IMG/VR virus record: IMGVR_UViG_3300009551_000005
Location: 1 to 64,000 of that record
DNA: 64,000 nt
Source: a virus
Reading direction: 5' to 3' (one strand)
In this document: positions 1 to 64,000 of the stretch, one piece after another
How positions within the stretch are numbered: the first letter of the stretch is position 1
How the letters are laid out: each line of letters begins with the position of its first letter
The notes under the pieces: model-generated
Seen by the model: only the letters and a program-made list of their open reading frames with translations
Told to the model about the DNA's origin: nothing
The model's database searches: none
Made by a program: the position numbers and the translations under genes

Positions 1-240
1 CTCCTCGAGGAGTCGAAGACCGAGATCCAGGGGCTTCGTACGCGCGCGAAGGACCTCGTTGCGAAGAACGAGCACTACTTGTCCGTCATGCGCGCGGCGA
101 CCACGCGGCTCGACCAGTTTCTCGACGCGCGCCGCAATCCCAAGGACGCGAACACGCGCAACTCGGAGGTCACGGTGAACTTCGCAATCACTGTCATCGA
201 AGAGGCGCACGGCATGCTGACCAGCGCGGGGCCGCGATGA
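1..240 (+). CDS. hypothetical protein, 5'-truncated
   Basis: Open frame from base 1 (LLEESKTEIQ...) to TGA 238-240, overlapping the next ATG (ATGA). Confidence 0.6.
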   Translation, partial: LLEESKTEIQGLRTRAKDLVAKNEHYLSVMRAATTRLDQFLDARRNPKDANTRNSEVTVNFAITVIEEAHGMLTSAGPR

Positions 241-755
241 AGAACGACCAAGAGCCCGCGCGCATCGTCAGGAAGGCTGACAACTTCGCCGAAGTCCGCC
301 TCAGCTCCGTGGAGACGTATCGCGTGTCGTGGGGACTCCCCGGTGAGCCAGTCCACCTCGAGCAGGTGGGCTTTCACCGCTCCACCGTGACGCCTCCCTT
401 CATGCGCGAGCTCGCGCGCGTGCTCCATCTCGTCGCCGGCGAAGTCGACACGAGCTTCAAGGTGCCCAACACCGTCACGGAGCTCCACGAGCGTCTCGCC
501 GCCGAAGAGCAGAAGGCAAAAGCGCTCAACGAGTTGCTTCAGGAAGAGAAGCGACGCGCTTACCACTGGCGCGGCTCTCCCACGGACCTCGCGACGGACC
601 TCCGCGCCCTTCTCACCGAGCAGGAAACGCAGCAGCTCATCGACGCGCTCGCAGAGAAGCTCAAGCCCGAGGAGCCTCATCTCCCGTCGCCTGCTCCGAA
701 GAGGAGGGGTACGCCGATGCCGAAACCCGACGACGGCTCTGGATTGGGGTTCTGA
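237..755 (+). CDS. hypothetical protein
   Basis: ORF with GC3-biased codons, translationally coupled. Confidence 0.65.
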   Translation: MKNDQEPARIVRKADNFAEVRLSSVETYRVSWGLPGEPVHLEQVGFHRSTVTPPFMRELARVLHLVAGEVDTSFKVPNTVTELHERLAAEEQKAKALNELLQEEKRRAYHWRGSPTDLATDLRALLTEQETQQLIDALAEKLKPEEPHLPSPAPKRRGTPMPKPDDGSGLGF

Positions 756-756
756 G

Positions 757-1191
757 ATGGACGCCAACAAGCACGCCGTTCTCCGCCAGATCGGTTACCG
801 CATCCCGCAGACCTGCGACCTCTGCGTGAACGGGCAGTTCAACGTCGGCGCGTACTTCGGCACCTGCGCGCTCCACACCTACGAGCACGAGAAGCACTCC
901 GAGAAGCGCCGCCACCTCTCCATCTACACGGGAGGCACATGCTCCTCTTTCAAGGAGCGTGAGACCGCCAAGACTCTGCTCTCGGAGTTTCATCAGTTCC
1001 TCCAAGCTCCGTCTCCCGATGCCGACTACGCGCGTGGACACGTCGCCGGCGTGAAGTCCTCCATCGACGCGGTGGAGTGGCTCCAGTCTCTCAGGCCACA
1101 AGCCGATATCTCGCGCGTCCTCGTCACGCTGCGCACGCACCTCGAGACCGCAGAGAAGGTCCTCGAGCAGTGGGAGAAGCCCAGGCCTTGA
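757..1191 (+). CDS. hypothetical protein, Cys/His metal-binding N-terminus
   Basis: CDLC...C..H...C motif; adjacent to neighbouring ORFs. Confidence 0.65.
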   Translation: MDANKHAVLRQIGYRIPQTCDLCVNGQFNVGAYFGTCALHTYEHEKHSEKRRHLSIYTGGTCSSFKERETAKTLLSEFHQFLQAPSPDADYARGHVAGVKSSIDAVEWLQSLRPQADISRVLVTLRTHLETAEKVLEQWEKPRP

Positions 1192-1379
1192 AGACAAGCG
1201 TGCAGATTGCACACGAAGCTCTCAACGCGCACATGAAGCGCTTCCAAGGGCAGCTCCTCACGCAGGGCACGTTCGCCAGCGAGGAGTTCGACCGGCTCTA
1301 CAACGTCTGGATCACAGCGCGTTGGGACGCTGGCGATCCTTGGGTTCGTTCCGTCTGGAAGACGCGACCGATTCCCTGA
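1188..1379 (+). CDS. hypothetical protein
   Basis: TTG start overlapping the upstream TGA. Confidence 0.45.
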   Translation: MKTSVQIAHEALNAHMKRFQGQLLTQGTFASEEFDRLYNVWITARWDAGDPWVRSVWKTRPIP

Positions 1380-1407
1380 CGCGTGTCTCGTCTGCTACCT
1401 CAAGAAC

Positions 1408-2143
1408 ATGGCGAGGAAAGCGCACGGGCAACCGAGGCGATCGGCTGTCGATTCACCAGCTCAGAAACAGGGCGCCCCCGAGAACCTCAACAAGGGCGGC
1501 GACACACTCGTCGACCGCAGGATCTGGAGCGCGGCGGAGACGCAGGCGCACGAGGCGTCCGTCGAGGCGTGGCTCACGCAGGGTGCGACGTTCACGGCCA
1601 TCGAGCAGTCGCTCATGGGCCAGGTGCCCGGCATGTCGAAGTACCGCGCGATGAAGCTCGTGCGGCGCGTCTTCGAGCGCTGGCGCCAGGAGGACATGGA
1701 GCGGAGGGAGCACGCGCTCGGAGCAGATCCGCCGCGTGTTCGGTCACCTCAACAAGGCGCTCAAGCCGAAGTTTCGTCCGCGCATGGTGGGTGACATCGG
1801 CACGGCGAACCGGCGCGAGATCCAGGAGGAGCTCCCGCTGAACCACATGGCCATCGCGCGCTACGAGAACCTGTTGGCCGATCTCCAGGGCACGCGCGAG
1901 CCCATCAAGATCGACGTCGACGTGCGCGTCTCGCAGGCGCTCGTGCCGGTGATGATCGGTCTCACCGGGGAGCAGGTGCGCCACCTCCTCGAGCGCGGAC
2001 GCGAGCGCCTTCGCCTCGCACGCCTCGCGGTGGAGCAGCTCAAGTTGGAGCCGGATGCGGACTACGAGCTCGTGAAGGTGCCGAAGGTGAGACCGGGCGA
2101 GAAGGAACCCGTCATCGACACGAAGGGCGAGGAGGTGAAGTGA
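1408..2143 (+). CDS. putative terminase small subunit, split by an apparent frameshift near 1713-1718
   Basis: ORFs 1408..1794 and 1736..2143 join into one helical protein if a CG is restored in CACGCGCTCG; lies shortly upstream of terL. Confidence 0.5.
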
Positions 2144-2700
2144 TGGCACGCGTGCTCCGCGGCGGGACTCCGCACGACAACGTCCACTTCTTCCAGCGCT
2201 ACCTCGACGACCCGATCGATCCGAAGCTCGTGAGCTCCGCGGTGGTCGCTGACTCGCTCTCCGTCGTCGACGAGTCGGACACGCTGACGCTCGCGCATGT
2301 GCAGGATGCGGTGAAGCTCCTCCGCGAAGCGAACGTGCCCGCGTTCGAGGGCTGCTACTCCGTTGCGCTTCACCCGCTCGCCATCCGCGACATGCGCAGC
2401 GAGGACACGCACCACCGCCTCTGGCGCGCCATCTGGAAGGTCTCTCCGAGCTCGTGGAAGTGCCCCTGTGACGCGGAGCGCGTGCCCGTTGGGTGCGAGC
2501 GCACGTACGCGGAGATGAGCGCTCTCGGAGGCCGTCTCACGCTCGAGTGGAGGCGTTGGGAGCGGAGCGGCTACAACCGCGAGGCCTTCGCGCCGTCCGA
2601 GAAGCTCCTCCGTGACGTAGGACCGATCGGGCGGAGCGCGTGGTGCGCGGAGTGGGATGACGTTCGGGCGCGCGATCTGGTCATGAGGCACGGACTGTGA
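2143..2700 (+). CDS. hypothetical protein
   Basis: GGAGG RBS; coupled ORF. Confidence 0.6.
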   Translation: MARVLRGGTPHDNVHFFQRYLDDPIDPKLVSSAVVADSLSVVDESDTLTLAHVQDAVKLLREANVPAFEGCYSVALHPLAIRDMRSEDTHHRLWRAIWKVSPSSWKCPCDAERVPVGCERTYAEMSALGGRLTLEWRRWERSGYNREAFAPSEKLLRDVGPIGRSAWCAEWDDVRARDLVMRHGL

Positions 2701-2996
2701 GCGCGCGCTCGAAGTGGGTGGGCACACCTTCGCCCAGGCAACTCCCAATTCGCGAGACTGCGCTGCCGAGCGTCTATTGGGCTGCGAGCGGCTGGGGCAT
2801 CCGTCTCGAAGAGCCCGACGATATCCACTCGGCTATGGCGCCCATGTCGCTACCGCCGGAGCACTGGCGCGAAACCGTGCTGCGCATCTTGCACCTCACC
2901 GAGGGACACGACCCAGACCCCGACGACCAGCGGCCCGATGGAGCGTGCCCGCTCTGCGAGAAGATCGCCGCAGTGCTCTTGGAGGTGCGTCCGTGA
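2697..2996 (+). CDS. hypothetical protein
   Basis: GTGA-coupled at both ends; CPLC motif. Confidence 0.55.
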   Translation: MSARSKWVGTPSPRQLPIRETALPSVYWAASGWGIRLEEPDDIHSAMAPMSLPPEHWRETVLRILHLTEGHDPDPDDQRPDGACPLCEKIAAVLLEVRP

Positions 2997-4813
2997 TCTT
3001 CGGAAACACCGCGCTCGCGCCGAACCCCATCGACCTTCGCGACGGCAAGTGGCTCCTCGCCAACGGCTCGGCGGAGGACACGGCCATTGTCCGTGACGAG
3101 CTCCTCCTCGAGGCCGCCGACGCGCGCACCGACATCAAGAAGTTCTTCGACTTCGTGATGCGCGAGCAGACCACGCGAAGGCCCATCACCGCGCTCCCGC
3201 ACCAGCGCGTGGCGCTCGACTTCGTGATGGATCACCAGCGCTCTCTTCTCGTCATGCCCCCGGGCTTCAGCAAGACGTTCATGCTGACGGCCATCTGCCT
3301 CTTCATCATGGGTCACGAGCCCACGATGCGCGGGCTCTTCGTCTCCGCGACGCGTGCGCAGTCCGAGAAGGTCCTCGCCGTCATCCGCGGCTACATCGAG
3401 AACAGCCAGGAGCTCCGCCTTGTGTTCCCGGGTCTCGTGCCGACGCGGCGCCAGGGTGAGAAGTGGACGCAGCACGCGCTCACGGTGGACCGTCCCGCGG
3501 GCATCAACGACCCCACGCTCGTGGCCGTGGGACTCGATTCCGAGTCCATCGCCGGTTCGCGCCTCAACTTCGTCGTCGCCGACGATCTGCTCACCGAGGA
3601 GAACACCGGCACGAAGGACCAGCGCGACGACATCTACAACTGGTTCGCGCAGATCCTCAGGACGCGTCTCGACCCCGGGCACAACATGTCCAAGCTCGTG
3701 GTCATCAACACGCCGTGGCACCACGACGATCTCGTCGCGCGCCTCGAGATGCGTGGGCCGGAGGGCGCAGGCTCGGCGACGCTCAAGATGGACGTCTACG
3801 GTGACATCACCGTGCTCGACGACGAGACAGGGCCGGAGCAGGCCGCTGACGAGGGCAAGGAATGGGAGCCGTGGGACAGCGACGAGCTCCGTCCACGCTC
3901 TCCGGGGGACGCGTCCGATCCGATTTGCCGGCTCGTCGCTCATGACCCGGACAACGACAACCAGAAGCCGCTCTGGCCGGGCAAGTTCGGCGTGAAGGAG
4001 ATCAACCAGATCCAGCGGACGACGCTGGAGAACATCTTCCTCCGCAATTACCGCCTGCTCGTGCGCGACGACGCGACGGCCATGTGCCCGCTCTCCTACG
4101 TGGAGAAGGGGAAGCTCCGCGCCCACCAGCTTGGGTACGACCAGATGGGCGCAGCGCTCGTCCGTCGGCACCAGGACATGAACACCTTCACCGGCGTCGA
4201 CCTCGCGGTCCGTCAGGGGGAGGCAAACGACAAGGTGGCGTTCTTCACGTTCGGCGTTGTGCCCTCAACCGCGCAGGTCGGAGCGCAGATGCTACGCCTC
4301 GTCCTCGACGTGGAGGAGGGCCAGTGGCCGGCGCACGTCATCCTCGAGAAGGTCATCCTGAAGCACGTGCTCTACGGCTCGAGCATCATGGTCGAGAACA
4401 ACGCGGCGCAGGAGTACATCGTCCAGATGTTCGACTCGCCGGAGATCATGAAGGCGGTCATCGAGAAGCTGCGGCGCGAGGGGCACAACGTGCCGGAGGA
4501 CATTGCGATCCCGGTGCGCGGCTACACGACGGGTTCGCAGAAGGCCAACCCGACGTTCGGCGTGCCGTCCATCTTCCTCGAGATGAGCCACGGCGGCTGG
4601 CTCTTTCCGTGCCGCGAAGAGGGCGGGAAGCTTGTCTGCACCTACCCGCTCCAGCGCGCGCTCGACCAGGCGATGAACTACCGGCCGGAGGAGCACACCG
4701 GCGACGCGCTCATGGCGTGGTGGTTCGCCAAGGAGCTCGCGCGTAAGTGGGGACTTCTCACGTACCTGGGAGAGGACGGCGGAGGCGGCGTCGGCTCGGT
4801 CATGCAGCGGTAG
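2993..4813 (+). CDS. terL: terminase large subunit
   Basis: Walker A-like MPPGFSKT, Walker B GSRLNFVVADD, INTPWHHDDL coupling motif, RNase H-like FTGVDLA and GDALMA; GGAGG before GTG 2993. Confidence 0.92.
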   Translation: MIFGNTALAPNPIDLRDGKWLLANGSAEDTAIVRDELLLEAADARTDIKKFFDFVMREQTTRRPITALPHQRVALDFVMDHQRSLLVMPPGFSKTFMLTAICLFIMGHEPTMRGLFVSATRAQSEKVLAVIRGYIENSQELRLVFPGLVPTRRQGEKWTQHALTVDRPAGINDPTLVAVGLDSESIAGSRLNFVVADDLLTEENTGTKDQRDDIYNWFAQILRTRLDPGHNMSKLVVINTPWHHDDLVARLEMRGPEGAGSATLKMDVYGDITVLDDETGPEQAADEGKEWEPWDSDELRPRSPGDASDPICRLVAHDPDNDNQKPLWPGKFGVKEINQIQRTTLENIFLRNYRLLVRDDATAMCPLSYVEKGKLRAHQLGYDQMGAALVRRHQDMNTFTGVDLAVRQGEANDKVAFFTFGVVPSTAQVGAQMLRLVLDVEEGQWPAHVILEKVILKHVLYGSSIMVENNAAQEYIVQMFDSPEIMKAVIEKLRREGHNVPEDIAIPVRGYTTGSQKANPTFGVPSIFLEMSHGGWLFPCREEGGKLVCTYPLQRALDQAMNYRPEEHTGDALMAWWFAKELARKWGLLTYLGEDGGGGVGSVMQR

Positions 4814-4815
4814 CG

Positions 4816-4839
4816 CCGTCGGTGATCGATCACCGACGG
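4816..4839. repeat. 24-bp perfect palindrome, copy 1
   Basis: CCGTCGGTGATCGATCACCGACGG (extends to 28 bp, 4814-4841), right after the terL stop and abutting GCGGCAT. Confidence 0.97.
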
Positions 4840-4855
4840 CGGCATGCCGGTGGTC

Positions 4856-5155
4856 ATGAAACCCACCATTCGCCCCGAAGACGTCCTCGCAGTCAGTGAC
4901 TCCTATCTCATCGCGGTGCCCGCCGCGCAGGTTCAAGCCTTCCGCGAGCTCGCGCGCGTCCACGCGGAGCTCGATGCGACGGACAAGCGCCTCTGCAACG
5001 AGTCCGAGGCGCTCTCGAAGGCCATTCGTGACCTCCTCGCCGGTGACGCAGACGTGACCATCGGACAGCTCCGTGAACTGGCCGCTGTTGTGGATCGCCT
5101 ACTTGTTCAACGCGGAGCTCTCGCACCGCGTTTACGACATCCGGCGCATGGCTGA
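4856..5155 (+). CDS. hypothetical protein
   Basis: ORF; ATG 4856 chosen because it lies 10 nt after GCGGCAT. Confidence 0.55.
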   Translation: MKPTIRPEDVLAVSDSYLIAVPAAQVQAFRELARVHAELDATDKRLCNESEALSKAIRDLLAGDADVTIGQLRELAAVVDRLLVQRGALAPRLRHPAHG

Positions 5156-5480
5156 CGACCTGCGCGGACGCGGAGAGATCGCCGCGGCGCTGGCCACCGA
5201 GAAGGTCCTCGCGCACCTGAAGGCGGCGGAGGCGCTCCAGAAAGAGCTCGAGGACGTCTGGCACGCGGTGGAGTGGCATCGCTCTGGCGACTGGAGCGCG
5301 GAGGCAGTCATCAAGGCGTGCCGTGAGCACGAGGCGAAGCACAAGCCCGCGCGCGAGGAGTGGGTGGCGATGGCCGTCGTCATCAGCCTCGAGGAAGTCT
5401 CGCGCATGGCGCACGAGCAGCTTCTCAGAGCGATCAGCGGCATCGATCCAGACGCGAGCGGTTCGCCGCGCCGGAGCTGA
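5148..5480 (+). CDS. hypothetical protein
   Basis: ORF with DVWHAVEWHRSGD segment. Confidence 0.55.
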   Translation: MADDLRGRGEIAAALATEKVLAHLKAAEALQKELEDVWHAVEWHRSGDWSAEAVIKACREHEAKHKPAREEWVAMAVVISLEEVSRMAHEQLLRAISGIDPDASGSPRRS

Positions 5481-5543
5481 GTCCCGGCCGCGGACGGGTA
5501 CTTGGGATCGCCGTCGGGAGGTTCGACTCCTCCCCGGCGGACC
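5460..5543 (+). ncRNA. tRNA-like structured element
   Basis: T-arm GGGAGG-TTCGACT-CCTCCC, closing stem GGTTCGCCG/CGGCGGACC, two further stems; anticodon arm non-canonical. Confidence 0.5.
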
Positions 5544-5568
5544 GCTCGCCTTCATCAGGAGGCAAGCG

Positions 5569-6198
5569 ATGGAATCATCGGCGAAGGACTTCAGCGAGAT
5601 CGCTGACGCGCTCAGAGACCAGGGTTGGACGCTGGAGAAGACGGCGGACAATCACATGAAGGCGTTCCCACCGGACAAGACGAAGAGCATGGTCGTCTTC
5701 AGCGCCAAGAGCGGAGACTTCCGAGCGATACGGAACACGATCGCGCAGCTCCGAAGGTCTGGTTTCCAGTGGCCGCCCAGAGACGGGTTCGTTCCGCCGG
5801 CTCCACTGCCGCTCATGCCCCATCCGCTCCGTCCGGCGAGCAACAGGAACATCGAGCGCGAAGTTGTCGCGGAGGTGACCGCGCAGGTGCTCGCGCCGCT
5901 GGAGAAGATCGCGGTGGAAGTCCTCGCCGGCAAGGCGACGAACGAGGAGCTCGACGAGTACGTGGAAGCGCATCCGCCCGCGCCTCCACCGTCGCAAGGC
6001 GACGCGCTCGAGGCGCTCTTTCGTGAGCTGAAGGACGCGAAGCAGAACCTCGTGCTCTGCGACGAGATGGTCGCTCACTGCGCGGAGGTCCTCGAGAAGG
6101 CTCGGTTGGACCACGAGGATGCGAAGAGCGAGAGCGTGCGCGCAGTGGAGCGCCTGCGGCAGGCCAAGGCGAAGTTCGATGCGGAGTTCGGCCGATGA
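5569..6198 (+). CDS. HicA-like (dsRBD-fold) domain protein with C-terminal coiled coil
   Basis: ALRDQGWTLEKTADNHMKAFPPD...SGDFRAIRNTIAQLRRSG pattern; AGGAGG RBS. Confidence 0.65.
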   Translation: MESSAKDFSEIADALRDQGWTLEKTADNHMKAFPPDKTKSMVVFSAKSGDFRAIRNTIAQLRRSGFQWPPRDGFVPPAPLPLMPHPLRPASNRNIEREVVAEVTAQVLAPLEKIAVEVLAGKATNEELDEYVEAHPPAPPPSQGDALEALFRELKDAKQNLVLCDEMVAHCAEVLEKARLDHEDAKSESVRAVERLRQAKAKFDAEFGR

Positions 6199-6677
6199 GC
6201 GCTCTTCTCGACGCCGTTCGGCCCATCCTCGGAGCGCCGCTCACGGGCGCGATTGGTCGCGCGTTCCACTTCATGGAGGTCGCGGAGGACGAGATCGCGC
6301 GAGCGTGCGCCGGCAAGCGCGGGAAGCTGCGTGAACGCGTGCACGGCTCGTTTCGCCATCTCGCGCCCGGACCGCTCATCGGGCTCTGCGATGACGTCTA
6401 CAGACACCATTGCCGGGAGATCATCGAGCGCGTCGCGCGCGCCGAAGACGTGCGCCCGGCGACGAAGGCGGAGGTCATGGCGCTCATCTCGCAGGCCAGC
6501 CTCGCCGCGCCGCCCACGCACGTCGCCGGAGCGCTCATGCTGCGCATCTTCAACGAGGTGTTCCCCGAGAATCCCCAGCCGGTCGACGGACACTTCGCGG
6601 CAGTCCCGCGGGCCGACGTCGACGAGCTCTTCGCCGAGATGCGCAAGAAGGGCGCGCGGCATCGCGGAAAGCCATGA
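6195..6677 (+). CDS. hypothetical protein
   Basis: ATGA-coupled ORF. Confidence 0.65.
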   Translation: MSALLDAVRPILGAPLTGAIGRAFHFMEVAEDEIARACAGKRGKLRERVHGSFRHLAPGPLIGLCDDVYRHHCREIIERVARAEDVRPATKAEVMALISQASLAAPPTHVAGALMLRIFNEVFPENPQPVDGHFAAVPRADVDELFAEMRKKGARHRGKP

Positions 6678-6928
6678 GCAAGAAGCCGGTCGACAAGGCC
6701 AAGAACATCGCGCGCATGCTCACGCAGCTCGTCGATGAGGACGGAGACACGGGTAAGAGCGCCTACCGCGGGACGGACGGCATCGCCGTCTCGCCGGCGA
6801 GCATGCGCTCCGACCAGGCGAAGCCCGAGCTGCCGCCGCGCTGGTCGTTCCTTCTCGAGGAGCGCGAGACGCAGCTCAACGAGCCGCCGCGGAAGTGGCG
6901 TGTCACCGTGGAGGAGGTCTTCGAATGA
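6674..6928 (+). CDS. hypothetical protein
   Basis: ATGA-coupled; GCGGCAT-N11-ATG. Confidence 0.6.
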   Translation: MSKKPVDKAKNIARMLTQLVDEDGDTGKSAYRGTDGIAVSPASMRSDQAKPELPPRWSFLLEERETQLNEPPRKWRVTVEEVFE

Positions 6929-7305
6929 GGCTCAGGCTCGTCATCAAGCAAGCTGCGCGCGAGCTCTCCATCGGTCCGGGAGACTTCTTGGAGCTCGCCG
7001 GACCGCACGACGACTGCATCGACGCGCGCGTGTGGCTCGCCACGCACGGTCGGTTCATGCGCGACCACGTCTTGCCCGAGCTCCTCGCGAACTTCGAGGG
7101 GAAGGACATTCGCAAGGAAGCGGTCCGCGCGGAGGTCTGCAAGTTCGTCGCGTGGCTCGTGAAGCGCTACGTGGGAGACGCCGCGTTCGTGACGTTCCCT
7201 ACGCCGGAGAAACCAGACAAGAAGTTCTTCGAGGAGCGCGAGCGTCAGCCAGTGCTCACGCCGTCCACGTGCCGGCCGGAGCCTCCTTTCACGCGCCGTC
7301 GGTGA
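6925..7305 (+). CDS. hypothetical protein
   Basis: GGAGG RBS; its TGA stop lies inside palindrome copy 2. Confidence 0.6.
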   Translation: MRLRLVIKQAARELSIGPGDFLELAGPHDDCIDARVWLATHGRFMRDHVLPELLANFEGKDIRKEAVRAEVCKFVAWLVKRYVGDAAFVTFPTPEKPDKKFFEERERQPVLTPSTCRPEPPFTRRR

Positions 7306-7319
7306 TCGATCACCGACGG
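7296..7319. repeat. 24-bp palindrome, copy 2
   Basis: Exact copy; TAGCCT follows at 7326. Confidence 0.97.
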
Positions 7320-7351
7320 TGGCGGTAGCCTCTACGCGAAGTGAGGAAGAC

Positions 7352-7921
7352 GTGAACGACCAGCCCAAGCCCATGCCCGAGCGCCCGACGTTCCACGAGA
7401 TCTACATGGAGCTCGCGAAGCTCATGTCGCGCCGCTCCACGTGCTCACGCCTTCAGGTGGGCTGCGCGATCGTGTCCCAGGACTTCCGGCACGTCCTCGC
7501 GGTCGGCTACAACGGCGGAGCGTCAGGCCAGAGCAACGACTGCACGCCGTGTGGGACGTGCAGCGGGACGAAGCACTACAACGTCGACGTCTTCAATCCG
7601 GCGACGAGCCTCTTCGAAAGGACGCTGAAGGAGTGCCCGACGTGCCACGGCACGGGCTCGCCGCCGGGGCAGTGTGGTCATCTCCACGCGGAGGACAACG
7701 CGTGCATCAACTGCCATGCGCCGCGGTCCGAGCCCAAGATCGTCTTCACGACCGACTTGCCGTGTGACCAGTGCGCGAAGCGCCTCGTGAATCTCGGGGG
7801 AGTCGTGCGCCTGGTCTACGACCGGCCGTACAGGCTCACCGCAGGTCTCGACGTCTTGCGCGACGCTGGGATCATGGCCGCGCAGTACCTCTCGGACTTG
7901 GAGATCTCGTGGCGCTCGTGA
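7352..7921 (+). CDS. dCMP deaminase (ComEB/DCTD family) with Zn-finger insertion
   Basis: RSTCSRLQVGC, GYNG, HAEDN and PCDQC motifs. Confidence 0.88.
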   Translation: MNDQPKPMPERPTFHEIYMELAKLMSRRSTCSRLQVGCAIVSQDFRHVLAVGYNGGASGQSNDCTPCGTCSGTKHYNVDVFNPATSLFERTLKECPTCHGTGSPPGQCGHLHAEDNACINCHAPRSEPKIVFTTDLPCDQCAKRLVNLGGVVRLVYDRPYRLTAGLDVLRDAGIMAAQYLSDLEISWRS

Positions 7922-8175
7922 ACGTCACCACGCTCCGTGAGGTCCTCGAGCGCGAGCCCGCGGACCTCCGCGCTCAGCGCCTGGCGAAGCTCATCATCGC
8001 GGGCAAGCGCGCAGCCGCGCACATGGGGCAAGCGCGTGAAGCTGTCGGTCGGGCGGCACAGCACACGGTGAAGGGGAGCGGCTGCGCCGCGTCGACGAGT
8101 CACTCTGGCGCCGCCAATCACTTCGGGATCGCGGCGGGCTACGTGCGTGAGCTCATGGAGCTGCTCGATGGCTAA
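7918..8175 (+). CDS. hypothetical protein
   Basis: GTGA-coupled ORF. Confidence 0.5.
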   Translation: MNVTTLREVLEREPADLRAQRLAKLIIAGKRAAAHMGQAREAVGRAAQHTVKGSGCAASTSHSGAANHFGIAAGYVRELMELLDG

Positions 8176-8542
8176 CGTGCACGTCACTGATGGCCGGTAC
8201 GACCCGGGGAGTGGCTCGTTCACCGTCACCATCGTCATCTCGCCGGGAGCGACCAACGCCATTCGCGACATCTACGCGCGCTTGGATGGTCTGGCGGACG
8301 CGGTGACGCGCGCTGCGCGCTACAAGGCGGTCTCCAAGCTGGATCTCTTCGTGGAGGAGCTCCGCGCGGCACGTGCTCGCTACGCGGCGATGCGAGACAG
8401 CGTGGTCGGACCGCTCGACCTCTCCGTGCATTGGAGAAAACCCGCGCAGAGCCTGTCCCTTCGTCCGATCCTCCGCGCTCGCTCGTGCCCGAGGACGCGC
8501 GCCAGTCACCGGCGGAAGCTCCGCACGTGGGAGCGAACGTGA
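8168..8542 (+). CDS. hypothetical protein
   Basis: ORF, coupled to neighbours. Confidence 0.5.
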   Translation: MANVHVTDGRYDPGSGSFTVTIVISPGATNAIRDIYARLDGLADAVTRAARYKAVSKLDLFVEELRAARARYAAMRDSVVGPLDLSVHWRKPAQSLSLRPILRARSCPRTRASHRRKLRTWERT

Positions 8543-8886
8543 GCAAGTTCCTCGATCATGACCCGGACAAGATTGAGTTCATCGAGCTCGATGGCCGCGC
8601 GTTCGAAGCTGCGCGCAAAGCGTATGAGGAGCTCCGTCAGCACTACGAGAAAGAGCTTCACGAGATCTCCAAGCACTTGGTGATCAGCATCCCGCCGCAG
8701 TGCCAGGGCTCTCATGCGGCGCTCGCCGTCATGTACGGAATCCGCTACCCGTCTTACTGGCATGAGCCTCGAGGGCTGGGCGACGAAGGAGAGCGGCGGC
8801 ACGAAGAGGAAGGCTCTTCGCCGGCTGGAGCGTCTCCCGACGAGCGAGACGGGCAGGGGCGCGGCGGTTCCATTCCCTCACGCTGA
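8539..8886 (+). CDS. hypothetical protein
   Basis: GTGA-coupled; the 3' part overlaps the next gene, so the true end is uncertain. Confidence 0.45.
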   Translation: MSKFLDHDPDKIEFIELDGRAFEAARKAYEELRQHYEKELHEISKHLVISIPPQCQGSHAALAVMYGIRYPSYWHEPRGLGDEGERRHEEEGSSPAGASPDERDGQGRGGSIPSR

Positions 8887-9223
8887 GCGCCTCTGGCGCG
8901 CGGTCACCACGGAGGCGGAGCGGAAGAAGCTCATCGAGGATGCGCCCATCGAGGACGTGGAGCTCGACAAGCTGCACGCCACGCAGCACTCCGTCGTCCG
9001 CTCCAACGTGGAGCGGTACATCAAGGATCCCGGCGCGAAGCCATCGGCCATGGGGCCGAGCAACAGGCACGCGCGGCACGGCGGCAAGGTGGACTTCCCG
9101 ATCGTGTTCGTCGTCGACGGGCAGTGGCTCATCTACGACGGTCACCACCGCCTCACGGCGCACAAGCTCCAGGGCGATGAGTTCGCGCGAGCGCGCGTGG
9201 TGAGGCTCTCCGAAGCGGCATGA
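8762..9223 (+). CDS. ParB/Sulfiredoxin N-terminal-domain protein
   Basis: VELDKLHATQ...PIVFVVDGQWLIYDGHHRLTA motif. Confidence 0.8.
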   Translation: MSLEGWATKESGGTKRKALRRLERLPTSETGRGAAVPFPHAERLWRAVTTEAERKKLIEDAPIEDVELDKLHATQHSVVRSNVERYIKDPGAKPSAMGPSNRHARHGGKVDFPIVFVVDGQWLIYDGHHRLTAHKLQGDEFARARVVRLSEAA

Positions 9224-9232
9224 CCGCTGCTC

Positions 9233-9604
9233 ATGGAAGACCAGATCAAACCGGTTCCGGGCGGCGCTGAGGCGCAGCTCCTTCTGTCTCAACTCCAGCA
9301 GCTCTCGACCAAGTCCCAGTTCTTGGAGTCGAGTCTCCGCCGTGCGATCCAAGCGGTCGACTTCTCGCGCGGGTTCATGGACCGGATGGCAGGAACCTGC
9401 ACTGCGCTCGCAGACCTCGAGGAGGTCGACGACGGACCTCTCGTGAAGGAAGTCAGGAAGGCAGCGGTGAACGAGTTCCGCGCGGCCGCGATGCGCTTCC
9501 TTCGGTCGGCGGAGGAGCGGCAGTGCGCCGAGTACGAGCTTCAGACGGCGAACGCTGAGATGGCGGGCATCCGCGCGCAGCTCAAAGAGATGGGAGCGAA
9601 GTGA
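9233..9604 (+). CDS. hypothetical coiled-coil protein
   Basis: GCGGCAT-N11-ATG; helical. Confidence 0.6.
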   Translation: MEDQIKPVPGGAEAQLLLSQLQQLSTKSQFLESSLRRAIQAVDFSRGFMDRMAGTCTALADLEEVDDGPLVKEVRKAAVNEFRAAAMRFLRSAEERQCAEYELQTANAEMAGIRAQLKEMGAK

Positions 9605-10002
9605 TGGGAACCAAGAACAACCCCGGTAAGTTCGACTGCTACGCCAACGCCGCGCCCGACGAGCCGCTCTTCGTCTTGCGCGCCACCGACATCGCCGCAC
9701 CCGAGACGGTGCGCTTCTGGACACTTCTCCGTGAGCTCCTCGGAAAGGCGCACACGGAGAAGCTCGACGAGGCCTACGCGTGTGCGCTTGCGATGCACAG
9801 CTTCCGCCAGCGGGTGAAGGGCGAAGAGTCCTTCAGTTTCCCAGAAACGGACCTCGACGTGCCGCAGACCATCGTCAGTTTGGTCCACGACCATCTTCCC
9901 AAAGACCTGACAGACGAGCAGCGCGGAGCGGTGTTTGATCTCGTCGACTCCGCCATCCGTCTCGCGTTCGGTCTCGCGCGCGTGCAGCGCCGGCGCGCGT
10001 AG
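9604..10002 (+). CDS. conserved phage protein (GTKNNPGKFDC...DEPLFVLRA type)
   Basis: Recognisable phage N-terminal motif. Confidence 0.7.
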   Translation: MGTKNNPGKFDCYANAAPDEPLFVLRATDIAAPETVRFWTLLRELLGKAHTEKLDEAYACALAMHSFRQRVKGEESFSFPETDLDVPQTIVSLVHDHLPKDLTDEQRGAVFDLVDSAIRLAFGLARVQRRRA

Positions 10003-10021
10003 TCGCTGCTACTCTCCGCCC

Positions 10022-10498
10022 ATGAACCCCATGGGCAAGAGCCAGGCGGCGCTCTCGAAGGAGGCCGCCGACGCCACCGCAGCCGCCAACAAGTCCACCA
10101 AGGCCGCGCGGGACAACGATCCCGAGTCCCACTACCAGGCCGCCAACGACCACCACACCGCCGCGTGGAGGAACCGCGACGCCGGCAATGCCTCCAAGGC
10201 CAAGGAGCACGAGAAGGTCGCGCGCCTGCACGGCGAGAAGGCCAGCCAGGCTTCGGAGACGAAGCGGCTCGCCGAGAACATGAGCCAGCGCGCCGACGAT
10301 CTCTCCAAGAAAGCGGAGCTCGCGAAGCACGGAGACGACAAGCACGACCCGCGCTCCGAGGCGGACCTTCACGAGGCGGCAGCCGACGCGCACGACAAGG
10401 CGGCCAAGGCTCATGATCTTGCGGAGAACCCGCGCGAGTCCGCGCGTCACCGCGAGAAGGCAGAGGGTCACCGCTCCTTCGGATCGGAGAGCGCGTGA
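10022..10498 (+). CDS. His/Ala-rich helical-repeat protein
   Basis: HxxAAxxH repeats; TACTCT-N6-ATG. Confidence 0.7.
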   Translation: MNPMGKSQAALSKEAADATAAANKSTKAARDNDPESHYQAANDHHTAAWRNRDAGNASKAKEHEKVARLHGEKASQASETKRLAENMSQRADDLSKKAELAKHGDDKHDPRSEADLHEAAADAHDKAAKAHDLAENPRESARHREKAEGHRSFGSESA

Positions 10499-10971
10499 TG
10501 GAGAAGGTGTTCACCGACAAGGAGCTGCTCTACTCCGCCACTTCGCGTTGCCAGTGCGGCTCCGGTCTCGCGTATCCGCTCGAGCACAAGGCGGCGATGG
10601 AGCTCTCCGCGTGGGTCTGCGCCGCGGTCCTGAAGGGCGAAGCGGCGAAGGGAACGAAGCACGACCAGTACCCGTGGGCCTTCTACAAGGTCCGCGAGGA
10701 GACGAGCGTGAACGGCTCCGCCGGCGGCACGACGCGTCCCCCGAACACGATCGCGCGGACCGTCGGCAAGGCCACGTGTCCGAAGTGCCAAGCCACGTGG
10801 GAGTCGCAGCCATACGACGCAGCCGCGCAGGGTCACCACTGGCGTCCCGGCCCGTGTCCTGGATGCGGCTACACGGTCGGCGCTGGCGCTTCCTGGAGCT
10901 CCAACGACGGACCGGCGATCGACACACGCTTCAGGGATGTCGTGTTCGAGGTGCCGGAGGCCAAGTCGTGA
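10498..10971 (+). CDS. Zn-ribbon protein
   Basis: CQC, CPKC and CPGC motifs. Confidence 0.65.
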   Translation: MEKVFTDKELLYSATSRCQCGSGLAYPLEHKAAMELSAWVCAAVLKGEAAKGTKHDQYPWAFYKVREETSVNGSAGGTTRPPNTIARTVGKATCPKCQATWESQPYDAAAQGHHWRPGPCPGCGYTVGAGASWSSNDGPAIDTRFRDVVFEVPEAKS

Positions 10972-10988
10972 GGCGGCATCGACGCCGC

Positions 10989-11564
10989 ATGGCCAACAAG
11001 AAGCGCTCCGACAAGACCAACAAGGCGGAGTTCATCCGCCGCCACGTCGATAAGTCACCCAAGGAAGTTGTCGCCCTCGGCAAGGGGATGAACCTCAAGT
11101 TCACCGAGCGCTACGTGCGCAACGTGCGCGACAAGATGTCCAAGAACCTGGACAAGGTGCTGGCGCAGGCCAAGAAGCCGCTGCCGCTCAAGCTGAAGAC
11201 CACGGGCTACTTGGGCGAGAAGACGCGCGCGCAGCGCCCCCGCAACCCGATCCTCGCGAAGGCGGCGAAAGCGGTTTCCAAGCGCCTCGACGAGATGTTC
11301 TGGGAGGTCGCGGCGGAGCGGATCGAACGCATCATGCAGAGCTCTTTCATGCCCAAGCTCGCGACCGTGGAGGTCGAACGCCGTCTCGTGGAGCTGGCGG
11401 TGGAGATCGGGCTCACGCGCGCCCAGCAACTCCTCCGGCAGGCCGCGGAGTTCGACGTCGTGATGTCCTCCCGTGCGGAGCACCCCGATTACGAGGAGCT
11501 TCTCGAGCGGATGGACCTCTACGACGCCGTTCTGACGGTTCACGGGAGTGCGTCCGTCCACTGA
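10989..11564 (+). CDS. basic putative DNA-binding protein
   Basis: KAEFIR...PKEVVA...YVRNVR and ELAVEIGLTRAQQLL; GCGGCAT-N9-ATG. Confidence 0.6.
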   Translation: MANKKRSDKTNKAEFIRRHVDKSPKEVVALGKGMNLKFTERYVRNVRDKMSKNLDKVLAQAKKPLPLKLKTTGYLGEKTRAQRPRNPILAKAAKAVSKRLDEMFWEVAAERIERIMQSSFMPKLATVEVERRLVELAVEIGLTRAQQLLRQAAEFDVVMSSRAEHPDYEELLERMDLYDAVLTVHGSASVH

Positions 11565-11586
11565 CCAGACACGAGCGCAAAACCCC

Positions 11587-11615
11587 TTGCGTGAAAGCGC
11601 GGGCGGTTTCAAGCT
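11587..11615 (+). promoter_or_regulatory. sigma70-like promoter, leaderless
   Basis: TTGCGT-N17-CAAGCT-N7-ATG(11623). Confidence 0.45.
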
Positions 11616-11622
11616 AATTCGC

Positions 11623-12099
11623 ATGAGCCTCCGCATCGCCCTCCTCGCTCTCTTCCTCGTCGCCTGCTCGGGCGCGGGTGTCTCGTTCTCCCAAGACCAA
11701 CAGCCCGACGCGCCCACCCCGGACACCGGAGCTCCGCCGCCGGACGCGTTTACGGGCCATCCTGACGCTGGCGCGGGCCAAGATTCGGGACGCGTTGCCG
11801 ACGCCTCTCCGCCTCCCCCTGATGCCGTCGGTGATCGATCACCGACGGTGGACGCGGAGAGCCCGGAAACCGGAGACCCGGGGCAGGACGCCGGCGCGGA
11901 CGCGCCCGGTGAGGCGGAGGCCGGTCCGCCACCCACGTGCACGAGCGGGTGGGGCTACCAGTGCGCCGCGTGGGACATCAGGAACCCGGCGGCCACGGTG
12001 CCGTCTGAGGAGGGCTTCACGAGCGACTGCGCGCCCGAGTGGCTTCCCGATGCCGGCGCGGGCTGCATGCAGATCCCTGGCTACTGGTGCTGCCCGTGA
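11623..12099 (+). CDS. lipoprotein with DAG-rich linker and Cys-rich C-terminus
   Basis: MSLRIALLALFLVAC lipobox; contains palindrome copy 3 in frame. Confidence 0.75.
   Translation: MSLRIALLALFLVACSGAGVSFSQDQQPDAPTPDTGAPPPDAFTGHPDAGAGQDSGRVADASPPPPDAVGDRSPTVDAESPETGDPGQDAGADAPGEAEAGPPPTCTSGWGYQCAAWDIRNPAATVPSEEGFTSDCAPEWLPDAGAGCMQIPGYWCCP
11825..11848. repeat. 24-bp palindrome, copy 3 (intragenic)
   Basis: Exact copy, read as AVGDRSPT. Confidence 0.97.
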
Positions 12100-12350
12100 A
12101 CGCTGACGATCCCGGCTTTTCGGTTCACAAGGCACGGTACGCAAAAGGGATGATGCTCGTGCAGGCTCCGAGTCAAACCGGGTTCAAGTCTCGAGCACAA
12201 CGTCTCCTCGGAGCGCTCAACTTCCGATGGACGAACCGCGAAAGAGGCTACGTCGGTTCGCCGACGAAGGTTGCCAAGTTCGAGAAGCTCTACGCCGAAG
12301 GGTGGGATGCGAGCTTCTTCTCTTCGGAGCTCATCGCGCCCGAGGCCTGA
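12096..12350 (+). CDS. hypothetical protein
   Basis: GTGA-coupled ORF. Confidence 0.55.
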   Translation: MNADDPGFSVHKARYAKGMMLVQAPSQTGFKSRAQRLLGALNFRWTNRERGYVGSPTKVAKFEKLYAEGWDASFFSSELIAPEA

Positions 12351-12369
12351 GCAGCGCTACCCTCACCGC

Positions 12370-12855
12370 ATGCGCGACTGGGACGACGAGAGGTGCTGCG
12401 AGCACGACCAGGTTCTGAGCTCGGAGCGCCGCGCGATGCGTCGGCGGAGGCGCCAGGCGTACCGCGGTGACTCGTGGGTCTATCCCTTCCAGGTCTTCCA
12501 GGATCCTGTCACCGGAGTCCTTCTCACCTCGGACGCGCCGAACTTCGCGCCGCCGGGCTGCATCCCCTTCAACCTGACGGGCGCGAAGGTCACGCTCACC
12601 ATCAAGCGTCACGTGACCGACGGCGACACGCAGGCGCTCGCGCAGGTCTCGACCGTGACGACGGGTCTCACCGTCACGAACCTTGTCTCAGGACAGTGCG
12701 TTGCCACGACGCCGCCGACGACGTTCAACGGGTTCCCGGACGAGCCCGAGCCCGTGGTCTACGACGTTCAAGTGGTCACCGCTGCCGGACAGGTAGCGAC
12801 GTGCGAGCGCGGAGACCTCCTGGTGGTGCCGGACGTGACGCAGGCGACGTCGTAG
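12370..12855 (+). CDS. putative virion protein (BppU N-terminal-like Ig fold)
   Basis: RGDSW..., NLTGAKVTLTIK, YDVQV...GDLLVVPDVT; TACCCT-N6-ATG. Confidence 0.6.
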   Translation: MRDWDDERCCEHDQVLSSERRAMRRRRRQAYRGDSWVYPFQVFQDPVTGVLLTSDAPNFAPPGCIPFNLTGAKVTLTIKRHVTDGDTQALAQVSTVTTGLTVTNLVSGQCVATTPPTTFNGFPDEPEPVVYDVQVVTAAGQVATCERGDLLVVPDVTQATS

Positions 12856-12872
12856 GCGGCATCGACGGAGGC

Positions 12873-13110
12873 ATGAAGCTCGTCGACGTTCTCTTCATGA
12901 TCGATGCGGCGTTCATCTTGGGCGCCATCCTCTCGTTCTTCCTCATCGGTTCGGGCGTGGTGAGGGTCACGATCTTCCGAAAGGACGGACGTGAGGTGAC
13001 TCCGCGCCAAAGAGCTGTTCTGGACGTTCCTCTATGCGCTGGTCTGGCCGGCTGCGCTCTACGAGGGCTGGAAGAACCGGAACGAGCCCGACGACGAGGA
13101 CGATCCGTGA
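12873..13110 (+). CDS. small membrane protein with apparent frameshift near 13003
   Basis: N-terminal TM segment; coding-like codons continue in another frame (AKELFWTFLYALVWP...DDP*). Confidence 0.5.
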
Positions 13111-13120
13111 AGATGCTCCG

Positions 13121-13522
13121 TTAGCCCGAGTTCGGGAGGAGCGAACTGTCGACGGCGTTCGGCGTCTTCAGGTCGTACATCGCCAGCATGTCCACCGCGG
13201 CTTGCACGACCAACGCCTTGCCGAAGGGCTTCGCGCTCGTGATGCACACGGCCAGCAAGGAGTGCGCGCGCGTTCGGTAGATGAGCGTCCACCCGATGAG
13301 GGTCCTCGGCACCGTGTTGTCGGGCGCGGCGATGAGCACCTGCTTCTCGGGCGCGAGCGCGTGGATCATCAGGCCGCCGGAGAGCGCGGGGCTGTACGAA
13401 GGTCCGACGATGGAGAGACGCGCGTCGCCAGGCAGCTCCACGTAGTTGAAGTTCCCCAGACACTTCTTCGTGAGGAGCGCGAGATTGGCGGTGAGCGTGG
13501 CGGCGCTGAAGTCCCTGGCCAT
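13121..13522 (-). CDS. hypothetical protein
   Basis: TACGAT-N6-ATG on the minus strand. Confidence 0.6.
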   Translation of the reverse strand: MARDFSAATLTANLALLTKKCLGNFNYVELPGDARLSIVGPSYSPALSGGLMIHALAPEKQVLIAAPDNTVPRTLIGWTLIYRTRAHSLLAVCITSAKPFGKALVVQAAVDMLAMYDLKTPNAVDSSLLPNSG

Positions 13523-13540
13523 GGCGGCATCGTAGCGCGC

Positions 13541-13774
13541 ATGAACGGCAACACTCCCCAATCCCGTCGCTCTTGGTCCCAAGGCTCTCCGCCCAACGTC
13601 GTTGCGCTTCGGCCTGGGTCGCCGGCGGCCAAGTTCAAGCCCGTGAAGATCCGCTACTCGTTCATCGAGCGCATGGACTTCTTCCTCATCGATCACCCGC
13701 GCATCGTCGCCGCGGCGCTCATCTTCTCGCTCGCTGCCATCGGCGCGCTCCTCGCCATCCTGGTCACGCGCTGA
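13541..13774 (+). CDS. small membrane protein
   Basis: C-terminal TM segment; GCGGCAT-N10-ATG. Confidence 0.55.
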   Translation: MNGNTPQSRRSWSQGSPPNVVALRPGSPAAKFKPVKIRYSFIERMDFFLIDHPRIVAAALIFSLAAIGALLAILVTR

Positions 13775-13796
13775 GCTGGGCGTTAGCCTCCACCGC

Positions 13797-14768
13797 ATGA
13801 GTGTAGAGGCGACGCAGAAGAAGCTCGGGCTCGGCCACCGCATCAACGAAGACCTCCGCAAGAAGGTCGACACCATCAGCGCACGCGGCGCGCTCGGGGG
13901 AAGGCGCGGGCTGTCCCCGTCGGCTGCGCTCTCCTCGTTCGTCGACTTCAACATCGGCACGGTCGCGAATCAGAAGCAGACCAGCACGTGCGTCGCGCAC
14001 GCGCTCTCCGTCGCGCTCTACGTGCGCGCGAAGAAGCTCGGAGCTCCCTTCAGCCCCGTGGGCGTCATCCCTTCGCGGCCCGGGATCTACTGGGCAGCGC
14101 TGGCCATCGAGAGACGCCTCAGCGTTCCTGCTGACGCGCCGGTGGACGTGAAGCTGCCGGACCTCCTCGACCAGGGCTCCGACCCGATCCTCGCGGGGCA
14201 AGGCGTCGGCGAGTTCGGCGCGTGCCTCGAGACGGACTGGTCGCTCGGGCAGGCGTTCCCCGATGCGGATGCGGGAGCGCCCGACGGTCAGCCCTTCGTC
14301 GTGCCGCAGCCGCCGTTCGGCGCACTCGAGACCGGGCAGACGTTCACGCTCCGCGATGTCCTTCAGGTCCAGTCGGTTGGGCCGGAGCGTGTGCTCGACG
14401 TTCAGCAGGCCATCGATACCGGCTTCCCGGTGCCAGTCGGCATGCTCGCTGACCAGGCCATGATGCAGTACGGCCCGAACAGTCCTCCGCTCGGAGCCTC
14501 GAACAAGGCGACGGGAGTCGGCGGGCACATGCCTCTCCTGCTCGACTACTACGTCGACCCCGCGTTCGGTCTCGTGTTCTTGGGCGCGAACTGGTGGGGT
14601 TCGGACTGGGGGCGCAACGGCTACTTCCTCTGCACCCCGGACTTCATCACCGCGGATACCACCAACGATCTCCTCCTCGTGGAGGGTCACGCCGGCGTCA
14701 CGCAGGCGGTCAGCAACAGGAAGCTCGCCGCGCATGCGAAGCTCGCAGCCGTGAAGGAGAAGAAGTGA
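13797..14768 (+). CDS. papain-like (C1) cysteine peptidase
   Basis: NQKQTSTCVAHA (oxyanion Q, catalytic C), GGHM (H), NWWGSDWGRNGY (N). Confidence 0.85.
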   Translation: MSVEATQKKLGLGHRINEDLRKKVDTISARGALGGRRGLSPSAALSSFVDFNIGTVANQKQTSTCVAHALSVALYVRAKKLGAPFSPVGVIPSRPGIYWAALAIERRLSVPADAPVDVKLPDLLDQGSDPILAGQGVGEFGACLETDWSLGQAFPDADAGAPDGQPFVVPQPPFGALETGQTFTLRDVLQVQSVGPERVLDVQQAIDTGFPVPVGMLADQAMMQYGPNSPPLGASNKATGVGGHMPLLLDYYVDPAFGLVFLGANWWGSDWGRNGYFLCTPDFITADTTNDLLLVEGHAGVTQAVSNRKLAAHAKLAAVKEKK

Positions 14769-15076
14769 TGAAGCTCTCGCTCTTGCCGATCCTTTCCCTC
14801 CTCGCGCTCGCGGCGTCGTGTACGCCGGCCAACAACCCGACCGACGCCGGTGATGGCGCTCCGCCTCCGCCAGGACCGGCTGCGGCGTGCTCGGCGATGT
14901 GCGCGACGCTGCGCAAGATCCCTTGTCCTGAGGGACGCGCGGACGCGGGCACTGCGTGCGAGGACTCCTGCATGAAGGTGCAGGCCAATCACTCGGGTGA
15001 TCTCAAGCCGCTCTGCGTGGCCGACGCGGGCAGCGCCGAAGCAGTCCGCGCTTGCGGCACGATGACTTGCCAGTAG
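14768..15076 (+). CDS. Cys-rich lipoprotein
   Basis: LLALAASC lipobox; DAG linker; multiple Cys. Confidence 0.75.
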   Translation: MKLSLLPILSLLALAASCTPANNPTDAGDGAPPPPGPAAACSAMCATLRKIPCPEGRADAGTACEDSCMKVQANHSGDLKPLCVADAGSAEAVRACGTMTCQ

Positions 15077-15116
15077 AGTGAGCCCACGCCCGGCGACGGG
15101 AGCTTAGCCTCCTCCC

Positions 15117-15240
15117 CGCGGCGCCAGAGCGCTGACTTCGAGCAGTTCTCTGGCGCCGCGTAGTTCAAAAGGCTCTCCACTGGGGAGCCGCGGCAGAACG
15201 ACGGGCACTTTCGTCCGTTCACGAGCACCTCGAGCGGCTC
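15117..15240 (+). ncRNA. candidate structured small RNA
   Basis: TAGCCT-N6, then a perfect 13-bp stem and further hairpins; no ORF. Confidence 0.45.
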
Positions 15241-15258
15241 AGCGGTAGCCTTCACCGC

Positions 15259-16803
15259 ATGCCCGTCCCCAAGAAGACCGCTCGCCTTGTCCCGCACCTC
15301 TTCGTCGTCGACCGCGACGCCATCGTGACCGAGGAGCAAGCGGTGCTCCTCTACCGCGCGGGCGTGCGCGTGATCGAACGCTGCGTCGGTCACCCGACGA
15401 TGAAGGACCAAGACCTCACTGCCGAGGAGCTCGACCGGCTCATCACGCCGAACGCGAACCGCGGCGGCTTCGGTGTCCTCACCTACGGCTACTACCGCGA
15501 CGCGGACCACACGCCGGACAACGGCGCAGCCGACGCGAAGCTTCACCTCGCGCAGTGGGCCGCGGCGGGTTGCGCTCCCGGCTCAACGCACTCTCTCGAC
15601 CTCGAGGCCTCGCATTGGGGACCGGACGTCGCGGGCTTCGCGGAGGTCTACATCGCGCTGGTGAACGAGCCGACGTTCGATGTCATCGCCAATCCGGGTG
15701 ATGGGCCGGAGTCGTGTGCCTACGACTTCTGTGCCGTACTCACCACGCAGCAGAAGGACGCGCTGAACGCCAAGATGTGGTGGGGCACGCCGGCGACGCA
15801 GCTCGCGTACTGGCACCGCCCGACGATGGGTTACGTGCTTCTTCAGAGCGCGCAGACCACGGTCGCCGGCGTGGTCGTGGACAAGGATGCGGTGGTCGAC
15901 GGGATGCCCCTCTACCCCAACGCCACGGTCCACGAGAGCTGGAGCGGGTGGGACACCGCGGTCATCATGCCCCCGCCGCGTCAGCTCCCGACGCCCGATC
16001 CGAAGGATGCGCCGTTCACCTTCGTGCGCGGTGATGCGGAGAGCGCGGAGGAAGCGGTGGCGCGGTGCATGGAGGAGCTCCTCGACGTGGAAGGAACCGA
16101 GAGCATCGGTCACACGAAGCATCCCGCGCGCTACGCGAGCTACATCGACGGTCCGACGCAGCCCGCGGGCTTCATGAACGGGCACGCGGTCGCCGACATC
16201 TCTTCGTGGTCGACGTCCTGCGAGATCGTCGTGGAGGCTGCGGAGCGTTGGGCGGGTATCCACCGCGCGCCGCCGACCAACGGGCAAGGCTTCTTCGCGG
16301 TCTTCGGCAACGTACACGTGAAGTGGGATGGCAAGACCGTTCCCCCGCGCGGTGCTGAGCTCTATTGGGCGAGCAACGGCACGAACGGGCACACGGAGAT
16401 CATGCTCCGCCAGCTCCCGAACGGAGACTGGGAGACCGCCGGTGGCGGAGGCGGAAAGGACGGCACGGAGACCTCCATCCGCCGTCATCCGCACGGCGTC
16501 GATCCCTACGGGCGTCCGCTCGTCGGTTGGTGGCTGCCCTCCATTCACGCTGGCGAGGCCACCATCCCACCGCCTCCGCCCACGCTCCCGACGATCCTCG
16601 ACCTTCACACGGTCGCCGGCGTGCAGGGCGCGTTGAAGCGCCTCGGACACGATCCCGGTCCGGTGGATGGCATCATCGGCGTGCGTACGCGCGCGGCGGC
16701 GAAGGCGTTTCAGGCCGCCGTCGGGCTTCCTGCCACGGGCGTCGTCGACGATGCCACGCGCGAGGCTCTTCAGTCAGCGCTCGACAAGCAGGCGAGCGCC
16801 TGA
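15259..16803 (+). CDS. modular endolysin (GH25-like + CHAP-like + peptidoglycan-binding domain)
   Basis: LDLE motif; TSC...GHTE dyad; C-terminal VQGALKRLGHDPGPVDGIIG...AFQ...GLPATGVVD. Confidence 0.8.
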   Translation: MPVPKKTARLVPHLFVVDRDAIVTEEQAVLLYRAGVRVIERCVGHPTMKDQDLTAEELDRLITPNANRGGFGVLTYGYYRDADHTPDNGAADAKLHLAQWAAAGCAPGSTHSLDLEASHWGPDVAGFAEVYIALVNEPTFDVIANPGDGPESCAYDFCAVLTTQQKDALNAKMWWGTPATQLAYWHRPTMGYVLLQSAQTTVAGVVVDKDAVVDGMPLYPNATVHESWSGWDTAVIMPPPRQLPTPDPKDAPFTFVRGDAESAEEAVARCMEELLDVEGTESIGHTKHPARYASYIDGPTQPAGFMNGHAVADISSWSTSCEIVVEAAERWAGIHRAPPTNGQGFFAVFGNVHVKWDGKTVPPRGAELYWASNGTNGHTEIMLRQLPNGDWETAGGGGGKDGTETSIRRHPHGVDPYGRPLVGWWLPSIHAGEATIPPPPPTLPTILDLHTVAGVQGALKRLGHDPGPVDGIIGVRTRAAAKAFQAAVGLPATGVVDDATREALQSALDKQASA

Positions 16804-16863
16804 CACATTCCTTCTCGCGACGGACCTACGGAACCTCGACGGCAGCAGGCACGCGACGCATGA

Positions 16864-16938
16864 GGGGCTGCCCGCCGGCCCACCTCCCAAACCCGCTCCC
16901 CTCGGGTGAACAGGAGGCTGGGAACGGCGGGCAGCCCC
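16864..16938. terminator. long GC hairpin after the endolysin (terminator or RNA element)
   Basis: 14-bp perfect outer stem plus inner stems; no U tract. Confidence 0.4.
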
Positions 16939-16963
16939 GCCCTCCCGCGGCATCGCAGCGGGC

Positions 16964-17320
16964 ATGACGTACACCGCGAATTACGTGAGCGCCCCGCCCA
17001 GCTTCAAGCCGAGTGAGGTCCGCATCCTCAGGTTCCCCTTCGTCGGAACGTTCAACCGCGCAGAGCGTGAGACCGCGGCCGCGGTTCTCGTCGTTGCGTG
17101 CCAGAAGATCGACGCGTGGGCAGCGTTCACGCTTCCCGAGCTCGCCGATGTCCTCGAGGAGCTCCCCAAAGACCACGTGCTCATCGACGCTCTGAACAAC
17201 CCGTTCACCACGCCAGACTTCGAAGACCTCGTCGCCGCAGGCTTCGCGGAGAAGACGGAGACAGGAGCTTATGGCTTCACGCAGCAGGGGTTCGAGCGGC
17301 TCGCGAGGTGGGCTCCGTGA
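16964..17320 (+). CDS. hypothetical (winged-helix-like) protein
   Basis: GCGGCAT-N10-ATG; C-terminal LVAAGFAEK..GAYGFTQQG. Confidence 0.6.
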   Translation: MTYTANYVSAPPSFKPSEVRILRFPFVGTFNRAERETAAAVLVVACQKIDAWAAFTLPELADVLEELPKDHVLIDALNNPFTTPDFEDLVAAGFAEKTETGAYGFTQQGFERLARWAP

Positions 17321-17976
17321 GCACGTTCAACGTCATCAGCGCCGATCCTCCGTGGCCGTTCGGGGACAAGCTTCCGGGCAAGAAGCGCGGAGCCGCGAAG
17401 CACTACCCGCCCATGCCCGTCGAGGCCATCAAGCAGATGGTCTGCGGTCCGAATCAGAGGGGTGCGCGGTTCTGCAACGTGCGCGTCCTGTCCAAGCGGG
17501 AGTTCAGACAGGAGCCTACGAGGCGGTTTCTTGCTGACGATGCGCTCCTCTTCCTCTGGCGTGTCGCTGCCATGCAGGAGGAGGCGTTGGCGGTGGCGCG
17601 CGCGTGGGGCTTCGAGCCGAAGTCCGAGCTCACTTGGGTGAAGCTCAAGAAGGGCACGGAGATCTCTCGTATCCAGCTCGAGACCGATGGTGACCTGGTC
17701 ACTGTCCTCCCTCCGCTCCACTTCGGCATGGGCCGGTACGCGCGCCAGTGCCACGAGTCGTGTCTCGTTGCGACGCGCGGGAAGGGGCGCGAGCTCATCG
17801 TGGATCACGGCGTGCGCTCGACGTTCTTCGCGCCGGTGCAGGACCACTCACGGAAGCCGGCCGAGTTCTACGAGACCGTGGAGAGGCTTGTTGGACCTGG
17901 TGCGAGGAAGCTGGAGCTCTTCGCGCGATCGCAGCGAAGCGGGTGGACGTGCACCGGAGAGGAGTCGGGCGAATGA
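17317..17976 (+). CDS. MT-A70 family N6-adenine methyltransferase
   Basis: ADPPW, LFLW, AWGF, GMGRYARQCHE, HSRKP and LELFAR motifs. Confidence 0.9.
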   Translation: MSTFNVISADPPWPFGDKLPGKKRGAAKHYPPMPVEAIKQMVCGPNQRGARFCNVRVLSKREFRQEPTRRFLADDALLFLWRVAAMQEEALAVARAWGFEPKSELTWVKLKKGTEISRIQLETDGDLVTVLPPLHFGMGRYARQCHESCLVATRGKGRELIVDHGVRSTFFAPVQDHSRKPAEFYETVERLVGPGARKLELFARSQRSGWTCTGEESGE

Positions 17977-18152
17977 GCGGAGAGCGCTGCGCCTACTGCG
18001 GGCGCGAGGTTTCTGTCTGCTGGGTGATGCCCTGCTTCGTCCTCGAGAACGCTCTCAAGTCGGGTGACGAGGCGGAGCTCTCGAAGTGGGCGCGCGCGAG
18101 CGGCGTGGGTCTCAAGAAGGGCGAAGAGGTTCTCGTCCAACCGTCGAAGTAG
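17973..18152 (+). CDS. hypothetical protein
   Basis: ATGA-coupled; CAYC motif. Confidence 0.5.
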   Translation: MSGERCAYCGREVSVCWVMPCFVLENALKSGDEAELSKWARASGVGLKKGEEVLVQPSK

Positions 18153-18190
18153 CTGCTACCGTCCTCCTCGTACCTGGCGAGGAGGACGAC

Positions 18191-18802
18191 ATGGCGGACG
18201 ACAAGCACATCGTGGTGTGGGACCCCCTGGGGGAGTTCGAACAGGGCTCGCTCCTGACGGCCGAGGAGGCGAACCTCCTCCATCAGAACCACGGCGCGGT
18301 GGTCATGCCCACCGACGTGGGACTTCACCGCCGGAGCGGCGTCGGCGGCTTCGCTTTCCGCGCATGGGGGGCGGGTTTCCCGCTCGAGAGCACCTATCCG
18401 CGTCACGTCTGCCCGCTCGTCCTCTTCGGTGACGGAGAGCACGGCTACGTGCACTGGGCGGTACGCCTGGTGGCCGAAGAGGAGCTCTACGAGCAGGTGC
18501 GAGGGGGTCGGAAGCTCGAAGGCCAGATCCGCTTCGGCGGAGACTCTTCGCAGATCAATCACCTCCATCCACCTCTCGCGGCGACCGACACCGCGATTCA
18601 CGGTCACAAGCTCACCGCGTCGAGCATGCACCGTACGGGCGGGTGGATCGTGGGCGGAGTCATCCCCTATCAGCCCCGCGCCGGCGACGGCGGCGGGCAC
18701 TATCCCTTCAGCGTCTACGGGCGCATGGAGGGGCTCAAGGCCGCGTGGGCGGCGTGCACCAAGACCGGAGCCGTGCGCGGCGTGATGGGAGGCTGGGGAT
18801 GA
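18191..18802 (+). CDS. hypothetical protein
   Basis: GAGGAGG RBS; TACCGT upstream. Confidence 0.6.
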   Translation: MADDKHIVVWDPLGEFEQGSLLTAEEANLLHQNHGAVVMPTDVGLHRRSGVGGFAFRAWGAGFPLESTYPRHVCPLVLFGDGEHGYVHWAVRLVAEEELYEQVRGGRKLEGQIRFGGDSSQINHLHPPLAATDTAIHGHKLTASSMHRTGGWIVGGVIPYQPRAGDGGGHYPFSVYGRMEGLKAAWAACTKTGAVRGVMGGWG

Positions 18803-19311
18803 GGTTTCAGCAGGTATTCAGGCGCTCCAAGACCGTCACCACGAACCCGGCGCTCGGCGGTGACCACGCGCCCGACAACACCACCGGGAGACCCGGAAAC
18901 GGCGCGGCGACGAGCTCCAACGGGAATCTCAACAACTGGGACAACGTCCTCAACGCGCCGTTCGCCAATTCGAGCGGATGGCCGGTGCAGCGCATCGCCG
19001 TCGCGGTCCGTTTCGATCCGACGACGACAGGCACCGCGACGCTCACTGCCAACGGCTACATCTACGAGGAGCTCACGGGCACGTGGCACCTCATGAACAG
19101 CAGCCCGATCACGCTCACCGCCAACCAGCTCGCGTTCTTCGACGTGCCGGCTATCCCGCCGGCCATCCAGACGTCGCAGTCGGGGCAGATGGGCGCGCCG
19201 TCAGCGGGCAGCATCGCGTTCATGCTGGTCCTCACCGACACCGGTGGGGCCACCGCGAGCGGAAACGTCACCGTGGCCATGGCGCCCGACACCACGAGCA
19301 ACCCGCTGTGA
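18799..19311 (+). CDS. putative virion protein
   Basis: T/N/G-rich beta-type composition. Confidence 0.6.
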   Translation: MRFQQVFRRSKTVTTNPALGGDHAPDNTTGRPGNGAATSSNGNLNNWDNVLNAPFANSSGWPVQRIAVAVRFDPTTTGTATLTANGYIYEELTGTWHLMNSSPITLTANQLAFFDVPAIPPAIQTSQSGQMGAPSAGSIAFMLVLTDTGGATASGNVTVAMAPDTTSNPL

Positions 19312-19625
19312 GCCTCAGGAGCAAGGTCGCAGAGATGTTCAGGCGCGTCGGCAACGCCGCGCACACGCTCGCCGAGAGGATCTCGCCCTCGATGCAGTGG
19401 ATCGAAGACGAGCCCGAAAGGCCGGCGGACCCCGCATCGCTCGGGGAGCTCGCGCCCATCGTGGAGCTCTCTCCCAAGGCGCGTGAGATGGTCGAGGCGG
19501 GTCTTCACCCGCCTCCCCGCCCCAAGCCCGCCGTCGGTGATCGATCACCGACGGCGACCCCTGAACCCCCGGTGAGCTTCCCCAAGCCCGCTGCCGGCGC
19601 TCGCGTGCGTTCCTGGCGCGGGTAG
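19308..19625 (+). CDS. hypothetical protein
   Basis: GTGA-coupled; contains palindrome copy 4 in frame. Confidence 0.55.
   Translation: MSLRSKVAEMFRRVGNAAHTLAERISPSMQWIEDEPERPADPASLGELAPIVELSPKAREMVEAGLHPPPRPKPAVGDRSPTATPEPPVSFPKPAAGARVRSWRG
19531..19554. repeat. 24-bp palindrome, copy 4 (intragenic)
   Basis: Exact copy (28-bp extension), 80 bp upstream of the portal start. Confidence 0.97.
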
Positions 19626-19634
19626 CATCGTCCC

Positions 19635-21527
19635 GTGGCAACGATGGCGAACCTCCAGCCGGTCGGTCGCGACTACGGCAACGAAGGGACCTACGGCCCG
19701 GGCTCTACCTTCCAGGGTCGCCAGGTCCTCGACTCCGCGCGCTACCGCTCTCTCGCCTGGAAGCAGGCCTACTACGCGTGCACGCAGCACGATCACAAGA
19801 AGCACGACTTCGACGGTCGGCTCGTCCAAAAGATGGGCGGTGGAGCGTTCGGCGCGCCGCTCATGACGTTCGAGAAGAGCGCCTACTTCGTGCCGTTGCG
19901 CGAGCGCCGGCCGAGCTTTCCCGCGCGCATCGGGCGCGTGATCGTGAATGCGTTCACGGGGCTCGTCTTCGGTGAGGGGCGCTTCCCTGAGATCATGTGC
20001 CGCGGCGACGTCGAGACGCAGGACTTCGCGCGCACGCTCTCGCGCGTCGCGCACTTGCCCTCGCGCATGATTCTCGCCGCCACGCGCGCTGGCGCGACGG
20101 GCACGGTCTGCCTCTCCTGGTGCTACCGGAATGGGCGCCCCAAGGTCACGGTGCACAACGCGCGGAACATCTACGTCCACAAGTGGGCGCACCGAGACGA
20201 GCACATCGTGAAGCACGCCTCGGAGATCTGGACGTTCCAGCAGGACGACCCAGACCCGAAGAGACCCGGGCAGCTCGTCACGAACACGTACTGGCGTCGT
20301 CGCGACTGGACGATGAACGCCGACATCATGTTCAAACCCGTTCTGCACGAGGAGGGGAAGGATCCCAACGAGAGCTGGGAGCCGGACCTTGGGCGCTCCG
20401 TCATCCACAACGACGGCGTGTGCCATCTCGAGTGGGCTCAGAACCTTCCCACCGACCAGATCGATGGCGAGGCCGATTACGAGGGGCTCTACGAGCAGAT
20501 GGACGAGTACGACACGATCTGGTCGGTCGTGACGCGCTCCGCGAAGCTCAATCTCGACCCGACGCTGAAGTTGAAGATGGACCCCGCGATGCTCGGCAAG
20601 AAAGCCGTGGCGAAGGGATCGGACAACTCGCTCATCGTGGGCGTTGACGGTGACGCGGAGTACCTCGAGCTCGAGGGCCAGAGCGTGAAGGCGGGTATCG
20701 ATCTCCTCGGCTCCATGCGGCGCGAGATCCTCGAGCAGGCGCAGTGCATCGTGCCCGACCCGGACACGGTGGCCGCGCAGGGAGTCAGCTCCGTCGCCAT
20801 CCGTGCGATGTACGAGCCGATGCTCAACAAGGCGAGCATCAAGAGGGAGCAGCTCCACCAGCCCATCGAGAGGATCCTCGACGGTCTCATCACCTCCGCG
20901 CGCGCGAAGAGCGGCAAGAAAGTGTTCGTCTTCGTCGACGGCGTGGAGGTCGAGGACGTCTTCGAGGTGAAGCTCCCCAAGCGCGCGGAGGAGGAAGACG
21001 AAGTCGACGAGGACGGCAATCCCACCGGCGAGAAGAAGGTGAACATGGTCGAGCGCACGCCCGGTGAGGGCGAGGAGATTGAGCTCGAGCCGCGTCCCTA
21101 CTTCACGCTCACGCCGGCGGATCTCGGAGCCATCGCCACGTACCTCTCCACGTCGCTCGGCGGCACCACCGCGTTCATGGCGGTGGAGACCGCGGCTGGC
21201 GAGATGGCCAAGGCCATCGGCAAAGACGGCAAAGAGGAGTGGCGCAAGATTCAGCACGCCGGCGCGCAGGCGCAGCAGAAGCAGCAGGACATGTTCGACG
21301 ACCACGACGCGGATGCGGGCGGGAAGGTCGAGCACGAGATGCAGCTTCCCGGCGGTGCGAAGGTCAAGACGTCCAAGGCTCCCAAGCCCCCGCCGCCCAA
21401 GCCCCCGCTCCCCGGCATGGGCGGACCGCCGAAGCCCGGCGCGCCTCCAGGCATGCCCGGCGCGAAGGAGATGGGCGGCGACGAAAGCGCAGGAGCGAAG
21501 CCCCCGGCGGGCAAGCCTCCGAAGTGA
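19635..21527 (+). CDS. portal protein
   Basis: Size, position before the minor head gene, SPP1-like pattern (IVNAFTGLVFG, DAEYLE, SSVAIRAMYEPM), Pro/Lys-rich tail. Confidence 0.8.
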   Translation: MATMANLQPVGRDYGNEGTYGPGSTFQGRQVLDSARYRSLAWKQAYYACTQHDHKKHDFDGRLVQKMGGGAFGAPLMTFEKSAYFVPLRERRPSFPARIGRVIVNAFTGLVFGEGRFPEIMCRGDVETQDFARTLSRVAHLPSRMILAATRAGATGTVCLSWCYRNGRPKVTVHNARNIYVHKWAHRDEHIVKHASEIWTFQQDDPDPKRPGQLVTNTYWRRRDWTMNADIMFKPVLHEEGKDPNESWEPDLGRSVIHNDGVCHLEWAQNLPTDQIDGEADYEGLYEQMDEYDTIWSVVTRSAKLNLDPTLKLKMDPAMLGKKAVAKGSDNSLIVGVDGDAEYLELEGQSVKAGIDLLGSMRREILEQAQCIVPDPDTVAAQGVSSVAIRAMYEPMLNKASIKREQLHQPIERILDGLITSARAKSGKKVFVFVDGVEVEDVFEVKLPKRAEEEDEVDEDGNPTGEKKVNMVERTPGEGEEIELEPRPYFTLTPADLGAIATYLSTSLGGTTAFMAVETAAGEMAKAIGKDGKEEWRKIQHAGAQAQQKQQDMFDDHDADAGGKVEHEMQLPGGAKVKTSKAPKPPPPKPPLPGMGGPPKPGAPPGMPGAKEMGGDESAGAKPPAGKPPK

Positions 21528-21533
21528 GGGCCC

Positions 21534-22580
21534 ATGCCCAAGACTCCCGCGCAGGTCGTCAAAGCGCTTCAGAGTGACCGCCGAGACGCGCTCCGCGTCG
21601 TCCAGCAAAAAGGTCTCAAGGGGACGCGTCAGCTCCTCAAGAGCGCCCACGTGGAGCTCGCAGAGCGCCTCGACGCGGTGATGGAGAAGAGCGGCGAGGA
21701 CACGTACACCGCGGCGAAGGTTCGCGCGCAGCTCGAGCAGGTGAAGCTCGTCGAGAAGCGGCTCACGCTCGGGATGCGCGGGCTTGTCCTTCAACAGGGC
21801 GAGGACGCCGCCGGGCTGGCGGTGGAGCACACTGTGCGTGCGCTCGTCGACGGTGAGGCGGCGCACCACGGCGCGGCGCTGGCGGAGGCACTGCCGCTCC
21901 GCGAGGCGTCGATGCTCGATGAAGCGGTCGTGGGCGTGCGCGCGAGCATCCTGCGCAGGCTTGGTGGCGATCCCGAGCATCCCGCGGCCGAGGGCATCCT
22001 CGCGCGCTATGGGGAGGCGACCGTGGGCACCTTCGAGCAGGAGCTCAGGATGGGCCTTCTGACGGGCAGGACGTGGGAGGCGACCGCAGACCGCCTCGAG
22101 GCGCGCTCACCATTCCTCGCCGGGCAGCCGCGCTTCTGGGCGGAGAGGATTGTGCGCACCGAGACCATGGGCGCGTACAACCGCGCGGGCTTCGAGGCGA
22201 CGCGCGAGGCGGATGAGCAGCTCGGTGACGCGGTGAAGATCCTCGTTTCCACGTTCGATGACCGGACGGGCGCAGACAGCATCGACGTCCACGGTCAGAT
22301 CCGTAGGCCGGAGGAGGCGTTCGAGTCCTGGTTCGGACTTTTTCAGCACCCGCCGGACCGCCCGAACGATCGCGCGGTGGTCGTCCCGCACCGCATCTCG
22401 TGGCCCATTCCGCCGGAGCTCGCGTGGCGTCCGCGCGCGGAGGTTCTTCAGCGCTGGAAGGCGGAGAAGCGGAAGGGTGCTCCTCCGCCGCGTCCCAAGA
22501 TGACTACGGTGCCGCTCTCTCGCTTCGGCGCCGCGCCGGCGCGCGCGAAGGGCGGGGACTCGGAGTCGCCTGGTTCCTGA
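21534..22580 (+). CDS. minor head protein (Mu gpF/SPP1 gp7-like)
   Basis: AERIVRTETMGAYN, DDRT and HPPDRPNDR motifs. Confidence 0.85.
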   Translation: MPKTPAQVVKALQSDRRDALRVVQQKGLKGTRQLLKSAHVELAERLDAVMEKSGEDTYTAAKVRAQLEQVKLVEKRLTLGMRGLVLQQGEDAAGLAVEHTVRALVDGEAAHHGAALAEALPLREASMLDEAVVGVRASILRRLGGDPEHPAAEGILARYGEATVGTFEQELRMGLLTGRTWEATADRLEARSPFLAGQPRFWAERIVRTETMGAYNRAGFEATREADEQLGDAVKILVSTFDDRTGADSIDVHGQIRRPEEAFESWFGLFQHPPDRPNDRAVVVPHRISWPIPPELAWRPRAEVLQRWKAEKRKGAPPPRPKMTTVPLSRFGAAPARAKGGDSESPGS

Positions 22581-22722
22581 GCGCGTCGACGGTGGCAGCG
22601 ACGAGCCTCGCCTTGTAGTCCAAGCCCCCGCCCGCGACCTTCACGCCCATCCACTTCGCGAGCCTCGCCACCTTCTCCGTCTCCATGAACGGGAGGTAGG
22701 CCGCCGTGTCGTTGTCCGCCAT
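22504..22722 (-). CDS. small hypothetical protein
   Basis: GCGGCAT-N11-ATG on the minus strand. Confidence 0.45.
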   Translation of the reverse strand: MADNDTAAYLPFMETEKVARLAKWMGVKVAGGGLDYKARLVAATVDALRNQATPSPRPSRAPARRRSERAAP

Positions 22723-22795
22723 GCGCGGATGCTATGCCGCTCGGCCCCTCCCTGGTACCGTCCTCTCACAAGGAAGAAAGAGGAGGCAGACGGTC

Positions 22796-24100
22796 ATGGC
22801 TAAGTGGATCCTGCTCAACAAGGTCGCCATCGGAGGCCTGACCCAGTTCCCCGGCATCACGGTCGACGACACCGCGCAGGCGTCTCGTTACCAGGCCATT
22901 CTTGCTGCCAACGGCGTGTTCACGCAGAGCACCAACGCCGCAGTCGCCGCGATGGCAGCTTTCGTGACTGCGCAGCACGCGGCGAAGGGCATCAGCGAAG
23001 ATCTCGCGCAGTCGTACATGTTCGCGTCGCTCCTCGGTTCTCTCCAGATTGGCGGCGAGAGCGCGACGGGCGCCATTACCGCAGGCACGACGCGCACGCG
23101 CGCGGGGGCGACTGCGCTCACGAGCACGGTCAACTTCGTCACCACCTCCACTGCACCGGCTGCGGGCACTGTTCTCGGTGATGGCGTCGTCCTGAGGGCC
23201 TCGACTCCGGGTGTTACCCAGAAGGTCGCCAACTCGACCGCGAACGTCATCCAGGTCTACGCGGCCGGTTCGGACACCATCAACGGCATCGCCGGCGCGA
23301 CGGGCGTCCCCGTGCCGCCTGGCGACGTCGCCTACTTCGAGTGTGCGGTGGCTGGCGCGTGGATGTTCGAAGCGGGTCTCGGTGCAACGGGCCAGCTCTC
23401 GCTCGTCCTCGCGTGCGACGGCATCACCGCGGCGGGCACGAGCCAAGCGACGGCAACGCAGCTCGTGGCGAACATCAACAACGTCACGACCGTCGCTGCC
23501 GGAACCGGTGTGAACCTCCCCGCGAGCGCGCCGGGGCAGGACATCACCATCATGAACAACGGAGCCAATCCGCTCCTCGTCTATCCGCTCCAGGGCGCGA
23601 CGGACACCATCAACGGTGTCGCTGCGACGACCGGCATTGCCATTCACCCGGGCACTACGGCCACGTTCAACTCGAGCGCCGCAGGTGCGTGGACCGTGCA
23701 GCCTGCATCCCCGGTCATGGTGAAGCGGAACAACCCCGCGCAGACCGACGCCGCCTACCAGCTCACCGCGGCGGACATCACCGGCGGCGTGGCGGAGGTC
23801 GATGCCATCTTCACGACCACCATCACCGCGGGCCGCACGCTCACGCTTCCGACGCCTGCGCAGCTCGTCGCCGCGCTGCACGCTCCGACGGTGGGTACGA
23901 GCTACAAGCTGCGGATCATCAACGCGCAAGCTGGTGCGTTCAGCTTCACGGTCGCGAACAACGCGACTCCGTGGACGCTGGTCGGCTCTCCCACGCTCAC
24001 CATCGCGCAGAACACCTGGCGCGACTTCGTGGTCACGGTGACTGCGGTCGGCACTCCGGCGGTCTCTCTCGCGGCGGCTGGCACCGGCACCTACTCCTGA
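22796..24100 (+). CDS. putative head fibre/decoration protein 1
   Basis: A/T/G-rich; internal duplication (DTINGIAGATG / DTINGVAATTG); shared N-terminal module. Confidence 0.7.
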   Translation: MAKWILLNKVAIGGLTQFPGITVDDTAQASRYQAILAANGVFTQSTNAAVAAMAAFVTAQHAAKGISEDLAQSYMFASLLGSLQIGGESATGAITAGTTRTRAGATALTSTVNFVTTSTAPAAGTVLGDGVVLRASTPGVTQKVANSTANVIQVYAAGSDTINGIAGATGVPVPPGDVAYFECAVAGAWMFEAGLGATGQLSLVLACDGITAAGTSQATATQLVANINNVTTVAAGTGVNLPASAPGQDITIMNNGANPLLVYPLQGATDTINGVAATTGIAIHPGTTATFNSSAAGAWTVQPASPVMVKRNNPAQTDAAYQLTAADITGGVAEVDAIFTTTITAGRTLTLPTPAQLVAALHAPTVGTSYKLRIINAQAGAFSFTVANNATPWTLVGSPTLTIAQNTWRDFVVTVTAVGTPAVSLAAAGTGTYS

Positions 24101-24109
24101 GGTCTTTCG

Positions 24110-25222
24110 ATGCTCTGGTACGCGGTCACTGGGACAATCGTCGCGGGCAACCAGATCTGGCCTGGTACGCCCATCGACGACGTCGCGAACCCCCAGTTCC
24201 TGGCCAACTACCAGACGGCTGGGGGCATCGCGATTCCAGCGTTCGACCCGAACCTCGCCACTGCGGCCGCCAAGGTGCAGAAGGCGCGGCTTCAGGGGAA
24301 AGACGTCCTGTGGTGCGAGTTCCTCATGCTGGGGTCCCTCGCGCTGTCGCACATCACCCAGATCGACGGCGTGTTCGGGACCGGAGTGAACGGGAACCTC
24401 GTGTTCGACGGCACGAGCACCGTGCTGGGCATGACGCCCAGCAACGGCGTCTACACGATGGCCCAGGACATCTTCGCGGCGTCCATCACCATCGCCGCGG
24501 GAGCGACGCTCGTACCAGGAGGCTACCGGCTCTACGTCGCAGGAACGCTGAACGTCATCGGTGATCTCGCGATCGACGGTGGGGCCGGAGGTAACGGCTC
24601 CGCCGGCGTCGCGGGCACCGCGGGTGTCGGCATCACCGGCGTCACGTTCAGCGCCTCCGGCGGAGGCTTCAACGGTGGTGCGGGCGGCACCAACGCGGCG
24701 GGAACCAACGGCGTCTCTTCGACCAACGTCGCCGCCACCGGAGGCGCGGGCGGAGCGGGTGGATCAGGTGGTGCTCACGCCGGCGGCAGCGGTGGAACCA
24801 TCACCGCCACGCCGGCGACCAACGGAGGGATCGACAACTCCACCTACATGGAGCAGGGCATCACCGCGGGCTTCGGTGGCGGGCTCGCGGGCGGCGCGGG
24901 CGGGGGCGGCGGAGGGAGCACCGACGGGAGCTCCGGTGGCGGCGGCGGAGGCGGTGGCGGCGGAGCGATGATCGTTGTCGCCTACTGCGTGAACAACACC
25001 GGGAAGATTCACGCGAACGGCGGCAAGGGTGGCAACGCCGGAGGCTCGACCGCAGCAGGTGGAGGCGGCGGAGGCGGCGGAGGTCTCATCGTTCTCTTCT
25101 CGCGCTTCTACGGCGGTGGCGGTCAGCTCACCGTCAACCCGGGCGCGGGCGGCTCGAAGACCAGCACCGGCGTCGCGGGCAGCCCGGGTCTCGTCGGGAC
25201 CATCAAGCAACTGCGGGTCTGA
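24110..25222 (+). CDS. glycine-rich fibre protein 2
   Basis: Poly-Gly runs; shared N-terminal module. Confidence 0.7.
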   Translation: MLWYAVTGTIVAGNQIWPGTPIDDVANPQFLANYQTAGGIAIPAFDPNLATAAAKVQKARLQGKDVLWCEFLMLGSLALSHITQIDGVFGTGVNGNLVFDGTSTVLGMTPSNGVYTMAQDIFAASITIAAGATLVPGGYRLYVAGTLNVIGDLAIDGGAGGNGSAGVAGTAGVGITGVTFSASGGGFNGGAGGTNAAGTNGVSSTNVAATGGAGGAGGSGGAHAGGSGGTITATPATNGGIDNSTYMEQGITAGFGGGLAGGAGGGGGGSTDGSSGGGGGGGGGGAMIVVAYCVNNTGKIHANGGKGGNAGGSTAAGGGGGGGGGLIVLFSRFYGGGGQLTVNPGAGGSKTSTGVAGSPGLVGTIKQLRV

Positions 25223-25225
25223 TCG

Positions 25226-27166
25226 ATGAGCACCAAGTGGGCACTCATCAACACCACGACGCTGCGCGGGGGACGCAAAGTCCTCCCCGGCGAGATCGTC
25301 GATGACAATCCGAGCGGTCCGCAGGCGAAGGACTACGCAGACCTCCTGAGCGCCAACGCGGAGCTCTGGCCCATCGCCAACGCCATCATCGCGAGCGCCC
25401 AGCTCCGCGCCTCTCGCGCGAGGACGCAACGCGCGGTGAACGAGCTCGAGCTCGAGAGCATCATGCGTGCTGGTGCGTCGATGGCGCTCCGCGCCGCGGC
25501 TTCGGCACCGGCGGCTCCGAGCCTCGCCGCGGTCACCGCCATTGAGGCATCGGGATTCCTCTTCGGCGCGCAGGTCTACACGAGCGCTCCGCTCTGGAGC
25601 CGCTACGTGTTCAACCCGGCGAGCACGATCGCCGCGGACGGACGCGAGGTGCTGAACGCCACGGTAGGTGGCGCTATCGCGGCGACGGGGCGCTGGCACC
25701 TCGATACGAGCTACGTCGACCCAATCAACGTTGCCATCACGAACTGGTACGTGAACCAGACCACGGGTCACGACGACACGGGCGACGGCACCCAGACGCG
25801 TCCCGTCGCGTCCGTCGACGAAGTGTTCCGCCGTCGCGGCTACAAGACGAGCCTCTCGCTGCTCGTCGTGAACGTCGTGGGTGCGAGCTACGTGGGGGAC
25901 ATTGTCGTCGACCTCCAAGCCGCGACGGGCACTACGACTTACCTGCGCTTCGGTCAGAACCAGGTGGCGGTCGGCACGCTCTCGAGCATCGCTTACCCGG
26001 CGCGCACGCTTGGAGGCGACGCGACCATCATCGACTCCAACGACATCGCGGACTGGACGCCCCACATCGGCCGGCAGATTGTCTTCGCGGGCGGCGCCGT
26101 CGCCGATATCGTGGGCGCGCCCTCGGCCCATCAAGCGCGCATCACGCTTCCCAGCACCTACGACACCGCGGGTGGCACGGCGAGCTACGGGCTCACCACG
26201 TACCCGAGCCTTCAGATCCCCGGGAACGCGACGTTCACGGTTTGCGACCGCACTCGCCACACCGGCACGCTGCGCCTCTCGTGCGCTTCGCAGACATCGG
26301 TTGCCGCGCTCGAGGCCGGGGTGCTTGTGGCGCAGTACCCGGACAGCGATCTGCTCGAGCCGGGGAACAACGTCGTGGTGGTCGGCCAGCGCCTGCACGG
26401 GCTCTTCGTCGGGCCGGACGTGAGCTGCGACGCCTGCTACGTGCTCGGCGGCAGCGTCGTCGACGACGGCATCGGCATCTCGAACCGCGCCTCCTACGTG
26501 TTCGCCCAGACAACCTACTTCACGAGCTCGGTCATCGTCGGGCCCGGGAAGCTCCACCTCGACGACGATGCGATCCTCGACGGCGTGACGCCGAGCGTGG
26601 ACGCGGGCGGGATGATCAAGCTCGAGGACAACCTCTGCGTCCTCAACTGCGACTCGCCGCTCTCCACGGGCGACGGCATGGTCGAGTGCCCCGGGGCGAA
26701 CATCTACGGCTTCGGGATCACAACGGGCGTCATCCGCGTCGGCCAGCTCGGGAAGCTGAGCGCGCACAATGTTCGCGTGAACGCGACGGGCGCCCCCGCC
26801 GTCGTCTTCGACAGCGCGAGCTCCAGCGTCTATCGCGGCGACGCCGCGCCCCCGCCCACGACCGCCATCACGGCGCCGACCGTGCTCGCCGCCTCCAACA
26901 TCTCCGTCGACCTCGACACGTCGACCGGCGCCTTCGCGCAGGGGACGCCGCAGCACCTGCCGGTCGCGCCCTACGACAACTACGAGATCACGTTCCTCGT
27001 CTTTGGCGCGAACCCCGCCTGGTGGATCGCGCCCGCTGGGGCGACGGCGCAGAACCCAGACAACCCGAGCGCGGCGCCCACGGCGCTCGCCGTCTCCTGC
27101 TCCGCGGTAGGCTCGACTGTTACGTTCCGGTGGGTCGCTGCTCGGAACACGTACCGCGTCGTCTGA
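25226..27166 (+). CDS. fibre/spike protein 3 (possible beta-helix)
   Basis: WYVNQTTGHDDTGDGT motif; shared N-terminal module. Confidence 0.7.
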   Translation: MSTKWALINTTTLRGGRKVLPGEIVDDNPSGPQAKDYADLLSANAELWPIANAIIASAQLRASRARTQRAVNELELESIMRAGASMALRAAASAPAAPSLAAVTAIEASGFLFGAQVYTSAPLWSRYVFNPASTIAADGREVLNATVGGAIAATGRWHLDTSYVDPINVAITNWYVNQTTGHDDTGDGTQTRPVASVDEVFRRRGYKTSLSLLVVNVVGASYVGDIVVDLQAATGTTTYLRFGQNQVAVGTLSSIAYPARTLGGDATIIDSNDIADWTPHIGRQIVFAGGAVADIVGAPSAHQARITLPSTYDTAGGTASYGLTTYPSLQIPGNATFTVCDRTRHTGTLRLSCASQTSVAALEAGVLVAQYPDSDLLEPGNNVVVVGQRLHGLFVGPDVSCDACYVLGGSVVDDGIGISNRASYVFAQTTYFTSSVIVGPGKLHLDDDAILDGVTPSVDAGGMIKLEDNLCVLNCDSPLSTGDGMVECPGANIYGFGITTGVIRVGQLGKLSAHNVRVNATGAPAVVFDSASSSVYRGDAAPPPTTAITAPTVLAASNISVDLDTSTGAFAQGTPQHLPVAPYDNYEITFLVFGANPAWWIAPAGATAQNPDNPSAAPTALAVSCSAVGSTVTFRWVAARNTYRVV

Positions 27167-27183
27167 CGCGAGAGGAGAGGTCG

Positions 27184-29832
27184 ATGAAGAAGTCCTGGGT
27201 CACGCTGGCCGCCGCGGTCATCGCCGCGCTCGCGGTCTCACTGGTCATGCACGTCGCGCTCAAGTCGCGCGCCGGCTCGCAGCGCCTCGGAAGCTTCATC
27301 CCGAGCGTGGAGCACCCCGCGAGCGTCACCGTCGACACGAGCGTGCTCACGCACGACGGGGGCACGCAGTACCCGAGCGGCACCGTCGTCTACGTCTACG
27401 GCGCCAGGGCGCTGCCGGCGAGCAACGCGATGGCGCTCCCGGGCAACAACGCCACGGGCATGTCGGCGAACGCGATCGGAGTCTTCGAGGGCACGAGCGG
27501 GCAGATCCAGACGAGCGGCGAGGTGCTCGACGCGCAGTTCACCGCGCAGGGTGGCAAGCCCGTCGTCGGCCAGTACGCGTGGGTGGCGAACAAGGCGGAC
27601 GACAACGGCACGGGGGACGGGAAGTTCACCGCGACCAAGCCGAGCGCCGCGATCCAAACCCAGGGCTACACGGGCACGGACCGCTTCAACTACCCGCGCA
27701 CGATCGTGAAGGCGTTCCTCGTCACCGACGCCTCGGGCTACGCGCCCTCGTGCGATGGTGGCACCTGCTCGTGCGCGGCGCCCGCGACGTGCACCGCGAA
27801 GGGCATCCTCGTGAAGCCGGAGATGGAGAAGACGGCTTCTGTGACCTCGATGCCGCCGAGCGGCACGCGGTGGAGCAAGACGGGCTACAGCGGCTTCACC
27901 GGCACCGACTACTTCTCGGCCGCGTACAACGCGACCGGCGCGGACCTGCGCGACGGCGACGTCTTCGTCATCACCTGGCAGCACCCCTACGTGACCGCGA
28001 GCTACTCGATGCTCAGCAACAAGGACAGCTCCAACAACGGGTGGGAGCTCTACGTGCTGCACTCCGCTGGGCACGACTACGGGGGCATCCGCCTCTGGCA
28101 TGCGGGCGCCGACGCGGGCAACAACTTCCCCATCGCGCCCGGCGTGAACCGCATGGTGGTCCGCAACTGGCACGGGCAGACGTGCGTCGTCGTCGCGAAC
28201 GCGGGCAACCCGCTCCCCTTCACTTCGACCAACGGCTCGTTCCCGACGTGCTGGCCCAACACCGCGTGGTCGCCCGCCTCGAACAACGCCGCCAACGGCG
28301 CGCTGAAGCTCGGCACTGGGTCCGACGGCAGCACGCCCGGGACGATCTTCAACATCGCGCACTTGCGCACCACGCTCGCCGACGACGCGGGCGCGCCGAT
28401 CTCCGACGCGGACATGAACCGCTGGGCGCGCCTCGTCGTGCCGACGACGCTCAGCGACGTCTCGCGCATCGACCTCCCGGAGGAGATTACGACGCACACC
28501 GCGCTCCTCTGGGCGCAGAACGACTGGGGCAACCTCCCGCAGCCCATCACTCAGCTCGGGCCCGGCAGCCCCGTCTTCTCGTGGACGACGAACGGCAGCC
28601 CCAAGGCGGTCGCGAAGATCGAGCGCCTATGGACGGGCGAAGACCTCGCGGCCCTCTGGCGCGGGACCGGCCGCGCCGACCTCGACTCGTGGAACGTGCC
28701 GCGCGCCTCGCCGTTCGCGGAGATCACCTACACCTCGCAGGGACAGGACGCGGGCGCGGGCTTCTCGGGTGAGACGGAGATCGGAGTCCTCTACTACTCC
28801 GAGTCCCTCGACAACTCGGACCAGGTGCAGCCGGGCCTCGTCCTCGCCGACGCGGGCTTCCTCAACTACACGAACAAGATCTGGCAGGGCTCCTTCCAGG
28901 GCTCCGGCTCCGTGCAGACGGCCGGCGCGCCCGTCGACCCGAAGCGCATCAAGATCGCGTGGATCACGACCGACCCCATCTCGATGGCGGCCGACTCGCC
29001 CACCGGCCCGAAGGCCATCACGATCCTCAACGGCGGCCCGACCGAGGCGTTCTACAGCCCCGGCTTCATGGCCTACTACGGCGGCTTCGTCGTCGGTATC
29101 ATCACGCAGGACGCGCAGGTCTTCACCTCCACGGCGACGGTCCCGAAGGCCATGGTGGTGGTCGGGGACAACACGCTCCTCGGCGATAACTGCAACGGCA
29201 GCTCGACCCCGGTGCAGTGGAACTGCGCGCCCATCAACATGATGCGGCAGACGTTCCCGACCTCCGGCGGCCCGGGCGTCGTGCACGCGTTCGTCCGCAC
29301 GGGCGAGCAGACCCTCCTCGCCGCGGGTAGCAGCGGCATCGCGAGCAGCCCCGGGCTCCTCGTGAACGGCTCCACGAAGCCGGCCGCGCACATGATCCTC
29401 GACGAGTGCACGCACGAGGGCGCGACCAACTGCACGGTGCTCATCACGCTCGACGGCTTCTGGGAGTACAGCAACCAGGACGCGAGTCAGCGCCCCGCGG
29501 CGTTCGGCGTGGCGGCCGGCGCGCTCGTCGACAACGTGCACTCGCTCTGCGGGCTGGCGAACATCACCTGCAACATTTACTGGGCCTACAACCAGCGCTC
29601 GGCCTGCTCGGCGCACGCGAACACGCTCGGCGACACCTACGCCAACTACCAGAGCCAGATCTCCGGGCTCACGAGCGGGCGCGCGTGGATGCACGGTTTC
29701 GACTCCTCGACCCCGAACTCGGTGACCTTCACCAACTCGGGCACGTGCATCAGCGGCAACGGCAACCAGTGGATGAACTTCGCGGGGGCCACGAACTGGA
29801 ATCTGAACCTCAAGACGGGTGTCGCCTGGTGA
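27184..29832 (+). CDS. large membrane-anchored or virion adhesin-like protein (LamG-like + degenerate SGNH-like)
   Basis: GAGGAGAGG RBS; N-terminal TM segment; VVVGDN motif. Confidence 0.65.
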   Translation: MKKSWVTLAAAVIAALAVSLVMHVALKSRAGSQRLGSFIPSVEHPASVTVDTSVLTHDGGTQYPSGTVVYVYGARALPASNAMALPGNNATGMSANAIGVFEGTSGQIQTSGEVLDAQFTAQGGKPVVGQYAWVANKADDNGTGDGKFTATKPSAAIQTQGYTGTDRFNYPRTIVKAFLVTDASGYAPSCDGGTCSCAAPATCTAKGILVKPEMEKTASVTSMPPSGTRWSKTGYSGFTGTDYFSAAYNATGADLRDGDVFVITWQHPYVTASYSMLSNKDSSNNGWELYVLHSAGHDYGGIRLWHAGADAGNNFPIAPGVNRMVVRNWHGQTCVVVANAGNPLPFTSTNGSFPTCWPNTAWSPASNNAANGALKLGTGSDGSTPGTIFNIAHLRTTLADDAGAPISDADMNRWARLVVPTTLSDVSRIDLPEEITTHTALLWAQNDWGNLPQPITQLGPGSPVFSWTTNGSPKAVAKIERLWTGEDLAALWRGTGRADLDSWNVPRASPFAEITYTSQGQDAGAGFSGETEIGVLYYSESLDNSDQVQPGLVLADAGFLNYTNKIWQGSFQGSGSVQTAGAPVDPKRIKIAWITTDPISMAADSPTGPKAITILNGGPTEAFYSPGFMAYYGGFVVGIITQDAQVFTSTATVPKAMVVVGDNTLLGDNCNGSSTPVQWNCAPINMMRQTFPTSGGPGVVHAFVRTGEQTLLAAGSSGIASSPGLLVNGSTKPAAHMILDECTHEGATNCTVLITLDGFWEYSNQDASQRPAAFGVAAGALVDNVHSLCGLANITCNIYWAYNQRSACSAHANTLGDTYANYQSQISGLTSGRAWMHGFDSSTPNSVTFTNSGTCISGNGNQWMNFAGATNWNLNLKTGVAW

Positions 29833-29873
29833 GACCGTTCTCGTCGCGGCCAGCGTCACCGGGTGGTAGTTCG

Positions 29874-29897
29874 CCGTCGGTGATCGATCACCGACGG
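29874..29897. repeat. 24-bp palindrome, copy 5
   Basis: Exact copy followed by TGG-TAGCCT-N7-ATG. Confidence 0.97.
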
Positions 29898-29913
29898 TGG
29901 TAGCCTCCCGGGC

Positions 29914-30078
29914 ATGGGCAAGAAGCCTTACAACCTCACGCCTCCCCCGCCCGCGCCCAAGAACGCACCCCAGGCGACTCCGCCCCCCAACGCGGCACCT
30001 CCGAAGGACCGCGACAAGGGGCAGGAGCTCCCCTGGCCTCCTGCGACTCCTCCCGACCACAAGCCGATGAAGGTGTAG
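29914..30078 (+). CDS. 54-aa Pro-rich protein (not in the ORF track)
   Basis: MGKKPYNLTPPPPAPK...HKPMKV*; leaderless motif. Confidence 0.6.
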   Translation: MGKKPYNLTPPPPAPKNAPQATPPPNAAPPKDRDKGQELPWPPATPPDHKPMKV

Positions 30079-30082
30079 GCGC

Positions 30083-31636
30083 GTGCTCGCTCCGAGCATC
30101 AAGTTCACGCAGGGCGTGACTGTCGGTACGCCGAACGTCGCGCTCATGGGCGTGCTCACGACGTCTGTCACCGCGCAGGCCAACACCGCCGACGGCTCGA
30201 AGCGGTGGGTGTTCTCGTGGATCGACGCACCTCCGACGTCCGCCATCACGCGCGCGCAGGCGGTGCAGGACTCGGGGTCTGTCTCCGCTCTCACCTTCTC
30301 ACCCGACGTCGCGGGCTGCTACTGCCTCCAGCTCGATTCGTACGATGCCAACGGCGCGCGAGCGACGGTCTATCTCTGCTTCGGTGTCCTGAACGCGCAC
30401 GGCAGGCTCCCGAGCTTTCCGGCGATGGTTCCTTTCGCGGGCTTCCCTGAGATCACCGCCTACCAGTGCATGAACTTCAGCGGAGGGACTCGCGGCTACG
30501 CGCCCTACGTCGAGGCCTACAACGCCGCGGTGGATGCCGGCGGCGCGGGCGGCAACGCACTCCAGCTCCAGGGCGTGGACATCTCGAACGTCGCGCCGAC
30601 GAACGGTCAGGCGCTCGTCTATGTGAACGGCACGACGAAGTGGACGCCGACGAGCCCCACGGGGAGTCTCGGCGGCACGTATCTCACGCCCACGGTCGTG
30701 GCCATCGACGGCGCGGCCGGCACCGTGCCCGTCAACTGCGCGGCGATGACGTGGGCAGACGCCGCGGGCGCCCCCGTTATCGGACAGGGCGCGCACGCAA
30801 GCGGGACGTCGGCGGTGATGACCGTCGAGTCGCAGCAGTCCTCCTCTGGGAGCGCCGGCGGCTTGGTCCTTCGCGGCGGCAAGGGCAGCGTCGCGGGCGG
30901 CAACGTCGACATCCAGGTTGCGGCCACGACGACCTACGCCGTCATCGGTCGTTTCACCTCCGCCGGGTTCTTCCCTGGCACCTCTTGGCACTCGTTCCAA
31001 AACGGCTTCATCGAGATTGGCGCCGTGGGTGGCGTCACGGTGCCGAATACGGGCACCGTCCGTCTCGTCAACAACGGCTCGCTCCAGTCCTTCACGGGTG
31101 GCGCACCCGGCACCGGGCTCTCGCTTCTCTCGTGGAGCGGCACGACCATCACGCTGGGCAACGCCTCCAACGCCTCATCGCTCAGCCTGCAGGTGGCGGG
31201 CGATCTCACGTTCACGCCTTCGGGCAAGGCAGTCATCCAGAGCGCTACCAAGTGGATGAAGGGCGGCGTCTCGCACGCGGGCTGGACGTTCTCTGACCAG
31301 GCGGACCCCCAGCTCACGAACAACACACCGACCGCGGTCTACACGTTCGCGACGAACAATGGCTCGAACTACTGCAAGGCGAAGATCGTCGGCACGCGCA
31401 ACGACCAGGCAGCGGCCTTTGCGCAGGAGCTCAAGTACGCGGCCCTGAACAACGCCGGCACCCTGAGCGACCTCGCCGTGGTGAGCACGCTCTCCGGTCC
31501 CGACTCGGTCAGCACGGGCTCCACCATCACGGCGACGATGGGTCGCTCCGGCACGAATGTGGTGGTCACCATCACGAGCAATGCCGCCGAGACCTGGAAC
31601 TTCCACGTCGAGTTCGAGGCGACTATTCAGCCGTGA
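30083..31636 (+). CDS. putative virion fibre protein
   Basis: PKD-like N-terminus, G/T/S-rich. Confidence 0.65.
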   Translation: MLAPSIKFTQGVTVGTPNVALMGVLTTSVTAQANTADGSKRWVFSWIDAPPTSAITRAQAVQDSGSVSALTFSPDVAGCYCLQLDSYDANGARATVYLCFGVLNAHGRLPSFPAMVPFAGFPEITAYQCMNFSGGTRGYAPYVEAYNAAVDAGGAGGNALQLQGVDISNVAPTNGQALVYVNGTTKWTPTSPTGSLGGTYLTPTVVAIDGAAGTVPVNCAAMTWADAAGAPVIGQGAHASGTSAVMTVESQQSSSGSAGGLVLRGGKGSVAGGNVDIQVAATTTYAVIGRFTSAGFFPGTSWHSFQNGFIEIGAVGGVTVPNTGTVRLVNNGSLQSFTGGAPGTGLSLLSWSGTTITLGNASNASSLSLQVAGDLTFTPSGKAVIQSATKWMKGGVSHAGWTFSDQADPQLTNNTPTAVYTFATNNGSNYCKAKIVGTRNDQAAAFAQELKYAALNNAGTLSDLAVVSTLSGPDSVSTGSTITATMGRSGTNVVVTITSNAAETWNFHVEFEATIQP

Positions 31637-32496
31637 TCCACGCGCCTTCACTTCGCGAGGTCGAGCACGTACGGCGCACGCGCAAGGCATCGCCGCGCAT
31701 GCTCATGTCGCCCGCGGGCTTCCCGACGGCGATGGGCTCGTGGAGCGCCGCGAATTGGACCCCGGCGAAGGCGACAGGAATCCTTGACTGGTTCTATGGG
31801 CCACACGCGCTCGTCGGTTCATGGCCGAACGAGATCGTCGGCGGTCCGATCTCTCCGGTGCAAGCGACGGGCGCGAACCAGCCGTCGCTTTCCGTCGGCA
31901 TCAATGGTCTCCAGTGCCCCTTCTTCCCGGTCGCGGCTCTCGGGAGCTCCGCGGTCTACGACTGCGGCGCGGTCTCCCCGACGAGCGGGAACAGCTACTG
32001 GGTGTGTGTCGTCGCAAAGGCGACCTCGGGGCTAGGGAGCAACGCGACGATCTACGGTCGTTGGTGGAACAACAACGCGTTCAGCATCGGTAACAACGCC
32101 ACCACCGGAGCCGGTAAGTGCGCCTTTTTCGTGGGCAACGACACCGCCTCGTGTACGGCGACCACCAACGCGGCACCTGGGACGAGCGCGTTCTGCGCCA
32201 TGGGGGTCTGGAACAACAGCAACTCTCCCGGCTCGCCGACAGCAGTCATCTATCTCATCTCCGGCGGCTCTGCGGTGCTTCAGACGTCGAAGAGCACTGC
32301 TGGCTCGGATTACGCGGGCAGCTTCCCTAACCTCGGCACTGGAGACCACACCTCGATCGGTGCGGGTCTTTCTGGAGCCGGCGGTCCGCCGACCGGTGAC
32401 GTGTTCAACGGCTACATCGGCGAGATCTTCGACGGCACCGGCGCGCCGCCCCTAGCGCAAGCCCCCGCGTACATCCTGAAGAAGTGGAACATCTGA
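31633..32496 (+). CDS. LamG/concanavalin-like virion protein
   Basis: QATGANQP...INGL and FNGYIGEI...YILKKW patterns. Confidence 0.65.
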   Translation: MIHAPSLREVEHVRRTRKASPRMLMSPAGFPTAMGSWSAANWTPAKATGILDWFYGPHALVGSWPNEIVGGPISPVQATGANQPSLSVGINGLQCPFFPVAALGSSAVYDCGAVSPTSGNSYWVCVVAKATSGLGSNATIYGRWWNNNAFSIGNNATTGAGKCAFFVGNDTASCTATTNAAPGTSAFCAMGVWNNSNSPGSPTAVIYLISGGSAVLQTSKSTAGSDYAGSFPNLGTGDHTSIGAGLSGAGGPPTGDVFNGYIGEIFDGTGAPPLAQAPAYILKKWNI

Positions 32497-32532
32497 GACG
32501 CGTGCTAGCCTCCGGCCTACGGAGGCACGAAC

Positions 32533-32823
32533 ATGGCACGACAGGAAGGCATCACGGGCGGCGACGGCAAGACCTCTCCCTTCGGAGACGGCAACGGCAA
32601 GCCGCAGCACTCTCCCTCCAAGCCCAGGAACTTCGCCGCAGAGCCGGACCCCATGCCGGGCAGCGCGGTGGGACCCAACACCAACGGCGGTGCGTGCGCG
32701 GACTCCATCCCGGAAGGGAACGGGGGACGCATCCTCACGCGCGATCCCGGTCCGGTGAGCAAGGCGAATCACGCGAGCGGTGTCACCGGCGTGAGCAAGG
32801 TCCCGTTCAAGGGTCTCAAGTAG
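32533..32823 (+). CDS. small G/P-rich protein
   Basis: TGCTAGCCT plus GGAGG RBS. Confidence 0.6.
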   Translation: MARQEGITGGDGKTSPFGDGNGKPQHSPSKPRNFAAEPDPMPGSAVGPNTNGGACADSIPEGNGGRILTRDPGPVSKANHASGVTGVSKVPFKGLK

Positions 32824-32830
32824 GCGCGCG

Positions 32831-33262
32831 GTGTCGATCCTCGTCAGCCTCGCCGGCGCGGTTCTTCAGGCGCAGCCGGGCAGCCAGGGGCAGGACCAAG
32901 CGTCCTTCCCCTCCGGTGCGCTCTCCGTGCCCTTCGAGCTCGTTCAGAACCCGAAGCTCGCGAACGTCGACACCGGCGTGATGCGTCCGAACGTGCAGTC
33001 GCCCAACGCCCCCGCCACCATGCAGGGCGTGGGCGCTTCACCCGCGCCGGTGACGGCGGGGCACACGCTCTATCTCCGCACGGCCACGCAATTCATGGTG
33101 CAGTTCATCACCCAGAACCCGGCGGGTGGCGGAAACATCACCGGCACCGCTCTTCCGCTCATGGGCCTTTGCGTGTGGGAGTTCCCGCCGAACGGGCAGC
33201 TCGTGGGTCTCACGCTCCAGGGTGCGGGGCAGGTCGAATACTACGTCGCCGGCAACCAGTAG
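32831..33262 (+). CDS. putative virion protein
   Basis: ORF in the head module. Confidence 0.6.
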   Translation: MSILVSLAGAVLQAQPGSQGQDQASFPSGALSVPFELVQNPKLANVDTGVMRPNVQSPNAPATMQGVGASPAPVTAGHTLYLRTATQFMVQFITQNPAGGGNITGTALPLMGLCVWEFPPNGQLVGLTLQGAGQVEYYVAGNQ

Positions 33263-33318
33263 ACGCGTGGGGCGCGCGGGCCGTAGCCTGAGCCCAGACA
33301 ACCCAAAGGGAGATCGTC

Positions 33319-34140
33319 ATGACCATCGGCGTGAAGGCCAACGCGCTCGTTCAGCTCCTCAACACCGTTTCCGGTCCGGGCCAGCTCGCCGAGATGATGA
33401 AGCTCATCGGCATTGGCACCGTGATCCGCAACCTGCCGACGTACCTCAACTGCAAGGCGCCTCTCGCTGCGGGTGCAAGCCCGTACGACGGCGCGACGAT
33501 CGGGGCCCTCGTGCTGCCCGACGACGCCAAGGCGGCGAGCATCATCCGCGCCTACGGCCGGACCGGAGGCGTTACCGCCACCGAGCTTGCAGCCCAGGCC
33601 TACGCGGCGACGCCCACCACCGGGCAGATCGCGGTCGCGCCCTCGGGCAACATCGCACTCCTCGGAACGGATGCGTGGACCAACATGGATGTCGCGTACA
33701 TCCCGATGAAGCAGGACCCCGTGGAGCTCGTGCTCCCCTGCGCGTCCAACGCGGCGGCGCTCCCCGTCACGACCAACTCGCAGCTCAACGCGGGCACCGG
33801 TTCCACCGGCGCGGGCGGCGTCATCATGCTGATGGAGGCGGAGATCCTCACCGGCACGACGCCGGGTAAGAAGATCGTCACGCAGGAGTCCGCGAGCACC
33901 GCGGCCACCGGCACCGCGCGCCTCGACCTCGCGAAGGCCAACGTGAAGTTCGCCTCCGCCGACGCCGCGACGCAGGTGCGCGTGAAGCTCGGTGTGGCTT
34001 GCAAGAGCCAGATCACCGGCGTGCTCGGCACGCTGGCGGCGATGGGCTCCCCGGCGCAGGTCATCCCCGCGCCGCCGGTCGTCCAGATCTCGACGCCGGA
34101 CCTCGACGCGCTCCTCGAGGCCGCGAGCACCACCCCGTAA
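33319..34140 (+). CDS. putative head decoration protein
   Basis: A/T/G-rich; just upstream of scaffold and major capsid. Confidence 0.6.
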   Translation: MTIGVKANALVQLLNTVSGPGQLAEMMKLIGIGTVIRNLPTYLNCKAPLAAGASPYDGATIGALVLPDDAKAASIIRAYGRTGGVTATELAAQAYAATPTTGQIAVAPSGNIALLGTDAWTNMDVAYIPMKQDPVELVLPCASNAAALPVTTNSQLNAGTGSTGAGGVIMLMEAEILTGTTPGKKIVTQESASTAATGTARLDLAKANVKFASADAATQVRVKLGVACKSQITGVLGTLAAMGSPAQVIPAPPVVQISTPDLDALLEAASTTP

Positions 34141-34167
34141 CCAGGACCGCGAGAAGAGCACGGCGAG

Positions 34168-34206
34168 GGGCCGAGCCTCGAGCGGGGTTCGGCCCTTCTG
34201 TCTTTT
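34168..34206 (+). terminator. intrinsic terminator-like hairpin
   Basis: GGGCCGAGCCTC-gagc-GGGGTTCGGCCC followed by TTCTGTCTTTT. Confidence 0.6.
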
Positions 34207-34224
34207 GAGGAAGGCGAGGAGACC

Positions 34225-35160
34225 ATGTCGGAAGAGAACAAGGACAAGGGCACGCCGGCGGCTGCCGGTGCAGAGGGCGCGAAGGGCACGGAGGCCAAGC
34301 CGCCGAAGGAAGAAGCCGTCGCGAAGCCGGAAGCCAAGGGCGATGCGAAGCCGGAAGCCAAGGGCGAGAAGACGGCTGGCAAGTCCAAGTCGGAGGAAGT
34401 CCAGGCCACCGCGAAGCGCTACAAGCTCGAGGATGATGACGACGAGATCCCGGAAGATGCGGACCTTCTCGACCTCACGCCGCGCGGTCTGAAGAATCGC
34501 CTCACGCGTGCCAAGAACAGCGTTCTCAAGGAGCGCTTCGGCACGACCGACGTCGACTCCATCGTCGCGAAGCTGAAGAAGCTCGAGGAGTTCGAGGAGA
34601 AGGAAGCGAAGGCCAAGAAGGAGAAGATGGACAAGGAGGAGCGCCTCGCTGCCGAGAAGGCAGAAGCCGAGGACCGCGCCGCCAAGGCCGAAGCACGCGC
34701 GAAGGCAGTCGAGGAGGAGCGCGCCGTCGAGAAGGAAGGCACGCGGCTGAAGGGTCTCTGCGAGGACCAGATCAAGCCGAAGTATTGGCGCCACGTGAAG
34801 GCGGACCTCGCCGAGTGGATCCTCAACGGCGAAGATGGTGAGCCGCGCTCCCCCAAGGAGATCCGCGCGCTCAAGGACAAGGACATCAAGAAGTGGCTCG
34901 GGAACTACTTGAAGGACAACCCCGAGTTCTCCGCCGGCGCGGCCGCTGACGCAGCGAAGGCCGCCAAGGAGGAGAAGGACAAGAAGAAGGGTCTGAACAC
35001 CGGCGCGGACAACGATGACGAGAAGACGGGCACCGACGGTGACACCGACCCGTCCGTCGACCCGGCCACCGGCAAGACGCTGAAGCCCGGACGTCCCAAC
35101 TCGATGACGAAGGCGGAGGCGCAAGCCTTCCTCCGCAAGAAGGGCATCGAGCTCCCCTAG
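34225..35160 (+). CDS. capsid scaffolding protein
   Basis: K/E/A-rich coiled coil preceding the major capsid gene. Confidence 0.75.
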   Translation: MSEENKDKGTPAAAGAEGAKGTEAKPPKEEAVAKPEAKGDAKPEAKGEKTAGKSKSEEVQATAKRYKLEDDDDEIPEDADLLDLTPRGLKNRLTRAKNSVLKERFGTTDVDSIVAKLKKLEEFEEKEAKAKKEKMDKEERLAAEKAEAEDRAAKAEARAKAVEEERAVEKEGTRLKGLCEDQIKPKYWRHVKADLAEWILNGEDGEPRSPKEIRALKDKDIKKWLGNYLKDNPEFSAGAAADAAKAAKEEKDKKKGLNTGADNDDEKTGTDGDTDPSVDPATGKTLKPGRPNSMTKAEAQAFLRKKGIELP

Positions 35161-35675
35161 CCCGTCTTGTTGCGCGCGAGCCTCTTCTGCTCGCGCTTCT
35201 CGTCCGGCGCGATGGCGAGGAGGATTGTCGTGTGGTCCCTCCCCACGAGCCTCCCGATCTGAGGGTAGCTCAAACCCTTCGCCCGAAGTCTCTTCCAAAA
35301 CTCGACGCGCGCCTCGACGAGCTCCGTCGTCCGCACCCTGCCGAACAGCTCTCGCTCATTCACGAAGTGCTTGGTGCAGACGTCTTCGATGTCAGCGCCG
35401 AACCCGCGGTGACGAGCTGCCTGCGAGAGCCCTTCCTCCACGTTCAGGCGTGCCGCGCGCGCGGTTCCCCACGCGACCCGCGCGCGCATCTTGCCGCCGT
35501 CGAACGTGAGCTTGGCCTCCGCGACGGTCTTGCCGTCGGACACCTGGACTTCATCACCCGGCACGACGTGGTTCACGAGCATCGTCGCGCGTGACCCTTC
35601 GGAGTCGAGGAGCACGAGCCCGTCTTCTTGGCGTTCGAAGTCGACGAAGATGATGACCGGACCCTTCAGGACCAT
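35157..35675 (-). CDS. protein with DnaA C-terminal-type HTH domain
   Basis: EAR...GLSYPQIGRLVGRDHTTILLA; GCGGCAT-N9-ATG. Confidence 0.75.
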   Translation of the reverse strand: MVLKGPVIIFVDFERQEDGLVLLDSEGSRATMLVNHVVPGDEVQVSDGKTVAEAKLTFDGGKMRARVAWGTARAARLNVEEGLSQAARHRGFGADIEDVCTKHFVNERELFGRVRTTELVEARVEFWKRLRAKGLSYPQIGRLVGRDHTTILLAIAPDEKREQKRLARNKTG

Positions 35676-35880
35676 GGCCGCCGGATGCCGCTGGACGCGA
35701 CCGCTTTCGGCTCGTAGATTCCGATCGTCACCAAGCAACAAGCCGAACGAACCACCCACCACGAGAGTACGCGCCTCGGTCAAGAGCGCGGTGAAAGGGC
35801 GGAAGTGAGGTCGAAGGCGTGGAGGCCGACGTGCGTGCCCCCGTGAGCGGCGCGCGAGGCAACCGACCGGAGATCTACCA

Positions 35881-37281
35881 ATGACCCTCGTCCTGGGCGT
35901 ACCGCCCGCAGTTCTCGAGCTCCAGCAGCAGGGACTTCTGGAGCGCGCGTTTCACGATGCTCTCTTCCCCAAGCTCCTCTACCGCCAGGAGTGCAGCGTC
36001 GAGGATTGGCCGGCGAACACGGGCACCACGGTGCTCATGTCCAAGCCCGGGCTCCTGCCGCCCATCACGACGCCCACGACGCCGGGCAGCGACCCGCCGG
36101 ACCAGACGCTCAACTACGAGCAGTGGTTCGCGACGCTCGAGCAGTACAGCGGATCTCTGCCGACGCACATCCCGACGGCGGTGACGGCGAACGCGAACCT
36201 CTTCCTCCGCAACATCCAGCAGCTCGGGATGCAGGCGGGGCAGAGCGTGAACCGCCTCGCGCGCAACAGGATGTTCAAGGACTACCTGGGCGCTCAGACC
36301 AACGCGCTGACGACCATCGGCTCGAGCGACACCACGATCCGCGTCGCTGCGCTGAACGGGTTCCGCTACGTGGTCATCCCCGGCACGAACGTCGCGCCGC
36401 AGCCGGTCTCTTCGTCCTACCCGATGCAGGCGACCGTGGGCACCGCGCCGACCACGGCGACGGTCTCCATCGTGGGCGTCGTGCCCGACAACGCGAGCGA
36501 CCCGGATGGTCCGGGCACTCTCCAGCTCGCGGCCGCCGTCGGCACCGCGTTCGCGACGACGCGCACGCCGGTCATCGGTGCGTACGCGCCCCTTGTCGTG
36601 AACAGCGCGGGTGGCACGAACATCGACAACATCACCGCCGGCGACACGCTGACGCTCCAGCAGGTCATCAACGCCGTCGCGCTCCTCAGGAACGCGAACG
36701 TGATGCCCCACGAGGACGGCTACTACCACGCGCACATCGGCGCGCTGTCGGTGCCGCAGCTCTACGCGGACCCCGTGTTCCAGCGCCTGAACCAGTCGCT
36801 CCCGAACGGGGACATCTACCAGACGGGCTTCGTCGACACGATCAACGGCATCAAGTTCTTCTTGAACACGGAGTCGCCGCTGTACGCGTCGAACAACGTG
36901 GGCAAGCTCACCGCGACCGCGTCTTCGGGCGTGTACGCGGCGGACATCGGGTCGGAGATCGTGAACGGCAACGGCGTCCAGATCGGCATGGTGCTCATCA
37001 CCGGCCGGGGTATCACCTGGGAGAAGCGCCTCGACGAGTCGAACTACGTCACCGAGGCCGGCACCACCGGCAAGATCGGCCAGTTCGATGTCGTGAACAA
37101 CGGCATCCAGGTCATCACCGAGGGCATCCGCCTCATCATCCGCGCGCCGCTCGACAAGCTTCAGCAGGTCGTGTCGGTCTCGTGGAGCATCTCTACGAGC
37201 TTCTCGAGCCAGACCGACTACCTCGCGCAGAGCGGCCCCCAGGCCTACAAGCGCGGGATCGTCCTCCGCCACGCGGCGTAA
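35881..37281 (+). CDS. major capsid protein
   Basis: 466 aa after the scaffold; LERAFHDALFP, IIRAPLDKLQQVVSVSW; GGAG RBS. Confidence 0.85.
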   Translation: MTLVLGVPPAVLELQQQGLLERAFHDALFPKLLYRQECSVEDWPANTGTTVLMSKPGLLPPITTPTTPGSDPPDQTLNYEQWFATLEQYSGSLPTHIPTAVTANANLFLRNIQQLGMQAGQSVNRLARNRMFKDYLGAQTNALTTIGSSDTTIRVAALNGFRYVVIPGTNVAPQPVSSSYPMQATVGTAPTTATVSIVGVVPDNASDPDGPGTLQLAAAVGTAFATTRTPVIGAYAPLVVNSAGGTNIDNITAGDTLTLQQVINAVALLRNANVMPHEDGYYHAHIGALSVPQLYADPVFQRLNQSLPNGDIYQTGFVDTINGIKFFLNTESPLYASNNVGKLTATASSGVYAADIGSEIVNGNGVQIGMVLITGRGITWEKRLDESNYVTEAGTTGKIGQFDVVNNGIQVITEGIRLIIRAPLDKLQQVVSVSWSISTSFSSQTDYLAQSGPQAYKRGIVLRHAA

Positions 37282-37468
37282 TCCGCTTCCCTTCGCCGAG
37301 CGCCTCGGAGATCACCTGCGAGGCCTCGGCGAACGAGTCGCATACGCAGGGCACTTCGCCCGGAACGTACGCGAGCCATCCCTCTCCTTCGCCCTCCGGC
37401 CCGACGATTCCGAACACCTTGGACACCTCGAAGAGGTGGTCGAAGTCGACATCAACGGACACCTTCAT
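37193..37468 (-). CDS. small hypothetical protein
   Basis: GCGGCAT-N11-ATG; 3' end overlaps the capsid gene. Confidence 0.5.
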   Translation of the reverse strand: MKVSVDVDFDHLFEVSKVFGIVGPEGEGEGWLAYVPGEVPCVCDSFAEASQVISEALGEGKRITPRGGGRSRACRPGGRSARGSRSGSRSS

Positions 37469-37485
37469 GGCGTCGTTCGATGCCG

Positions 37486-37509
37486 CCGTCGGTGATCGAT
37501 CACAGACGG
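37486..37509. repeat. 24-bp palindrome, copy 6 (one mismatch)
   Basis: CCGTCGGTGATCGATCACAGACGG between divergent motifs. Confidence 0.95.
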
Positions 37510-37541
37510 TGCTAGCCTCCACCGGAGACGGAGGAATCCCC

Positions 37542-37922
37542 ATGGCGAGGCACGTACCCAACAAGAACAGCGAAACCGCGGTCCGCGCGCCCATCCAGGG
37601 CGGCACGCTCGGTGTCCCCGCGCAGCCCCAGGCCGCGCCGCTTCCAGGCCCGTTCGTTCATCGGCAGCAGGGTCCCAGGCCGCCGGAGAAGAAGCCGCGG
37701 CGCTGGGAGGTGATGGACAACCCGAGGAAGGGCTCCGACGGTGATTGGCGCGTCCTCTTGAACCACGCGGTGGTCATCCTGAAGAGCGGGAGGATCGTGA
37801 CGGCGCTCAACTACAACCTCGATGAGCTCCGCGCACAGGGCGTGAAGCTGAAGCCCCTCGACCCGCCGGACGAGGAGGAGAACAAGCCCGAAGCGGACGG
37901 CGAAGAAGCCGCGGCGGAGTAG
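37542..37922 (+). CDS. hypothetical protein (head module)
   Basis: GGAGG RBS. Confidence 0.65.
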   Translation: MARHVPNKNSETAVRAPIQGGTLGVPAQPQAAPLPGPFVHRQQGPRPPEKKPRRWEVMDNPRKGSDGDWRVLLNHAVVILKSGRIVTALNYNLDELRAQGVKLKPLDPPDEEENKPEADGEEAAAE

Positions 37923-37926
37923 CTCT

Positions 37927-38139
37927 GTGGGAGTGGAGCTCGTCTACTCTTGCGACGTCTGCAAGGACGTGGCTCACGAGAAGGACTTCTACGCGGGCAA
38001 GCCGCGGTGGACCACGATGAACATCAACTCTCCGAGCATCCCCGGCGTGGGCATTGCGCAGGTGGCTCTCTGTTCGGAGAGGTGCCTGGTGAACTGGCAC
38101 GAGAAGGAAGCTCGTAGGCTGAGAGGCGGTGCGCGGTGA
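37927..38139 (+). CDS. small Zn-finger protein
   Basis: CDVC...CSERC. Confidence 0.55.
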   Translation: MGVELVYSCDVCKDVAHEKDFYAGKPRWTTMNINSPSIPGVGIAQVALCSERCLVNWHEKEARRLRGGAR

Positions 38140-38546
38140 CCCAGATCTCTTCGACCAACCGGGTGAAGGCGCGCCATCACATGGGCTACGGCGGCGTCAC
38201 GCAGGCGCAGACGTTCATCTTGGGCGTGCCGGCGGCGACGCAGCAGCAGTTCATGATCGAGAACGCGCTGAACCAGCTTCTCCCCGAGTCGCTCCCCAAG
38301 TTCGAAGAGATCCTCAAGCAACTCGACGGCATCGAGGAGCGTATCTGGAAGGCCATCGGGAACTTCGAGGCGAACAAGGTCGGCAACATCGAGGTCAACA
38401 CGAAGGCCGACCAGGACATGATCCGCGGCTACCTCTTCTTCCAGGGCGCGCTCGCGAACATGCTCCTCGTGCCGCCGAATCCGAACGACATGCGCCCGTG
38501 GATCGGCGGAAGCGGTGGGATCAACGCGCCCGTGATGCACGGATAG
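38136..38546 (+). CDS. head-tail adaptor-like protein
   Basis: Position; RHHMGY motif. Confidence 0.55.
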   Translation: MTQISSTNRVKARHHMGYGGVTQAQTFILGVPAATQQQFMIENALNQLLPESLPKFEEILKQLDGIEERIWKAIGNFEANKVGNIEVNTKADQDMIRGYLFFQGALANMLLVPPNPNDMRPWIGGSGGINAPVMHG

Positions 38547-38569
38547 CAGAGCGGCAGTAGCCTCTCTGC

Positions 38570-38959
38570 ATGAGCCCCTATCGTCAGCCCGGCAAGATCA
38601 CTCCCACCCGCAACCCTCGCAGCGTCTTCGGCGCTGGCCTCCTGATGCTGGCCATCGCGGTGCCCGTCGGCGCGGCCACTTCGTCGACCACGGGATGCGG
38701 CGCTGCCGCCGTCGTTCCGACGGTGGTCTCGCAGTTCCCGCAGTTCGAGCAGCTCTATCAATGCGTGAGCTCCAACTGGGGCAAGCCCGTCGACCAGATC
38801 GTAGGCGCCTGCGGTCAGCAGTTCGCCAACGTCATCGCGGACATCATCGCGGACATCGAGATCACCGCAGGGCTCATCGGCACGCCGAAGGATCCCTACG
38901 CGGCCGAGCCTCGCGTCCAGACGCTCGTCGCTGCCAAGCTCGCCGCGGCGAAGAAGTAG
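38570..38959 (+). CDS. membrane or lipoprotein (possible spanin-like)
   Basis: TM segment followed by TTGC; TAGCCT-N6-ATG. Confidence 0.55.
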   Translation: MSPYRQPGKITPTRNPRSVFGAGLLMLAIAVPVGAATSSTTGCGAAAVVPTVVSQFPQFEQLYQCVSSNWGKPVDQIVGACGQQFANVIADIIADIEITAGLIGTPKDPYAAEPRVQTLVAAKLAAAKK

Positions 38960-38965
38960 GCATAC

Positions 38966-39586
38966 GTGTCCGACATCCGCCCGCTCACGCCCGGGGAGGC
39001 CGAGGACTCGCTCGCCAACCGGCTGAGCGGGATGGCGGACCGCGTGCGCCAGATCCCTACGCGCTTCGGCGCGCGCCCTTACAGGACGTTCCTCGTGTGG
39101 ACGCGGTGGGGAGGGAAGATGCGCGGTGACGGCAACGAGGAGGTCACCAACGAGCTCGAGCTCCTGCCCACGCCGGAGGTCCAGAGCCTCGACGCTGTCA
39201 CCTTCTCCGCGTTCCACGCCGGCAATCTGCCGGTGGGTTCCATCCGCCTGATGGGCGTGTCGGTGCGTCTCTACTCCTACGACATGCTCGTCGGGCGTCT
39301 CATCCCCAAGTGCGTAGATCCCGACAGCGGACGCGTGGAGGTGGCGGCCGCGTACGAGCACCTCCCCCAACCGCTCGACTTCTATTACGAGGTCCGCGAA
39401 GACGGTCGGCAGCTCCCGCTCAGCGTCGACTGCCGGCCGGAGCGGCGTCGCTTCCAGCTCTTCTCGTGGCCATTCAAGAAGGCGGAAGACGTGGAGTGGA
39501 CGCTCATGCTCGAGAAAGCGAGTGGTGACCGCACGCGCGCGGGTCTACCCCAGCTCTCGGAGCGCGGACCGCAGGAGGGTACGTGA
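38966..39586 (+). CDS. head closure/neck protein (putative)
   Basis: Position and size. Confidence 0.5.
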   Translation: MSDIRPLTPGEAEDSLANRLSGMADRVRQIPTRFGARPYRTFLVWTRWGGKMRGDGNEEVTNELELLPTPEVQSLDAVTFSAFHAGNLPVGSIRLMGVSVRLYSYDMLVGRLIPKCVDPDSGRVEVAAAYEHLPQPLDFYYEVREDGRQLPLSVDCRPERRRFQLFSWPFKKAEDVEWTLMLEKASGDRTRAGLPQLSERGPQEGT

Positions 39587-39780
39587 GGTTCGCGCTCGTC
39601 TTCCTCGTTGCGTGCGCGTCCGCTCCTCCGCCTCCGCGTGAAGCGCCCGTCACGTGGTCTTTCTGCGACGGGCTCGCGCCGCCGGAGTGCGCGGAGGAAC
39701 CGCTTTGCGCCGTTCGTCCGGTCACTGATCCGAAAGGCTTCTCGCGTCCGAAGTGCTTCAGCGCTTCTTCAGGACGATGA
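39583..39780 (+). CDS. small Cys-rich lipoprotein
   Basis: MRFALVFLVAC lipobox. Confidence 0.55.
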   Translation: MRFALVFLVACASAPPPPREAPVTWSFCDGLAPPECAEEPLCAVRPVTDPKGFSRPKCFSASSGR

Positions 39781-40075
39781 TCGAAGGCGTCGCGATCATC
39801 TCGTTCTTCAACATGAGCTGACGCATCACGAACCAGCGGTAGGCGACTTCCTCCGCGTGCGCAGCGAGCCACTGAGCCTCACGCACTGCGTCTGCGCCGT
39901 TGCCGATGAGCATCCTTTGGAATGCGATCTCCGCGCGCTTGCGGAGCTCCAAGGTCTCCTCGAGATCCTTTCGCGCTTGGCTCCCCGGCTCGAAGCGCTT
40001 CAGGAGCTCCTGCACGGGGTCACGCGCGCTTGTCACGATCTCGAGCTCGTCCGAGTCGGTGCTGGGGATGCTCAT
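39758..40075 (-). CDS. hypothetical protein
   Basis: GCGGCAT-N10-ATG. Confidence 0.6.
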   Translation of the reverse strand: MSIPSTDSDELEIVTSARDPVQELLKRFEPGSQARKDLEETLELRKRAEIAFQRMLIGNGADAVREAQWLAAHAEEVAYRWFVMRQLMLKNEMIATPSIIVLKKR

Positions 40076-40110
40076 GGCTCGCGCGATGCCGCCCCCGTAC
40101 GATCTTCCTT

Positions 40111-40635
40111 GTGCCGACCTTCGACGCGCTCGATCCCGGGAAGCTTGCCGCGTACCTGAACGGGCAGCTCCGCGACCGCACGCGCAGAGGCATCTACTCC
40201 GCGGCGGTTCTCACGCACCAGGAGATCGTCGTGCGTCTCATCCCCGGGGAGAAGCCTCCGCCGGTGGACCGCGGCGCGTATCGCGCGGGCTGGCGCGTGG
40301 AGATGACGGAGGAGGGCGCGGACATCGTGAACAAGGTGCCGCAGGCGGCCATCATCGAGCTCGGAGTACGCGCGGCGAACGTGAAGCCCGGCAAGGCGAT
40401 GATCGATGCGCTCGCTGAGTGGGCGCGCAGGAAAGGACTGCTCGGTAAGGGAGTGCGACGCGACGATCCGCAGCTCCGCGGCGTCGCATGGGCCATCGCC
40501 ACCGCCATGCGAAAGGGCAAAGGCATCTTCGTGCGAGCTGGACGCGAGGGGCTCCGCATCGCGGAGCGGGGCAAGGAGTTCTTCGAGAAGAAGGCGGTGG
40601 AGGAGGTCGCGAAAGCGATCAGCGAGGGTCCGTGA
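40111..40635 (+). CDS. neck/tail completion protein (HK97 gp10-like)
   Basis: PPVDRGAYRAGW, AAIIELG; TACGAT-N7-GTG. Confidence 0.65.
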   Translation: MPTFDALDPGKLAAYLNGQLRDRTRRGIYSAAVLTHQEIVVRLIPGEKPPPVDRGAYRAGWRVEMTEEGADIVNKVPQAAIIELGVRAANVKPGKAMIDALAEWARRKGLLGKGVRRDDPQLRGVAWAIATAMRKGKGIFVRAGREGLRIAERGKEFFEKKAVEEVAKAISEGP

Positions 40636-41476
40636 ACGGGTGCTTGGAGCTCCACGAGCGCGCGTGCTCGAGGCGCTCGTCGCCCTTCGGGCAGGGTCCA
40701 AGCTCCCCGGTGAACTGGCAGAGTCCAGCCTTGGCACGGAGGCTCTTTCTCATCATGTGGAGCGCGATGCGCGCCGCGAGCCTGCGGTTACCGCGTACCG
40801 CCTCGCGCGTGACGGGTACCGCGCCATCCCTCGAGGAGCATCCGTAGGACCACTCCCGCGCGTCGTCGTAGAGCGCGATGCCCCCGCAGTCGTAGTGCAC
40901 CTGCCAGAGCGAGACCGCGATTCCACCGTCGCAGTCACCCTGCATCATCGTGACCGCGTTCTTCGCACGCCACGCGGAGTCGTTGCACCTTTGGGCGTCC
41001 ACGTACTCGCGGAAGTGTGAGCCCTCGTAGTCGGCCACCGCGGCGAGGAGTATGGCGGTCCGCGCACGAGACTCATCACCCTCAAACGCGGGCTGCTCGC
41101 GAAGTGCCACATGCGCGATGTCGCCGGCGAGCTCCGTGAAGGGCACCGTGGCCTTCGACTCCTTCACCCACGACCGCATCGCCTCGAGGACGTGTGCGGC
41201 GAGGCGCTCCTCGACCTCCGGCGAAACTGTCGGCGGGAGAGGCGCGGGCGGAGCAGAGGAAGACGCGACGGGCACAGAGCTCGGAGCAGGAGGCGTCGGG
41301 ATGGAGACCGCTGCCACTGTCGTAAGAAGGCGCGCCGCGGAGGCGGATGTCATCGGGCGTGGAGAGGTCATCGCGTTGTCCACCGCAAGGATGACTCCGA
41401 GGAGAACGATCGCGGCTGCGAGCACACCGAAGAAGGTGAGCGCGTTCTTGAGTGCGTTTTTCATGGTGTGGTTCAT
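40619..41476 (-). CDS. membrane-anchored lysozyme/transglycosylase-like protein
   Basis: TM anchor, Pro/Ser linker, AVADYEGSHF...DGGIAVSLWQVH. Confidence 0.55.
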   Translation of the reverse strand: MNHTMKNALKNALTFFGVLAAAIVLLGVILAVDNAMTSPRPMTSASAARLLTTVAAVSIPTPPAPSSVPVASSSAPPAPLPPTVSPEVEERLAAHVLEAMRSWVKESKATVPFTELAGDIAHVALREQPAFEGDESRARTAILLAAVADYEGSHFREYVDAQRCNDSAWRAKNAVTMMQGDCDGGIAVSLWQVHYDCGGIALYDDAREWSYGCSSRDGAVPVTREAVRGNRRLAARIALHMMRKSLRAKAGLCQFTGELGPCPKGDERLEHARSWSSKHPFTDPR

Positions 41477-41519
41477 GGCGCGCGCCGGGATGCCGCGCCA
41501 GGGGTGGTAGGCTCTCCGC

Positions 41520-42299
41520 GTGGGCCTCTATGACCTCCTCCGGCAGTTCTTCGGGCCCTTCAAGAGCCCTGCTGGCGATCCGCCGGGGCAACCAGTCTCC
41601 GCGGCGAGCTTCTTCGGGCAGGTGTGGCCACCGCGCAATCCGCCGCCCATCGCAGTGCCGACAGAAGACGGTCGGACCGTCGCGCTGAGGCAGCTCCGCA
41701 CCTACGTGGCCAACCTGACGTTCTTCCGCCCGGGCAACACCGGTGCGCGCCCCATCCCCGTGCGCATTCCTGAAGACCACTTTCACATCGAGTGGCCAGA
41801 GCGCATCGAGGACATGATCATGCCGTGCATTGCGGTGGTGGAGTCCAACGGACCCTACCTCTCCATCGGACTCGGCCCGAGCTACATCGACCCGCGCTCC
41901 GAAGACGTCTACGCGCCAGGCACCGTCGTGCAGTGGCAGGCGGAGTACCGCGAGAAGATCAACCTGGAGATCTGGACAGAAGAGAAGAGCCAGCGACGCG
42001 CCATTCTCGCGGGACTCGAAACCGCGTTCTCTCCGGCGGAGCAGATCTCGGGCGTGCGCTTCCTGATGCCAGGATTCTTCGGGCAGCTCGTCACGTTCGA
42101 CCTCAACGCGCGGCGCATCATCGACGACAAGGACAGCGCGATCCGTCGCCGGCGAGCGCAGGTGGAGATGGGCATGCGTCTCACGACGGTGCGGCTCGTG
42201 AACAAGGTCACGCTGCGCCCGGTGACGAGCGCGGTGGTTGGCTTCCCCGGGGAGGTCGACCTGTCACTCGACGAGAATGCGACCGTGCTGCCTCCCTAG
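41520..42299 (+). CDS. tail terminator-like protein
   Basis: Position before the sheath; TAGGCT-N6-GTG. Confidence 0.55.
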   Translation: MGLYDLLRQFFGPFKSPAGDPPGQPVSAASFFGQVWPPRNPPPIAVPTEDGRTVALRQLRTYVANLTFFRPGNTGARPIPVRIPEDHFHIEWPERIEDMIMPCIAVVESNGPYLSIGLGPSYIDPRSEDVYAPGTVVQWQAEYREKINLEIWTEEKSQRRAILAGLETAFSPAEQISGVRFLMPGFFGQLVTFDLNARRIIDDKDSAIRRRRAQVEMGMRLTTVRLVNKVTLRPVTSAVVGFPGEVDLSLDENATVLPP

Positions 42300-42362
42300 C
42301 CGAGGCGCTCGTCACGGGGGTGGCACCCTGTTACCTTCCGCCGGGAGAGCAAGGAGCAAGCG

Positions 42363-44999
42363 ATGGGAGCCTCGTTCATCCGCCGGTACACGTTCGACCC
42401 CGGCAGCACGGTCCTCCTCAACATCGAGTCGGTCAACATCCTCGACCTCCAGCCGCCGGCGTCCATCACCGGAATCGGCTCGGGGACGGCGATGCTGGTC
42501 GGCGAGTTCGAGGATGGTCCGTTCAACTCGCCGTTCAACGTCGGGTCGACGACCGGCTCGACGGGGCTCGTCACGCTCGCAGGAGCGCTCGGGTACACCT
42601 ACAACGGCGTGCAGGGGCAGTACCCGTGCGCGGTCCAGCGGAAAGCCGACGGCGCGGTCTTGCCGGAATACTGGAACGGCAACGGGTTCGTTCAGCTCAA
42701 CGCGAAGCAGTTCGCGGCGCTCGTCCTCTGCCGCGTGAACACCAGCGTGGGCAGCGTGAGCTTCACGCGCCTCGCGTCGATCACGGGCTCCATCGTCAGC
42801 TACTCGTACCAGCTCTCCGCTTCGCAGGTTCTCGCTCTCGACCTCGGACTCGGAGCCGGCGCGGTGAGCGCGACGTTCTCCGCCGCGGCTGCGACGGTCA
42901 CCGGTTCCGGCGCAACCTTCGCGAGCATCACCGCCGGTCAGACCGCGGTGCTCGGATACGACGGGCAGCCGAACGTCACCGTCACCTTCCAGAGCGGTGA
43001 CAACTCGCAGGCGTGCGCCATCGCGCGCATCAACGCGGTGTTCGGCTTCGCGTTCGCCTCGACCTCTGGCGGGCAGATGTCGCTGACTGGCCTTCAGCAG
43101 GGTAACGGCGGGCAGGTGCGTGTCATCTCCGGCACCGCGCTCACGAATCTCGGGCTCACCGTCGCCAACACGAGCGGGACGGGCAACGTCGCCAACATCA
43201 ATCAGGTGGCGTTCAACGAGGTGCAGTCGGTCATCCAGACCGCCGTCGCTGGCACGAAGGTGGAGCAGGACTCCTCGGGACGTCTGCGCATCTCCAACAC
43301 CGCGACGCCGGGCACGGGCGCCATCACGGTGGCATCTGCGACGACGGCCACGGGCCTTGGGTTCACGGTGGGTCAGCAGGGCACCGCGACGGGTTACGCG
43401 TACCTGACGGGCACCGCGATGACCATCCCGCCGACCTTCGCCGGCGGCGAGACCGTGACGCTCGGGATCGACAACCTCCCGAACTTCGTCACGACGTTCC
43501 AGGCGGGTGACACGACCGCTGCGCTCATCGCTTCGCGCATCAACGCGGCCGCGGTGGCGGCGGGCTACCCCGCGACCGGCTTCACGTTCGCGACGGCGCT
43601 CGGTTCGAGCCCCTTCTACCTGAACCTCCAGGGCTTCACGCAGGGCGGTCAGATCCGCGTCGTTGGCGCGAGCGCGGGCTCGGTGCTCACGAAGCTCGGG
43701 CTCACCGTCGGCACGCAGGTCGGCACGGCGCAGCGCGACGGCACGCTGCCCGCGGGCACGCGCGTCCAAGTCCCCGGCGGAACGCTCTACGTGACGATGC
43801 AGACCATCAGCGTCACGGCCATCGCCATTCCCGGGCAGACCGCGAGCGGCGTGGGTCCGTACAGCGTTCCGGTCCGCTTCGCGGTCGACGACGGCACGGG
43901 TTCCGCGTCTTCTGCGAGCGCGATCACCAGCGTGGTCGCACCGCCGGACATCGCCGCGTTCAGCGTCCTGAATCCGCTGCCCACGACCAACGCGCTCACC
44001 GAGGCGCAGATCGACGCGGCTTACGTCCAGGCGTTCAACTCCACGCTCGACCAGAACGGCGTCGCGTCGGTCGTGAACATCGTCTGGAGCGCGCGCCAGT
44101 CCAACCAGGTGCGCAGCGCGGGCGGACAGAACGCCATCGCCGCGAGCAACGCAGGCCTCTACGGGCGCGTCTTCGTCGGACGCACGCCGATGGGCACCGC
44201 GGAAACCACCGCGTTCAGCACCACCGCGTCGCCAGGCGTCGGTACGTACCGGAGCGACCGGTTCATCTACGTGTGGCCGCAGGTGAACACCTTCGTGCCG
44301 CTCATCGCGCAGCGCGGTCCTGCGGGAGGCGCGGCGTTCAACGCGTCTGGCAACGTGGACGTCGGTGCCGACGGCTTCCTCGCGTCGCTCATGTCGCAGC
44401 TCAACCCCGAAGAGAACCCGGGGCAGGAGACCGGCTTCACTGGCGGCGCGCAGGCGATGGAGACCGCGTTCCAGCCCGGCGGCTCGCAGTACACGGCAAC
44501 GCTCGGCGGCGCGGGTCTCCAGGTCGACGACTACAAGCAGTGCAAGGCGCTCGGCATCTGCGCGCCTCGCTTCGACCAGGGTGTCCTCATCTTCCAGAGC
44601 GGCGTGACCAGCGTCGACCCGGTGGCCAACAGCGGGCTCGCGCCGATCTCGCGCCGGCGTATGGCGGACTTCCTCGAAGACTCGGTCGCACGCTTCGCCG
44701 TCTCGTACGGCAAGAAGCTTTCGACCTACCGCCGGCGCGCGGGTCTCTGCCAGGCCATCCGCATCTTCCTCCGCGGACTCCTCTCCGCGGACGACCTCTC
44801 GCAGCAGAGGATCGGCGGGTTCAAGGTCGACGGGAGCGCGCGGGCAGGCAACACGCCGGCGCTTCTCCAGGCGGGTCTCTTCCGCATCAAGATCAATGTC
44901 CAGCTCCTGCCGTCGATGGACTCCATCGTCCTGGAGTTCAACGTGGGCCAGAACGTGTTCGACGTGACCGAGTCGGTGCCGCTCCAGCTCGCGGCGTAA
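42363..44999 (+). CDS. contractile tail sheath protein
   Basis: 878 aa; LVGEFEDGP N-terminus; FQSGVTS...ISRRRMADFL C-terminus. Confidence 0.88.
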   Translation: MGASFIRRYTFDPGSTVLLNIESVNILDLQPPASITGIGSGTAMLVGEFEDGPFNSPFNVGSTTGSTGLVTLAGALGYTYNGVQGQYPCAVQRKADGAVLPEYWNGNGFVQLNAKQFAALVLCRVNTSVGSVSFTRLASITGSIVSYSYQLSASQVLALDLGLGAGAVSATFSAAAATVTGSGATFASITAGQTAVLGYDGQPNVTVTFQSGDNSQACAIARINAVFGFAFASTSGGQMSLTGLQQGNGGQVRVISGTALTNLGLTVANTSGTGNVANINQVAFNEVQSVIQTAVAGTKVEQDSSGRLRISNTATPGTGAITVASATTATGLGFTVGQQGTATGYAYLTGTAMTIPPTFAGGETVTLGIDNLPNFVTTFQAGDTTAALIASRINAAAVAAGYPATGFTFATALGSSPFYLNLQGFTQGGQIRVVGASAGSVLTKLGLTVGTQVGTAQRDGTLPAGTRVQVPGGTLYVTMQTISVTAIAIPGQTASGVGPYSVPVRFAVDDGTGSASSASAITSVVAPPDIAAFSVLNPLPTTNALTEAQIDAAYVQAFNSTLDQNGVASVVNIVWSARQSNQVRSAGGQNAIAASNAGLYGRVFVGRTPMGTAETTAFSTTASPGVGTYRSDRFIYVWPQVNTFVPLIAQRGPAGGAAFNASGNVDVGADGFLASLMSQLNPEENPGQETGFTGGAQAMETAFQPGGSQYTATLGGAGLQVDDYKQCKALGICAPRFDQGVLIFQSGVTSVDPVANSGLAPISRRRMADFLEDSVARFAVSYGKKLSTYRRRAGLCQAIRIFLRGLLSADDLSQQRIGGFKVDGSARAGNTPALLQAGLFRIKINVQLLPSMDSIVLEFNVGQNVFDVTESVPLQLAA

Positions 45000-45010
45000 G
45001 GAGAAGGACG

Positions 45011-45457
45011 ATGGCAGGGCAGCGCATCCTCGGACAGGAGATCGTGATCCTCATCACGGAGAACGGCGTTCTCCAGGAGACGCTCGACTCCGTCCAGGCG
45101 TTCGAGTTCTCGTGCGACTTCGAGGTGAAGTCCCAGGCCTACATCGGCCTGAAGACGCAGCTCAAAAGATTCGTCTTCAAGGGCATCTCGGGGTCATTCG
45201 ACCTCCACGTGCACACGGCCGATTACTTCACGTTCCTTCAGGACGTGAAGAACACGGCGCAGAGCCTGACGCCCAACACGAACTTCACCGCGTCCGGCGC
45301 GTTCAACTTCCCGAACGGCGACACCGCCGAGACCACGTTCCCCAACCTGGTCTTCGGCAAGATCGATCACAACGTGAAGGCAGCCGGCGACTTCTTCGAC
45401 ATCAAGGTCCCCTTCGAGGGGAGCGACCTCGACATCGAGCTCCAGATCAACGTCTAG
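45011..45457 (+). CDS. tail tube protein
   Basis: 148 aa right after the sheath; GGAG/AAGGA RBS. Confidence 0.8.
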   Translation: MAGQRILGQEIVILITENGVLQETLDSVQAFEFSCDFEVKSQAYIGLKTQLKRFVFKGISGSFDLHVHTADYFTFLQDVKNTAQSLTPNTNFTASGAFNFPNGDTAETTFPNLVFGKIDHNVKAAGDFFDIKVPFEGSDLDIELQINV

Positions 45458-45627
45458 GCGAGGGGTTGTTCCACCGGAGGCGCGCACAGGGCGTCGTCGG
45501 CGGCTCGGGCAACCTCCGACTTCCCCGCCCATCCTCGCCGGGCCTGGATGGGGGAGAGGAGGTCTGGTGAGAGAGCGCCTCCCCAGCCCGGGGCCGTCGT
45601 CGCCCGACTAGAAAGACGAGGAACATC

Positions 45628-46350
45628 ATGGAAGGCATCAAGAGGAGCTTCGGTCCCAAGATCGACAGCAGCGAGCCGTCGGCGGAGGAACGTGCGGCAG
45701 TGGGCGCTGTGGGCGGTCATCCCGCGTTTCGCGACGCACCCCCGCCTGGCGTGCCCAAGGTGAAGACGCGCGCTCCTGAGCAGGAGATCGACGAGGAGGA
45801 CGAATCGGAGCTCGTCGAAGAGGCAGGAGCTCCGCCGGACGACGACAGCCCGGGCAACGCCGCGCAGGACGACGATGACGATCCCAAGCCGAAGCTCAAC
45901 GCGGCGGCTGATGACGTCCCCTACCCGGACTTCGAGGAAGAGGACAACTGGCCGGCGTGGGCGGTCCTTCCCAAGCAGGTGAAGCCGAAGCCCGGCACGC
46001 GCATGGAGTGCTTCAAGTTCGAGGCGGAGCACACCGAGGACCAGCAGGAGCACTGGTGCATCGTCTGGCCGCTCAAGGACAAGGAGCAGGCCAACGCGTA
46101 CAAGAACACCGCCGGCACCGCGGAGCGCGCCATCGCGGAGCTTGCGAAGATGGGTCTGCGCGTCGTCGACGGGCTGCCCGCGCGCTGGGACGTCACGCCG
46201 GCGACGTCGGGCAGTATCATGGGTTTCTGGAACGTCATCGGCGCGAAGGGGCGCCAGATGCTCCAGGAGTGGTACGCGAAGGCTCACGCGTTCTCCAAGG
46301 AGGAGCGGAAGGTTTTTTTCGCGCGCTGCTACGGTTCCAAGAGGGCGTAG
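45628..46350 (+). CDS. tail assembly chaperone (G-like)
   Basis: Between tube and tape measure; slippery site near its end. Confidence 0.7.
   Translation: MEGIKRSFGPKIDSSEPSAEERAAVGAVGGHPAFRDAPPPGVPKVKTRAPEQEIDEEDESELVEEAGAPPDDDSPGNAAQDDDDDPKPKLNAAADDVPYPDFEEEDNWPAWAVLPKQVKPKPGTRMECFKFEAEHTEDQQEHWCIVWPLKDKEQANAYKNTAGTAERAIAELAKMGLRVVDGLPARWDVTPATSGSIMGFWNVIGAKGRQMLQEWYAKAHAFSKEERKVFFARCYGSKRA
46314..46320 (+). other. -1 programmed frameshift site (T TTT TTC) giving a GT-like extension to 46613
   Basis: T7 run in a GC-rich gene; the -1 frame is open and coding-like to 46613. Confidence 0.75.
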
Positions 46351-46705
46351 CAGCGGGGGACGACATCGAGGACGCGCTGGAGGCGCTGGGCGGGGACAGG
46401 ATCTTGCTCGCCTACGCCTTCGCGCAGTCCTGCGACCCGGACGACATGCTGAGGAAGATGAAGCGTCAGCACATCTACCTGTGTCGGTACATGCACGTGT
46501 CGCTCGAGCGCGTCGAGGACATGGATGCCGAGGAGATCCGCGACTACATGGAGGAGCTCTCCGAGGTCATCAAGCAGGAGACTCCCACGCCGGCGGGGCC
46601 CGGCTCGCAGTGAGCTCCCAGCCCGCCGAAGGGGTGCACCTCTCCGGCGGGCCAGTTCCGGCATCCGCCCCGTGGGCGGTCTGACCGACAGCTCTCCTGA
46701 TGCCG

Positions 46706-46729
46706 CCGTCGGTGATCGATCACCGACTG
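46706..46729. repeat. 24-bp palindrome, copy 7 (one mismatch)
   Basis: ...CACCGACTG, then TGG-TAGCGT-N6-ATG of the tape measure gene. Confidence 0.95.
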
Positions 46730-46744
46730 TGGTAGCGTCACCAC

Positions 46745-48682
46745 ATGGCAGGCAGCGGCCCGTCGGCAGAAGTCAGGATCTCGCTTCAGGTCGAAGAGGC
46801 CAAGGCGCACGCCGCCATCGCGCGCACGAGCGCGATGTTCGGGAAGATCGCGCAGTCGGCGCAGCGCGCGCTGCACGGCGCCATGGAGGCGGTGTCGGGA
46901 TTCGCTTCCACGATGTTCAAGGCCGCAGGGATCGCCGGGCTCGTCGGCGGCCTGGCAGGAGGTTTCGGCCTCGTCGAAGGCGCCATGGAGGCGGCGCGCG
47001 CGGCGGAGAGTCAGAAGAAGGCCATCGCTCAGACATTGGCCATCACGGACCAGAGCGGCGCGTCTTTCGCGCAGCTCAAGGTGAAGGCCGCCGGGCTCCG
47101 CGAGGAGTTCGTCGAGATGGGGATGAAGGCCGGAGTCATGGGCTCCGAGGTGGCCTCCATCTTCCAGGAGATCGCGGAGAGAAGCGGGCGGCCAACGTCT
47201 GCGGTGAAGGAGCTCACCGAGAAGATCGTGCAGGCCGGGCGCGTGGTCGGTGACACCGAGACCATCACGCGGGGCATGCGCATGCTCGAGATGGGCATGA
47301 CGGGTGCGCGCAACCCGATCGTGGCGCTCATCCGGTCCACCGGTGTCCTCAAGGGTTCCATCCACGACGTCTCGCACGCGCTCTCGAAGATGAAGCCGGA
47401 GGACCAGCTCCGCGCCGGTGAGGAGGCCATCAACAAGCTCGCCGCCAAGGCGAAGGATCTGCCGCTCACGTTCGGGCAGATGGCCAATCAGCTCAAGCAG
47501 ATGAAAGAGAACGTCCTCGAGAACATCGGGGGTCCTCTCATCAGCGGGATCATGCCGGCGCTCATGGAGGTCCAGAAGTGGATCGCTGGTCACCGGCGCG
47601 AGATTGAGGCCTACGCGAAGGCGCTCGGGCAGAAGGTCGGCGAGTGGGTGAAGGCGGCTGCCAAGATGATGGGCGAGGCCTTCAAGTGGATCGACACGCA
47701 CTCGAAGGAGATCTCCGACGCCATTCAGGGCGCGGCGTCGGCGCTCAAGTCCGTCTTCAGCTTCATCATCGCGCACAAGGAGGTCATCGCCGGGATGTTC
47801 GCGGCGAAGGCGCTCGGCGGGTTGGTGGGAATGGGTGGTAAGGCCGGAGCCGCCGCCGCGGGTATCGGCATCTACAAGGAGATTCTCGAGGGCGTGAAGG
47901 ATGCGGTCGACAAGGCCTTCGTCCACAAGGAGACGAAGCACGAGGCGGCTGGCGCGAACATGAACGCTGGCATGGACGCCATCCAGCAGATGTACAAGGC
48001 CAAGAACCTCCAGGGGCTCCTCGACTACCAGAAGCAGTTCGTCGAGTACGCGGAGCAGTGGGACGGCGAGAAGGGCAAGAAGGCCGCCACGAAGTTCATC
48101 GACAAGTACATCAACGCGCTGTGGGACGAGCAGTCTCGCCAGTCCGACCGGATGCACGATCTCGCGATGAAAGCCGACGACGGCCGGCGGACCATCCAGG
48201 ACACGCTCATCGAGATCGGCAAGGCGAAGGACTCCTACGGGAAAAACTTCATGGGACCGACACCGGACTTCGAGGGGCAGTCGAACGAGCAGGGCGCTTA
48301 CATCGCGAAGATCTACAACGACGCCATCACAGCGCAGGACCAGGGCATGCAGATGCAGGCCGCGATCCTCCTTCGCTCGAGCGACATGGCGCGCCAGGCG
48401 CTCATCAACTCCGGCGTGGAGATCTCCGAGGGCATCGACAAGCTCGCGGCCATGGTCGGAGGCTCTGCGGGCGAAGCGCTCAAGAAGCTCTTCACGGATC
48501 GCCAGGCGTCGCTCAACAAGCCGACGATGACGCAGAACTTCAGCGGCGGCCAAACGTTCCACATCACGCAGGACTTCAGGAAGGCGGACCCCGACAACGT
48601 GGCGATCGTCACGCGGAAGGACACCTTCAAGCGGGCGTTCGCGCGCGGCTTCGCGAAGACCGCCATCTTCCAGGGCAGCTAG
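46745..48682 (+). CDS. tape measure protein
   Basis: 645-aa Ala-rich helical protein after the chaperone. Confidence 0.8.
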   Translation: MAGSGPSAEVRISLQVEEAKAHAAIARTSAMFGKIAQSAQRALHGAMEAVSGFASTMFKAAGIAGLVGGLAGGFGLVEGAMEAARAAESQKKAIAQTLAITDQSGASFAQLKVKAAGLREEFVEMGMKAGVMGSEVASIFQEIAERSGRPTSAVKELTEKIVQAGRVVGDTETITRGMRMLEMGMTGARNPIVALIRSTGVLKGSIHDVSHALSKMKPEDQLRAGEEAINKLAAKAKDLPLTFGQMANQLKQMKENVLENIGGPLISGIMPALMEVQKWIAGHRREIEAYAKALGQKVGEWVKAAAKMMGEAFKWIDTHSKEISDAIQGAASALKSVFSFIIAHKEVIAGMFAAKALGGLVGMGGKAGAAAAGIGIYKEILEGVKDAVDKAFVHKETKHEAAGANMNAGMDAIQQMYKAKNLQGLLDYQKQFVEYAEQWDGEKGKKAATKFIDKYINALWDEQSRQSDRMHDLAMKADDGRRTIQDTLIEIGKAKDSYGKNFMGPTPDFEGQSNEQGAYIAKIYNDAITAQDQGMQMQAAILLRSSDMARQALINSGVEISEGIDKLAAMVGGSAGEALKKLFTDRQASLNKPTMTQNFSGGQTFHITQDFRKADPDNVAIVTRKDTFKRAFARGFAKTAIFQGS

Positions 48683-48728
48683 CGGAGTCGGACGGGCCTT
48701 GATACCGTCCGGGTCATAGGAGAAGACG

Positions 48729-48884
48729 ATGGCGTTCCCCGACAAGAGCAAGAACGGCAAGGGCGGAAGCAAGGACGCGAGCGAGAGCCCGGACGCGAGC
48801 GAGTCGGAGTCCAGCTCTTCTTCGGAGTCGGCGGAGAGCGAGAGCTCGCCGCTCGAGAAGTGGGCCAAGGCCCAGAAGAAGTGA
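48729..48884 (+). CDS. 51-aa Ser/Glu-rich protein (not in the ORF track)
   Basis: TACCGT plus AGGAG RBS; MAFPDKSK...PLEKWAKAQKK*. Confidence 0.55.
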   Translation: MAFPDKSKNGKGGSKDASESPDASESESSSSSESAESESSPLEKWAKAQKK

Positions 48885-48916
48885 CGCGCTCGCGCGCCGG
48901 CGCGGAGGTGTAACCC

Positions 48917-50218
48917 GTGGCCAGCGCGAGCTCCACGATCCTCATTGAGGAGATCACCAGCCAGCCTGGCCAGGTGCGTCGTTCGATCCTTCTCTCCGGT
49001 CCCACGCTCCCCTTCATGGGGCCGGAGTGGGGCTCGGAGCGGAACGAGAAGATCACCTGGTACCCCGGCAACAGCCAGGCGACCTGGCAGCTCATCGGGC
49101 CCAAGGCGGTGCCCATGCAGTGGCAGGGTCACTGGAGCCGCCAGCAGATGGGGAGCCGGCCGGCGATCTTCCACGACGTCGACGGCACGCCGCAGGACAT
49201 CGTCGACCCGTCCATCCTCCGCGAGAAGATGGAACAGATCTCGCTCGGCGGGCGCATCGTCCGGGTGACGTGGACGGTGCAGCAGGCCGGCGGGCAGCTC
49301 TCCGCCGCGCAGCAACGCGCGCTCGGGCAGGGCACTTCCCCGCAATCGCAGGGCTCCATCGTCCGCGAAGGCAGCCTCACGAAGTTCTCGGTGAAGCCCG
49401 AGACGTGGGACGACATGCCGTGGGAAGCGACGTTCAACTGGACGAACTTCGGCACGCGTCAGGCCCCTGCGAAGGCGTCGCGCGCGCCGTCGCTCGGGAG
49501 CTCCGCCGGCAAGATCAAGGCGTCGACCTCGCAGCTCAAGAACCTCTCGACGGGCACGCCGGTCGTGGCCTCCAACCCGTCGGTCCTGAACAGCGCGAGC
49601 TTCGTCACGCTCGGACAGCTCGAGAGCTTCCCCTTCGCGCTCGAGGCGGCGCTGGCGGCCACGGTGTCTACGGTCGTAGGTCTTGCGGATCGACTCTCCT
49701 CCGCCGCACTGGTTGGTCAGCAGGTGGCCGTGGTGCCCCTCGCGGTGCAGCAGGACTCCGTCGCGGCTGCGCGTCTCGCGGTGACGGAAGCGCTCCTCCT
49801 CGAGGACCAGCTCGGGCAGACGCCTTGGGAGCTCCAGACGCTCGGGCAGGAGGTGAAGGACATCCTCGCCGCCATCCAGCGCTACCAACCGATTCATGAG
49901 GAGCTCGAACAGCTCGCGCTCCTCGCCGCGGAGATGCGCGACGAGCTCCAGGCGCAGCTCTCGACGCCTCCGCTCAGTGGTCGCCGCTCCGCGCTCGGGC
50001 AGGGCGGTGGAGGTGTGACGGGCGCTGTTCTCGGCTTCTACGTGGTGAAGGCGGGCGACACGCCGGAGACCATCGCGCGCGCGTGGTACGGCGATGACAC
50101 GCTCTCCACCGAGATCCTCAACGTGAACGGTCTGCCGTGGCACATCGTCACGCTGCCGCCGGGTCTCCGCCTCCTCATCCCGCGGGTGAAGGGTTCAGGC
50201 GTCACGAAGAGCATCTGA
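48917..50218 (+). CDS. tail tube initiator/baseplate protein with C-terminal LysM
   Basis: YVVKAGDTPETIARAWYGD...ILNVNGL...LLIP. Confidence 0.8.
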   Translation: MASASSTILIEEITSQPGQVRRSILLSGPTLPFMGPEWGSERNEKITWYPGNSQATWQLIGPKAVPMQWQGHWSRQQMGSRPAIFHDVDGTPQDIVDPSILREKMEQISLGGRIVRVTWTVQQAGGQLSAAQQRALGQGTSPQSQGSIVREGSLTKFSVKPETWDDMPWEATFNWTNFGTRQAPAKASRAPSLGSSAGKIKASTSQLKNLSTGTPVVASNPSVLNSASFVTLGQLESFPFALEAALAATVSTVVGLADRLSSAALVGQQVAVVPLAVQQDSVAAARLAVTEALLLEDQLGQTPWELQTLGQEVKDILAAIQRYQPIHEELEQLALLAAEMRDELQAQLSTPPLSGRRSALGQGGGGVTGAVLGFYVVKAGDTPETIARAWYGDDTLSTEILNVNGLPWHIVTLPPGLRLLIPRVKGSGVTKSI

Positions 50219-50230
50219 TAGATTCCGCGC

Positions 50231-50575
50231 GTGGCAATCGTCGTCGCCCTCGTCGTCGCGCTCTCTGCCTCGCTCGCGGCGAACGTGGTTCAAGCAGTGA
50301 GGCTTCGGCGCGCGAAGCGCCAGGAAGAGAAGATCATGGCAGCCATCGACGTCCTCACCGCGCAGGTCACCGAAAACGTCACCGTGGACGGGAGCGCGAT
50401 CCAGCTCCTCAACAACATCGCGGCGCAGATCCAGGCGGCCAAGAGCAGCGAAGCAGCACTCGAGGCTCTCGCTGCGCAGCTCAAGTCGAGCGCCACCGCG
50501 CTCGCTGCGGCGGTCACCGCGAACACGCCGGCGGCACCTCCGGCGAGCCCTCCGCCTCCCCCGCCTGCGCCCTGA
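50231..50575 (+). CDS. membrane-anchored coiled-coil protein
   Basis: TAGATT-N6-GTG; TM segment. Confidence 0.55.
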   Translation: MAIVVALVVALSASLAANVVQAVRLRRAKRQEEKIMAAIDVLTAQVTENVTVDGSAIQLLNNIAAQIQAAKSSEAALEALAAQLKSSATALAAAVTANTPAAPPASPPPPPPAP

Positions 50576-50601
50576 GCACGGCGCAGCGGTAGGCTGCTCC
50601 C

Positions 50602-52464
50602 GTGTACCTCATCCCCTCCTGCAAGGTGCGCCTGGCCATCCGCTTCGACGAGATGGGGGCGCACCGTGACCTGAAGACCAAGGCCGACGCTCAGAACGCC
50701 ACCGCCACCACCAAGAACCTCTCCGGCGTGAAGGTGGAACGCGGTGACCTGAAGCTCGTGCAGGACGGGGATGCGCCGCCGGGCGTGTCGCGTCTCATCC
50801 TTCTTTCGTCGAGCAGCGTCTCGCAGATCCAGTCGAACCAGCCGAACGCGCTCCAGCAGGACAAGGGCGGGTTCCTGCGCATCGCCAACAGCATCCCTCA
50901 GCGATCGCAGGACAAGCTCACGTACGACGTCCTCCTCATCCCGACTGAGGCGACGTGGAAGAAGAACGGCATCCGCGAAGCCGACCACCTCACGGTGAAG
51001 TTCCCCTACTCGCAGTTCCCCTTCGACCCACGCCTCGTTCGCTCCGTCGCGATGGAGCTCATCATGGGGTGCGTGAAGCCGGAGGACTACGAGGCCGGCG
51101 TGAATGGGGAGTACCGCACGCTGCCCGATGGCTCTCAGGAGCTCCGGTCTGTCGTGCCCGACACGTACACCGACAACCAGGGAAGGCCGCGCACCAACAC
51201 ACGCTTCCAGGGCTTTTGCGACACGTGGGAGAACGAGTGGCCGACCGACGGAGAGCCGATGGTCACGCTCGAGGGGCGCGACAACACGCAGCTCATCATC
51301 GACCAGACGGTCTCGCCGCGGCTCGTCGTCGACATGAACAAGCCGATTCACGAGGCCGTGGCGCAGTACCTCTCGCACTTCCCGCAGTGCGAGGGGCTCA
51401 GCGTGGAGTACCTACCGCCGGGGGAGACGCCGCCGGTGCTCAGCAAAGTGCTCGCGAACACCGCGTTCCGTCCGCAGCTCGGACCGCAGCCCTCGAAGGG
51501 CGGTCAGGATCTCAAGGCGTGGGACTACCTCACGGACATCGTAGGCGCCGTCGGTCACTCCATCCGCCTCGACGGCACGCGGGTCATCATCCAGCGCGTG
51601 CGGAGCTTCATGACCTCCGCGTCGGTGCGCCGGCCGGACGATCCGTACACCGGAAGAACTGGGCCCGCGGGTGAGCGCCTCGAGTGGCGGCGTTTCCTCT
51701 GGGGCAGGAACATCGCGAGCCTCAAGACCAAGCGCACGTTCACGCCCACGCGCTCGCCGGTGAACATCGAGGTCCGCATCTACAACCATGCGACGAAGCA
51801 GCTCATCGTCGGGCGGTTCCCCGAAGACCACGACCGCCAGGTGTACGCGATCCCGGGTGACGCTTCTCCTGACCAGAAGTGGGAGGTGCGTCGCATCGGC
51901 TACGCAGGGATCAAAGACGCGAAGACCGCGAAGCTCATCGCGCAAGAGCTCTATGAAAGCCAGGGAAGGAACGAGCTCGAGGTGGAGCTCCACACCGACG
52001 ATCTCGCGAGCTACGCGGGAAGTGACGATGACCCGGACATCCTCGACGCCACCGCCGGCGACACCATCGAGGTCATGACCGCGGAGGCCGCGGCGGACGA
52101 GAGAGACAACGAACAGGTCACGCTCGCTGGCGTTCTCGCGAGCTCCTCGCGCGCACGGCAGCACATCAAGAACCTCGGCTTCACCGACGAGTTCGCGGAC
52201 GCGTTCGCACAGGCGAGCGCCAACAGCGCCTTCGTTCAGCAGTTCCGGCTGAAGGAGCTCGAGTCGAAGTGGACGATCGGCGACGGTGGCGGAGGAGGCA
52301 TCGAGCTCACGGTCGCCGGCACGAACTACCAAGAGGTCAGGAGCGACAAGGTGGGTCTCGACGAACCGGACAACAACCCCGGTCTGCCGCCGCTCCCCGG
52401 TCCTAACGCTGGCCCGCCCGCGAACCTGCCCGCGCCTTCCGGCTCGCCTTCCGGTTGGATCTAG
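50602..52464 (+). CDS. baseplate hub protein
   Basis: FQGFCD...VTLEGRDNT, AWDYLTD; position. Confidence 0.7.
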   Translation: MYLIPSCKVRLAIRFDEMGAHRDLKTKADAQNATATTKNLSGVKVERGDLKLVQDGDAPPGVSRLILLSSSSVSQIQSNQPNALQQDKGGFLRIANSIPQRSQDKLTYDVLLIPTEATWKKNGIREADHLTVKFPYSQFPFDPRLVRSVAMELIMGCVKPEDYEAGVNGEYRTLPDGSQELRSVVPDTYTDNQGRPRTNTRFQGFCDTWENEWPTDGEPMVTLEGRDNTQLIIDQTVSPRLVVDMNKPIHEAVAQYLSHFPQCEGLSVEYLPPGETPPVLSKVLANTAFRPQLGPQPSKGGQDLKAWDYLTDIVGAVGHSIRLDGTRVIIQRVRSFMTSASVRRPDDPYTGRTGPAGERLEWRRFLWGRNIASLKTKRTFTPTRSPVNIEVRIYNHATKQLIVGRFPEDHDRQVYAIPGDASPDQKWEVRRIGYAGIKDAKTAKLIAQELYESQGRNELEVELHTDDLASYAGSDDDPDILDATAGDTIEVMTAEAAADERDNEQVTLAGVLASSSRARQHIKNLGFTDEFADAFAQASANSAFVQQFRLKELESKWTIGDGGGGGIELTVAGTNYQEVRSDKVGLDEPDNNPGLPPLPGPNAGPPANLPAPSGSPSGWI

Positions 52465-52513
52465 CCTTCCTGCAGCTTTTAGGGCTGCGGCTCAGTGCGT
52501 GTAGGCTCCCGGG

Positions 52514-52625
52514 GTTGTTGGACCGTCCTGCCCGAGGTCGTAGCACGCAGAATCGACCGCGCCACCAGCTCTTCGTATTGGACGAAGCCACTCGCGCTCC
52601 CAACCTCGGACCGTCCGCAATCTTT
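52514..52625 (+). ncRNA. candidate structured small RNA
   Basis: TAGGCT at 52502, nested stems, no convincing ORF. Confidence 0.35.
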
Positions 52626-52630
52626 CTCCG

Positions 52631-52654
52631 CCGTCGGTGATCGATCACCGACGG
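52631..52654. repeat. 24-bp palindrome, copy 8
   Basis: Exact copy, then TGC-TAGCGT-N7-ATG. Confidence 0.97.
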
Positions 52655-52670
52655 TGCTAGCGTCACCGGC

Positions 52671-53633
52671 ATGGGACACAACGACGGGAGGGACCACGCC
52701 CCGATCCCGATGCCCGGCGGCGACACGCGCGAGTGGGGGTGCTTCGGCATCGTGCAGCCGGCAACGTCAGGCTCCGGCGCGTCCATCCGCTTCTACGACG
52801 ATGACGGCAACCCGCTGCCCGAGGGATACCTCGTCGACGTGAAGCTCATGCCCTCGGGCACGATCGTCCCGTGCCTCGTCGCGTCCTTTCTCGCGGGCCA
52901 AGGCGAGGCGTGCTTCTTCCCGTTCAACGCCGGTGACGAGGTCTACGTGATGGTGCCCGAAGGCGACGAGCGCGCGGGCTGCACGATCGTCGGACGGTGC
53001 AACCAGGCGCTCGACGTCTTCCCGCTCCAGGTCGCGGGGCAAGACGTCACGCAGAACAACTTTGGCTTCGTGCGCATGCGCACTCCGTTCATCGTCGAGA
53101 CCGCGAGCTCACTTCTTCTACGGCACTCCGTCTCCGGTGCGTTTCTCGCGTTCGATCTCTCCGGCGCGCTCACCATGGCACCCGGTGACGGAGGAAGCCT
53201 TCATCTCGGCCCAGACTTCCTCGGCTTCCAGACGCTCGACAGCTCGGGCAGCGTGCAAGTGGTTCCCGCGAACGGATCGCAGGGCAATCAGGTGCAGATG
53301 AACGCTGACGCTACGAGCTTCCTTCTCGACGGCTCTGCGAGTCAGCTCCTCACGACGGGCACGCTCACGCTCGCGACCGCGGGCAACCAGTTCTGCGGGC
53401 ACGCGCTCACCGTGGAGCAGTTCCTCACCATCATGCAGGGGATCGTCATCCCGCCGACAGGTCTCACCGGACCGACCATGTGGGCCGCTCTTGCGGCGGC
53501 CATCACCGCGGGCAACGCGACACCCCTCGACACCACGGTCATCACGCCGGCGCTCACGTTGGCCCTCACCACGCCAGGGACTCCCGCGCCGGGCACGTTC
53601 GGAGTGGCCTGCCCGGGACTCCTCATCGGCTGA
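52671..53633 (+). CDS. baseplate spike (gpV/gp5-like)
   Basis: OB-fold FFPFNAGDEVYVMVPEGD...IVGR. Confidence 0.75.
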   Translation: MGHNDGRDHAPIPMPGGDTREWGCFGIVQPATSGSGASIRFYDDDGNPLPEGYLVDVKLMPSGTIVPCLVASFLAGQGEACFFPFNAGDEVYVMVPEGDERAGCTIVGRCNQALDVFPLQVAGQDVTQNNFGFVRMRTPFIVETASSLLLRHSVSGAFLAFDLSGALTMAPGDGGSLHLGPDFLGFQTLDSSGSVQVVPANGSQGNQVQMNADATSFLLDGSASQLLTTGTLTLATAGNQFCGHALTVEQFLTIMQGIVIPPTGLTGPTMWAALAAAITAGNATPLDTTVITPALTLALTTPGTPAPGTFGVACPGLLIG

Positions 53634-53680
53634 GAATCCTTGGGCGGCGCGGGAAAGTGCCACCCGCGGTGAAAAACCTG

Positions 53681-53708
53681 TTGCGCTATAGCGCAGGTGG
53701 TTTATAGT
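53681..53708 (+). promoter_or_regulatory. sigma70-type promoter with overlapping 14-bp palindrome
   Basis: TTGCGC-N16-TATAGT, A-tract upstream; TGCGCTATAGCGCA at 53682-53695. Confidence 0.65.
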
Positions 53709-53751
53709 TTCCCTTATGAGCGGCGCTGAGGGCGCGAAAGGGGAAACGACG

Positions 53752-53970
53752 ATGCAATTCGAAAAGTTCGCGGTGTGGGCTGACGTTTTCGGCTACCTGG
53801 CGATGGGCGCGACTCTTCACTACCAGGCACCCATGGATGCGCGTCCGCGCCGCGTGCGCATCGTCCGCATCTTCAAGAACGCCAAGCTCCGCATCGAAGC
53901 TGGCGACCTTTCCTTCACCGCCGACGAGGGTCATCTCTCGCGCTTCCGGCGAGAAGTCATCGCCGCCTGA
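53752..53970 (+). CDS. hypothetical protein
   Basis: GAAAGGGGAA RBS. Confidence 0.6.
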   Translation: MQFEKFAVWADVFGYLAMGATLHYQAPMDARPRRVRIVRIFKNAKLRIEAGDLSFTADEGHLSRFRREVIAA

Positions 53971-54032
53971 TTCGGTCTCTCCGACCCGGCTTCGGCCGGC
54001 TCAGAGCGAACGAAACGAAAGGGGAACGACCG

Positions 54033-54407
54033 ATGACGTACCTGGATCTGGTGCAGGCTTTGGAGCTTAAGAACGAGCAGCACATGGTGCTCTGCGAGAT
54101 GGCGATGCAGATCGACCGTCTCGAGCGCAACGTTCGCGAGGGCTCGAAGGAGTTCGCGGAGAAGGTCTCGAATTGGCAGAAGCGCATCGAGAGCGACGAC
54201 ATCATCCACAACACGTTCAGCTACCCGAACATGCTGCTGGAGATCACGAAGGACCAGACGGCGCTCGGAGCGCTTTTTCACTCCTTCCGCATCACCTTCA
54301 AGGTCATCACTGGGATGACGCTCGAGAAGGCGCAAGAGGAGCTCGTGGAAGCGGAAGGCGAAGGCGTGCCGAGCATCTCCAAGGCCGGCAGGAGCACTCC
54401 GCGATGA
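54033..54407 (+). CDS. hypothetical protein
   Basis: Same GAAAGGGGAA RBS. Confidence 0.6.
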   Translation: MTYLDLVQALELKNEQHMVLCEMAMQIDRLERNVREGSKEFAEKVSNWQKRIESDDIIHNTFSYPNMLLEITKDQTALGALFHSFRITFKVITGMTLEKAQEELVEAEGEGVPSISKAGRSTPR

Positions 54408-54595
54408 AGCGCACCATCACGCCGCCGCGCGGTACCGCTTCAACGCTTCCCCCCGTTCCGCGTCTCTCGAGCGCAGCCACGCTGCCGACGGTGCCCGTTC
54501 CGCCACCGTCACCGCCCAATTCCTACTGCATCTGGTGCGAGAAGCCCTCGCACGAGTGTTCGTGTGACGGCAACGGAGTCGACCACTGGAGATGA
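54404..54595 (+). CDS. hypothetical protein
   Basis: ATGA-coupled; CIWC...CSC. Confidence 0.5.
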   Translation: MKRTITPPRGTASTLPPVPRLSSAATLPTVPVPPPSPPNSYCIWCEKPSHECSCDGNGVDHWR

Positions 54596-54879
54596 CCATG
54601 GACCAGAAGATTCAGGACAAGAAGGAAGCGATCTTCAACGTCTACCTCGCGGCTTACGTCTCGACGGTGTTCAACGAGAAACCCGCACCAAAAGTGAGTC
54701 CGCAACTCACCGCCGTCGAGCACGCGACTGCGAGCGCGATGGGCGTGAACCACGGACTGAACGCGAAGGACTGCGCACCGCGCGCTCTCTCCGACTTCTG
54801 GCAGCTCTTCGAGCAGAAGCTCGGGCGGACGACGCCTGCGGTGGGGACGGAGGCTCTCGTGCCCAAGGACGTGTCATGA
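54592..54879 (+). CDS. hypothetical protein
   Basis: ATGA-coupled. Confidence 0.55.
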   Translation: MTMDQKIQDKKEAIFNVYLAAYVSTVFNEKPAPKVSPQLTAVEHATASAMGVNHGLNAKDCAPRALSDFWQLFEQKLGRTTPAVGTEALVPKDVS

Positions 54880-55070
54880 AGTTCCACGTCTACATCGCGC
54901 GTGGTCCCAACGCCGCGTCGACGATGATCGAAGCATCAGACTCCAAGGACGCTCTCAAACAAGCGGCGACTCTTTGGGATGAGCAGCGCGAGAACATCAA
55001 CGTGCACTCCGTGAAGAACTGCACGGAGATGGGTTGCGGCGAGGGCTACGAGAAACGGAGGTTTGCATGA
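54876..55070 (+). CDS. hypothetical protein
   Basis: ATGA-coupled. Confidence 0.5.
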   Translation: MKFHVYIARGPNAASTMIEASDSKDALKQAATLWDEQRENINVHSVKNCTEMGCGEGYEKRRFA

Positions 55071-55384
55071 GCGTCATCGGGATTCCCAAGAGCATGAAGC
55101 ACTTCCTCATCCGCGACGGGAAACGTCACAAGCTCACGCTCGACTTCCCCGAAGCTTCTTTCGCGCGCGTCGCCGACGAGAAGTGCCCGCATTGCGGCTC
55201 CGAGCAATTCGGCGTCGCGGGCACCGGCAAGCGGCCGAGCAAGGACGATCGCGCGTGGGAGGCTGACGCGGTCAGCACGTGCTGCAAGAAACCCGTCGGC
55301 ACGATCCGAGTCGAGACGGGCACGCTCTTCGGCGTGCGCGAAGACGCGGAGGTTCTCTCCGGCCGTTACGGGCGCGTCTACTGA
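55067..55384 (+). CDS. Zn-ribbon protein
   Basis: CPHC...CC; GGAGG RBS. Confidence 0.6.
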   Translation: MSVIGIPKSMKHFLIRDGKRHKLTLDFPEASFARVADEKCPHCGSEQFGVAGTGKRPSKDDRAWEADAVSTCCKKPVGTIRVETGTLFGVREDAEVLSGRYGRVY

Positions 55385-55400
55385 CTGCTACCTTCCCGGC

Positions 55401-55787
55401 ATGGGCTTCCCGCCGCCGGACCTTCCTCCGCCTGTCCCCACCAGCATCGCGCTCTCGCAAGACGCGGCGTTTCCTGCGATCCCAGGCGCCGTGGGCCAGG
55501 CGGCCTCCATCGCGCTCTGCCTCCTCAAGTTCAAGCCTCCCTTCCGCGCGTTCACCTTCGGATTCAAGATCCCGGGCTTCCCTCCGAAGCTCCCTCAGCT
55601 TCCCCGTCTTCCCTACGGCGTGAACTGTTTTCTCCAGCCAGCGCCCGCTCTCATCCCTGACCAGGCGCGAACGCTTCTCGGCGGAATCGTGTCTCCCAAT
55701 CCGCTCAACCCCGTCGCCGGCGTCGAGCCTGGTGGTGGGAGACCGGTGCTCCTGCAACCCGATCCCGACGACAAGCCGGGGGCATAA
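55401..55787 (+). CDS. Pro-rich baseplate-region protein
   Basis: TACCTT-N6-ATG. Confidence 0.55.
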   Translation: MGFPPPDLPPPVPTSIALSQDAAFPAIPGAVGQAASIALCLLKFKPPFRAFTFGFKIPGFPPKLPQLPRLPYGVNCFLQPAPALIPDQARTLLGGIVSPNPLNPVAGVEPGGGRPVLLQPDPDDKPGA

Positions 55788-55789
55788 CG

Positions 55790-56710
55790 ATGCCCGGCGG
55801 CGGCACTTGGGGCACGGGAGCCTGGGGCGGTGGCGCGTGGGTTGGCGGAGGCGTCAGCTTGGCGCTCACGCTCGCGTGGGCGCGAAGGGAGAACTGCATC
55901 AGGCTCCAGTTCAACGAGCCCGTGTACCTCTCCGATCTCCTCGACGAGTTCGACGCCTCGAGACCGGAGCTCTTCACGGTGACCGCGGTGACAGGAACCG
56001 TCGGTCTCGACGGACTGCCCGCGCGCGCGGTCGCGCCGGCGACGGTGGCCTACCCCGATCCGTTGAATGACCCGGTGGCGACGCCGGCGACGTTCAACAC
56101 GATGCTGGACGTGTGGCTCGACCGGAAGATGTCGCCCTATCCCGCGGCGTACGTCGTGACGTGCCAAGGGCTCGCCGGCGACCCTGCTGGCGCCACGCTC
56201 CTCGACCCAGGCCAGAGCTCCTTCCAGCTCCTCGGAGTGCAGCAGGACCTCGTGCCGCCGACGCTCGACCCCATCGCGGACCGCGGCGGAGACTTCGCCA
56301 ACCCGTCGACGCTCTCCGCCGCGCAAGCGGCCAAGATCCCGAACGCGGGACCGACAACGCCTCTCGGCACCTACCTCGCCGACGGCACCGGTGCCTACGC
56401 GCGCGACCGCGGAATCGAGAGCTACAAGAAGCGCATCGTGCGAGCCGTCCTCGCGCGGCGCGGAGCCTTCATCCATCTGCCGACGGATTGGGGAGGAGGA
56501 CTCGCGGGGATGGGCAAGGCGCTCGCCACGCGTGCTCGCGTCGAGCAGGCGCAGAGCGCGATCCTCCAGATCGTGCAAAGCGACCCGGAGACCGCGCAGG
56601 CGCGCGTGATGCTCCTCCTCGAGCCAACTGGCGTGTGGCGCGTCTCCATCGTGGCGCGCTTGCGCTCTGGTCCGGTCATCAAGTTCGGCACGCAGCTCTC
56701 GCCGCAGTAA
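55790..56710 (+). CDS. baseplate wedge (gp25-like C-terminus)
   Basis: RIVRAVLARRGAFIHLPTDWGGG...QSDPE. Confidence 0.65.
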   Translation: MPGGGTWGTGAWGGGAWVGGGVSLALTLAWARRENCIRLQFNEPVYLSDLLDEFDASRPELFTVTAVTGTVGLDGLPARAVAPATVAYPDPLNDPVATPATFNTMLDVWLDRKMSPYPAAYVVTCQGLAGDPAGATLLDPGQSSFQLLGVQQDLVPPTLDPIADRGGDFANPSTLSAAQAAKIPNAGPTTPLGTYLADGTGAYARDRGIESYKKRIVRAVLARRGAFIHLPTDWGGGLAGMGKALATRARVEQAQSAILQIVQSDPETAQARVMLLLEPTGVWRVSIVARLRSGPVIKFGTQLSPQ

Positions 56711-56719
56711 CCTTCGTGC

Positions 56720-57019
56720 ATGTCCGACCCTGAGAGCGGTGAGGAGTACGCGAAGAAGTTTCACGCGAACCAGCGCATCACGGGCTACGGGCTCGAGACC
56801 ACGATGCACCTGCCATGCCCCTTCTGCGCGGAACCCGACTTCCGTGTCTACAGGGTCATCGACTCTGAGATCGCGTGGAAAGAGCCGGCGGTTTGCAAGC
56901 ACTGCGAGCGTGGTCTCGAGCTCGTCATTGAGAGGACAGCGACCGGCACCACGATGCAGTTCTTTCAGTCCTCCGGCCCGGAACAGCCGCGTTGGTCCAA
57001 CATGCCCCGTCGCGGGTAG
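56720..57019 (+). CDS. Zn-finger protein
   Basis: CPFC...CKHC. Confidence 0.55.
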   Translation: MSDPESGEEYAKKFHANQRITGYGLETTMHLPCPFCAEPDFRVYRVIDSEIAWKEPAVCKHCERGLELVIERTATGTTMQFFQSSGPEQPRWSNMPRRG

Positions 57020-57028
57020 TCTCCATCC

Positions 57029-58138
57029 GTGGACCTCGCGACGCGCCTCGACCTCTTTCAGACCGGCCGGCAGTTCTTTCGCCAGCGCACGACGAGCATC
57101 GACCCCGCCCAGGTCGACATCCTCGGATCGGATGCGAACCTCATCGTGGGTGGCCAGTCCGTCATGGCCGCGAAGGTCGTGCAGCAGGTGGCCTACCAGA
57201 GCGGTCGGCACTTCGTGGCCGGGTGCTTCGATGAAGATCTCGACCGCTACGCGTACGACAAGTGCTTCGGGCTCCTGAGGAAGGGCGCATCACCGGCGGT
57301 CTCGCAAGTGCGCTTCTTCCGCGCCGGCGGTGCATCAGGAAGCATCCCCGCGGGCACCGTTCTTCGCACCGTCGGCGGGCAGGTGGAGCACGTGATGGTC
57401 ACGCCGGCGGTCTTCTCTTCCGGCGGTCTCTCCGCGACGTGTTTCACGCGCGCGACGCAGGCGGGCAAGAGCTCGCAGACCGGCGCGAACACCATCCGCA
57501 CGTTCGCCAACCCGACGGCCATCTTCGACCAGACGATCCAGCTCACGAACGACGTGGCCACCGCTGGCGGTGAAGACCGCGAGGACGACGACACGTTCAA
57601 GGGACGCATCATCCAGTTCCCGCAGAGCCTCGCGAAGGGGACGAACCCCGCCATCCAGTTCGGCGCGCTCACCGTGCCCGGAGTCGTGAGCGCGCTGGCA
57701 CAAGATGCGGTCGACCCGTCGGGTAACAGCGCACGCGTCGTGAACCTCTTCATCGCGGACTCGACGGGCGTCGCCAACGCGGCTCTCGTCGCCAACGTGG
57801 TTTCCGTCCTGCCCGAGTACAAGGCCGGAGGCATCGCGGTCGTCCTCTTCACGAGCATCCCGCAGATCCTGTCGATCGTGACCGCGCTCCAGTTCTCGGG
57901 GAACGTGGACACGGTCTCGCTGACCGCCGCGGTGTGGAACGCGCTCGTGGAGTTCGTGAACACGCTGCCCGTCAACGCGCCGCTCTACAGGAGCGACCTT
58001 CTTGCGGTCGTGCGCAGGTTCAAGCCGCTGGGCGTGGTGCCGTGGGGTGGGAGCATCGTGTCGCCGGCGGGGGACGTCTTCCCCACGCTCGGTCAGACCA
58101 TCAGGACGAGCCTCGCGTACGTCAGCGCTGCTTCCTAG
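57029..58138 (+). CDS. baseplate J-like protein
   Basis: IPAGTVL, GGEDREDDDTFKGRI, ALTVPGV. Confidence 0.88.
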   Translation: MDLATRLDLFQTGRQFFRQRTTSIDPAQVDILGSDANLIVGGQSVMAAKVVQQVAYQSGRHFVAGCFDEDLDRYAYDKCFGLLRKGASPAVSQVRFFRAGGASGSIPAGTVLRTVGGQVEHVMVTPAVFSSGGLSATCFTRATQAGKSSQTGANTIRTFANPTAIFDQTIQLTNDVATAGGEDREDDDTFKGRIIQFPQSLAKGTNPAIQFGALTVPGVVSALAQDAVDPSGNSARVVNLFIADSTGVANAALVANVVSVLPEYKAGGIAVVLFTSIPQILSIVTALQFSGNVDTVSLTAAVWNALVEFVNTLPVNAPLYRSDLLAVVRRFKPLGVVPWGGSIVSPAGDVFPTLGQTIRTSLAYVSAAS

Positions 58139-58865
58139 ACTTCGTCGCAACTGGCGGAGGAAGAAGCATCGGGATGATCCCGATGGGACGCTCGAGCGTC
58201 TTCGTGATGAGGTGCATGACCTGCGCTCCACCACCGCGGACGATGTGCCGGATGGACGACCTCGCGTTCCTCAAGACATCAGCCACGCGGCAGAGTCCCT
58301 CCCACGCCTCATCTGAATATGGAATCACCGCGACATCGTTCCAATCGCCGTGGTACTCGCGCGCACCATCGCCGACTGCTCGAAGCCTGCGCATCTCCTC
58401 AGCGTCTTTCTCCCAGCCCTTCAAGCTTTGCTCGAAGTCCTTGGAGTGTGAACGCGTGAACCACCGGTCTTGCCGCTTGTTGCTGCCGTCGTACCTCCTG
58501 TTGACCTTCGTGATCCCGGCGGTGTCGTTTCCGCGGACCAACGCTCGCTCGAGCCGTTCGAACGACAGCTTCACGTGGACTTCGACGTCGTTCATCTTTT
58601 CCCTGTCGAGGGGTTCGAACGCGTCGGGTTTCTCCCACTTGGAAAGGTCCGAACCGACCGTGATGACTGGCTCCCACACGTATCGGATCACCTTCTCGAG
58701 CTCCGCCTGAGCCTTTTCCTTCACCTCGTTGATGGTGTCCGCGCGCAACTCTTCGTCGCCGACCTTCGCGAAGAAGTTTTTCCTGTCACGGTCGAAGAGA
58801 ATGTCGACCCATCCGTGTTTCGTTTGGAGCTTGTCGACGACGTAGGGTTTGAGTGCGCGGCCCAT
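58122..58865 (-). CDS. hypothetical protein
   Basis: TAATG-coupled to the upstream minus-strand gene; GAGGAG RBS. Confidence 0.65.
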   Translation of the reverse strand: MGRALKPYVVDKLQTKHGWVDILFDRDRKNFFAKVGDEELRADTINEVKEKAQAELEKVIRYVWEPVITVGSDLSKWEKPDAFEPLDREKMNDVEVHVKLSFERLERALVRGNDTAGITKVNRRYDGSNKRQDRWFTRSHSKDFEQSLKGWEKDAEEMRRLRAVGDGAREYHGDWNDVAVIPYSDEAWEGLCRVADVLRNARSSIRHIVRGGGAQVMHLITKTLERPIGIIPMLLPPPVATKSRKQR

Positions 58866-59431
58866 TAGCGACTCCTCGTGAAGCACGCTTCGCGGAACAT
58901 CGCGAGAAGGACTGCGGCGGTGGATTGGGCGAGCGGTTCGAGCTTCTCCGTCGGCTTCTTCAACCCGGGGTGCTGATAGGTCCAAGGTTCGGCAGTGACC
59001 ATGAGAGTCAGAACCGGCGAAGTGACCGGGTTCACCCAATGCCATCCGTTCGGTTCCGTCATCTCGTAGCTCGAACCCTCGGGCAGACGGAGCACCATCA
59101 CAGTTTCCGCCGGGTCGCTGGAGTCACGTGAAGTGCCAACGCCCATCTCGTAGACGCCCGAAGCCTGGATGATCTTCACTGCGCTCGGCCAGGGGTGCGG
59201 GTGGTAGAGCGGCGTGCCACACGGATGGATGCGGTGGAGGTAGAGGCGAAGCGAACCGTGTTTCGGATGCTTCACGCTTCGCCAGAGCCGTTCGACGCGC
59301 GGCTTGTCGTAGTCCACGTCCAGCGACGTCCAGTCCGAGGGATCGTCGCAGATGAACGGGAGCGCGCTTTCGAAGTCTTCAAGCGCTGCGAGGAGCTCCC
59401 CTTTCCTGTATGTCCTTTTCTCTTCAGCCAT
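58865..59431 (-). CDS. cupin-like protein
   Basis: RLYLHRI...HPHPW...E...WH.V...LTLMVT; GCGGCAT-N9-ATG. Confidence 0.65.
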   Translation of the reverse strand: MAEEKRTYRKGELLAALEDFESALPFICDDPSDWTSLDVDYDKPRVERLWRSVKHPKHGSLRLYLHRIHPCGTPLYHPHPWPSAVKIIQASGVYEMGVGTSRDSSDPAETVMVLRLPEGSSYEMTEPNGWHWVNPVTSPVLTLMVTAEPWTYQHPGLKKPTEKLEPLAQSTAAVLLAMFREACFTRSR

Positions 59432-59446
59432 GGCGCCGCGATGCCG

Positions 59447-59470
59447 CCGTCGGTGATCGATCACCGACGG
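59447..59470. repeat. 24-bp palindrome, copy 9
   Basis: Exact copy between divergent motifs. Confidence 0.97.
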
Positions 59471-59489
59471 CGCTGCTAGCCTCCTGCGC

Positions 59490-61397
59490 ATGGCCAACGG
59501 CGTCGGCGCTCTCACTCCCCAGGACCTCCTCGCTGCGTGGCAGTCGGGGGCCGATGAGGGCTACACGCAGCCGCTCATCGCTGCCGGTGACGGCCAAGGC
59601 CTCGAGGTCTTCTCGCAGGCGGCCGTGCAGCTCGCGCGCGTCAGCCAGTGCTCGGACAACACGTTCGGCTCGTTCTACATCCTGCCCTGGAGCGGTCAGA
59701 CCGCGCCGTCGGCAGGGGGAGCGCAGCAGGCGACGGTGACCATCACCGTCACGAGAAACCTCAGGCTCGACGTTCCGCTCGTTCTCCCCGCCGGCGCGTT
59801 CGTCGAGGAAGTGGCGTTCGACTGGGGTCCCACCGGCGCTGTGCCGGTGCAGACCGGGCGACGTTTCCAGCTCCTTTCGAACGTCGTGTTCTTCAGCGGT
59901 GACAGCGGCCCTTACAACGTGATCGCGCAGGCTGAGAAACCGGGGTGGGGCTACAACAACCCGCAACCCGGCTCCATCTCACTCGTCGACCAGCCGGGCA
60001 GCGGCTACGAGAACACGCTCGCATCGGTGACGTTTGACCCGGGCTCCGGTCCACCGACTCCGCGCTCGCTCTCCGCGCTCCTCATCTCCGCGCCGCAGCC
60101 GGACATGTTCGTGCTCGAACACGTGGGCCAGTACGTCGCGTTCACCGCCGGCGCGAACGTCGGGCAGGTGGCCAGGATCTCCGCGGTACAGCCCCCGGTG
60201 CCGCCGACATCGGGAACCACCGCGGTCCTCGACTCCATTCTCTGTTTCGAGTGCACGACGTTCTCTGGCCCCTTCTTCGCCGGCGAGCTCGCGACCTTCA
60301 AGAGCGGCGGCGTGACGGTGGGTTCGGGCACTGTGCTCGCCAGCGCAGTGAACCCCGCAAGCGGAAACCTCCGCACCGTCGTGCATCTCTCCTTCGACAG
60401 CGGCTTTGCCGCCGGTGTCACCTGCACCGGCGTATCCTCCGCGCTCTCGGCGACGCTGACGCGTTTCCTCTACCGCCCGAGCTTCACCGCAGAGGCGCCG
60501 TCGGGTGGCGCGGGAGGAGCCTCGTGGAAGGTCCTCGACTGGGCGGCAGATCTCGGGGTCGAGGTGACCAACGCCGCGCAGCCCTCCGGCGGAAGGCTCG
60601 GAGTGCTCGACGAGCTCGGGAGAGAGCGCGGAGTGCCGCGCGCGGGAGGCGAAGGAGACATCCCCTATGCGAAGCGCGTCCACGCTGCGCCGGACAAGGG
60701 GAGCACGAACGCGCTGAAGCGCGCGTTGAACAAGCTCCTCGGCCCGGGCTCGCAGTGGTGCCTTCGTGAGGTGGGCACCGCGCTCCTCCCCGGCATGTTC
60801 TACGACGGCGGGCTCGAGACTCCTTCGTCGACGCCCGGGCGTGGAGAGAACGACTGCTACGACGTCGACACTGTGAGCTGGAGCGGCGGCGTCTACGTCG
60901 GCACGTTCAAGTTTCAGGAGCCGTGTGTCTACGTTGACGCGAGCGGAAACCAGCGGATCTTCGGGTACGTCGGATCGACCGTGGGAGGGCTCACGATGAT
61001 CCGCCGGCAGACGACGCAGGGCGCGTTTCCCGCAACGTCTTCGCCGACCGACAGGGTCAAAGGTCTCATCTCCGGCGCGACCTATCAGCCGCTCGCGAAC
61101 CCGGTTCAGAGTCCGAGTTTCACCGCGCGGCGCTTCCGCATGGTCATGAACTACGCGGAGTTTCGCGCGTTCTTTCTCGTGGGCCTGCCGCCATCGAACG
61201 CCGGCGAGTTCGGTTTCGCGTACGACTCGGGCACCTCCAACGCGTATGACCTGACAGGCACCGTCTACCCGACCTTCTACGACGGCTACCCCGTGGACTT
61301 CGCGGAGGAGTGCATGGCCGTATGGAACACGATGAACGCCACGAAGGATGGCGGCGTCGGGTTCGACCTGTACCTGGAACCCGGCCCCTGCTCCTGA
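59490..61397 (+). CDS. baseplate wedge/fibre-attachment protein
   Basis: LDELGRERGVPR..GEGD..Y.KR motif. Confidence 0.7.
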   Translation: MANGVGALTPQDLLAAWQSGADEGYTQPLIAAGDGQGLEVFSQAAVQLARVSQCSDNTFGSFYILPWSGQTAPSAGGAQQATVTITVTRNLRLDVPLVLPAGAFVEEVAFDWGPTGAVPVQTGRRFQLLSNVVFFSGDSGPYNVIAQAEKPGWGYNNPQPGSISLVDQPGSGYENTLASVTFDPGSGPPTPRSLSALLISAPQPDMFVLEHVGQYVAFTAGANVGQVARISAVQPPVPPTSGTTAVLDSILCFECTTFSGPFFAGELATFKSGGVTVGSGTVLASAVNPASGNLRTVVHLSFDSGFAAGVTCTGVSSALSATLTRFLYRPSFTAEAPSGGAGGASWKVLDWAADLGVEVTNAAQPSGGRLGVLDELGRERGVPRAGGEGDIPYAKRVHAAPDKGSTNALKRALNKLLGPGSQWCLREVGTALLPGMFYDGGLETPSSTPGRGENDCYDVDTVSWSGGVYVGTFKFQEPCVYVDASGNQRIFGYVGSTVGGLTMIRRQTTQGAFPATSSPTDRVKGLISGATYQPLANPVQSPSFTARRFRMVMNYAEFRAFFLVGLPPSNAGEFGFAYDSGTSNAYDLTGTVYPTFYDGYPVDFAEECMAVWNTMNATKDGGVGFDLYLEPGPCS

Positions 61398-61409
61398 TAC
61401 GTCTACCGC

Positions 61410-63125
61410 ATGCCCGGTGGCGGAAAAGCGATCGTCATTCAGACGCAGGAACGGGCGGTCTCGCCCGACATCAACAGGGCCCAGATCTTTGGCCAGTGGC
61501 AACTCGCCGAGGTCCTCCGTGGCCTCATGGACGTCACCACGACCGATGACTTCGACGCCGGCGGCAACGCTGCGAGCTCGCTCTCGATGGGCACGCCGAT
61601 GCGCGCGGAGATCTTCTCCGGCCTCGAAGTTCGTCCGCAGACAGGTGCGGGAGTCCTCGACCTTCAGGTGACGCCCGGCGTGGCGACGTGCGTTGCGCCC
61701 GACGGTGACACCGACGCTTCGGTGAACAAGGTCGTCTCCGATCCCGGCATCAATGTGAACGGGCTGCTCCAGATGACGGCCAACTCGTCGGGTTCGACGA
61801 GGATCGATGTCATCGAGGTGCAGTTCGCGCAGCTCGTCCTCACGACCGACAACCGCGACATCTTCAACCCGGCGACGGGTCTCTTCACCGCGACCAACGT
61901 CACGAAGAGCACGCAGGGCTATCTCACCGCGCTCTCCGGCACGCTCGTCTCCGGCAACGGACCGCCATGCATCCGCGTGCGTGCGGGCACGCCCGGCGGC
62001 GGGCTTCCTGCGAACCAGAGCGGCTGGACCCCCATCGCCGTCGCCTTCGTGCCCAACGGCGCGGTGCAGTGCGATGACATGGACTTCTGGGACGTGCGCC
62101 CGCTGGTCTCTGACCGGCAGTTCAACCTGACCGACACGAGCTCGATGTCGTACATGAAGCGCTTCATTGGGAGCGCGAACGACCAGGACTCCGGCGGTCA
62201 CACGTACGTGACGGGCATCGCAGAAGCGACGTTTGGCGCGCGGCGCGTCGGTGGAAACCTGCTCACTGGATGTCCCAGCGTCGACACGCTGCCGACGGCG
62301 AACTTCGACGCGCAGCTCGCGCGCGACCAAGACGGCGGGTCGCTCCCGTCTTCAGGCCTCTGGTACCTCTACCTGCTCTTTCCGGGAAACCTTCCGCGGT
62401 GGGCGCGCTACACGCGCAGCGCTCCGCGCGTCCCGCGTTCGCCGCGCGGGATTCCGGTCGTGTCGGGCACCGCACCGCAGCACGTGACCGGCAAGCCGTC
62501 TTCTGCGATCAACCTCCCCGCCGCATGCGGGCTCGGGGGTAGCACTCAGAACGGCGTCTGCATCATGTCCAGCGTCACGTCCTCGAGCACGCCTCACGGC
62601 GGCTCGGCGGATGGGCAGAGATTCTTTCCGTCGATCGTCCAGAGCTTCGGCGCGGCGACGAGCTCTCTCGACACGTGCACGTGGAACCTTGTCGATGGGA
62701 CCACGCATCCGCCCAACGCCCGGTCGATCCTCGTGTCGCTCACGATGACCATCAGGTTCACGGGCACGGGCGCGGCGTACACGCACACGGGCGTGGGCGG
62801 CACGCCTCCCAATCCGGTCCAGATGGGAACCGTGGCGACGGCTCCAGGCGCTCCCGGCGCAATCAACCAGATCGCGAACGTGTTCCCGAGCTCGAAGATG
62901 ATCTCGATCATCGCCACGGCCGGCTTCTACGACGTCCAGGTGGTGACCGAGACGCTCGAGATCCCGCTCTTCCCGGTCTATCCGGCGTCGGTAGCGAACC
63001 AGACTCGGAAGATCCAGTGGAAGCCGAACTTCAACACCAACTTCCTCCTGATCTCAGGCTCGAGCTCCCCATCCCTTCAGGGGACTCCTCAGATGCAAGT
63101 CGTTGGCTGGACGATGCACGACTGA
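61410..63125 (+). CDS. tail fibre/baseplate protein
   Basis: LQVTPGVA, NSSGSTRIDVIE; position. Confidence 0.65.
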   Translation: MPGGGKAIVIQTQERAVSPDINRAQIFGQWQLAEVLRGLMDVTTTDDFDAGGNAASSLSMGTPMRAEIFSGLEVRPQTGAGVLDLQVTPGVATCVAPDGDTDASVNKVVSDPGINVNGLLQMTANSSGSTRIDVIEVQFAQLVLTTDNRDIFNPATGLFTATNVTKSTQGYLTALSGTLVSGNGPPCIRVRAGTPGGGLPANQSGWTPIAVAFVPNGAVQCDDMDFWDVRPLVSDRQFNLTDTSSMSYMKRFIGSANDQDSGGHTYVTGIAEATFGARRVGGNLLTGCPSVDTLPTANFDAQLARDQDGGSLPSSGLWYLYLLFPGNLPRWARYTRSAPRVPRSPRGIPVVSGTAPQHVTGKPSSAINLPAACGLGGSTQNGVCIMSSVTSSSTPHGGSADGQRFFPSIVQSFGAATSSLDTCTWNLVDGTTHPPNARSILVSLTMTIRFTGTGAAYTHTGVGGTPPNPVQMGTVATAPGAPGAINQIANVFPSSKMISIIATAGFYDVQVVTETLEIPLFPVYPASVANQTRKIQWKPNFNTNFLLISGSSSPSLQGTPQMQVVGWTMHD

Positions 63126-63150
63126 TAGCTCGGCTGTTACATTCCGGGAC

Positions 63151-63639
63151 ATGGCTACTCCCGAGGAGATTGGACAGGAGCTCGTAAAGCACGGCATCGC
63201 CGCGGTAGTTGCCGGCGTGACCGCGCTCTTCGTCTCCGGCAAGTCGCTCCTCAAGCGTCACAAGGAGCACGGCGAAACCATCGCCAAGCACACGCAGTCC
63301 CTCGGGGACGTGGACGTGAAGCTCGTCGCGCTCGGACAGGCTGTCGCGACGATCACCGCGAACGTCGACGCCAAGGTCGCAGCGCTTCGCAAAGACGTCG
63401 ACTCCGATCTCGACGTCTTCGACGAGAAGCTCAAGAAGCATTGCGAGAAGATCGACGTCGACGTGCGCGCATTGCACGACAAGATCCACGGCGTGCGAGA
63501 GAGCTCCCACGACTTGGCAGACCGCGCGGAGGTCGCGCGTGTCATGACGGAGGTGACGGAGAGATGCCTGGAGATCGCGAAAGACACAGCGGAGCTCAGG
63601 GGGATGGTCGAGATGATGGTTTCCGTGCGGAAGCGGTGA
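63151..63639 (+). CDS. membrane-anchored coiled-coil protein (holin/antiholin-like?)
   Basis: TACATT-N7-ATG; single TM segment. Confidence 0.55.
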   Translation: MATPEEIGQELVKHGIAAVVAGVTALFVSGKSLLKRHKEHGETIAKHTQSLGDVDVKLVALGQAVATITANVDAKVAALRKDVDSDLDVFDEKLKKHCEKIDVDVRALHDKIHGVRESSHDLADRAEVARVMTEVTERCLEIAKDTAELRGMVEMMVSVRKR

Positions 63640-63760
63640 CCGAGCCCGACTCGCTCCAGATGGCGAAGCGGAAGTTCGACCTCGTGACTCGAGACATCAA
63701 GGAGTCGCAGCGCCTCGCGAAGACGCGTCTGCGCGCCATCCTCGCGTCCACGGGCACGGA

Positions 63761-63784
63761 CCGTCGGTGATCGATCACCGACGG
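63761..63784. repeat. 24-bp palindrome, copy 10
   Basis: Exact copy; supplies the TGA of small ORF 63636..63770; TAGGCT follows at 63791. Confidence 0.97.
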
Positions 63785-63827
63785 CGCTGCTAGGCTCATC
63801 CGGGAGACCTCAACAGGAGCCCGGACA

Positions 63828-64000
63828 ATGCCCGACGAAGCCAAGACCGAACCGACCAAGATCGACGCGCCGAAGGAGATGGCCAAAGTCATCGTCGCCG
63901 GCGACCCGCCTGCCAGCACCACGTCTCTTCAAGGCACGAGCGCAGGCTTCGCCACGCGGCAGTTCGCGATCACCGCGCTCTGCGTCGCCGGCGGGTTCCT
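63828..64000 (+). CDS. membrane protein, 3'-truncated
   Basis: AGGAG RBS; hydrophobic segment begins at the window end. Confidence 0.5.
   Translation, partial: MPDEAKTEPTKIDAPKEMAKVIVAGDPPASTTSLQGTSAGFATRQFAITALCVAGGF

Follow-up and report, generated by a model that had tools for sequence, protein, structure and literature searches.

Dispersed palindromes in a large clade of uncultured phages as candidate docking sites for a ParB/Noc-like protein

Repeated sequences near gene starts are a familiar feature of the actinophages; the conserved inverted repeats of phiC31, the start-associated sequences of Cluster K and the 17-bp palindromes of Cluster O are all present in multiple copies and have been proposed or shown to be regulatory. 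Palindromes scattered around the chromosome are also the targets of the protein Noc. On the IncP-1 plasmid RK2, the ParB-family protein KorB is a global transcription regulator that acts on about a dozen identical and dispersed palindromic OB operators, some promoter-adjacent and others distant (PMC11790492, PMC5577506). The genomes of the Cluster A mycobacteriophages each contain 20–30 dispersed stoperators, located both between genes and within coding sequence, whose binding (by gp71 in the case of L5) blocks both the initiation and the elongation of transcription (PMC9283540, PMC6550527). Stoperators are asymmetric sites of 13–14 bp, oriented with respect to transcription and bound by the monomeric immunity repressor of these temperate phages, and the specificities of site and protein co-evolve among related phages (PMC9283540, PMC6550527).

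Here, we analyze a 24-bp palindrome dispersed in a 64,000-nucleotide stretch (the window, to which coordinates refer unless otherwise indicated) of an uncultured, novel phage with a 100,493-bp genome and direct terminal repeats of 123 bp. An earlier, sequence-only reading had located ten copies in the window, two of them with one mismatch (37486 and 46706), and had described them as loopless and as having unrelated flanks. All ten start coordinates are correct, the eight other copies are perfect and the palindrome's halves indeed meet without a spacer; a comparison of the flanks revealed no relatedness apart from promoter-like motifs, and no target duplication was visible. When matches with up to three mismatches are counted, the window has ten versus 0.00 expected from 100 shuffles of it. 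A scan of the full genome and of related phages and hosts had also been proposed. It yielded 19 copies in the entire genome plus a decayed twentieth (76086), and these are more regularly spaced than random placement would give (CV 0.48 vs 0.93, P=0.0007). The relatives carry different palindromes, and the exact 24-mer had no match in either the IMG/VR viral contigs or 185,579 species genomes, so that, as far as these collections go, a host REP or MITE sequence is excluded. Its 20-mer core had five matches, each a singleton in an unrelated contig. It is unlikely that the repeats are an assembly artefact, since their flanks are unique, the protein clusters of the terminase and of the candidate binder discussed below each occur on two contigs of ~100.5 kb, and independent metagenomic relatives have the same kind of feature.

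The sequence-only reading had the palindrome docked onto promoters, a description that fits only a part of the set, because the remaining copies are in coding sequence. The part that stands comprises seven copies followed, after 3 or 6 nt, by a TAGSST box resembling a -10 element, and four copies that abut a GCGGCAT motif, once on the plus strand and three times on the minus strand; a fifth GCGGCAT contact lies outside the window. Three of the four are the same copies that adjoin a TAGSST box. For example, the one-mismatch copy at 37486..37509 is flanked by a leftward GCGGCAT-N11-ATG (motif at 37480..37486, minus strand) and by a rightward TGC-TAGCCT box (37513..37518) 3 nt away, then GGAGG and the ATG at 37542. 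The second one-mismatch copy (46706..46729, intergenic) likewise lies between a minus-strand GCGGCAT (46700..46706), on the side of the minus-strand ORF 46329-46664, and a TGG-TAGCGT box (46733..46738, 3 nt away), 6 nt downstream of which is the ATG (46745) of a 645-aa core gene of the virion region. The perfect copy at 59447..59470 sits amid divergent genes: it abuts a minus-strand GCGGCAT-N9-ATG (motif at 59441..59447) of the gene 58865-59431 and, 6 nt past its other end, a TGC-TAGCCT box (59477..59482) precedes by 7 nt the ATG (59490) of a 635-aa core gene. The plus-strand GCGGCAT, a class-II promoter-like motif (4839..4845), begins with the final G of the perfect copy at 4816..4839, which itself starts 2 nt past the terminase stop codon (4813), and is followed by the ATGs at 4844 and 4856 of ORF 4844-5155.

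Four other perfect copies have a TAGSST box only, in each case on the plus strand. At 29874..29897, in the intergenic region 41 nt past an 882-aa gene ending at 29832, the palindrome is followed after 3 nt by an extended TGG-TAGCCT box (29901..29906) and, at +7 nt, by the ATG (29914) of a small proline-rich ORF in a leaderless geometry. The intergenic copy at 52631..52654 has its TGC-TAGCGT box (52658..52663) at the same 3-nt distance, and the ATG (52671) of a 320-aa core gene is 7 nt downstream. At two sites an inner TGA of the palindrome serves as the stop codon of the preceding ORF: within the copy at 7296..7319 it (7303-7305) ends ORF 6925-7305, with a TAGCCT box 6 nt further on (7326..7331) and then a Shine-Dalgarno sequence and the GTG (7352) of dCMP deaminase; within the copy at 63761..63784 it (63768-63770) ends ORF 63636-63770, with a TGC-TAGGCT box (63791..63796), again after 6 nt, then an SD-like sequence and the ATG at 63828. 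The copies that have no promoter-like motif are within coding sequence and are read in one constant frame, as VGDRSPT. The perfect copy at 19531..19554 is in the 3' part of ORF 19308-19625, with the portal gene (19635) 80 nt downstream, and the perfect copy at 11825..11848, among small, weakly scoring ORFs in an ambiguous gene context, reads VGDRSPT in frame with high GC3 downstream. About seven similar TAGSST sites, roughly half of this phage's boxes, are without a palindrome, and hence it would be an optional addition to such promoters and not a part of them. In the relatives, 2 to 41 nt separate the palindrome from the -10 box; together with the boxes here that have no palindrome, this variation argues against a fixed layout of the promoters and against an obligatory activator.

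The terminase family revealed many relatives on contigs of 85–100 kb, and 80 viral loci were recovered. This phage is a member of a large clade from metagenomes, in which each relative has its own private palindrome: of 12 relatives that were fetched in full, 11 carry 12–34 copies each of a different 20–24-bp palindrome, and one relative is labelled as a provirus in IMG/VR. The feature is clade-wide and its positions are conserved, although its sequences are divergent. A site inside polB at a relative position of ~0.9 is found in five genomes (twice in one of them) and in a sixth the site is at the end of that gene; in seven genomes a site marks the 5' end of the small gene that separates sbcD from sbcC, and further homologous positions are upstream of the helicase, the terminase, the portal and several virion genes. 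Gene boundaries contain 157 of 245 sites, a six-fold enrichment, though non-coding DNA amounts to only ~10%. Among about 25 distinct motifs, 22 are palindromic dyads with no spacer. Symmetry that extends through the centre points to double-stranded DNA with two-fold symmetry as the target more than to an RNA stem, for which central symmetry is unnecessary and would arise with a chance of 1/16 per motif (central 4 nt). The motif of one relative contains an asymmetric 7-nt spacer and occurs in both orientations (6:5), and in several genomes that encode the candidate protein the repeats are asymmetric or of a hairpin-plus-tail form, or a perfect palindrome is not detectable. The palindromes of some relatives have CACGTG or CCCGGG centres that resemble those of parS and NBS.

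Four genes in the window had been put forward as encoding the binder, and they fared poorly. The product of 35157-35675 (minus strand) has a helix-turn-helix but is present in only 2 of 26 relatives; 10989-11564 and 16964-17320 have neither matches nor orthologues in the clade, and 8762-9223, with a weak ParBc_2 match, has counterparts in 6 of 12 relatives. The gene at genome positions 75695-77128, beyond the window, is a better candidate; it directly follows the phage sigma-factor gene and precedes polB. Its product has an N-terminal zinc ribbon with four invariant cysteines, a disordered linker, a ParB/Noc-type helix-turn-helix domain and a beta-rich C-terminal domain. The Pfam matches (HTH_ParB and DUF3102) are weak; the structural model, with a pLDDT of ~90 for residues ~205-347, does reveal the ParB/Noc DNA-binding fold. 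In a structure comparison of residues 220-347, the best 11 matches were all ParB, Spo0J or Noc DNA-binding domains (Z 6.8–8.8, rmsd 2.5–3.3 Å over 91–99 residues), followed by SopB (Z 4.3) and unrelated chains (Z ≤4.0). These alignments are confined to the DNA-binding domain, and none of 11 family members has a match to the ParB_N CTPase domain at E≤0.1.

This core protein family of the clade comprises 809 or more clusters at 50% identity. Of the 12 fetched relatives, 11 have an orthologue by profile search (the contig of the twelfth ends there), as do 19 of 30 further relatives; four distant relatives have neither the protein nor dispersed palindromes. In 7 of 12 genomes, sites immediately precede either the candidate gene or the sigma operon, and the decayed copy of this phage is inside the candidate gene itself. 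Among 35 core families, the candidate ranks first in covariation with the palindrome half-site, and the top two of 2,169 proteome-wide 20-aa windows are both within it. Mantel tests on 20 genomes gave r=0.30 (p=0.003) for the helix-turn-helix residues 262-295 and r=0.40 (p=0.0005) for the C-terminal domain; the zinc-ribbon domain gave a nonsignificant r=0.09. With phylogeny partly controlled, the helix-turn-helix retains a partial correlation of r=0.15 (p=0.05), and the best-covarying window differs among data sets. The covariation is suggestive, a statistical link of modest size in which phylogeny is controlled only in part.

The best explanation overall, to which we assign a probability of roughly one in two, is that the 24-mers dock the candidate ParB/Noc-like protein, which would act as a global operator or roadblock. 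The sequence-only reading had at its core a site to which a dimeric phage protein binds in order to coordinate expression, organise the genome or both; this interpretation has the best support, and the comparative data have strengthened it. That the 24-mer is a protein-binding site on double-stranded DNA is a prediction we make with considerable confidence; that its ligand is the 75695-77128 product is a prediction toward which the balance tips slightly, and a primarily transcriptional role is a tentative preference, held at a little under even odds. We infer that binding takes place, which protein binds and that transcription is affected, with repression favoured over activation. A dimeric sequence-specific protein would dock at sites roughly every 5 kb, with a preference for the boundaries of genes and transcription units, and the palindrome of each phage would presumably co-evolve with its version of the protein. 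Once bound, the protein would cover positions -16 to -42 of a subset of the putative host-type extended -10 (TGnTAGSST) promoters and of the putative GCGGCAT promoters, including three divergent pairs; in the replication half it would also occupy sites inside genes or between them.

Protein and palindrome could instead serve mainly in genome organisation, with the promoter contacts being secondary. Such a role might involve centromere-like or Noc-like tethering, the condensing or bridging of replicating phage DNA, a mark for packaging, or separation from host and co-infecting genomes. The even spacing of sites around the whole genome, the many copies in coding sequence far from promoter-like motifs, the ParB/Noc fold of the candidate ligand, and phage-private specificities that resemble plasmid incompatibility groups would all be expected of it. 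We nevertheless consider it rather unlikely: a ParB CTPase domain is not detected in the candidate, a scan of roughly 80 proteins found no ParA-type ATPase, gene boundaries are six-fold enriched in sites, and the fixed spacing of 3 or 6 nt between palindrome and -10 box in this phage suggests a coupling to gene expression. The palindromes could also be loading sites, analogous to parS, for a ParB_N-like protein (89811-90563) of the TET/JBP thymidine-hypermodification operon and thereby license modification of the phage's own DNA. The weak ParB_N match does adjoin Tet_JBP, ADDT and P-loop kinase genes, but it occurs in only 4 of 12 relatives, and Tet_JBP in 3 of 12, versus dispersed palindromes in 11 of 12, which makes this extremely improbable.

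In long co-directional transcripts the palindrome could instead fold into an RNA hairpin. It could then mediate factor-dependent termination or attenuation, direct processing, stabilise 5' or 3' ends, or serve a phage RNA-binding protein as a translational operator. The hairpin would be stable (-17.2 kcal/mol, z=-4.6), nearly all genes of this phage are on one strand, sites very often begin 0–5 nt past a stop codon, those of relatives end 0–3 nt ahead of a Shine-Dalgarno sequence, and one relative with an imperfect palindrome has a 25:6 orientation bias. Yet a stem-loop leaves the central symmetry of the motifs unexplained, the variants have no wobble or compensatory pattern (one of five G000 variants is G-U compatible), and copies are conserved within essential genes such as polB. 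An intrinsic (Rho-independent) terminator would have a U-tract after its GC-rich hairpin, but no T-run follows any of the 19 copies here, and there are copies inside polB and other genes. Identity within genomes combined with divergence between them needs a sequence-specific reader in any case, and we judge the RNA reading decidedly unlikely. A self-propagating or gene-converting repeat of the REP/RAYT or MITE type, with little function, would account for the many identical copies, their tolerance in a single reading frame, in linkers and termini, and their concerted evolution inside each genome. It is very unlikely, as relatives keep the positions even though their palindromes are unrelated in sequence, the spacing is over-regular and exact copies are absent from the other viral contigs and the 185,579 species genomes; no transposase or HUH gene was found among the roughly 80 proteins scanned. 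Moreover, a length of 24 bp and flanks with no visible target duplication are not typical of a mobile element.

If the docking of the ParB/Noc-like protein is correct, it may, more tentatively, be part of a previously undescribed "private address" system in a large uncultured clade of ~85–105-kb phages: a ParB/Noc-derived protein, with a zinc ribbon in place of the CTPase clamp, that co-evolves with 12–34 evenly spaced, lineage-unique palindromes of 20–24 bp. By such means a phage could mark its transcription units as its own, insulate them and regulate them together, or organise its DNA, independently of its host and of co-infecting relatives. The multi-copy repeats of phiC31 and of Clusters K and O differ from these in sequence and in phage group, and to our knowledge none has been tied to a ParB-type protein or shown to be a clade-wide private-palindrome system. 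The stoperators of L5 share with the phage sites the many dispersed copies, some intragenic, and a specificity that diverges between relatives; they differ in being asymmetric 13–14-bp sites of one orientation, as opposed to perfect 24-bp palindromes, and the candidate binder here is ParB/Noc-like, with no integrase or repressor family found among the roughly 80 proteins scanned. Noc/NBS and ParB/parS have the same DNA-binding fold as the candidate (structures 7ol9, 6y93, 6s6h, 4umk) and palindromic targets with an A/T-flanked GC-rich core, those of Noc being scattered over the chromosome. The candidate differs from them in its phage-genome setting, in having neither a CTP-binding N-domain nor a membrane-targeting helix, and in that ParA was not seen among the proteins scanned. 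KorB differs as well, since it has the ParB CTPase/sliding-clamp domain where the phage candidate has a zinc ribbon and no detectable CTPase, and it has the partners KorA, TrbA and IncC; the phage sites differ from OB in being 20–24 bp long, also intragenic and different in every relative. KorB and OB nonetheless resemble the phage arrangement, a ParB-type DNA-binding protein (in the phage, a candidate) together with identical palindromes that are dispersed over the replicon, both near promoters and distant from them.

The 24-bp perfect palindrome occurs ten times in the window, with starts at 4816, 7296, 11825, 19531, 29874, 37486, 46706, 52631, 59447 and 63761, as the sequence-only reading of this DNA had reported; eight copies are perfect and those at 37486 and 46706 have one mismatch each. 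Dinucleotide-preserving shuffles of the window gave an expectation of 0 copies against the 10 found. The flanks of the copies had been described as unrelated, and alignment of the ten with 80-nt flanks bears this out: conservation ends at the palindrome, bar some short motifs just downstream. The full-genome scan which that reading had suggested gave 19 copies at ≤3 mismatches in the 100,493 bp of the IMG/VR virus record, whose first 64 kb make up the window, and a 20th, at 76086, has decayed through a 3-nt deletion. The gaps between copies range from 1.0 to 10.3 kb with a coefficient of variation of 0.48, compared with 0.93 for random placement (P=0.0007), and the palindromes are therefore evenly distributed around the genome. 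The exact 24-mer had no match in the viral or genome collections searched, and its 20-mer core gave five single matches, on unrelated contigs. One of the five is in a 105-kb virus, G001 (IMGVR_UViG_3300049811_000692, L011:1460-1570), where a single 22/24 match heads a cluster of related half-sites, repeated and of the TCGGTG(A/T)T type, that resembles an iteron or operator array; the terminase query found no match in this virus. The centre of the palindrome includes two overlapping GATC sites. Avoidance of GATC (Dam) sites was considered and rejected, since GATC is not depleted genome-wide (576 observed, 678 expected); a MT-A70 family DNA methyltransferase is encoded at 17308-17976.

The genome that carries these sites is 66% G+C, has a 123-bp direct terminal repeat and, by a homemade GC3-based gene call in which some start codons are uncertain, contains ~128 genes, 121 of them on the + strand. 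Its recognizable genes encode virion and lysis functions (terminase, portal, MuF, Baseplate_J and an endolysin-like protein), replication and repair functions (helicases, primase, two RecA-like proteins, PolB, UvrD and SbcCD), a sigma-70 region-2 protein, and enzymes of nucleotide metabolism and DNA modification (the MT-A70 methylase, dCMP deaminase, ThyX and a Tet_JBP/ADDT/kinase hypermodification cluster); no integrase was seen among them, and most of the virion proteins had no match in PHROG. The hypermodification cluster, at 89811-93737 (L006:9311-13237), comprises a ParB_N-like gene (a weak match), Tet_JBP, an amino-acid:DNA transferase (ADDT), an uncharacterized gene and a P-loop nucleotide kinase; ThyX, a dGTP diphosphohydrolase and NUDIX are encoded close by. 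From its gene content it looks like a thymidine hypermodification pathway, and the Tet_JBP/ADDT cluster is found in only some relatives. The two RecA-like genes lie at 74035-74991 and 82242-83450 (loci L005 and L006); one has a strong match to the bacterial RecA Pfam family and no orthologue in 12 relatives, and the other is a UvsX-like core gene. Megablast of 20 kb of the phage against GenBank phages gave no match, and tblastn with the portal and terminase found distant matches only (23–31% identity) and no cultured relative.

The terminase belongs to a large metagenomic family (38–50% identity), many of whose members lie on 85–100-kb contigs. A terminase profile search recovered 80 viral loci; a scan with the 80059 family added few, a search with the portal found none, and the profile scan of genome contigs gave only two phage-sized MAG contigs. 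Five of the relatives' terminases (P0020, P0060, P0064, P0075 and P0110) are 900–985 aa long and contain inteins with Hint/LAGLIDADG homing-endonuclease domains. Many of the 80 loci have a multi-copy perfect palindrome of their own, and its sequence is different in each. Among 12 relatives fetched at full length, 11 have a private 20–24-bp palindrome in 12–34 copies, with centres such as ATCGAT, CCCGGG, GGCGCC, CACGTG and CCGCGG, and the twelfth has an asymmetric repeat instead. While their sequences differ, the sites share positions: five genomes have one within polB at a relative position of ~0.9 (two copies in one of these genomes) and a sixth has one where polB ends; seven have one at the 5' end of the small gene that separates sbcD from sbcC; and others lie upstream of the helicase, the terminase, the portal, the sigma gene and several virion genes. 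Across this phage and the 11 relatives with palindromes, 12 genomes in which ~10% of the DNA is non-coding, gene boundaries hold 157 of the 245 sites. Such private sequences at shared positions, enriched at boundaries, rule out chance, assembly artefact and simple mobility, and the clade comparison calls for a sequence-specific reader that varies from phage to phage. The strictness with which each lineage keeps its own site is a hint that related phages may be in conflict or incompatible.

The sequence-only reading had described the palindromes as docked onto promoters. This holds for the copies that adjoin one of two promoter-like motifs; the remaining copies lie within coding sequence. The −10-like box TAGSST stands 3 or 6 nt downstream of seven copies, as had been claimed, and six of these boxes, being preceded by TGn, resemble an extended −10. 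Four boxes have an ATG 6–7 nt beyond them (29914, 46745, 52671 and 59490), the geometry of a leaderless transcript, and the other three boxes are followed by a Shine-Dalgarno sequence and a start codon; after the copy at 37486 the start is probably 37542, and the gene context of the copy at 11825 is ambiguous. The ATG at 29914 opens a small proline-rich ORF of ~55 aa (29914-30081) that ends just before the GTG of a 517-aa gene. Were the ATG also the transcription start, the palindrome would span about −16 to −42. It is not an obligatory part of such putative promoters, because ~7 further TAGSST boxes (13784, 15246, 32506, 33284, 38558, 41508 and 50590), with a start codon 6–7 nt downstream or a Shine-Dalgarno sequence, carry none; it is therefore an add-on to some predicted promoters. 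The second motif, GCGGCAT, abuts four copies in the window, as previously noted (4816 on the + strand; 37486, 46706 and 59447 on the − strand), and lies 4 nt from the copy at 97192. With TAGSST on one side and a minus-strand GCGGCAT on the other, three palindromes thus lie between divergent promoter-like motifs. GCGGCAT(C)-N9-11-ATG occurs ~33 times genome-wide, often directly after a stop codon (for example at 10973, 12856, 13524 and 16947 on the + strand, and 35691, 40092, 41496 and 22740 on the − strand), and its variants GCGGCATAA and GCGCCATAGT recur in relatives both up- and downstream of their palindromes. GCGGCAT is probably a second promoter class, possibly served by the phage sigma factor. 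The copies in coding sequence are mostly in the replication half, in genes that include polB, that of a 492-aa core protein and a RuvC-like gene; they share one reading frame, (A/T/P)VGDRSP(T/K), near protein termini or in linkers. The palindrome's third frame contains TGA, which at 7296 and 63761 is the stop codon of the upstream gene.

As binders of the palindrome, four genes of the window had been proposed (35157..35675, 10989..11564, 16964..17320 and 8762..9223). We no longer regard these as candidates; the helix-turn-helix protein of 35157-35675(−), for example, is present in just 2 of 26 relatives. The ParB_N-like protein of the Tet_JBP operon, as a reader or licensing factor, likewise fails as a general explanation, its gene being found in only 4 of 12 relatives. 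Among 35 core families the one that stands out is a protein of 477 aa (75695-77128), encoded directly after the sigma-factor gene (74988-75650) and directly before polB. It consists of a zinc ribbon at the N-terminus, whose four Cys are invariant, a low-complexity linker that in this phage encloses the decayed palindrome copy, a central domain modelled at pLDDT ~90, and a C-terminal beta-rich domain. In structural alignment (VIA) of the central domain the best 11 rows are all DNA-binding domains of ParB, Spo0J and Noc (Z 6.8–8.8, rmsd 2.5–3.3 Å, 91–99 residues), followed by SopB (Z 4.3) and unrelated chains (≤4.0); Foldseek ranks the same proteins first, with weak E-values. The Pfam matches, to HTH_ParB and DUF3102, are weak and include none to ParB_N, a PDB sequence-profile search returned zinc-ribbon noise only, and a word-based homologue search with the DNA-binding domain returned the query alone. 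The family is present in 11 of the 12 full relatives (the exception is cut by the contig end) and in 19 of 30 further ones; four distant relatives without it also have no dispersed palindromes, a co-occurrence that is confounded with phylogeny. Some relatives (L022, L036, L061 and L159) have the ParB-like protein but, in place of a perfect palindrome, carry conserved asymmetric repeats of 30–45 nt (a short hairpin plus tail), all oriented the same way. Among 1.84 billion representatives searched, 809 clusters matched at E≤1e-30, and the family is therefore large.

The sequence of this protein appears to change with that of the palindrome. When palindromes are compared by the Hamming distance between their 10-nt half-sites, the protein ranks first of the 35 core families (partial Spearman 0.36, mean core-genome distance controlled), and of 2,169 20-aa windows scanned across the proteome the top two both fall within it. 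Over 19–20 genomes covariation peaks at the helix-turn-helix (residues 262–295; Mantel r=0.30, p=0.003; partial r=0.15, p=0.05) and the C-terminal domain (r=0.40, p=0.0005; partial r=0.27, p=0.002), with the zinc ribbon not significant (r=0.09). Variants of the recognition helix track the outer half-site bases; all four proteins with a Y-x-Y pattern, for example, have half-sites that end in CGT. Given a small sample and a partial control for relatedness, the covariation is suggestive but not conclusive.

Whether the site is read as DNA or acts as an RNA hairpin has to be weighed. Some points favour the hairpin, the less probable of the two: its predicted stability (−17.2 kcal/mol), the frequent start of sites 0–5 nt after a stop codon, the end of relatives' sites 0–3 nt before a Shine-Dalgarno sequence, and a 25:6 orientation bias in a relative with an imperfect palindrome. 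Against it, 22 of ~25 distinct dyad motifs (arms ≥6 nt) are palindromic with zero spacer, a symmetry that favours a homodimer on double-stranded DNA because a stem-loop would not constrain the central 4 nt; one relative's motif, whose 7-nt spacer is asymmetric, is present in either orientation (6:5), the changes in this phage's five variant copies show no preference for wobble compatibility, and a T-run follows none of its copies. On the DNA-binding reading, a dimer of the candidate protein would occupy each palindrome; at sites that overlap a promoter's upstream half it would impede RNA polymerase, and at those between or within genes it could form a boundary or a roadblock to elongation. In 7 of 12 genomes, sites precede the gene or operon of the candidate itself, where they would mediate autoregulation. 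Repression or insulation is preferred to activation as the predicted mode, because half of the similar promoters have no site and, among relatives, the distance from palindrome to −10 box ranges from 2 to 41 nt. The main rival is that the same protein–palindrome pair has a non-transcriptional role, in a Noc- or centromere-like organization of the genome.

Our full-text literature search found no description of this phage clade or of private palindromes in it. If the pairing holds, the clade would be a natural library of orthogonal protein–operator pairs, with dozens of distinct 20–24-bp palindromes each having a cognate ParB-type domain, of use in studying the evolution of ParB/Noc recognition specificity and as components for synthetic regulation. 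The pairing would further mean that ParB-derived global regulators, known from plasmid RK2, work in a widespread soil and environmental phage group without a cultured member, and it would offer a way into the partitioning of an almost unidirectional 100-kb phage genome into units of expression. Three known systems come closest: KorB and the OB operators of RK2 (PMC11790492), the stoperators of Cluster A mycobacteriophages (PMC9283540, PMC6550527), and Noc with its NBS sites. Compared with KorB, ParB and Noc, the candidate binder has no detected CTPase domain; the sites, unlike stoperators, are symmetric; and the system resides in a phage genome in which no ParA was identified among the ~80 proteins scanned. 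The phage palindrome system has its logic in common with KorB/OB, the stoperators and Noc/NBS alike, but departs from each of them in a defining feature.

Follow-up and report, generated by a model that had tools for sequence, protein, structure and literature searches.

We find that the heptamer GCGGCAT, located about 10 nt before the start codon of 21 genes of an uncultured phage with an uncultured host (record IMGVR_UViG_3300009551_000005; genome of 100,493 bp, 66% GC), is likely to be a promoter for mostly leaderless RNAs, a reading to which we assign a probability of about 0.8. The motif, often extended to GCGGCATCG, would be the core of a lineage-specific second class of promoters. As to the protein that reads it, we lean slightly towards a sigma factor encoded by the phage itself (74988-75650). 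The stretch of DNA analysed, here called the window, comprises positions 1 to 64,000 of the record.

GCGGCAT is not enriched in the window by raw count, with 18 copies against 14 expected from shuffles; its position, by contrast, departs strongly from background. A sequence-only reading had listed 13 copies upstream of ATG codons, all of which are present, with gaps (counted from the T of GCGGCAT to the A of ATG) of 9-11 nt and, once, 13 nt; eight of the 13 extend to GCGGCATCG. The positional enrichment proposed there as a check proved very strong. An ATG follows at gap 9-11 for 12 of the 18 window copies, compared with 0.6 expected (binomial P = 3e-14), and 12 of 18 have CATG, compared with 0.2 expected (P = 6e-20). 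Over the whole genome, 19 of 33 copies have an ATG at gap 9-11 (1.1 expected; P = 5e-20) and 22 of 33 have the start of an ORF of at least 60 codons at gap 8-14 (P = 2.5e-15). A codon-usage gene caller blind to the motif placed starts at 9 of the 13 listed ATGs, and in the 30 nt upstream of 131 called starts GCGGCAT is the top 7-mer (14 compared with 0.52 expected; P = 3e-16). No use of variants carrying one mismatch was found.

On the plus strand, the copy at 4839..4845 precedes ATG 4856 (gap 10; 99-aa ORF), and a 20-bp palindrome (4818-4837) ends 1 nt upstream of it. The GCGGCATCG copy at 6656..6662 (gap 11; ATG 6674, 84 aa) lies within the 3' end of the preceding gene, the stop codon of which overlaps the ATG (ATGA); GCGGCAT at 9215..9221 serves ATG 9233 (gap 11; 123 aa). 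Two further GCGGCATCG copies stand immediately 3' of a preceding stop codon, 10973..10979 (gap 9; ATG 10989, 191 aa) and 12856..12862 (gap 10; ATG 12873, 83-aa ORF). The GCGGCATCG copy at 13524..13530 (gap 10; ATG 13541, 77 aa) overlaps a TACGAT -10 element of the opposite strand, which lies 6 nt ahead of divergent start 13522; only 18 bp separate the two start codons. GCGGCATCG at 16947..16953 leads to ATG 16964 (gap 10; 118 aa). Coding scores are weak in 3 of the 13 ORFs, those starting at 12873 (-10.5), 37468 (1.0) and 4856 (9.8), a caveat on the reality of these genes; the score makes ORF 12873 a doubtful gene.

On the minus strand, GCGGCAT at 22734..22740 (gap 11; ATG 22722, 72 aa, coding score 22.5) stands back-to-back with the class I-like GGTACCGT element of plus-strand gene 22796, and the copy at 35685..35691 (gap 9; ATG 35675) leads a 172-aa protein with a DnaA_C-like helix-turn-helix. 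The GCGGCATCG copy at 37480..37486 (gap 11; ATG 37468, 91-aa ORF) is adjoined by a palindrome, on the far side of which lies the TAGCCT of plus-strand gene 37542. Between GCGGCATCG at 40086..40092 (gap 10; ATG 40075, 105 aa) and the TACGAT element that serves the divergent plus-strand gene 40111 there are 5 nt, and between GCGGCAT at 41490..41496 (gap 13; ATG 41476, 285 aa) and the TAGGCT element of divergent gene 41520 there are 11 nt. The GCGGCATCG copy at 59441..59447 (gap 9; ATG 59431, 188 aa) heads a two-gene minus-strand island and adjoins a palindrome, with TAGCCT, 7 nt and ATG 59490 on the opposite side. At 46700..46706 the motif comes with a palindrome, has no ATG at 9-13 nt and has G at +11; 3' of it, positions 46565-46692 are GC-rich and structured (fold z -1.8). 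Three copies, all within large plus-strand genes, are probably chance occurrences: 27850..27856 (minus; antisense within gene 27184-29832) and 29333..29339 (plus; sense strand of the same gene), neither with a start codon 3' of it, and 31581..31587 (minus; antisense within gene 30083-31636), which has an ATG at gap 8 and G rather than C at -1.

The motif-led genes share the start signature of leaderless mRNAs. Across the whole genome, all 21 start with ATG, as against 56% of the other 93 genes; C occupies -1 in 20 of 21, as against 42% of the others (P = 4e-6); and 0 of 21 has a Shine-Dalgarno (SD)-like element. Among the 13 listed genes the earlier statement that most lack a Shine-Dalgarno is borne out in full, with an SD-like tetramer 4-10 nt before the ATG in 0 of 13. 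The four copies at 5437, 46706, 79795 and 97220, which lack an ATG, have a pyrimidine and a purine at +10/+11. No -35 element is common to the sites, as had been noted, and no other conserved element lies between motif and start. In the motif-led genes the gap takes the values 9, 10, 11, 13 and 14; this variation means that some transcripts would carry leaders of 1-3 nt, which counts against a strictly leaderless reading.

A further class of elements, class I, provides a direct comparison. Virion genes have TANNNT elements 6-7 nt before the start, with consensus GGTAGCCT and hexamers including TAGCCT, TAGGCT, TAGCGT, TACCCT, TACGAT and TATAGT; the middle varies, T-12, A-11 and T-7 are constant, and the elements look like the -10 of a host primary sigma factor. 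Genes of this class have the same start features (ATG, C at -1, no SD), and the geometric match to it claimed for GCGGCAT holds when the sequence is parsed as GCGG, CATCGN, 6-8 nt and ATG. None of the 13 listed genes matches a virion family, in agreement with the sequence-only reading, and the DnaA_C-like domain of 35157-35675 is the sole annotation among them. Genome-wide, GCGGCAT marks small ORFs of the left arm, minus-strand islands embedded in the virion module, and genes for replication and recombination (SF2 helicase, PolB, a RecA paralogue and a Mre11/SbcD-like phosphoesterase). On the left arm the two classes alternate gene by gene, an arrangement unusual for clean temporal classes and one that counts against the separate temporal regulon first suggested. 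The 20-bp palindromes adjoining a subset of GCGGCAT sites, at about -18 to -38, are presumably regulator sites.

Several observations indicate that GCGGCAT acts at the level of DNA rather than RNA. Two tRNA-like RNAs start exactly 10 nt after a copy, one in the window at 5454 (motif 5437..5443, plus strand, without an ATG) and one at genome position 79812 that ARAGORN calls a tRNA; the RNA at about 5454-5546 has a 15-bp closing stem and a T-arm with a GGTTCGACTCC loop, and weakly matches a tRNA-Sec model (22 bits, below gathering). All minus-strand islands identified in the window (six ORFs and one downstream stretch) have GCGGCAT at their head, with inter-start distances down to 18-58 bp. Within genes, antisense copies are depleted: shuffling of synonymous codons predicts 6.3, and 2 are present (P about 0.005). 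TAGCCT is likewise avoided on the antisense strand. Together with the +10/+11 context, these features argue for a DNA-level signal.

The arrangement is conserved in a syntenic relative (G001; 62% GC, 25-46% protein identity), where GCGGCAT is again the top upstream 7-mer (7 compared with 0.44 expected). The relative retains the motif upstream of the helicase, PolB and 80038 orthologues, and the class I element upstream of the 12370 and 41520 orthologues; TAGCCT is also conserved. The back-to-back GCGGCAT/TAGGCT pair of 41476/41520 is present at the orthologous place, and the adjoining palindrome keeps its position in the two phages with a different sequence. A further locus, L025, shows the same palindrome-plus-motif arrangement. 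Four distant sigma-bearing contigs (L018, L020, L021 and L023) count against the reading: GCGGCAT is common on their coding strand, has no significant tie to starts and is often followed by AAGGAGG-like sequence.

A search of the remaining genome for a sigma factor, also proposed earlier, located a divergent sigma-70-family protein beyond the window at 74988-75650 (Pfam Sigma70_r2, 33.3 bits; cut-off 24); no RNA polymerase gene, T7-like or multisubunit, was found. The AlphaFold model of the sigma protein (pLDDT 88.7) has two helical domains with a disordered linker between them and aligns to sigma factors only, over residues 16 to 220 on sigma28 and 1 to 220 on sigmaE; it contains a four-helix sigma2 domain and a C-terminal domain aligning with sigma region 4, and has no region 1.2. 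The sigma operon is preceded by a canonical sigma70-type promoter, TTGCGN-N16-TATAGT, one of just two such promoters, both with TATAGT and not TAGCCT. No relatives of the family were found in cultured phages by tblastn, and no members in 185,579 species scanned with one genome per species. Recognition of T at -7 requires a pocket formed with sigma region 1.2, which two-domain ECF-type sigmas lack. Reading of TANNNT by the host primary sigma and of GCGGCAT, devoid of T(-7), by the phage sigma fits this knowledge. Only two long genomes are available, and each contains the sigma gene along with both classes of motif, so that co-occurrence cannot assign the sigma to either class.

In the mechanism that we propose, GCGGCAT would occupy the place of an extended -10 or -10 element without a -35 partner, and RNA polymerase would initiate at the purine of a pyrimidine-purine step, some 11 nt beyond the T of GCGGCAT. 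For about 21 genes the initiating purine would be the A of ATG, and a start there would make the mRNAs leaderless, with no need for a Shine-Dalgarno. The transcripts from two copies would be tRNA-like RNAs, and at least one transcript (genome 97220) would have a short SD-bearing leader. The class would serve non-virion genes, with virion genes using TANNNT. Its reader would most likely be the phage's own two-domain, ECF-like sigma, in a cascade from host sigma to phage sigma to GCGGCAT regulon. The original proposal of a -10-only leaderless promoter thus receives partial support, from positional enrichment, geometry, C at -1, ATG starts without SD, tRNA-like RNAs, minus-strand islands, antisense avoidance and conservation, and from the presence of a sigma gene elsewhere in the genome.

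The usual logic of phages, in which a phage sigma directs late (virion) genes, counts against this assignment, as the virion genes here have TANNNT. Were the reader of GCGGCAT instead host RNA polymerase carrying a host sigma, either an alternative one or the primary one redirected by a phage cofactor, the phage sigma would read the GGTAGCCT class of virion genes, as in most sigma-encoding phages. The sigma gene lies in an early-looking operon, and classically such a sigma would target a late class; TAGCCT-like elements stand at virion genes and GCGGCAT at replication genes; TAGCCT shares the conservation and antisense avoidance described above; and the TATAGT of the canonical promoters leaves room for a host consensus other than TAGCCT. 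We nevertheless consider this unlikely. The constant T-12, A-11 and T-7 around a variable middle are a hallmark of primary-type sigmas, the phage sigma model comprises only sigma2 and a sigma4-like domain, and a motif invariant over 7 nt, with no mismatch tolerated, is typical of a dedicated, stringent sigma. Moreover, we know of no host sigma with a GCGGCAT-type -10 motif.

Less probable still is action within the mRNA, as a non-SD initiation or coupling signal, a RegA-like regulator site or a processing site for leaderless mRNAs, a reading akin to the one put forward for the start-associated sequences (SAS) of cluster K mycobacteriophages. The 7-9 nt from GCGGCATCG to ATG resemble SD spacing, the copies at 6656, 10973 and 12856 lie in or right after a co-directional upstream gene and would be present in read-through mRNA, and every associated start is ATG, as for SAS (PMC3203893). 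However, such a signal sits poorly with the two copies before non-coding tRNA-like RNAs, with the motif at the head of all minus-strand islands, where no other upstream element is conserved and divergent starts are 18-58 bp apart, or with antisense depletion, unexpected for a signal confined to sense mRNA. The C at -1 and the purine at +1 suit a transcription start, GCGGCAT lacks anti-SD complementarity, and the parallel TANNNT class at 6-7 nt indicates that this phage makes leaderless transcripts. We think it very unlikely that GCGGCAT is only a regulator-binding site (an operator or activator half-site) beside promoters with a degenerate -10 and makes no sigma contact. Several copies do adjoin a palindromic site in both phages, and overlap with divergent class I promoters could allow their regulation; yet the motif lacks symmetry and points strictly towards the start that follows it, the constant 9-11 nt to a C-A start context has -10 geometry, and nothing else is conserved from motif to start. 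Chance or the composition of a 66% GC genome, which the unremarkable window total might suggest, is refuted by positional P values between 1e-14 and 1e-29 and by orthologous conservation in the relative.

Phage sigmas with a promoter class of their own include T4 gp55, with its late promoters (TATAAATA), and SPO1 gp28 and gp33/34. As in those systems, a phage-encoded sigma-70-family protein is accompanied here by a short, highly invariant core unlike the host consensus that marks a functional subset of genes and, as in T4 late promoters, has no -35 element. Unlike in T4 and SPO1, the motif is GC-rich, lies at non-virion rather than late virion genes, and is predicted to yield mostly leaderless transcripts; also in contrast to T4, we know of no gp33 or sliding-clamp dependence for the GCGGCAT class. 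Although gp55 is among the structural matches to the phage sigma2 domain (7d7c_F; Z 7.8, 93 aligned, rmsd 4.2), it lacks the C-terminal region 4-like domain, so the analogy originally drawn with gp55 is a loose one. The SAS of cluster K mycobacteriophages is a 13-bp repeat with an AGGAG Shine-Dalgarno core, 3-7 bp from the start, for which a translational role was proposed (PMC3203893), its function being still unverified in 2025 (PMC12699233). Like SAS, GCGGCAT is a short, asymmetric, one-orientation repeat found only at non-structural genes, a few nt before mostly ATG starts, and an inverted repeat of lineage-dependent sequence may lie directly upstream (about half of SAS copies; here, the 20-bp palindromes that differ between the two phages). 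Unlike SAS, it lacks SD complementarity, stands 9-11 nt from the start, and is also found upstream of non-coding RNAs and at the head of opposite-strand units.

Parallels also exist among bacterial promoters and sigmas. In high-GC bacteria such as Actinobacteria and Deinococcus, leaderless mRNAs arise from promoters in which 6-7 nt separate a TANNNT -10 element from the start codon; the GGTAGCCT class of this phage is a textbook example. The GCGGCAT genes resemble these in having C at -1 and A at +1, with neither an SD nor a conserved -35; their hexamer differs in lacking T at -12 and T at -7, and without these defining thymines unaided reading by the primary sigma is unlikely. Compared with ECF (group 4) sigmas, no anti-sigma partner was identified for the phage protein, its sites lack a conserved -35 such as GGAAC, all NCBIfam ECF models score below cut-off, and its best PDB profile match is FliA, a group 3 sigma (E = 3.5e-4). 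It does match the ECF superfamily model and SigK weakly in sequence, and sigmaE, SigW, CnrH and AlgU in structure. Like ECF sigmas, the protein has two domains (sigma2, linker and sigma4-like) in about 220 aa, and its putative target is a stringent, GC-containing -10 motif.

The GCGGCAT feature is real and highly non-random. The heptamer occurs 18 times in the window, a total not in excess over shuffled sequence (14 +/- 4); what is enriched is its position. Counting the gap from the T of the motif to the A of the ATG, 12 of the 18 copies have an ATG at 9-11 nt compared with 0.6 expected (P = 3e-14), and 12 of the 18 show the CATG context (P = 6e-20). Over the whole genome, an IMG/VR virus record of 100,493 bp (66% GC, direct terminal repeats) whose bases 1-64,000 make up the window, an ATG stands at this gap in 19 of 33 copies (P = 5e-20), and a start codon at a gap of 8-14 nt opens an ORF of at least 60 codons in 22 of 33 (P = 2.5e-15). 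The 13 GCGGCAT-ATG sites listed by the sequence-only reading were all found in the window, the gap being 9-11 nt in all but one, where it is 13 nt, and the positional enrichment that it had proposed as a check is clear. Gene calling across the genome with a self-trained codon-usage model, blind to upstream motifs, produced 131 genes, of which almost all lie on the plus strand; the minus-strand genes form a few islands. Within 30 nt upstream of these independently called starts, GCGGCAT is the top-ranking 7-mer (14 vs 0.52 expected, P = 3e-16), with TAGCCT second in upstream enrichment; one-mismatch variants of GCGGCAT have no association with starts. Alignment of 21 sites reveals no information content upstream of the motif, in keeping with the earlier failure to find a shared -35 element, and the sole conserved feature downstream is the C before the ATG. 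Coding scores are weak for three of the 13 window ORFs (12873, 37468 and 4856), and the copies at 27856 (-), 29333 (+) and 31587 (-) look like chance occurrences.

Sorting all starts of the genome by upstream features yielded 21 genes led by GCGGCAT (class II) and 21 with a TANNNT element exactly 6-7 nt before the start codon (class I; consensus GGTAGCCT, with variants TAGGCT, TAGCGT, TACCCT, TACGAT and TATAGT); among the remaining starts, 56 genes carry a Shine-Dalgarno (SD) sequence and 37 carry none of these features. Class II starts are ATG throughout, with C at -1 in 20 of 21 and an SD in 0 of 21, extending the earlier statement that most lack one. Class I genes also have no SD, and C at -1 is present in 19 of 21; among other genes the share with this C is 42% (Fisher test: class II, P = 4e-6; class I, P = 5e-5). 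Transcription start sites typically have a purine at +1 after a pyrimidine at -1. The geometry of class I is that of ordinary leaderless promoters, and class II, when read as GCGG-CATCGN-N6-8-ATG, fits the same geometry, as had been proposed. Members of class I include the portal and other virion-module genes. Class II comprises, in the window, ORFans of the left arm and the minus-strand islands, one with a DnaA_C-like HTH, and outside the window includes genes for an SF2 helicase, PolB, a RecA paralogue and a calcineurin-like phosphoesterase; the suggestion that the motif marks non-virion genes therefore holds. At genome positions 80038, 82254 and 84999, the motif-indicated starts differ from the coding-score choices (80059, 82293 and 84978, respectively), and the three motif-indicated alternatives are all in frame, ATG and preceded by C. 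For annotation, the motif can fix the true start codons of several genes, such as these three, and flag small non-coding RNAs. One class II-led ORF, from genome 99471, is still open where the record stops at its 3' end (341 codons or more, coding score 153) and appears to be continued by an open frame at window 1-755, so that the gene would span the terminal repeat or junction of the record.

We read GCGGCAT as a lineage-specific promoter core for mostly leaderless transcripts with a predicted start position, and give this reading a probability of about 0.8. A promoter is favoured by four results: the non-coding RNAs, the minus-strand islands, depletion within genes and conservation in relatives. 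A tRNA-like RNA at window 5454-5546 (+), closed by a 15-bp stem and containing three hairpins and a T-loop, starts 10 nt after the GCGGCAT at 5437, a spacing like that to the ATGs, and receives no ARAGORN call. A second, at genome 79812-79880 (15812-15880 in the numbering of L011, a genome stretch outside the window), lies 10 nt after the copy at genome 79795 and is called by ARAGORN as tRNA-Leu with anticodon CAA; its variable arm is short, position 37 is a T and CCA is lacking. Both RNAs match tRNA-Sec weakly, with Rfam scores below gathering thresholds, and no Rfam family was found in the window at the gathering threshold. A purine at +11 preceded by a pyrimidine is present at the copies at 5437, 46706 (-), genome 79795 and genome 97220; for the last, the predicted start coincides with the initial A of AGGAGG and precedes an ATG by 12 nt. 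At window 46565-46699 (-), a palindrome and GCGGCAT occur without a start codon at the usual distance, and downstream of the motif comes a stretch rich in GC and hairpins, with a fold z of only -1.8, which is antisense to the last part of ORF 46404-46613 and could be a small RNA or the 5' UTR of ORF 46329-46664. All minus-strand islands in the window are headed by the motif (22722, 35675, 37468, 40075, 41476 and 59431, plus the 46706 copy). Inside genes, synonymous-codon shuffles predict 10.9 copies of GCGGCAT on the sense strand and 6.3 on the antisense strand, compared with 6 and 2 observed (P about 0.005 for antisense), and 10.2 antisense copies of TAGCCT, compared with 3 observed. The antisense depletion in genes over the whole genome is about three-fold for both elements, consistent with selection against spurious antisense promoters.

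A sigma factor elsewhere in the genome, for which the sequence-only reading had advised a search, is present: a single sigma-70-family gene at genome 74988-75650, outside the window (Pfam Sigma70_r2, 33.3 bits vs a cut-off of 24). In a confident model of the protein from a family alignment (pLDDT 88.7), the N-terminal domain has four helices, residues ~100-140 form a disordered linker, and residues 140-219 fold into a helical C-terminal domain with pLDDT above 90. Model residues 14-95 superpose on sigma2, the domain for core binding and -10 recognition, of sigma28, sigmaE, SigW and sigmaA (Z 7.6-9.6, rmsd 2.2-3.5); whole-chain alignments reach residue 220 onto region 4 of sigma28, sigmaE and sigma70, with high global rmsd, and structural matches of the model are sigma factors exclusively. 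Pfam region 4, the domain for flap-tip binding and -35 recognition, has no match in this gene, the sole match in that search lying elsewhere and below cut-off. By sequence profile the protein has only a loose placement, close to FliA and the ECF sigmas, and it stays under the cut-off of every curated model. A conserved helix of the sigma reads WNAxDxAKKxxHKARG. No T7-like or multisubunit RNA polymerase gene was found in the genome, a negative weakened by the failure of the T7-family control to register. The sigma gene is SD-led and coupled to a RecA gene. A canonical promoter, TTGCGN-N16-TATAGT, has only two copies in the genome, both in a ~75-nt repeat with TTGCGC/G, a 16-nt spacer holding a small palindrome (GCGCTATAGCGC) and then TATAGT. 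One copy (window 53681-53716) lies 7 nt before ATG 53716; the other (genome 72409-72445; L011 about 8409-8445) heads the operon DUF932-like / RecA / sigma / 477-aa protein. In relatives, the sigma gene likewise has an SD-bearing leader. Given the canonical promoter on its operon and the SD-bearing leader, it is plausible that the phage sigma is an early product of the host holoenzyme.

Because portal matches are distant only, to Ralstonia and Komagataeibacter phages, neither a cultured relative nor a host can be assigned. Among cultured phages, megablast with 20 kb and tblastn with the sigma and its homologue P0003 found no match; clustering at 50% identity divides the metagenomic members of the sigma family into about 460 groups, and cultured phages yielded no member. 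A word-index protein search recovered the query protein alone, viral-contig scans with palindrome plus motif, sigma, portal and P0002 recovered nothing, and genome contigs scanned with the sigma alignment gave no match. For scanning, a 30-sequence alignment was too diverse; a 6-sequence alignment was used and retrieved the contig G001 and nine metagenome loci. The closest sigma homologues include P0005, on a 65-kb contig, P0007, on a 92-kb contig, and P0151, likewise on a long contig. G001, a 65-kb viral contig of 62% GC reached via the sigma family, is syntenic with the genome at 25-46% protein identity. Its top upstream 7-mer is again GCGGCAT (7 vs 0.44 expected), and TAGCCTC is enriched too; class II is kept in its orthologues of the helicase, PolB and 80038 genes, and class I in those of 12370 and 41520. 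On more distant sigma-bearing metagenome contigs, the coding strand has many copies of GCGGCAT, often in the form GCGGCATAAG, and in these short sequences the association with starts does not reach significance. A literature search returned nothing on GCGGCAT, on leaderless transcripts combined with a phage sigma, or on this sigma family. Two related contigs from metagenomes carry a tRNA-Thr(TGT) gene directly upstream of the sigma gene (L019 1252-1326 and L018 about 2690-2765), and GCGGCATAAGGAGG follows the sigma stop codon. The L019 tRNA was rejected as motif-led, its upstream element being GCGGCAC at 4 nt, not GCGGCAT.

Several other readings of the motif were discarded. Sigma-54 promoters have -24/-12 elements, with transcription starting about 12 nt further downstream; here there is no conserved GC 10 nt after the motif GG (as in GG-N10-GC), the ATG is too close and the spacing is wrong. 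A hairpin or terminator finds no consistent pairing in motif and spacer, and an N4-like hairpin promoter has no giant virion RNA polymerase gene to accompany it, the largest ORF being of 882 aa. As to which sigma reads which class, class co-occurrence cannot separate the two assignments. Class I keeps T-12, A-11 and T-7 while the positions between vary, as is characteristic of primary sigmas; the pocket for T-7 depends on region 1.2, and a two-domain sigma is without it. Class II is without both thymines and invariant over 7 nt, and an invariant core is typical of dedicated-sigma promoters. Compared with primary-sigma leaderless promoters, class II shares the lack of an SD and a start at the start codon, the latter as a prediction only, whereas its hexamer CATCGN retains the A alone of the three primary-sigma bases, position 6 not being conserved. 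By elimination, class II would thus fall to the phage sigma, a new family, and we lean towards this assignment. The phage sigma could instead read the virion class, which would be the classical arrangement; however, the primary-sigma signature of class I points to the host primary sigma, and we consider this reversal unlikely.

Most minus-strand motif copies stand back-to-back with the class I element of a divergent plus-strand gene, and the 0-29 bp between the -10-type elements leave no room for two RNA polymerases at the same time. Such pairs on opposite strands, back-to-back or overlapping, lie at window 13520-13543, 40075-40113, 41476-41522, 22720-22798, 37468-37544, 46700-46747 and 59431-59492; at 13522/13541, 18 bp separate the start codons, and the class I and II elements overlap. 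G001 retains the pair at the 41520 orthologue (G001 5140-5190) but lacks homologues of the minus-strand island proteins. Possibly, although we regard this as rather doubtful, two -10-only classes, GGTAGCCT read by the host primary sigma and GCGGCAT by the new phage sigma family, turn a large part of this phage clade's genome into single-gene leaderless mRNAs, with minus-strand GCGGCAT sites as sigma-competition switches. A paired site would then fit one holoenzyme at a time, and minus-strand GCGGCAT promoters would act mainly on neighbouring virion-gene promoters; such competition would explain why the pair at the 41520 orthologue is kept in G001 though the gene driven is not conserved there. 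A 20-bp palindrome, GTCGGTGATCGATCACCGAC, found at window 4818-4837, 37487-37506, 46707-46726, 59448-59467 and other positions, has its end 1 nt upstream of the motif at four GCGGCAT copies of the window. In G001 and a further locus, L025, a different palindrome, CCTTGAGGTCGACCTCAAGG, occupies the same place beside GCGGCAT, which suggests from sequence that the palindromes are sites of a lineage-specific dimeric regulator at about -18 to -38. The 20-bp palindrome also occurs in three unrelated bacterial genomes, once each, and offers no clue to the host.

If confirmed, these assignments would define the promoter of a previously uncharacterised phage sigma-factor family, and a phage relying on leaderless mRNAs for about 40 of roughly 130 genes. 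The compact, stringent, -35-independent sigma/promoter pair could also serve as an orthogonal expression part. The analogy to T4 gp55 drawn by the sequence-only reading stands in part: a -10-type-only promoter and the logic of a sigma/promoter pair are retained, but this sigma possesses a C-terminal domain, and the class is not one of late genes. T4 gp55 consists of region 2 only, without region 4, whereas the phage sigma is modelled with a well-folded C-terminal domain, which whole-chain alignments put onto region 4 of other sigmas. The T4 system, which depends on the co-activator gp33 and the sliding clamp, drives late virion genes; class II covers the helicase, PolB, RecA paralogue and phosphoesterase genes and ORFans. 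Closest in form are the start-associated sequences (SAS) of cluster K mycobacteriophages, which are oriented and precede non-structural genes with mostly ATG starts, half with a lineage-specific inverted repeat immediately upstream (PMC3203893). The SAS have a 13-bp consensus with an AGGAG SD core, 3-7 bp before the start (PMC3203893); unlike them, the class II motif GCGGCAT(CG) has no SD core and lies 9-11 nt from the ATG. The function of SAS was unverified as of 2025 (PMC12699233), and GCGGCAT, if confirmed, would provide a testable parallel for these unexplained sequences of cluster K mycobacteriophages.

Follow-up and report, generated by a model that had tools for sequence, protein, structure and literature searches.

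At 37.5 kb, between the gene for the major head protein and a rightward gene whose product begins MARH, lies a copy of the 24-bp perfect palindrome CCGTCGGTGATCGATCACCGACGG, which occurs 19 times in the 100,493-bp genome of an uncultured phage. The stretch analysed here (the window) covers 64 kb of that genome, and its features are collected in Table 1. Three places in it share the arrangement ATGCCG(CCG), palindrome and TGS-TAGSST: 37480-37518, 46700-46738 and 59441-59482. They are referred to below as cassettes 1, 3 and 2, respectively.

The preliminary description had read these places as one repeated design, with a GCGGCAT motif pointing leftward into a minus-strand gene, a TANNNT motif pointing rightward into a virion gene, and the palindrome filling the space between. 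Every element was indeed found at 37466-37518, where CAT (37466-68), 11 nt and ATGCCG (37480-85) are followed by the palindrome and TGC-TAGCCT, and at 59429-59492, where CAT (59429-31), 9 nt and ATGCCG (59441-46) are followed by the palindrome and CGC-TGC-TAGCCT, up to 59482. At 46700-46747 the right half is complete, with ATGCCG, palindrome and TGG-TAGCGT, but CAT is missing at a distance of 9-11 nt, and so is a credible leftward ORF; the sole candidate, 46329-46664 on the minus strand, has GC1/2/3 of 0.89/0.43/0.67. We regard cassette 3 as a vestigial bidirectional site.

Table 1. Palindromes, promoter-like motifs and adjoining genes in the 64-kb window
Feature	Position	Strand	Remarks
Major head protein gene	35881-37281	+	phrog_1357, E 8e-13; 5' of cassette 1; core in 12/12 relatives
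Leftward leaderless ORF, 91 aa	37193-37468	-	Weak coding signal
GCGGCAT (class II), cassette 1	37480-37486	-	Reads leftward, shares last base of palindrome; N11, then ATG at 37468
Palindrome, cassette 1	37486-37509		1 mismatch, CACAGACGG; centre 37497/98; upstream element common to both sides
Extended -10 TGCTAGCCT (class I), cassette 1	37510-37518	+	Directly 3' of palindrome; predicted TSS ~37525
Rightward gene, 126 aa, MARH...	37542-37922	+	GGAGG leader
Second leftward accessory gene, 248 aa	58122-58868	-	Part of same inserted block as 58865-59431
Leftward accessory gene, 188 aa	58865-59431	-	Widespread family
GCGGCAT, cassette 2	59441-59447	-	Reads leftward; N9, then ATG at 59431
Palindrome, cassette 2	59447-59470		Perfect copy; centre 59458/59
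Extended -10 TGCTAGCCT, cassette 2	59474-59482	+	3 nt past palindrome; 7 nt on, ATG 59490, leaderless
Rightward core structural-arm gene, 635 aa	59490-61397	+	No family match
Cassette 3	46700-46738	+	ATGCCG 46700-05, palindrome 46706-46729 (1 mismatch), TGGTAGCGT; leaderless ATG 46745
Rightward core gene, 645 aa	46745-48682	+	Structural arm, Ala/Gly-rich; tape-measure-like by composition only; no family match
Inverted fourth copy of 30-mer	4816-4845	+	Palindrome 4816-4839; GCGGCAT 4839-4845, rightward into ORF 4856-5155
Palindrome	7296-7319		6 nt before TAGCCT (without TGS), ahead of dCMP deaminase gene
Palindrome	11825-11848		Truncated ATGCCG flank; no -10 adjoining
Palindrome	19531-19554		~70 nt 5' of TAGCAT-N6-GTG of portal gene
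Palindrome	29874-29897		Then at once TGGTAGCCT-N7-ATG
Palindrome	52631-52654		Then at once TGCTAGCGT-N7-ATG
Palindrome	63761-63784		3 nt ahead of TGCTAGGCT, then leadered gene

Both flanking genes look real at two cassettes. On the left, the minus-strand gene stands at 58865-59431, for which over 240 homologues (40-56% identity) were found; its 188-aa product has no Pfam match. The case for 37193-37468 is weak: its GC3 is 0.74, it overlaps the 3' end of the head gene by 89 nt, and it may not be a real gene. On the right, a virion role has been established for the adjacent major head gene alone; the genes starting at 46745 and 59490 belong to the core set of the structural arm and have no family match. 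The extended -10 at 37510-18 is separated from ATG 37542 by a 23-nt leader carrying GGAGG.

Comparison with relatives suggests how the two intact cassettes arose. The leftward ORF at 37.5 kb is missing in relatives, where the palindrome comes straight after the head gene, and in the relative G008 the orthologous order is palindrome, TGCTAGGCT, leader and MARH; to judge by this synteny, the palindrome is ancestral here and the ORF came in between it and the head gene. At 59.4 kb, a 1.35-kb block (58139-59489) holding two leftward genes, GCGGCAT, palindrome and TAGCCT is missing from the junction in 9 of 12 relatives, in which the orthologues of 57029-58138 and 59490-61397 directly adjoin each other with no palindrome between them. 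A further relative, G013, carries a comparable insert, in which a palindrome of its own and a start of the form CGGCAT-N10-ATG are found. The leftward genes of the cassettes are thus, on comparative grounds, lineage-specific insertions.

Distribution of the palindrome and docking to promoter-like motifs

The 18-bp core of the palindrome occurs 10 times in the window against 0.06 expected per window, and the 30-mer composed of ATGCCGCCG and the palindrome occurs four times, once inverted, against 0.00 in 100 shuffles. No TANNNT or TAGSST box was found on the other side of the inverted copy. The copies are evenly spaced along the genome. About half of the 19 lie within ORFs with no promoter near, at least eight of them within coding frames, and those in PolB and other essential ORFs are kept perfect; the intragenic copies are always read in a single frame, V-G-D-R-S-P-T/K, and mostly at protein termini. 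The copy near 19534 was also considered as a divergent cassette and rejected, as the minus-strand ORFs at 18807-19508 look spurious and the plus-strand ORF 18643-19311 is more protein-like. No tRNA genes were found in the 64-kb window.

Seven predicted extended -10 promoters, leaderless or with short leaders, and four GCGGCAT motifs adjoin the palindrome. Six of the eight genomic occurrences of TG[CG]TAG[CG][CG]T come directly after it, and at six sites the gap between palindrome and TGSTAGSST is 0 or 3 nt, even in intergenic spaces of 200-400 nt. GCGGCAT shares the last base of the palindrome at four sites. Given that class I promoters without a palindrome exist (13784, 15246, 32506, 38558, 41508 and 50590), the palindrome is an add-on and not a core promoter element.

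The TGS-TAGSST motif resembles a promoter with an extended -10 and no -35, of the kind read by a host housekeeping sigma, and would drive structural-arm genes. A scan with the sigma-70 consensus gave no match at the cassette, as expected for promoters that lack a -35. The possibility of a -35 hidden in the palindrome was discarded on inspection, as no consistent hexamer suits both the 6-nt and the 9-nt spacings. GCGGCAT-N9-11-ATG stands at the head of at least 20 ORFs whose coding signal is good, and relatives show an enrichment of GGCAT-N9-11-ATG. The motif is kept across the family and is probably recognised by a sigma factor that the phage itself encodes; the gene for this factor (74989-75650) is present here and likewise conserved in the family. 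At 37.5 and 59.4 kb, the palindrome occupies the space common to two divergent, promoter-like, leaderless start signals, much as had been described. A distance of 57-59 bp separates the predicted start sites, and the single symmetric site covers roughly -17 to -40 of both promoters, its centre lying at -28 to -31.5 on each side.

An exact search of IMG/VR with the 24-mer, a megablast of 36-40 kb against GenBank phages for close relatives, and a locus search with the portal protein alone all returned no match. Relatives were gathered by profile searches, and 12 complete relatives (13 family genomes with the present one) and three complete outgroup phages were compared. More than 200 homologues of the portal protein imply a family of several hundred genomes. 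Each of the 13 family genomes has its own private family of perfect palindromes, in 12-30 copies, and the coefficient of variation of their spacing is 0.36-0.60 in 12 of the 13, against about 0.92 for random placement. Both the palindrome family and the candidate binder described below are lacking in all three outgroup phages. The relatives' palindromes likewise dock onto leaderless -10 boxes and GGCAT motifs, and one relative, G001, has two divergent cassettes of the same layout built on a different palindrome. The distance from centre to -10, however, ranges from 9 to 44 nt in relatives; this variability and the ORF-internal copies of the present genome show that promoter control is not the whole function. 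In every family phage the symmetry is perfect through the centre, which points to a bound protein that is dimeric. We infer that the palindrome is the recognition site of a symmetric phage DNA-binding protein, and the earlier proposal of one bound protein fits this predicted dimer.

A candidate binding protein

The best candidate for the binder is a core protein encoded at genome positions 75695-77128. Its gene comes just behind that of the phage sigma factor and belongs to an operon headed by a canonical early promoter of the sigma-70 type. The N-terminus of the protein is SAP-like and its C-terminal part a beta domain; it also has a zinc ribbon and a central DNA-binding domain of the ParB/Noc type. 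In the AF2 model, the central domain has a pLDDT of 85-94, and residues 201-344 match 4umk (Z 9.7, rmsd 3.3, 116 residues aligned) and 6t1f (Z 9.5), which like 4umk and 6y93 is a ParB/Noc domain in complex with DNA; against 6y93 itself (Noc-NBS), the central domain gives Z 9.3 with 110 of 116 residues aligned. The ten best structural matches are all DNA-binding domains of ParB, Spo0J or Noc, while the next unrelated one has Z 6.6, and the Atlas structure of the candidate matches HTH_ParB and Noc. The N-terminal ParB/Srx CTPase domain was not detected, as Pfam ParB_N matches none of 12 orthologues; the N-terminus instead carries a SAP-like helix pair (1jjr, E 2e-4) and a CxxC...CxxC zinc ribbon. 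A search for ParA gave a single match, AAA_31 at 83584-84012, which at 14.6 bits is below the cut-off of 27.

In 12 genomes, covariation between the DNA-binding domain and the palindrome half-site reached r 0.41 (p 0.004, without correction for the 35 tests made). This signal was not upheld in 19 phages (r 0.04-0.08), and partial Mantel tests against primase were null. Three phages with identical half-sites have DNA-binding domains that are about 70% different. In 6 of about 20 phages, a palindrome lies within 300 nt 5' of the candidate gene, a frequency that does not clearly exceed that for gene starts in general. A second candidate is HTH-B (71580-71897), a small, 105-aa RacA/MerR/Xis-like helix-turn-helix protein conserved after the primase gene, with RacA as its best PDB match (E 3e-5) and a Mantel r of 0.16. 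Two further proteins were rejected. The Fis-like HTH-A (71316-71567) has a recognition helix, SRRQLYR-like, that is constant across phages with differing palindromes, so that it is not the specificity determinant; the ParB_N-like protein beside Tet_JBP (89811-90563) occurs in two of five and then five of 12 relatives, yet all have palindromes.

A proposed shared operator and its alternatives

Taken together, the most likely role of the palindrome is that of a single shared site for a regulator private to this phage and acting across its genome, rather than that of a lambda-style two-way switch. The cassette itself would be a composite of the regulator's palindrome, a right promoter of the host-sigma type and a left GCGGCAT promoter, acting as a shared operator within a KorB/Noc-like system, a reading towards which we lean, if not strongly. 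Under this model, the extended -10 promoter at the right edge of the palindrome would drive structural-arm genes, the GCGGCAT-type leaderless promoter at the left edge would drive the inserted accessory gene on the other strand, and the bound dimer would shut both together, repressing them jointly. Since a single site covers both promoters equally, joint occlusion is the simplest reading, rather than reciprocal control. Polymerases at the two promoters would in addition exclude each other, because the start sites are so close, and a reciprocal outcome could arise from such promoter competition, by a mechanism different from that of a one-protein switch. Given how few sites are bidirectional and that copies also lie inside ORFs, we view the cassette as a local by-product of accessory-gene insertion beside a genome-wide site.

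A different emphasis, which we think unlikely, is that a ParB/Noc-like protein uses the palindromes mainly as architectural or identity marks, and that promoters adjoin them only because both prefer gene boundaries. The roles proposed for such marks are genome organisation, anchoring, coupling to replication or packaging, and discrimination of self DNA from that of co-infecting relatives. The even spacing in 12 of 13 genomes, the perfect single-frame copies inside essential genes such as PolB, the private sequence in each phage and the modelled ParB/Noc-type fold of the candidate are all in keeping with it, and the dispersed 17-bp dyad repeat of Cluster O, for which its authors judged a transcriptional role unlikely (PMC4351075), is comparable. 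Nevertheless, the fixed gap to the -10 (0 or 3 nt at six sites and 6 nt at a seventh) and the overlap with GCGGCAT at four are far tighter than co-location, no clear ParA partner was found, the one AAA_31 match being sub-threshold, and the candidate is without the CTPase domain on which spreading by canonical ParB depends.

The reciprocal switch, in which one protein or competing holoenzymes would set the GCGGCAT and TAGSST programmes in opposition, appears improbable. The two motif classes do differ and are probably served by different sigma factors, start sites at this distance would make occupancy mutually exclusive, and the layout is found again in G001. The centre of the palindrome also lies near -30, where a protein can activate: at the T4 MotA box and the Lpa-dependent late promoters of P1, activators substitute for the -35 element. 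However, one symmetric site presents itself equally to both promoters and leaves no asymmetry for opposite effects. An array of two or more graded, asymmetrically placed operators was not found, each cassette having one palindrome; the flanking genes include no regulator pair and give no match to a DNA-binding family; and an integrase, an Xre-type repressor and an HTH_3 domain were searched for throughout the genome and not found. Moreover, class I promoters exist without a palindrome, the spacing to the -10 varies by 3 bp among sites and by tens of bp in relatives, and just 2 of the 19 palindromes are bidirectional (three with the vestigial one), having been born by insertion. The lambda OR-type control and the switch repeated along the genome that had been envisaged are not supported; overall, the earlier reading of the locus is partly supported.

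More doubtful still is a mobile or recombinogenic cassette of palindrome and promoter that shuffles accessory genes, with the bidirectional layout as its scar, for which the PeSL cassettes of T4-type phages are a precedent. The block missing in 9 of 12 relatives, the analogous insertion in G013 and the leftward ORF inserted beside the ancestral palindrome at 37.5 kb speak for it, and repeat-to-repeat recombination is documented in Cluster O (PMC4351075). Yet it leaves the intragenic perfection, the even spacing and the one private sequence per genome unexplained, and the insert bears a palindrome at one end only; it is, in any case, compatible with a protein-binding site and not an alternative to one. 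Least credible of all is an RNA hairpin serving as a bidirectional terminator, insulator or processing site between transcription units: a GC-rich 10-bp stem can form and many copies in relatives sit just past stop codons, but the cassette palindromes lie between divergent start sites and are transcribed from neither, the central bases are always self-complementary although a loop has no need of this, and transcripts of PolB and of other essential ORFs would be cut short by the copies within them. An intrinsic (rho-independent) terminator was rejected likewise, as no copy is followed by a T-run (U-tract), copies lie within ORFs, and relatives have a separate canonical terminator 3' of the palindrome after the head gene.

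Beyond the shared operator, we put forward, quite tentatively, that this lineage of uncultured phages of about 90-100 kb carries a private "barcode" regulon, in which a CTPase-less ParB/Noc-like protein and a 20-26-bp perfect palindrome co-diversify, giving each phage a sequence of its own, and the bound protein gates host-sigma late promoters and phage-sigma promoters alike. In such a regulon the sites are evenly spaced and forced into essential ORFs in one frame, and the bidirectional cassettes would be shared operators. If true, it may tie late transcription to the number of genome copies, or may exclude co-infecting relatives, an immunity-like specificity in a lytic phage that would combine leaderless promoters of host and phage sigma factors under one genome-wide factor. 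A CTPase-less operator system of this kind would offer dozens of natural protein-site pairs with differing specificities, and with them a data set on the diversification of a DNA-recognition code and orthogonal repressor/operator parts; it would also supply a function for the dispersed dyad repeats of actinophages, those of Cluster O among them, which have long lacked an explanation. As for the cassette, its lesson is that a switch-like layout can come from accessory genes with their own promoters landing beside an existing operator-promoter junction.

Comparison with known dispersed-operator systems

With lambda OR (PR/PRM), the locus shares divergent promoters and a common operator region, as far as sequence prediction goes. 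The three graded operators, the two antagonistic repressors encoded in the flanks and the lysogeny decision of lambda have no counterpart here. The stoperators of Cluster A phages, dozens of repressor sites beyond the main operator whose specificity co-diversifies with that of the repressor (PMC6550527, PMC9283540), resemble the 19 dispersed copies of one site found here. They differ in being 13-bp, asymmetric, orientation-dependent and monomer-bound, in temperate phages with an integration cassette, whereas the present sites are symmetric and 24 bp long, in a genome without a detected integrase or Xre-type repressor.

Cluster O mycobacteriophages carry a 17-bp dyad repeat, TGTTCGGNNNCCGAACA, in more than 30 invariant copies that lie between genes, near the 5' ends of ORFs and inside ORFs, and its recombination has been linked to insertions and deletions (PMC4351075). 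The 19 dyad-symmetric copies of the present genome are likewise distributed over both intergenic and coding sequence. The Cluster O repeat, however, has a 3-bp asymmetric spacer, a single sequence in the five known phages and four sites near promoters, in contrast to the perfect symmetry, private sequence per phage and fixed docking to two promoter classes seen here.

The DNA-binding domain of the candidate has, in its model, the same fold as Noc and ParB (Z 9.3-9.7). NBS and parS are 16-bp palindromes, NBS is dispersed over the genome, and specificity can be reprogrammed by a few residues (PMC7383237). The family palindromes, which in several phages have CACGTG or CCCGGG centres and arms with A/T runs, are alike in design to parS (TGTTTCAC-GTGAAACA) and NBS (TATTTCCC-GGGAAATA) (PMC7383237). 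Those systems serve cellular chromosome maintenance, depend on CTP and, for Noc, are linked to the membrane; the sites described here adjoin promoters and change from each phage to the next.

In KorB-OB of the IncP plasmid RK2, a ParB-type helix-turn-helix protein binds a short perfect palindrome over a replicon of about 60-100 kb and represses from sites at, near or far from promoters (PMC11790492). Here, too, a candidate with a predicted ParB-type helix-turn-helix is found together with a dispersed perfect palindrome at, near and far from promoter-like motifs. The differences are that the candidate has no ParB/Srx CTPase, so that no sliding clamp is expected, and has a SAP-like domain and zinc ribbon instead; that the site is 24 bp long against 13 bp in RK2; that no KorA-like lock or ParA/IncC partner was found; and that the replicon belongs to a phage which appears to be lytic. 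The cassette thus forms one special case within a wider palindrome system, itself a variant of known dispersed-operator systems, and we lean somewhat towards a system akin to the KorB-OB regulon of plasmid RK2 or to Noc-NBS, and unlike lambda OR.

Cassettes and predicted promoter classes

The preliminary description placed the palindrome between a leftward class II motif (GCGGCAT, with an ATG 9-11 nt later) and a rightward class I motif (TGS-TAGSST) at three sites, and both the coordinates and the motifs were found to be exactly as described. All three sites read ATGCCG(CCG), the 24-bp palindrome with half-sites CCGTCGGTGATC and GATCACCGACGG, and then TGS-TAGSST; the gap between palindrome and TGS is 0 nt at 37486 and 46706 and 3 nt at 59447. 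The window has four copies of the 30-mer formed by ATGCCGCCG and the palindrome, versus none in 100 shuffles. As for the minus-strand gene said to lie ahead of the leftward motif, a minus-strand ATG (CAT) is found at 37466 and 59429, respectively 11 and 9 nt to the left of ATGCCG, but no credible gene is present at 46700. Here, the 394 nt between two core genes (46351-46744) are without a credible ORF and hold an orphan leftward GCGGCAT, as well as a GC hairpin (CCGCCCCGTGGGCGG) at about 46648-46662. This stretch may be what is left of a vanished leftward gene, or a small RNA.

The virus record comprises 100,493 bp with 123-bp terminal repeats and a G+C content of about 66%, of which the window covers bases 1-64000; no close relative was found for it among GenBank phages. 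The core structural-arm genes form a long block extending to 63 kb, and the genes of the left arm probably all lie on the plus strand as far as the portal gene. Within 18643-19634, GC3-based calling gave two minus-strand ORFs (18807-19508), while the plus-strand ORF 18643-19311 translates into something far more protein-like. The replication arm, from 64 kb, encodes a helicase, DnaB, primase, PolB, two RecA-like proteins, SbcCD, ThyX and a Tet/JBP module. Neither an integrase nor an Xre-type HTH was found in this genome.

Class I, as TG[CG]TAG[CG][CG]T, occurs eight times in the genome, six of them directly 3' of a palindrome. About 16 gene starts, the majority within 29-64 kb, have TAGSST followed either by ATG/GTG after 6-7 nt (leaderless spacing) or by a Shine-Dalgarno leader. 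The -10 consensus in Streptomyces and mycobacteria is TAGRRT/TANNNT. Class I is predicted to be a -35-less promoter with an extended -10, of the housekeeping-sigma kind, and the host may be actinobacterium-like, given leaderless starts and TANNNT boxes in DNA of high G+C content.

GCGGCAT occurs 33 times, at least 20 of them with an ATG 9-11 nt on (occasionally 8-14) that opens an ORF of good coding signal. These ORFs (e.g. 6656, 9215, 10973 and 16947; on the minus strand 22740, 35691, 40092 and 41496; window 4839-59447 and beyond) include helicase, PolB, RecA, SbcD and every accessory gene lying on the minus strand within the structural arm. No conserved upstream element, -35-like element or Shine-Dalgarno sequence was detected at the GCGGCAT-N9-11-ATG ORFs. 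One accessory gene headed by GCGGCAT (35157-35783, minus strand), found in just one of 12 relatives, encodes a DnaA domain IV-type HTH (Bac_DnaA_C, E 9e-8, above cut-off). Relatives G001, G003, G004, G008 and G013 are likewise enriched for GGCAT-N9-11-ATG; hence the motif is family-wide, whereas the palindrome is phage-specific.

Near 72.42 kb, an AT-rich patch contains a canonical TTGCGG-N16-TATAGT promoter. Behind it lies an operon (genome 72400-75650, L005:8400-11650) for a DUF932 protein, a RecA-like paralogue, a small sigma factor and a ParB-DBD-like protein. This operon is probably host-read and early, setting the phage's own transcription programme in motion. We infer that class II would depend on the phage sigma, and class I on that of the host.

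Coordinates of cassettes and associated features
Feature	Position	Remarks
Large terminase	2714-4813
Inverted fourth 30-mer copy	4816-4845	GCGGCAT aimed rightward into ORF 4856-5155
Portal protein	19635-21527	>200 metagenomic homologues, 40-54% identity, many on 90-105 kb contigs
Major head protein	35881-37281
Cassette 1	37466-37544
Cassette 3	46700-46747
Cassette 2	59429-59492
Small sigma factor	genome 74989-75650	Region 2 above Pfam cut-off; conserved in 11-13 relatives
Intragenic palindrome copies	window 7299; genome 65943, 71857, 79562, 81817, 85759, 89235, 94672, 98244

Private palindromes and the origin of the bidirectional layout

The genome carries 19 palindrome copies, 14 of which are perfect over the full 24 bp. 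Each of the 12 complete relatives has exactly one palindrome family, differing in sequence, with 12-30 copies of perfect dyad symmetry and no spacer, and more variants appear in further relatives viewed via their primase loci. In three outgroup phages with complete genomes, whose portals are 27-29% identical, no palindrome family was found. In 12 of 13 genomes the copies are spaced more evenly than at random. An unbroken dyad across the centre, shared by all the phages, favours a dsDNA site recognized by a symmetric dimer over an RNA hairpin. In this genome, every copy within a coding frame reads V-G-D-R-S-P-T/K, never the other open frame (PSVIDHRR); such copies lie mostly at N- or C-termini, with one in PolB. 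In one relative, L166 (IMGVR_UViG_3300046323_000673), a 12-bp palindrome, ATCCAATTGGAT, occurs as tandem pairs 14 bp apart (five pairs in 18.7 kb) in place of one long palindrome, which is a different site architecture inside the family.

In G001, G004, G005, G006 and G008, the phage's own palindrome follows the head gene by 10-90 nt and is itself followed by a promoter; the order in G008 (palindrome, TGCTAGGCT, leader, MARH...) matches this genome. In cassette 1, a 205-nt segment comprising a 91-aa leftward ORF and its GCGGCAT is inserted between the head gene and the ancestral palindrome-promoter junction. Orthologues of 57029-58138 and 59490-61397 are joined directly, without a palindrome, in nine of 12 relatives, and at 59.4 kb in this genome a 1.35-kb block of two leftward genes, GCGGCAT, palindrome and TAGCCT lies between them. 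The leftward 188-aa gene is real (>240 homologues). In G013, a comparable insertion carries that phage's own palindrome together with CGGCAT-N10-ATG. G001 has two divergent class II/palindrome/class I sites, showing that the bidirectional layout recurs. It is the exception overall, at 2-3 of the 19 palindrome sites in this genome.

Predicted promoter geometry and candidate binders

In cassette 1, the palindrome centre (37497/98) lies at about -29.5 from the leftward start (37468, a leaderless ATG) and -28 from the predicted rightward start (about 37525, 7 nt past TAGCCT). In cassette 2, the centre (59458/59) lies at -27.5 and -31.5 from predicted starts at 59431 and 59490. The palindrome would thus cover about -17 to -40 of both predicted promoters, whose starts, 57-59 bp apart, are closer than two polymerase footprints permit. 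Given that class I promoters without a palindrome exist in this genome, the palindrome is not needed for promoter function; nor is its abutment to the promoter a packing effect, since the 0- or 3-nt gap to TGS is held despite spacers of 206 nt (52.6 kb) and 394 nt (46.7 kb).

The preliminary description read this layout as a lambda OR-like reciprocal switch, an interpretation that is partly supported. A shared protein site between the divergent promoters is likely. A lambda-like reciprocal switch is unlikely: a lone symmetric site in this position has nothing asymmetric that could drive the two promoters in opposite directions, and the simplest expectation is that a protein on the palindrome would occlude both jointly.

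As for the binder, a ParB_N-like protein was rejected because it is not universal in the family. Its gene overlaps that of the Tet/JBP dioxygenase, with ThyX nearby (genome 89811-91440 and 95791-96846, L006), and the three form a DNA base-modification module present in some relatives only (3-5 of 12). Nearly all family members encode one or two small paralogous HTH proteins behind the primase gene, and most relatives have two (here genome 71316-71897, L005:7316-7897). The recognition helix is conserved in the first, which is Fis-like, and variable in the second (71580-71897, 105 aa), which matches the RacA HTH (E 3e-5). The gene for the latter has GCGGCATAGGCT, an overlapping hybrid of class I and class II, at its head and a palindrome copy at its end; the encoded seven-residue insert is absent from orthologues.

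The strongest candidate is a core protein encoded directly after the sigma gene (genome 75695-77128) and absent from the outgroup phages. It has a SAP-like N-terminus and a zinc ribbon, and its central domain is modelled with confidence (pLDDT 85-94). ParB/Spo0J/Noc DNA-binding domains take the first ten places among the structural matches (Z 9.7-7.6), followed by an unrelated protein at Z 6.6 and others at 4.4 or below; the Atlas points likewise to a ParB/Noc type. Several family palindromes resemble parS/NBS in design, with CACGTG or CCCGGG centres and A/T-run arms (PMC7383237). Covariation between the DNA-binding domain and the palindrome half-site was suggestive in 12 genomes and gone in 19, so the proposed assignment draws on fold, site design and co-occurrence. 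The protein is not a canonical ParB, because a ParB/Srx CTPase domain was not detectable in any orthologue.

Relation to known systems

Taken together, the sequences describe lineage-wide private palindromes docked onto two predicted promoter classes, with a ParB/Noc-like candidate binder. The features that define lambda OR, stoperators and intrinsic terminators are not matched by the palindrome system. In function, KorB-OB of RK2 (PMC11790492) and Noc-NBS come closest to it, while among phages the nearest are the unexplained 17-bp dyad repeats of Cluster O (PMC4351075) and the stoperators of Cluster A (PMC6550527, PMC9283540).
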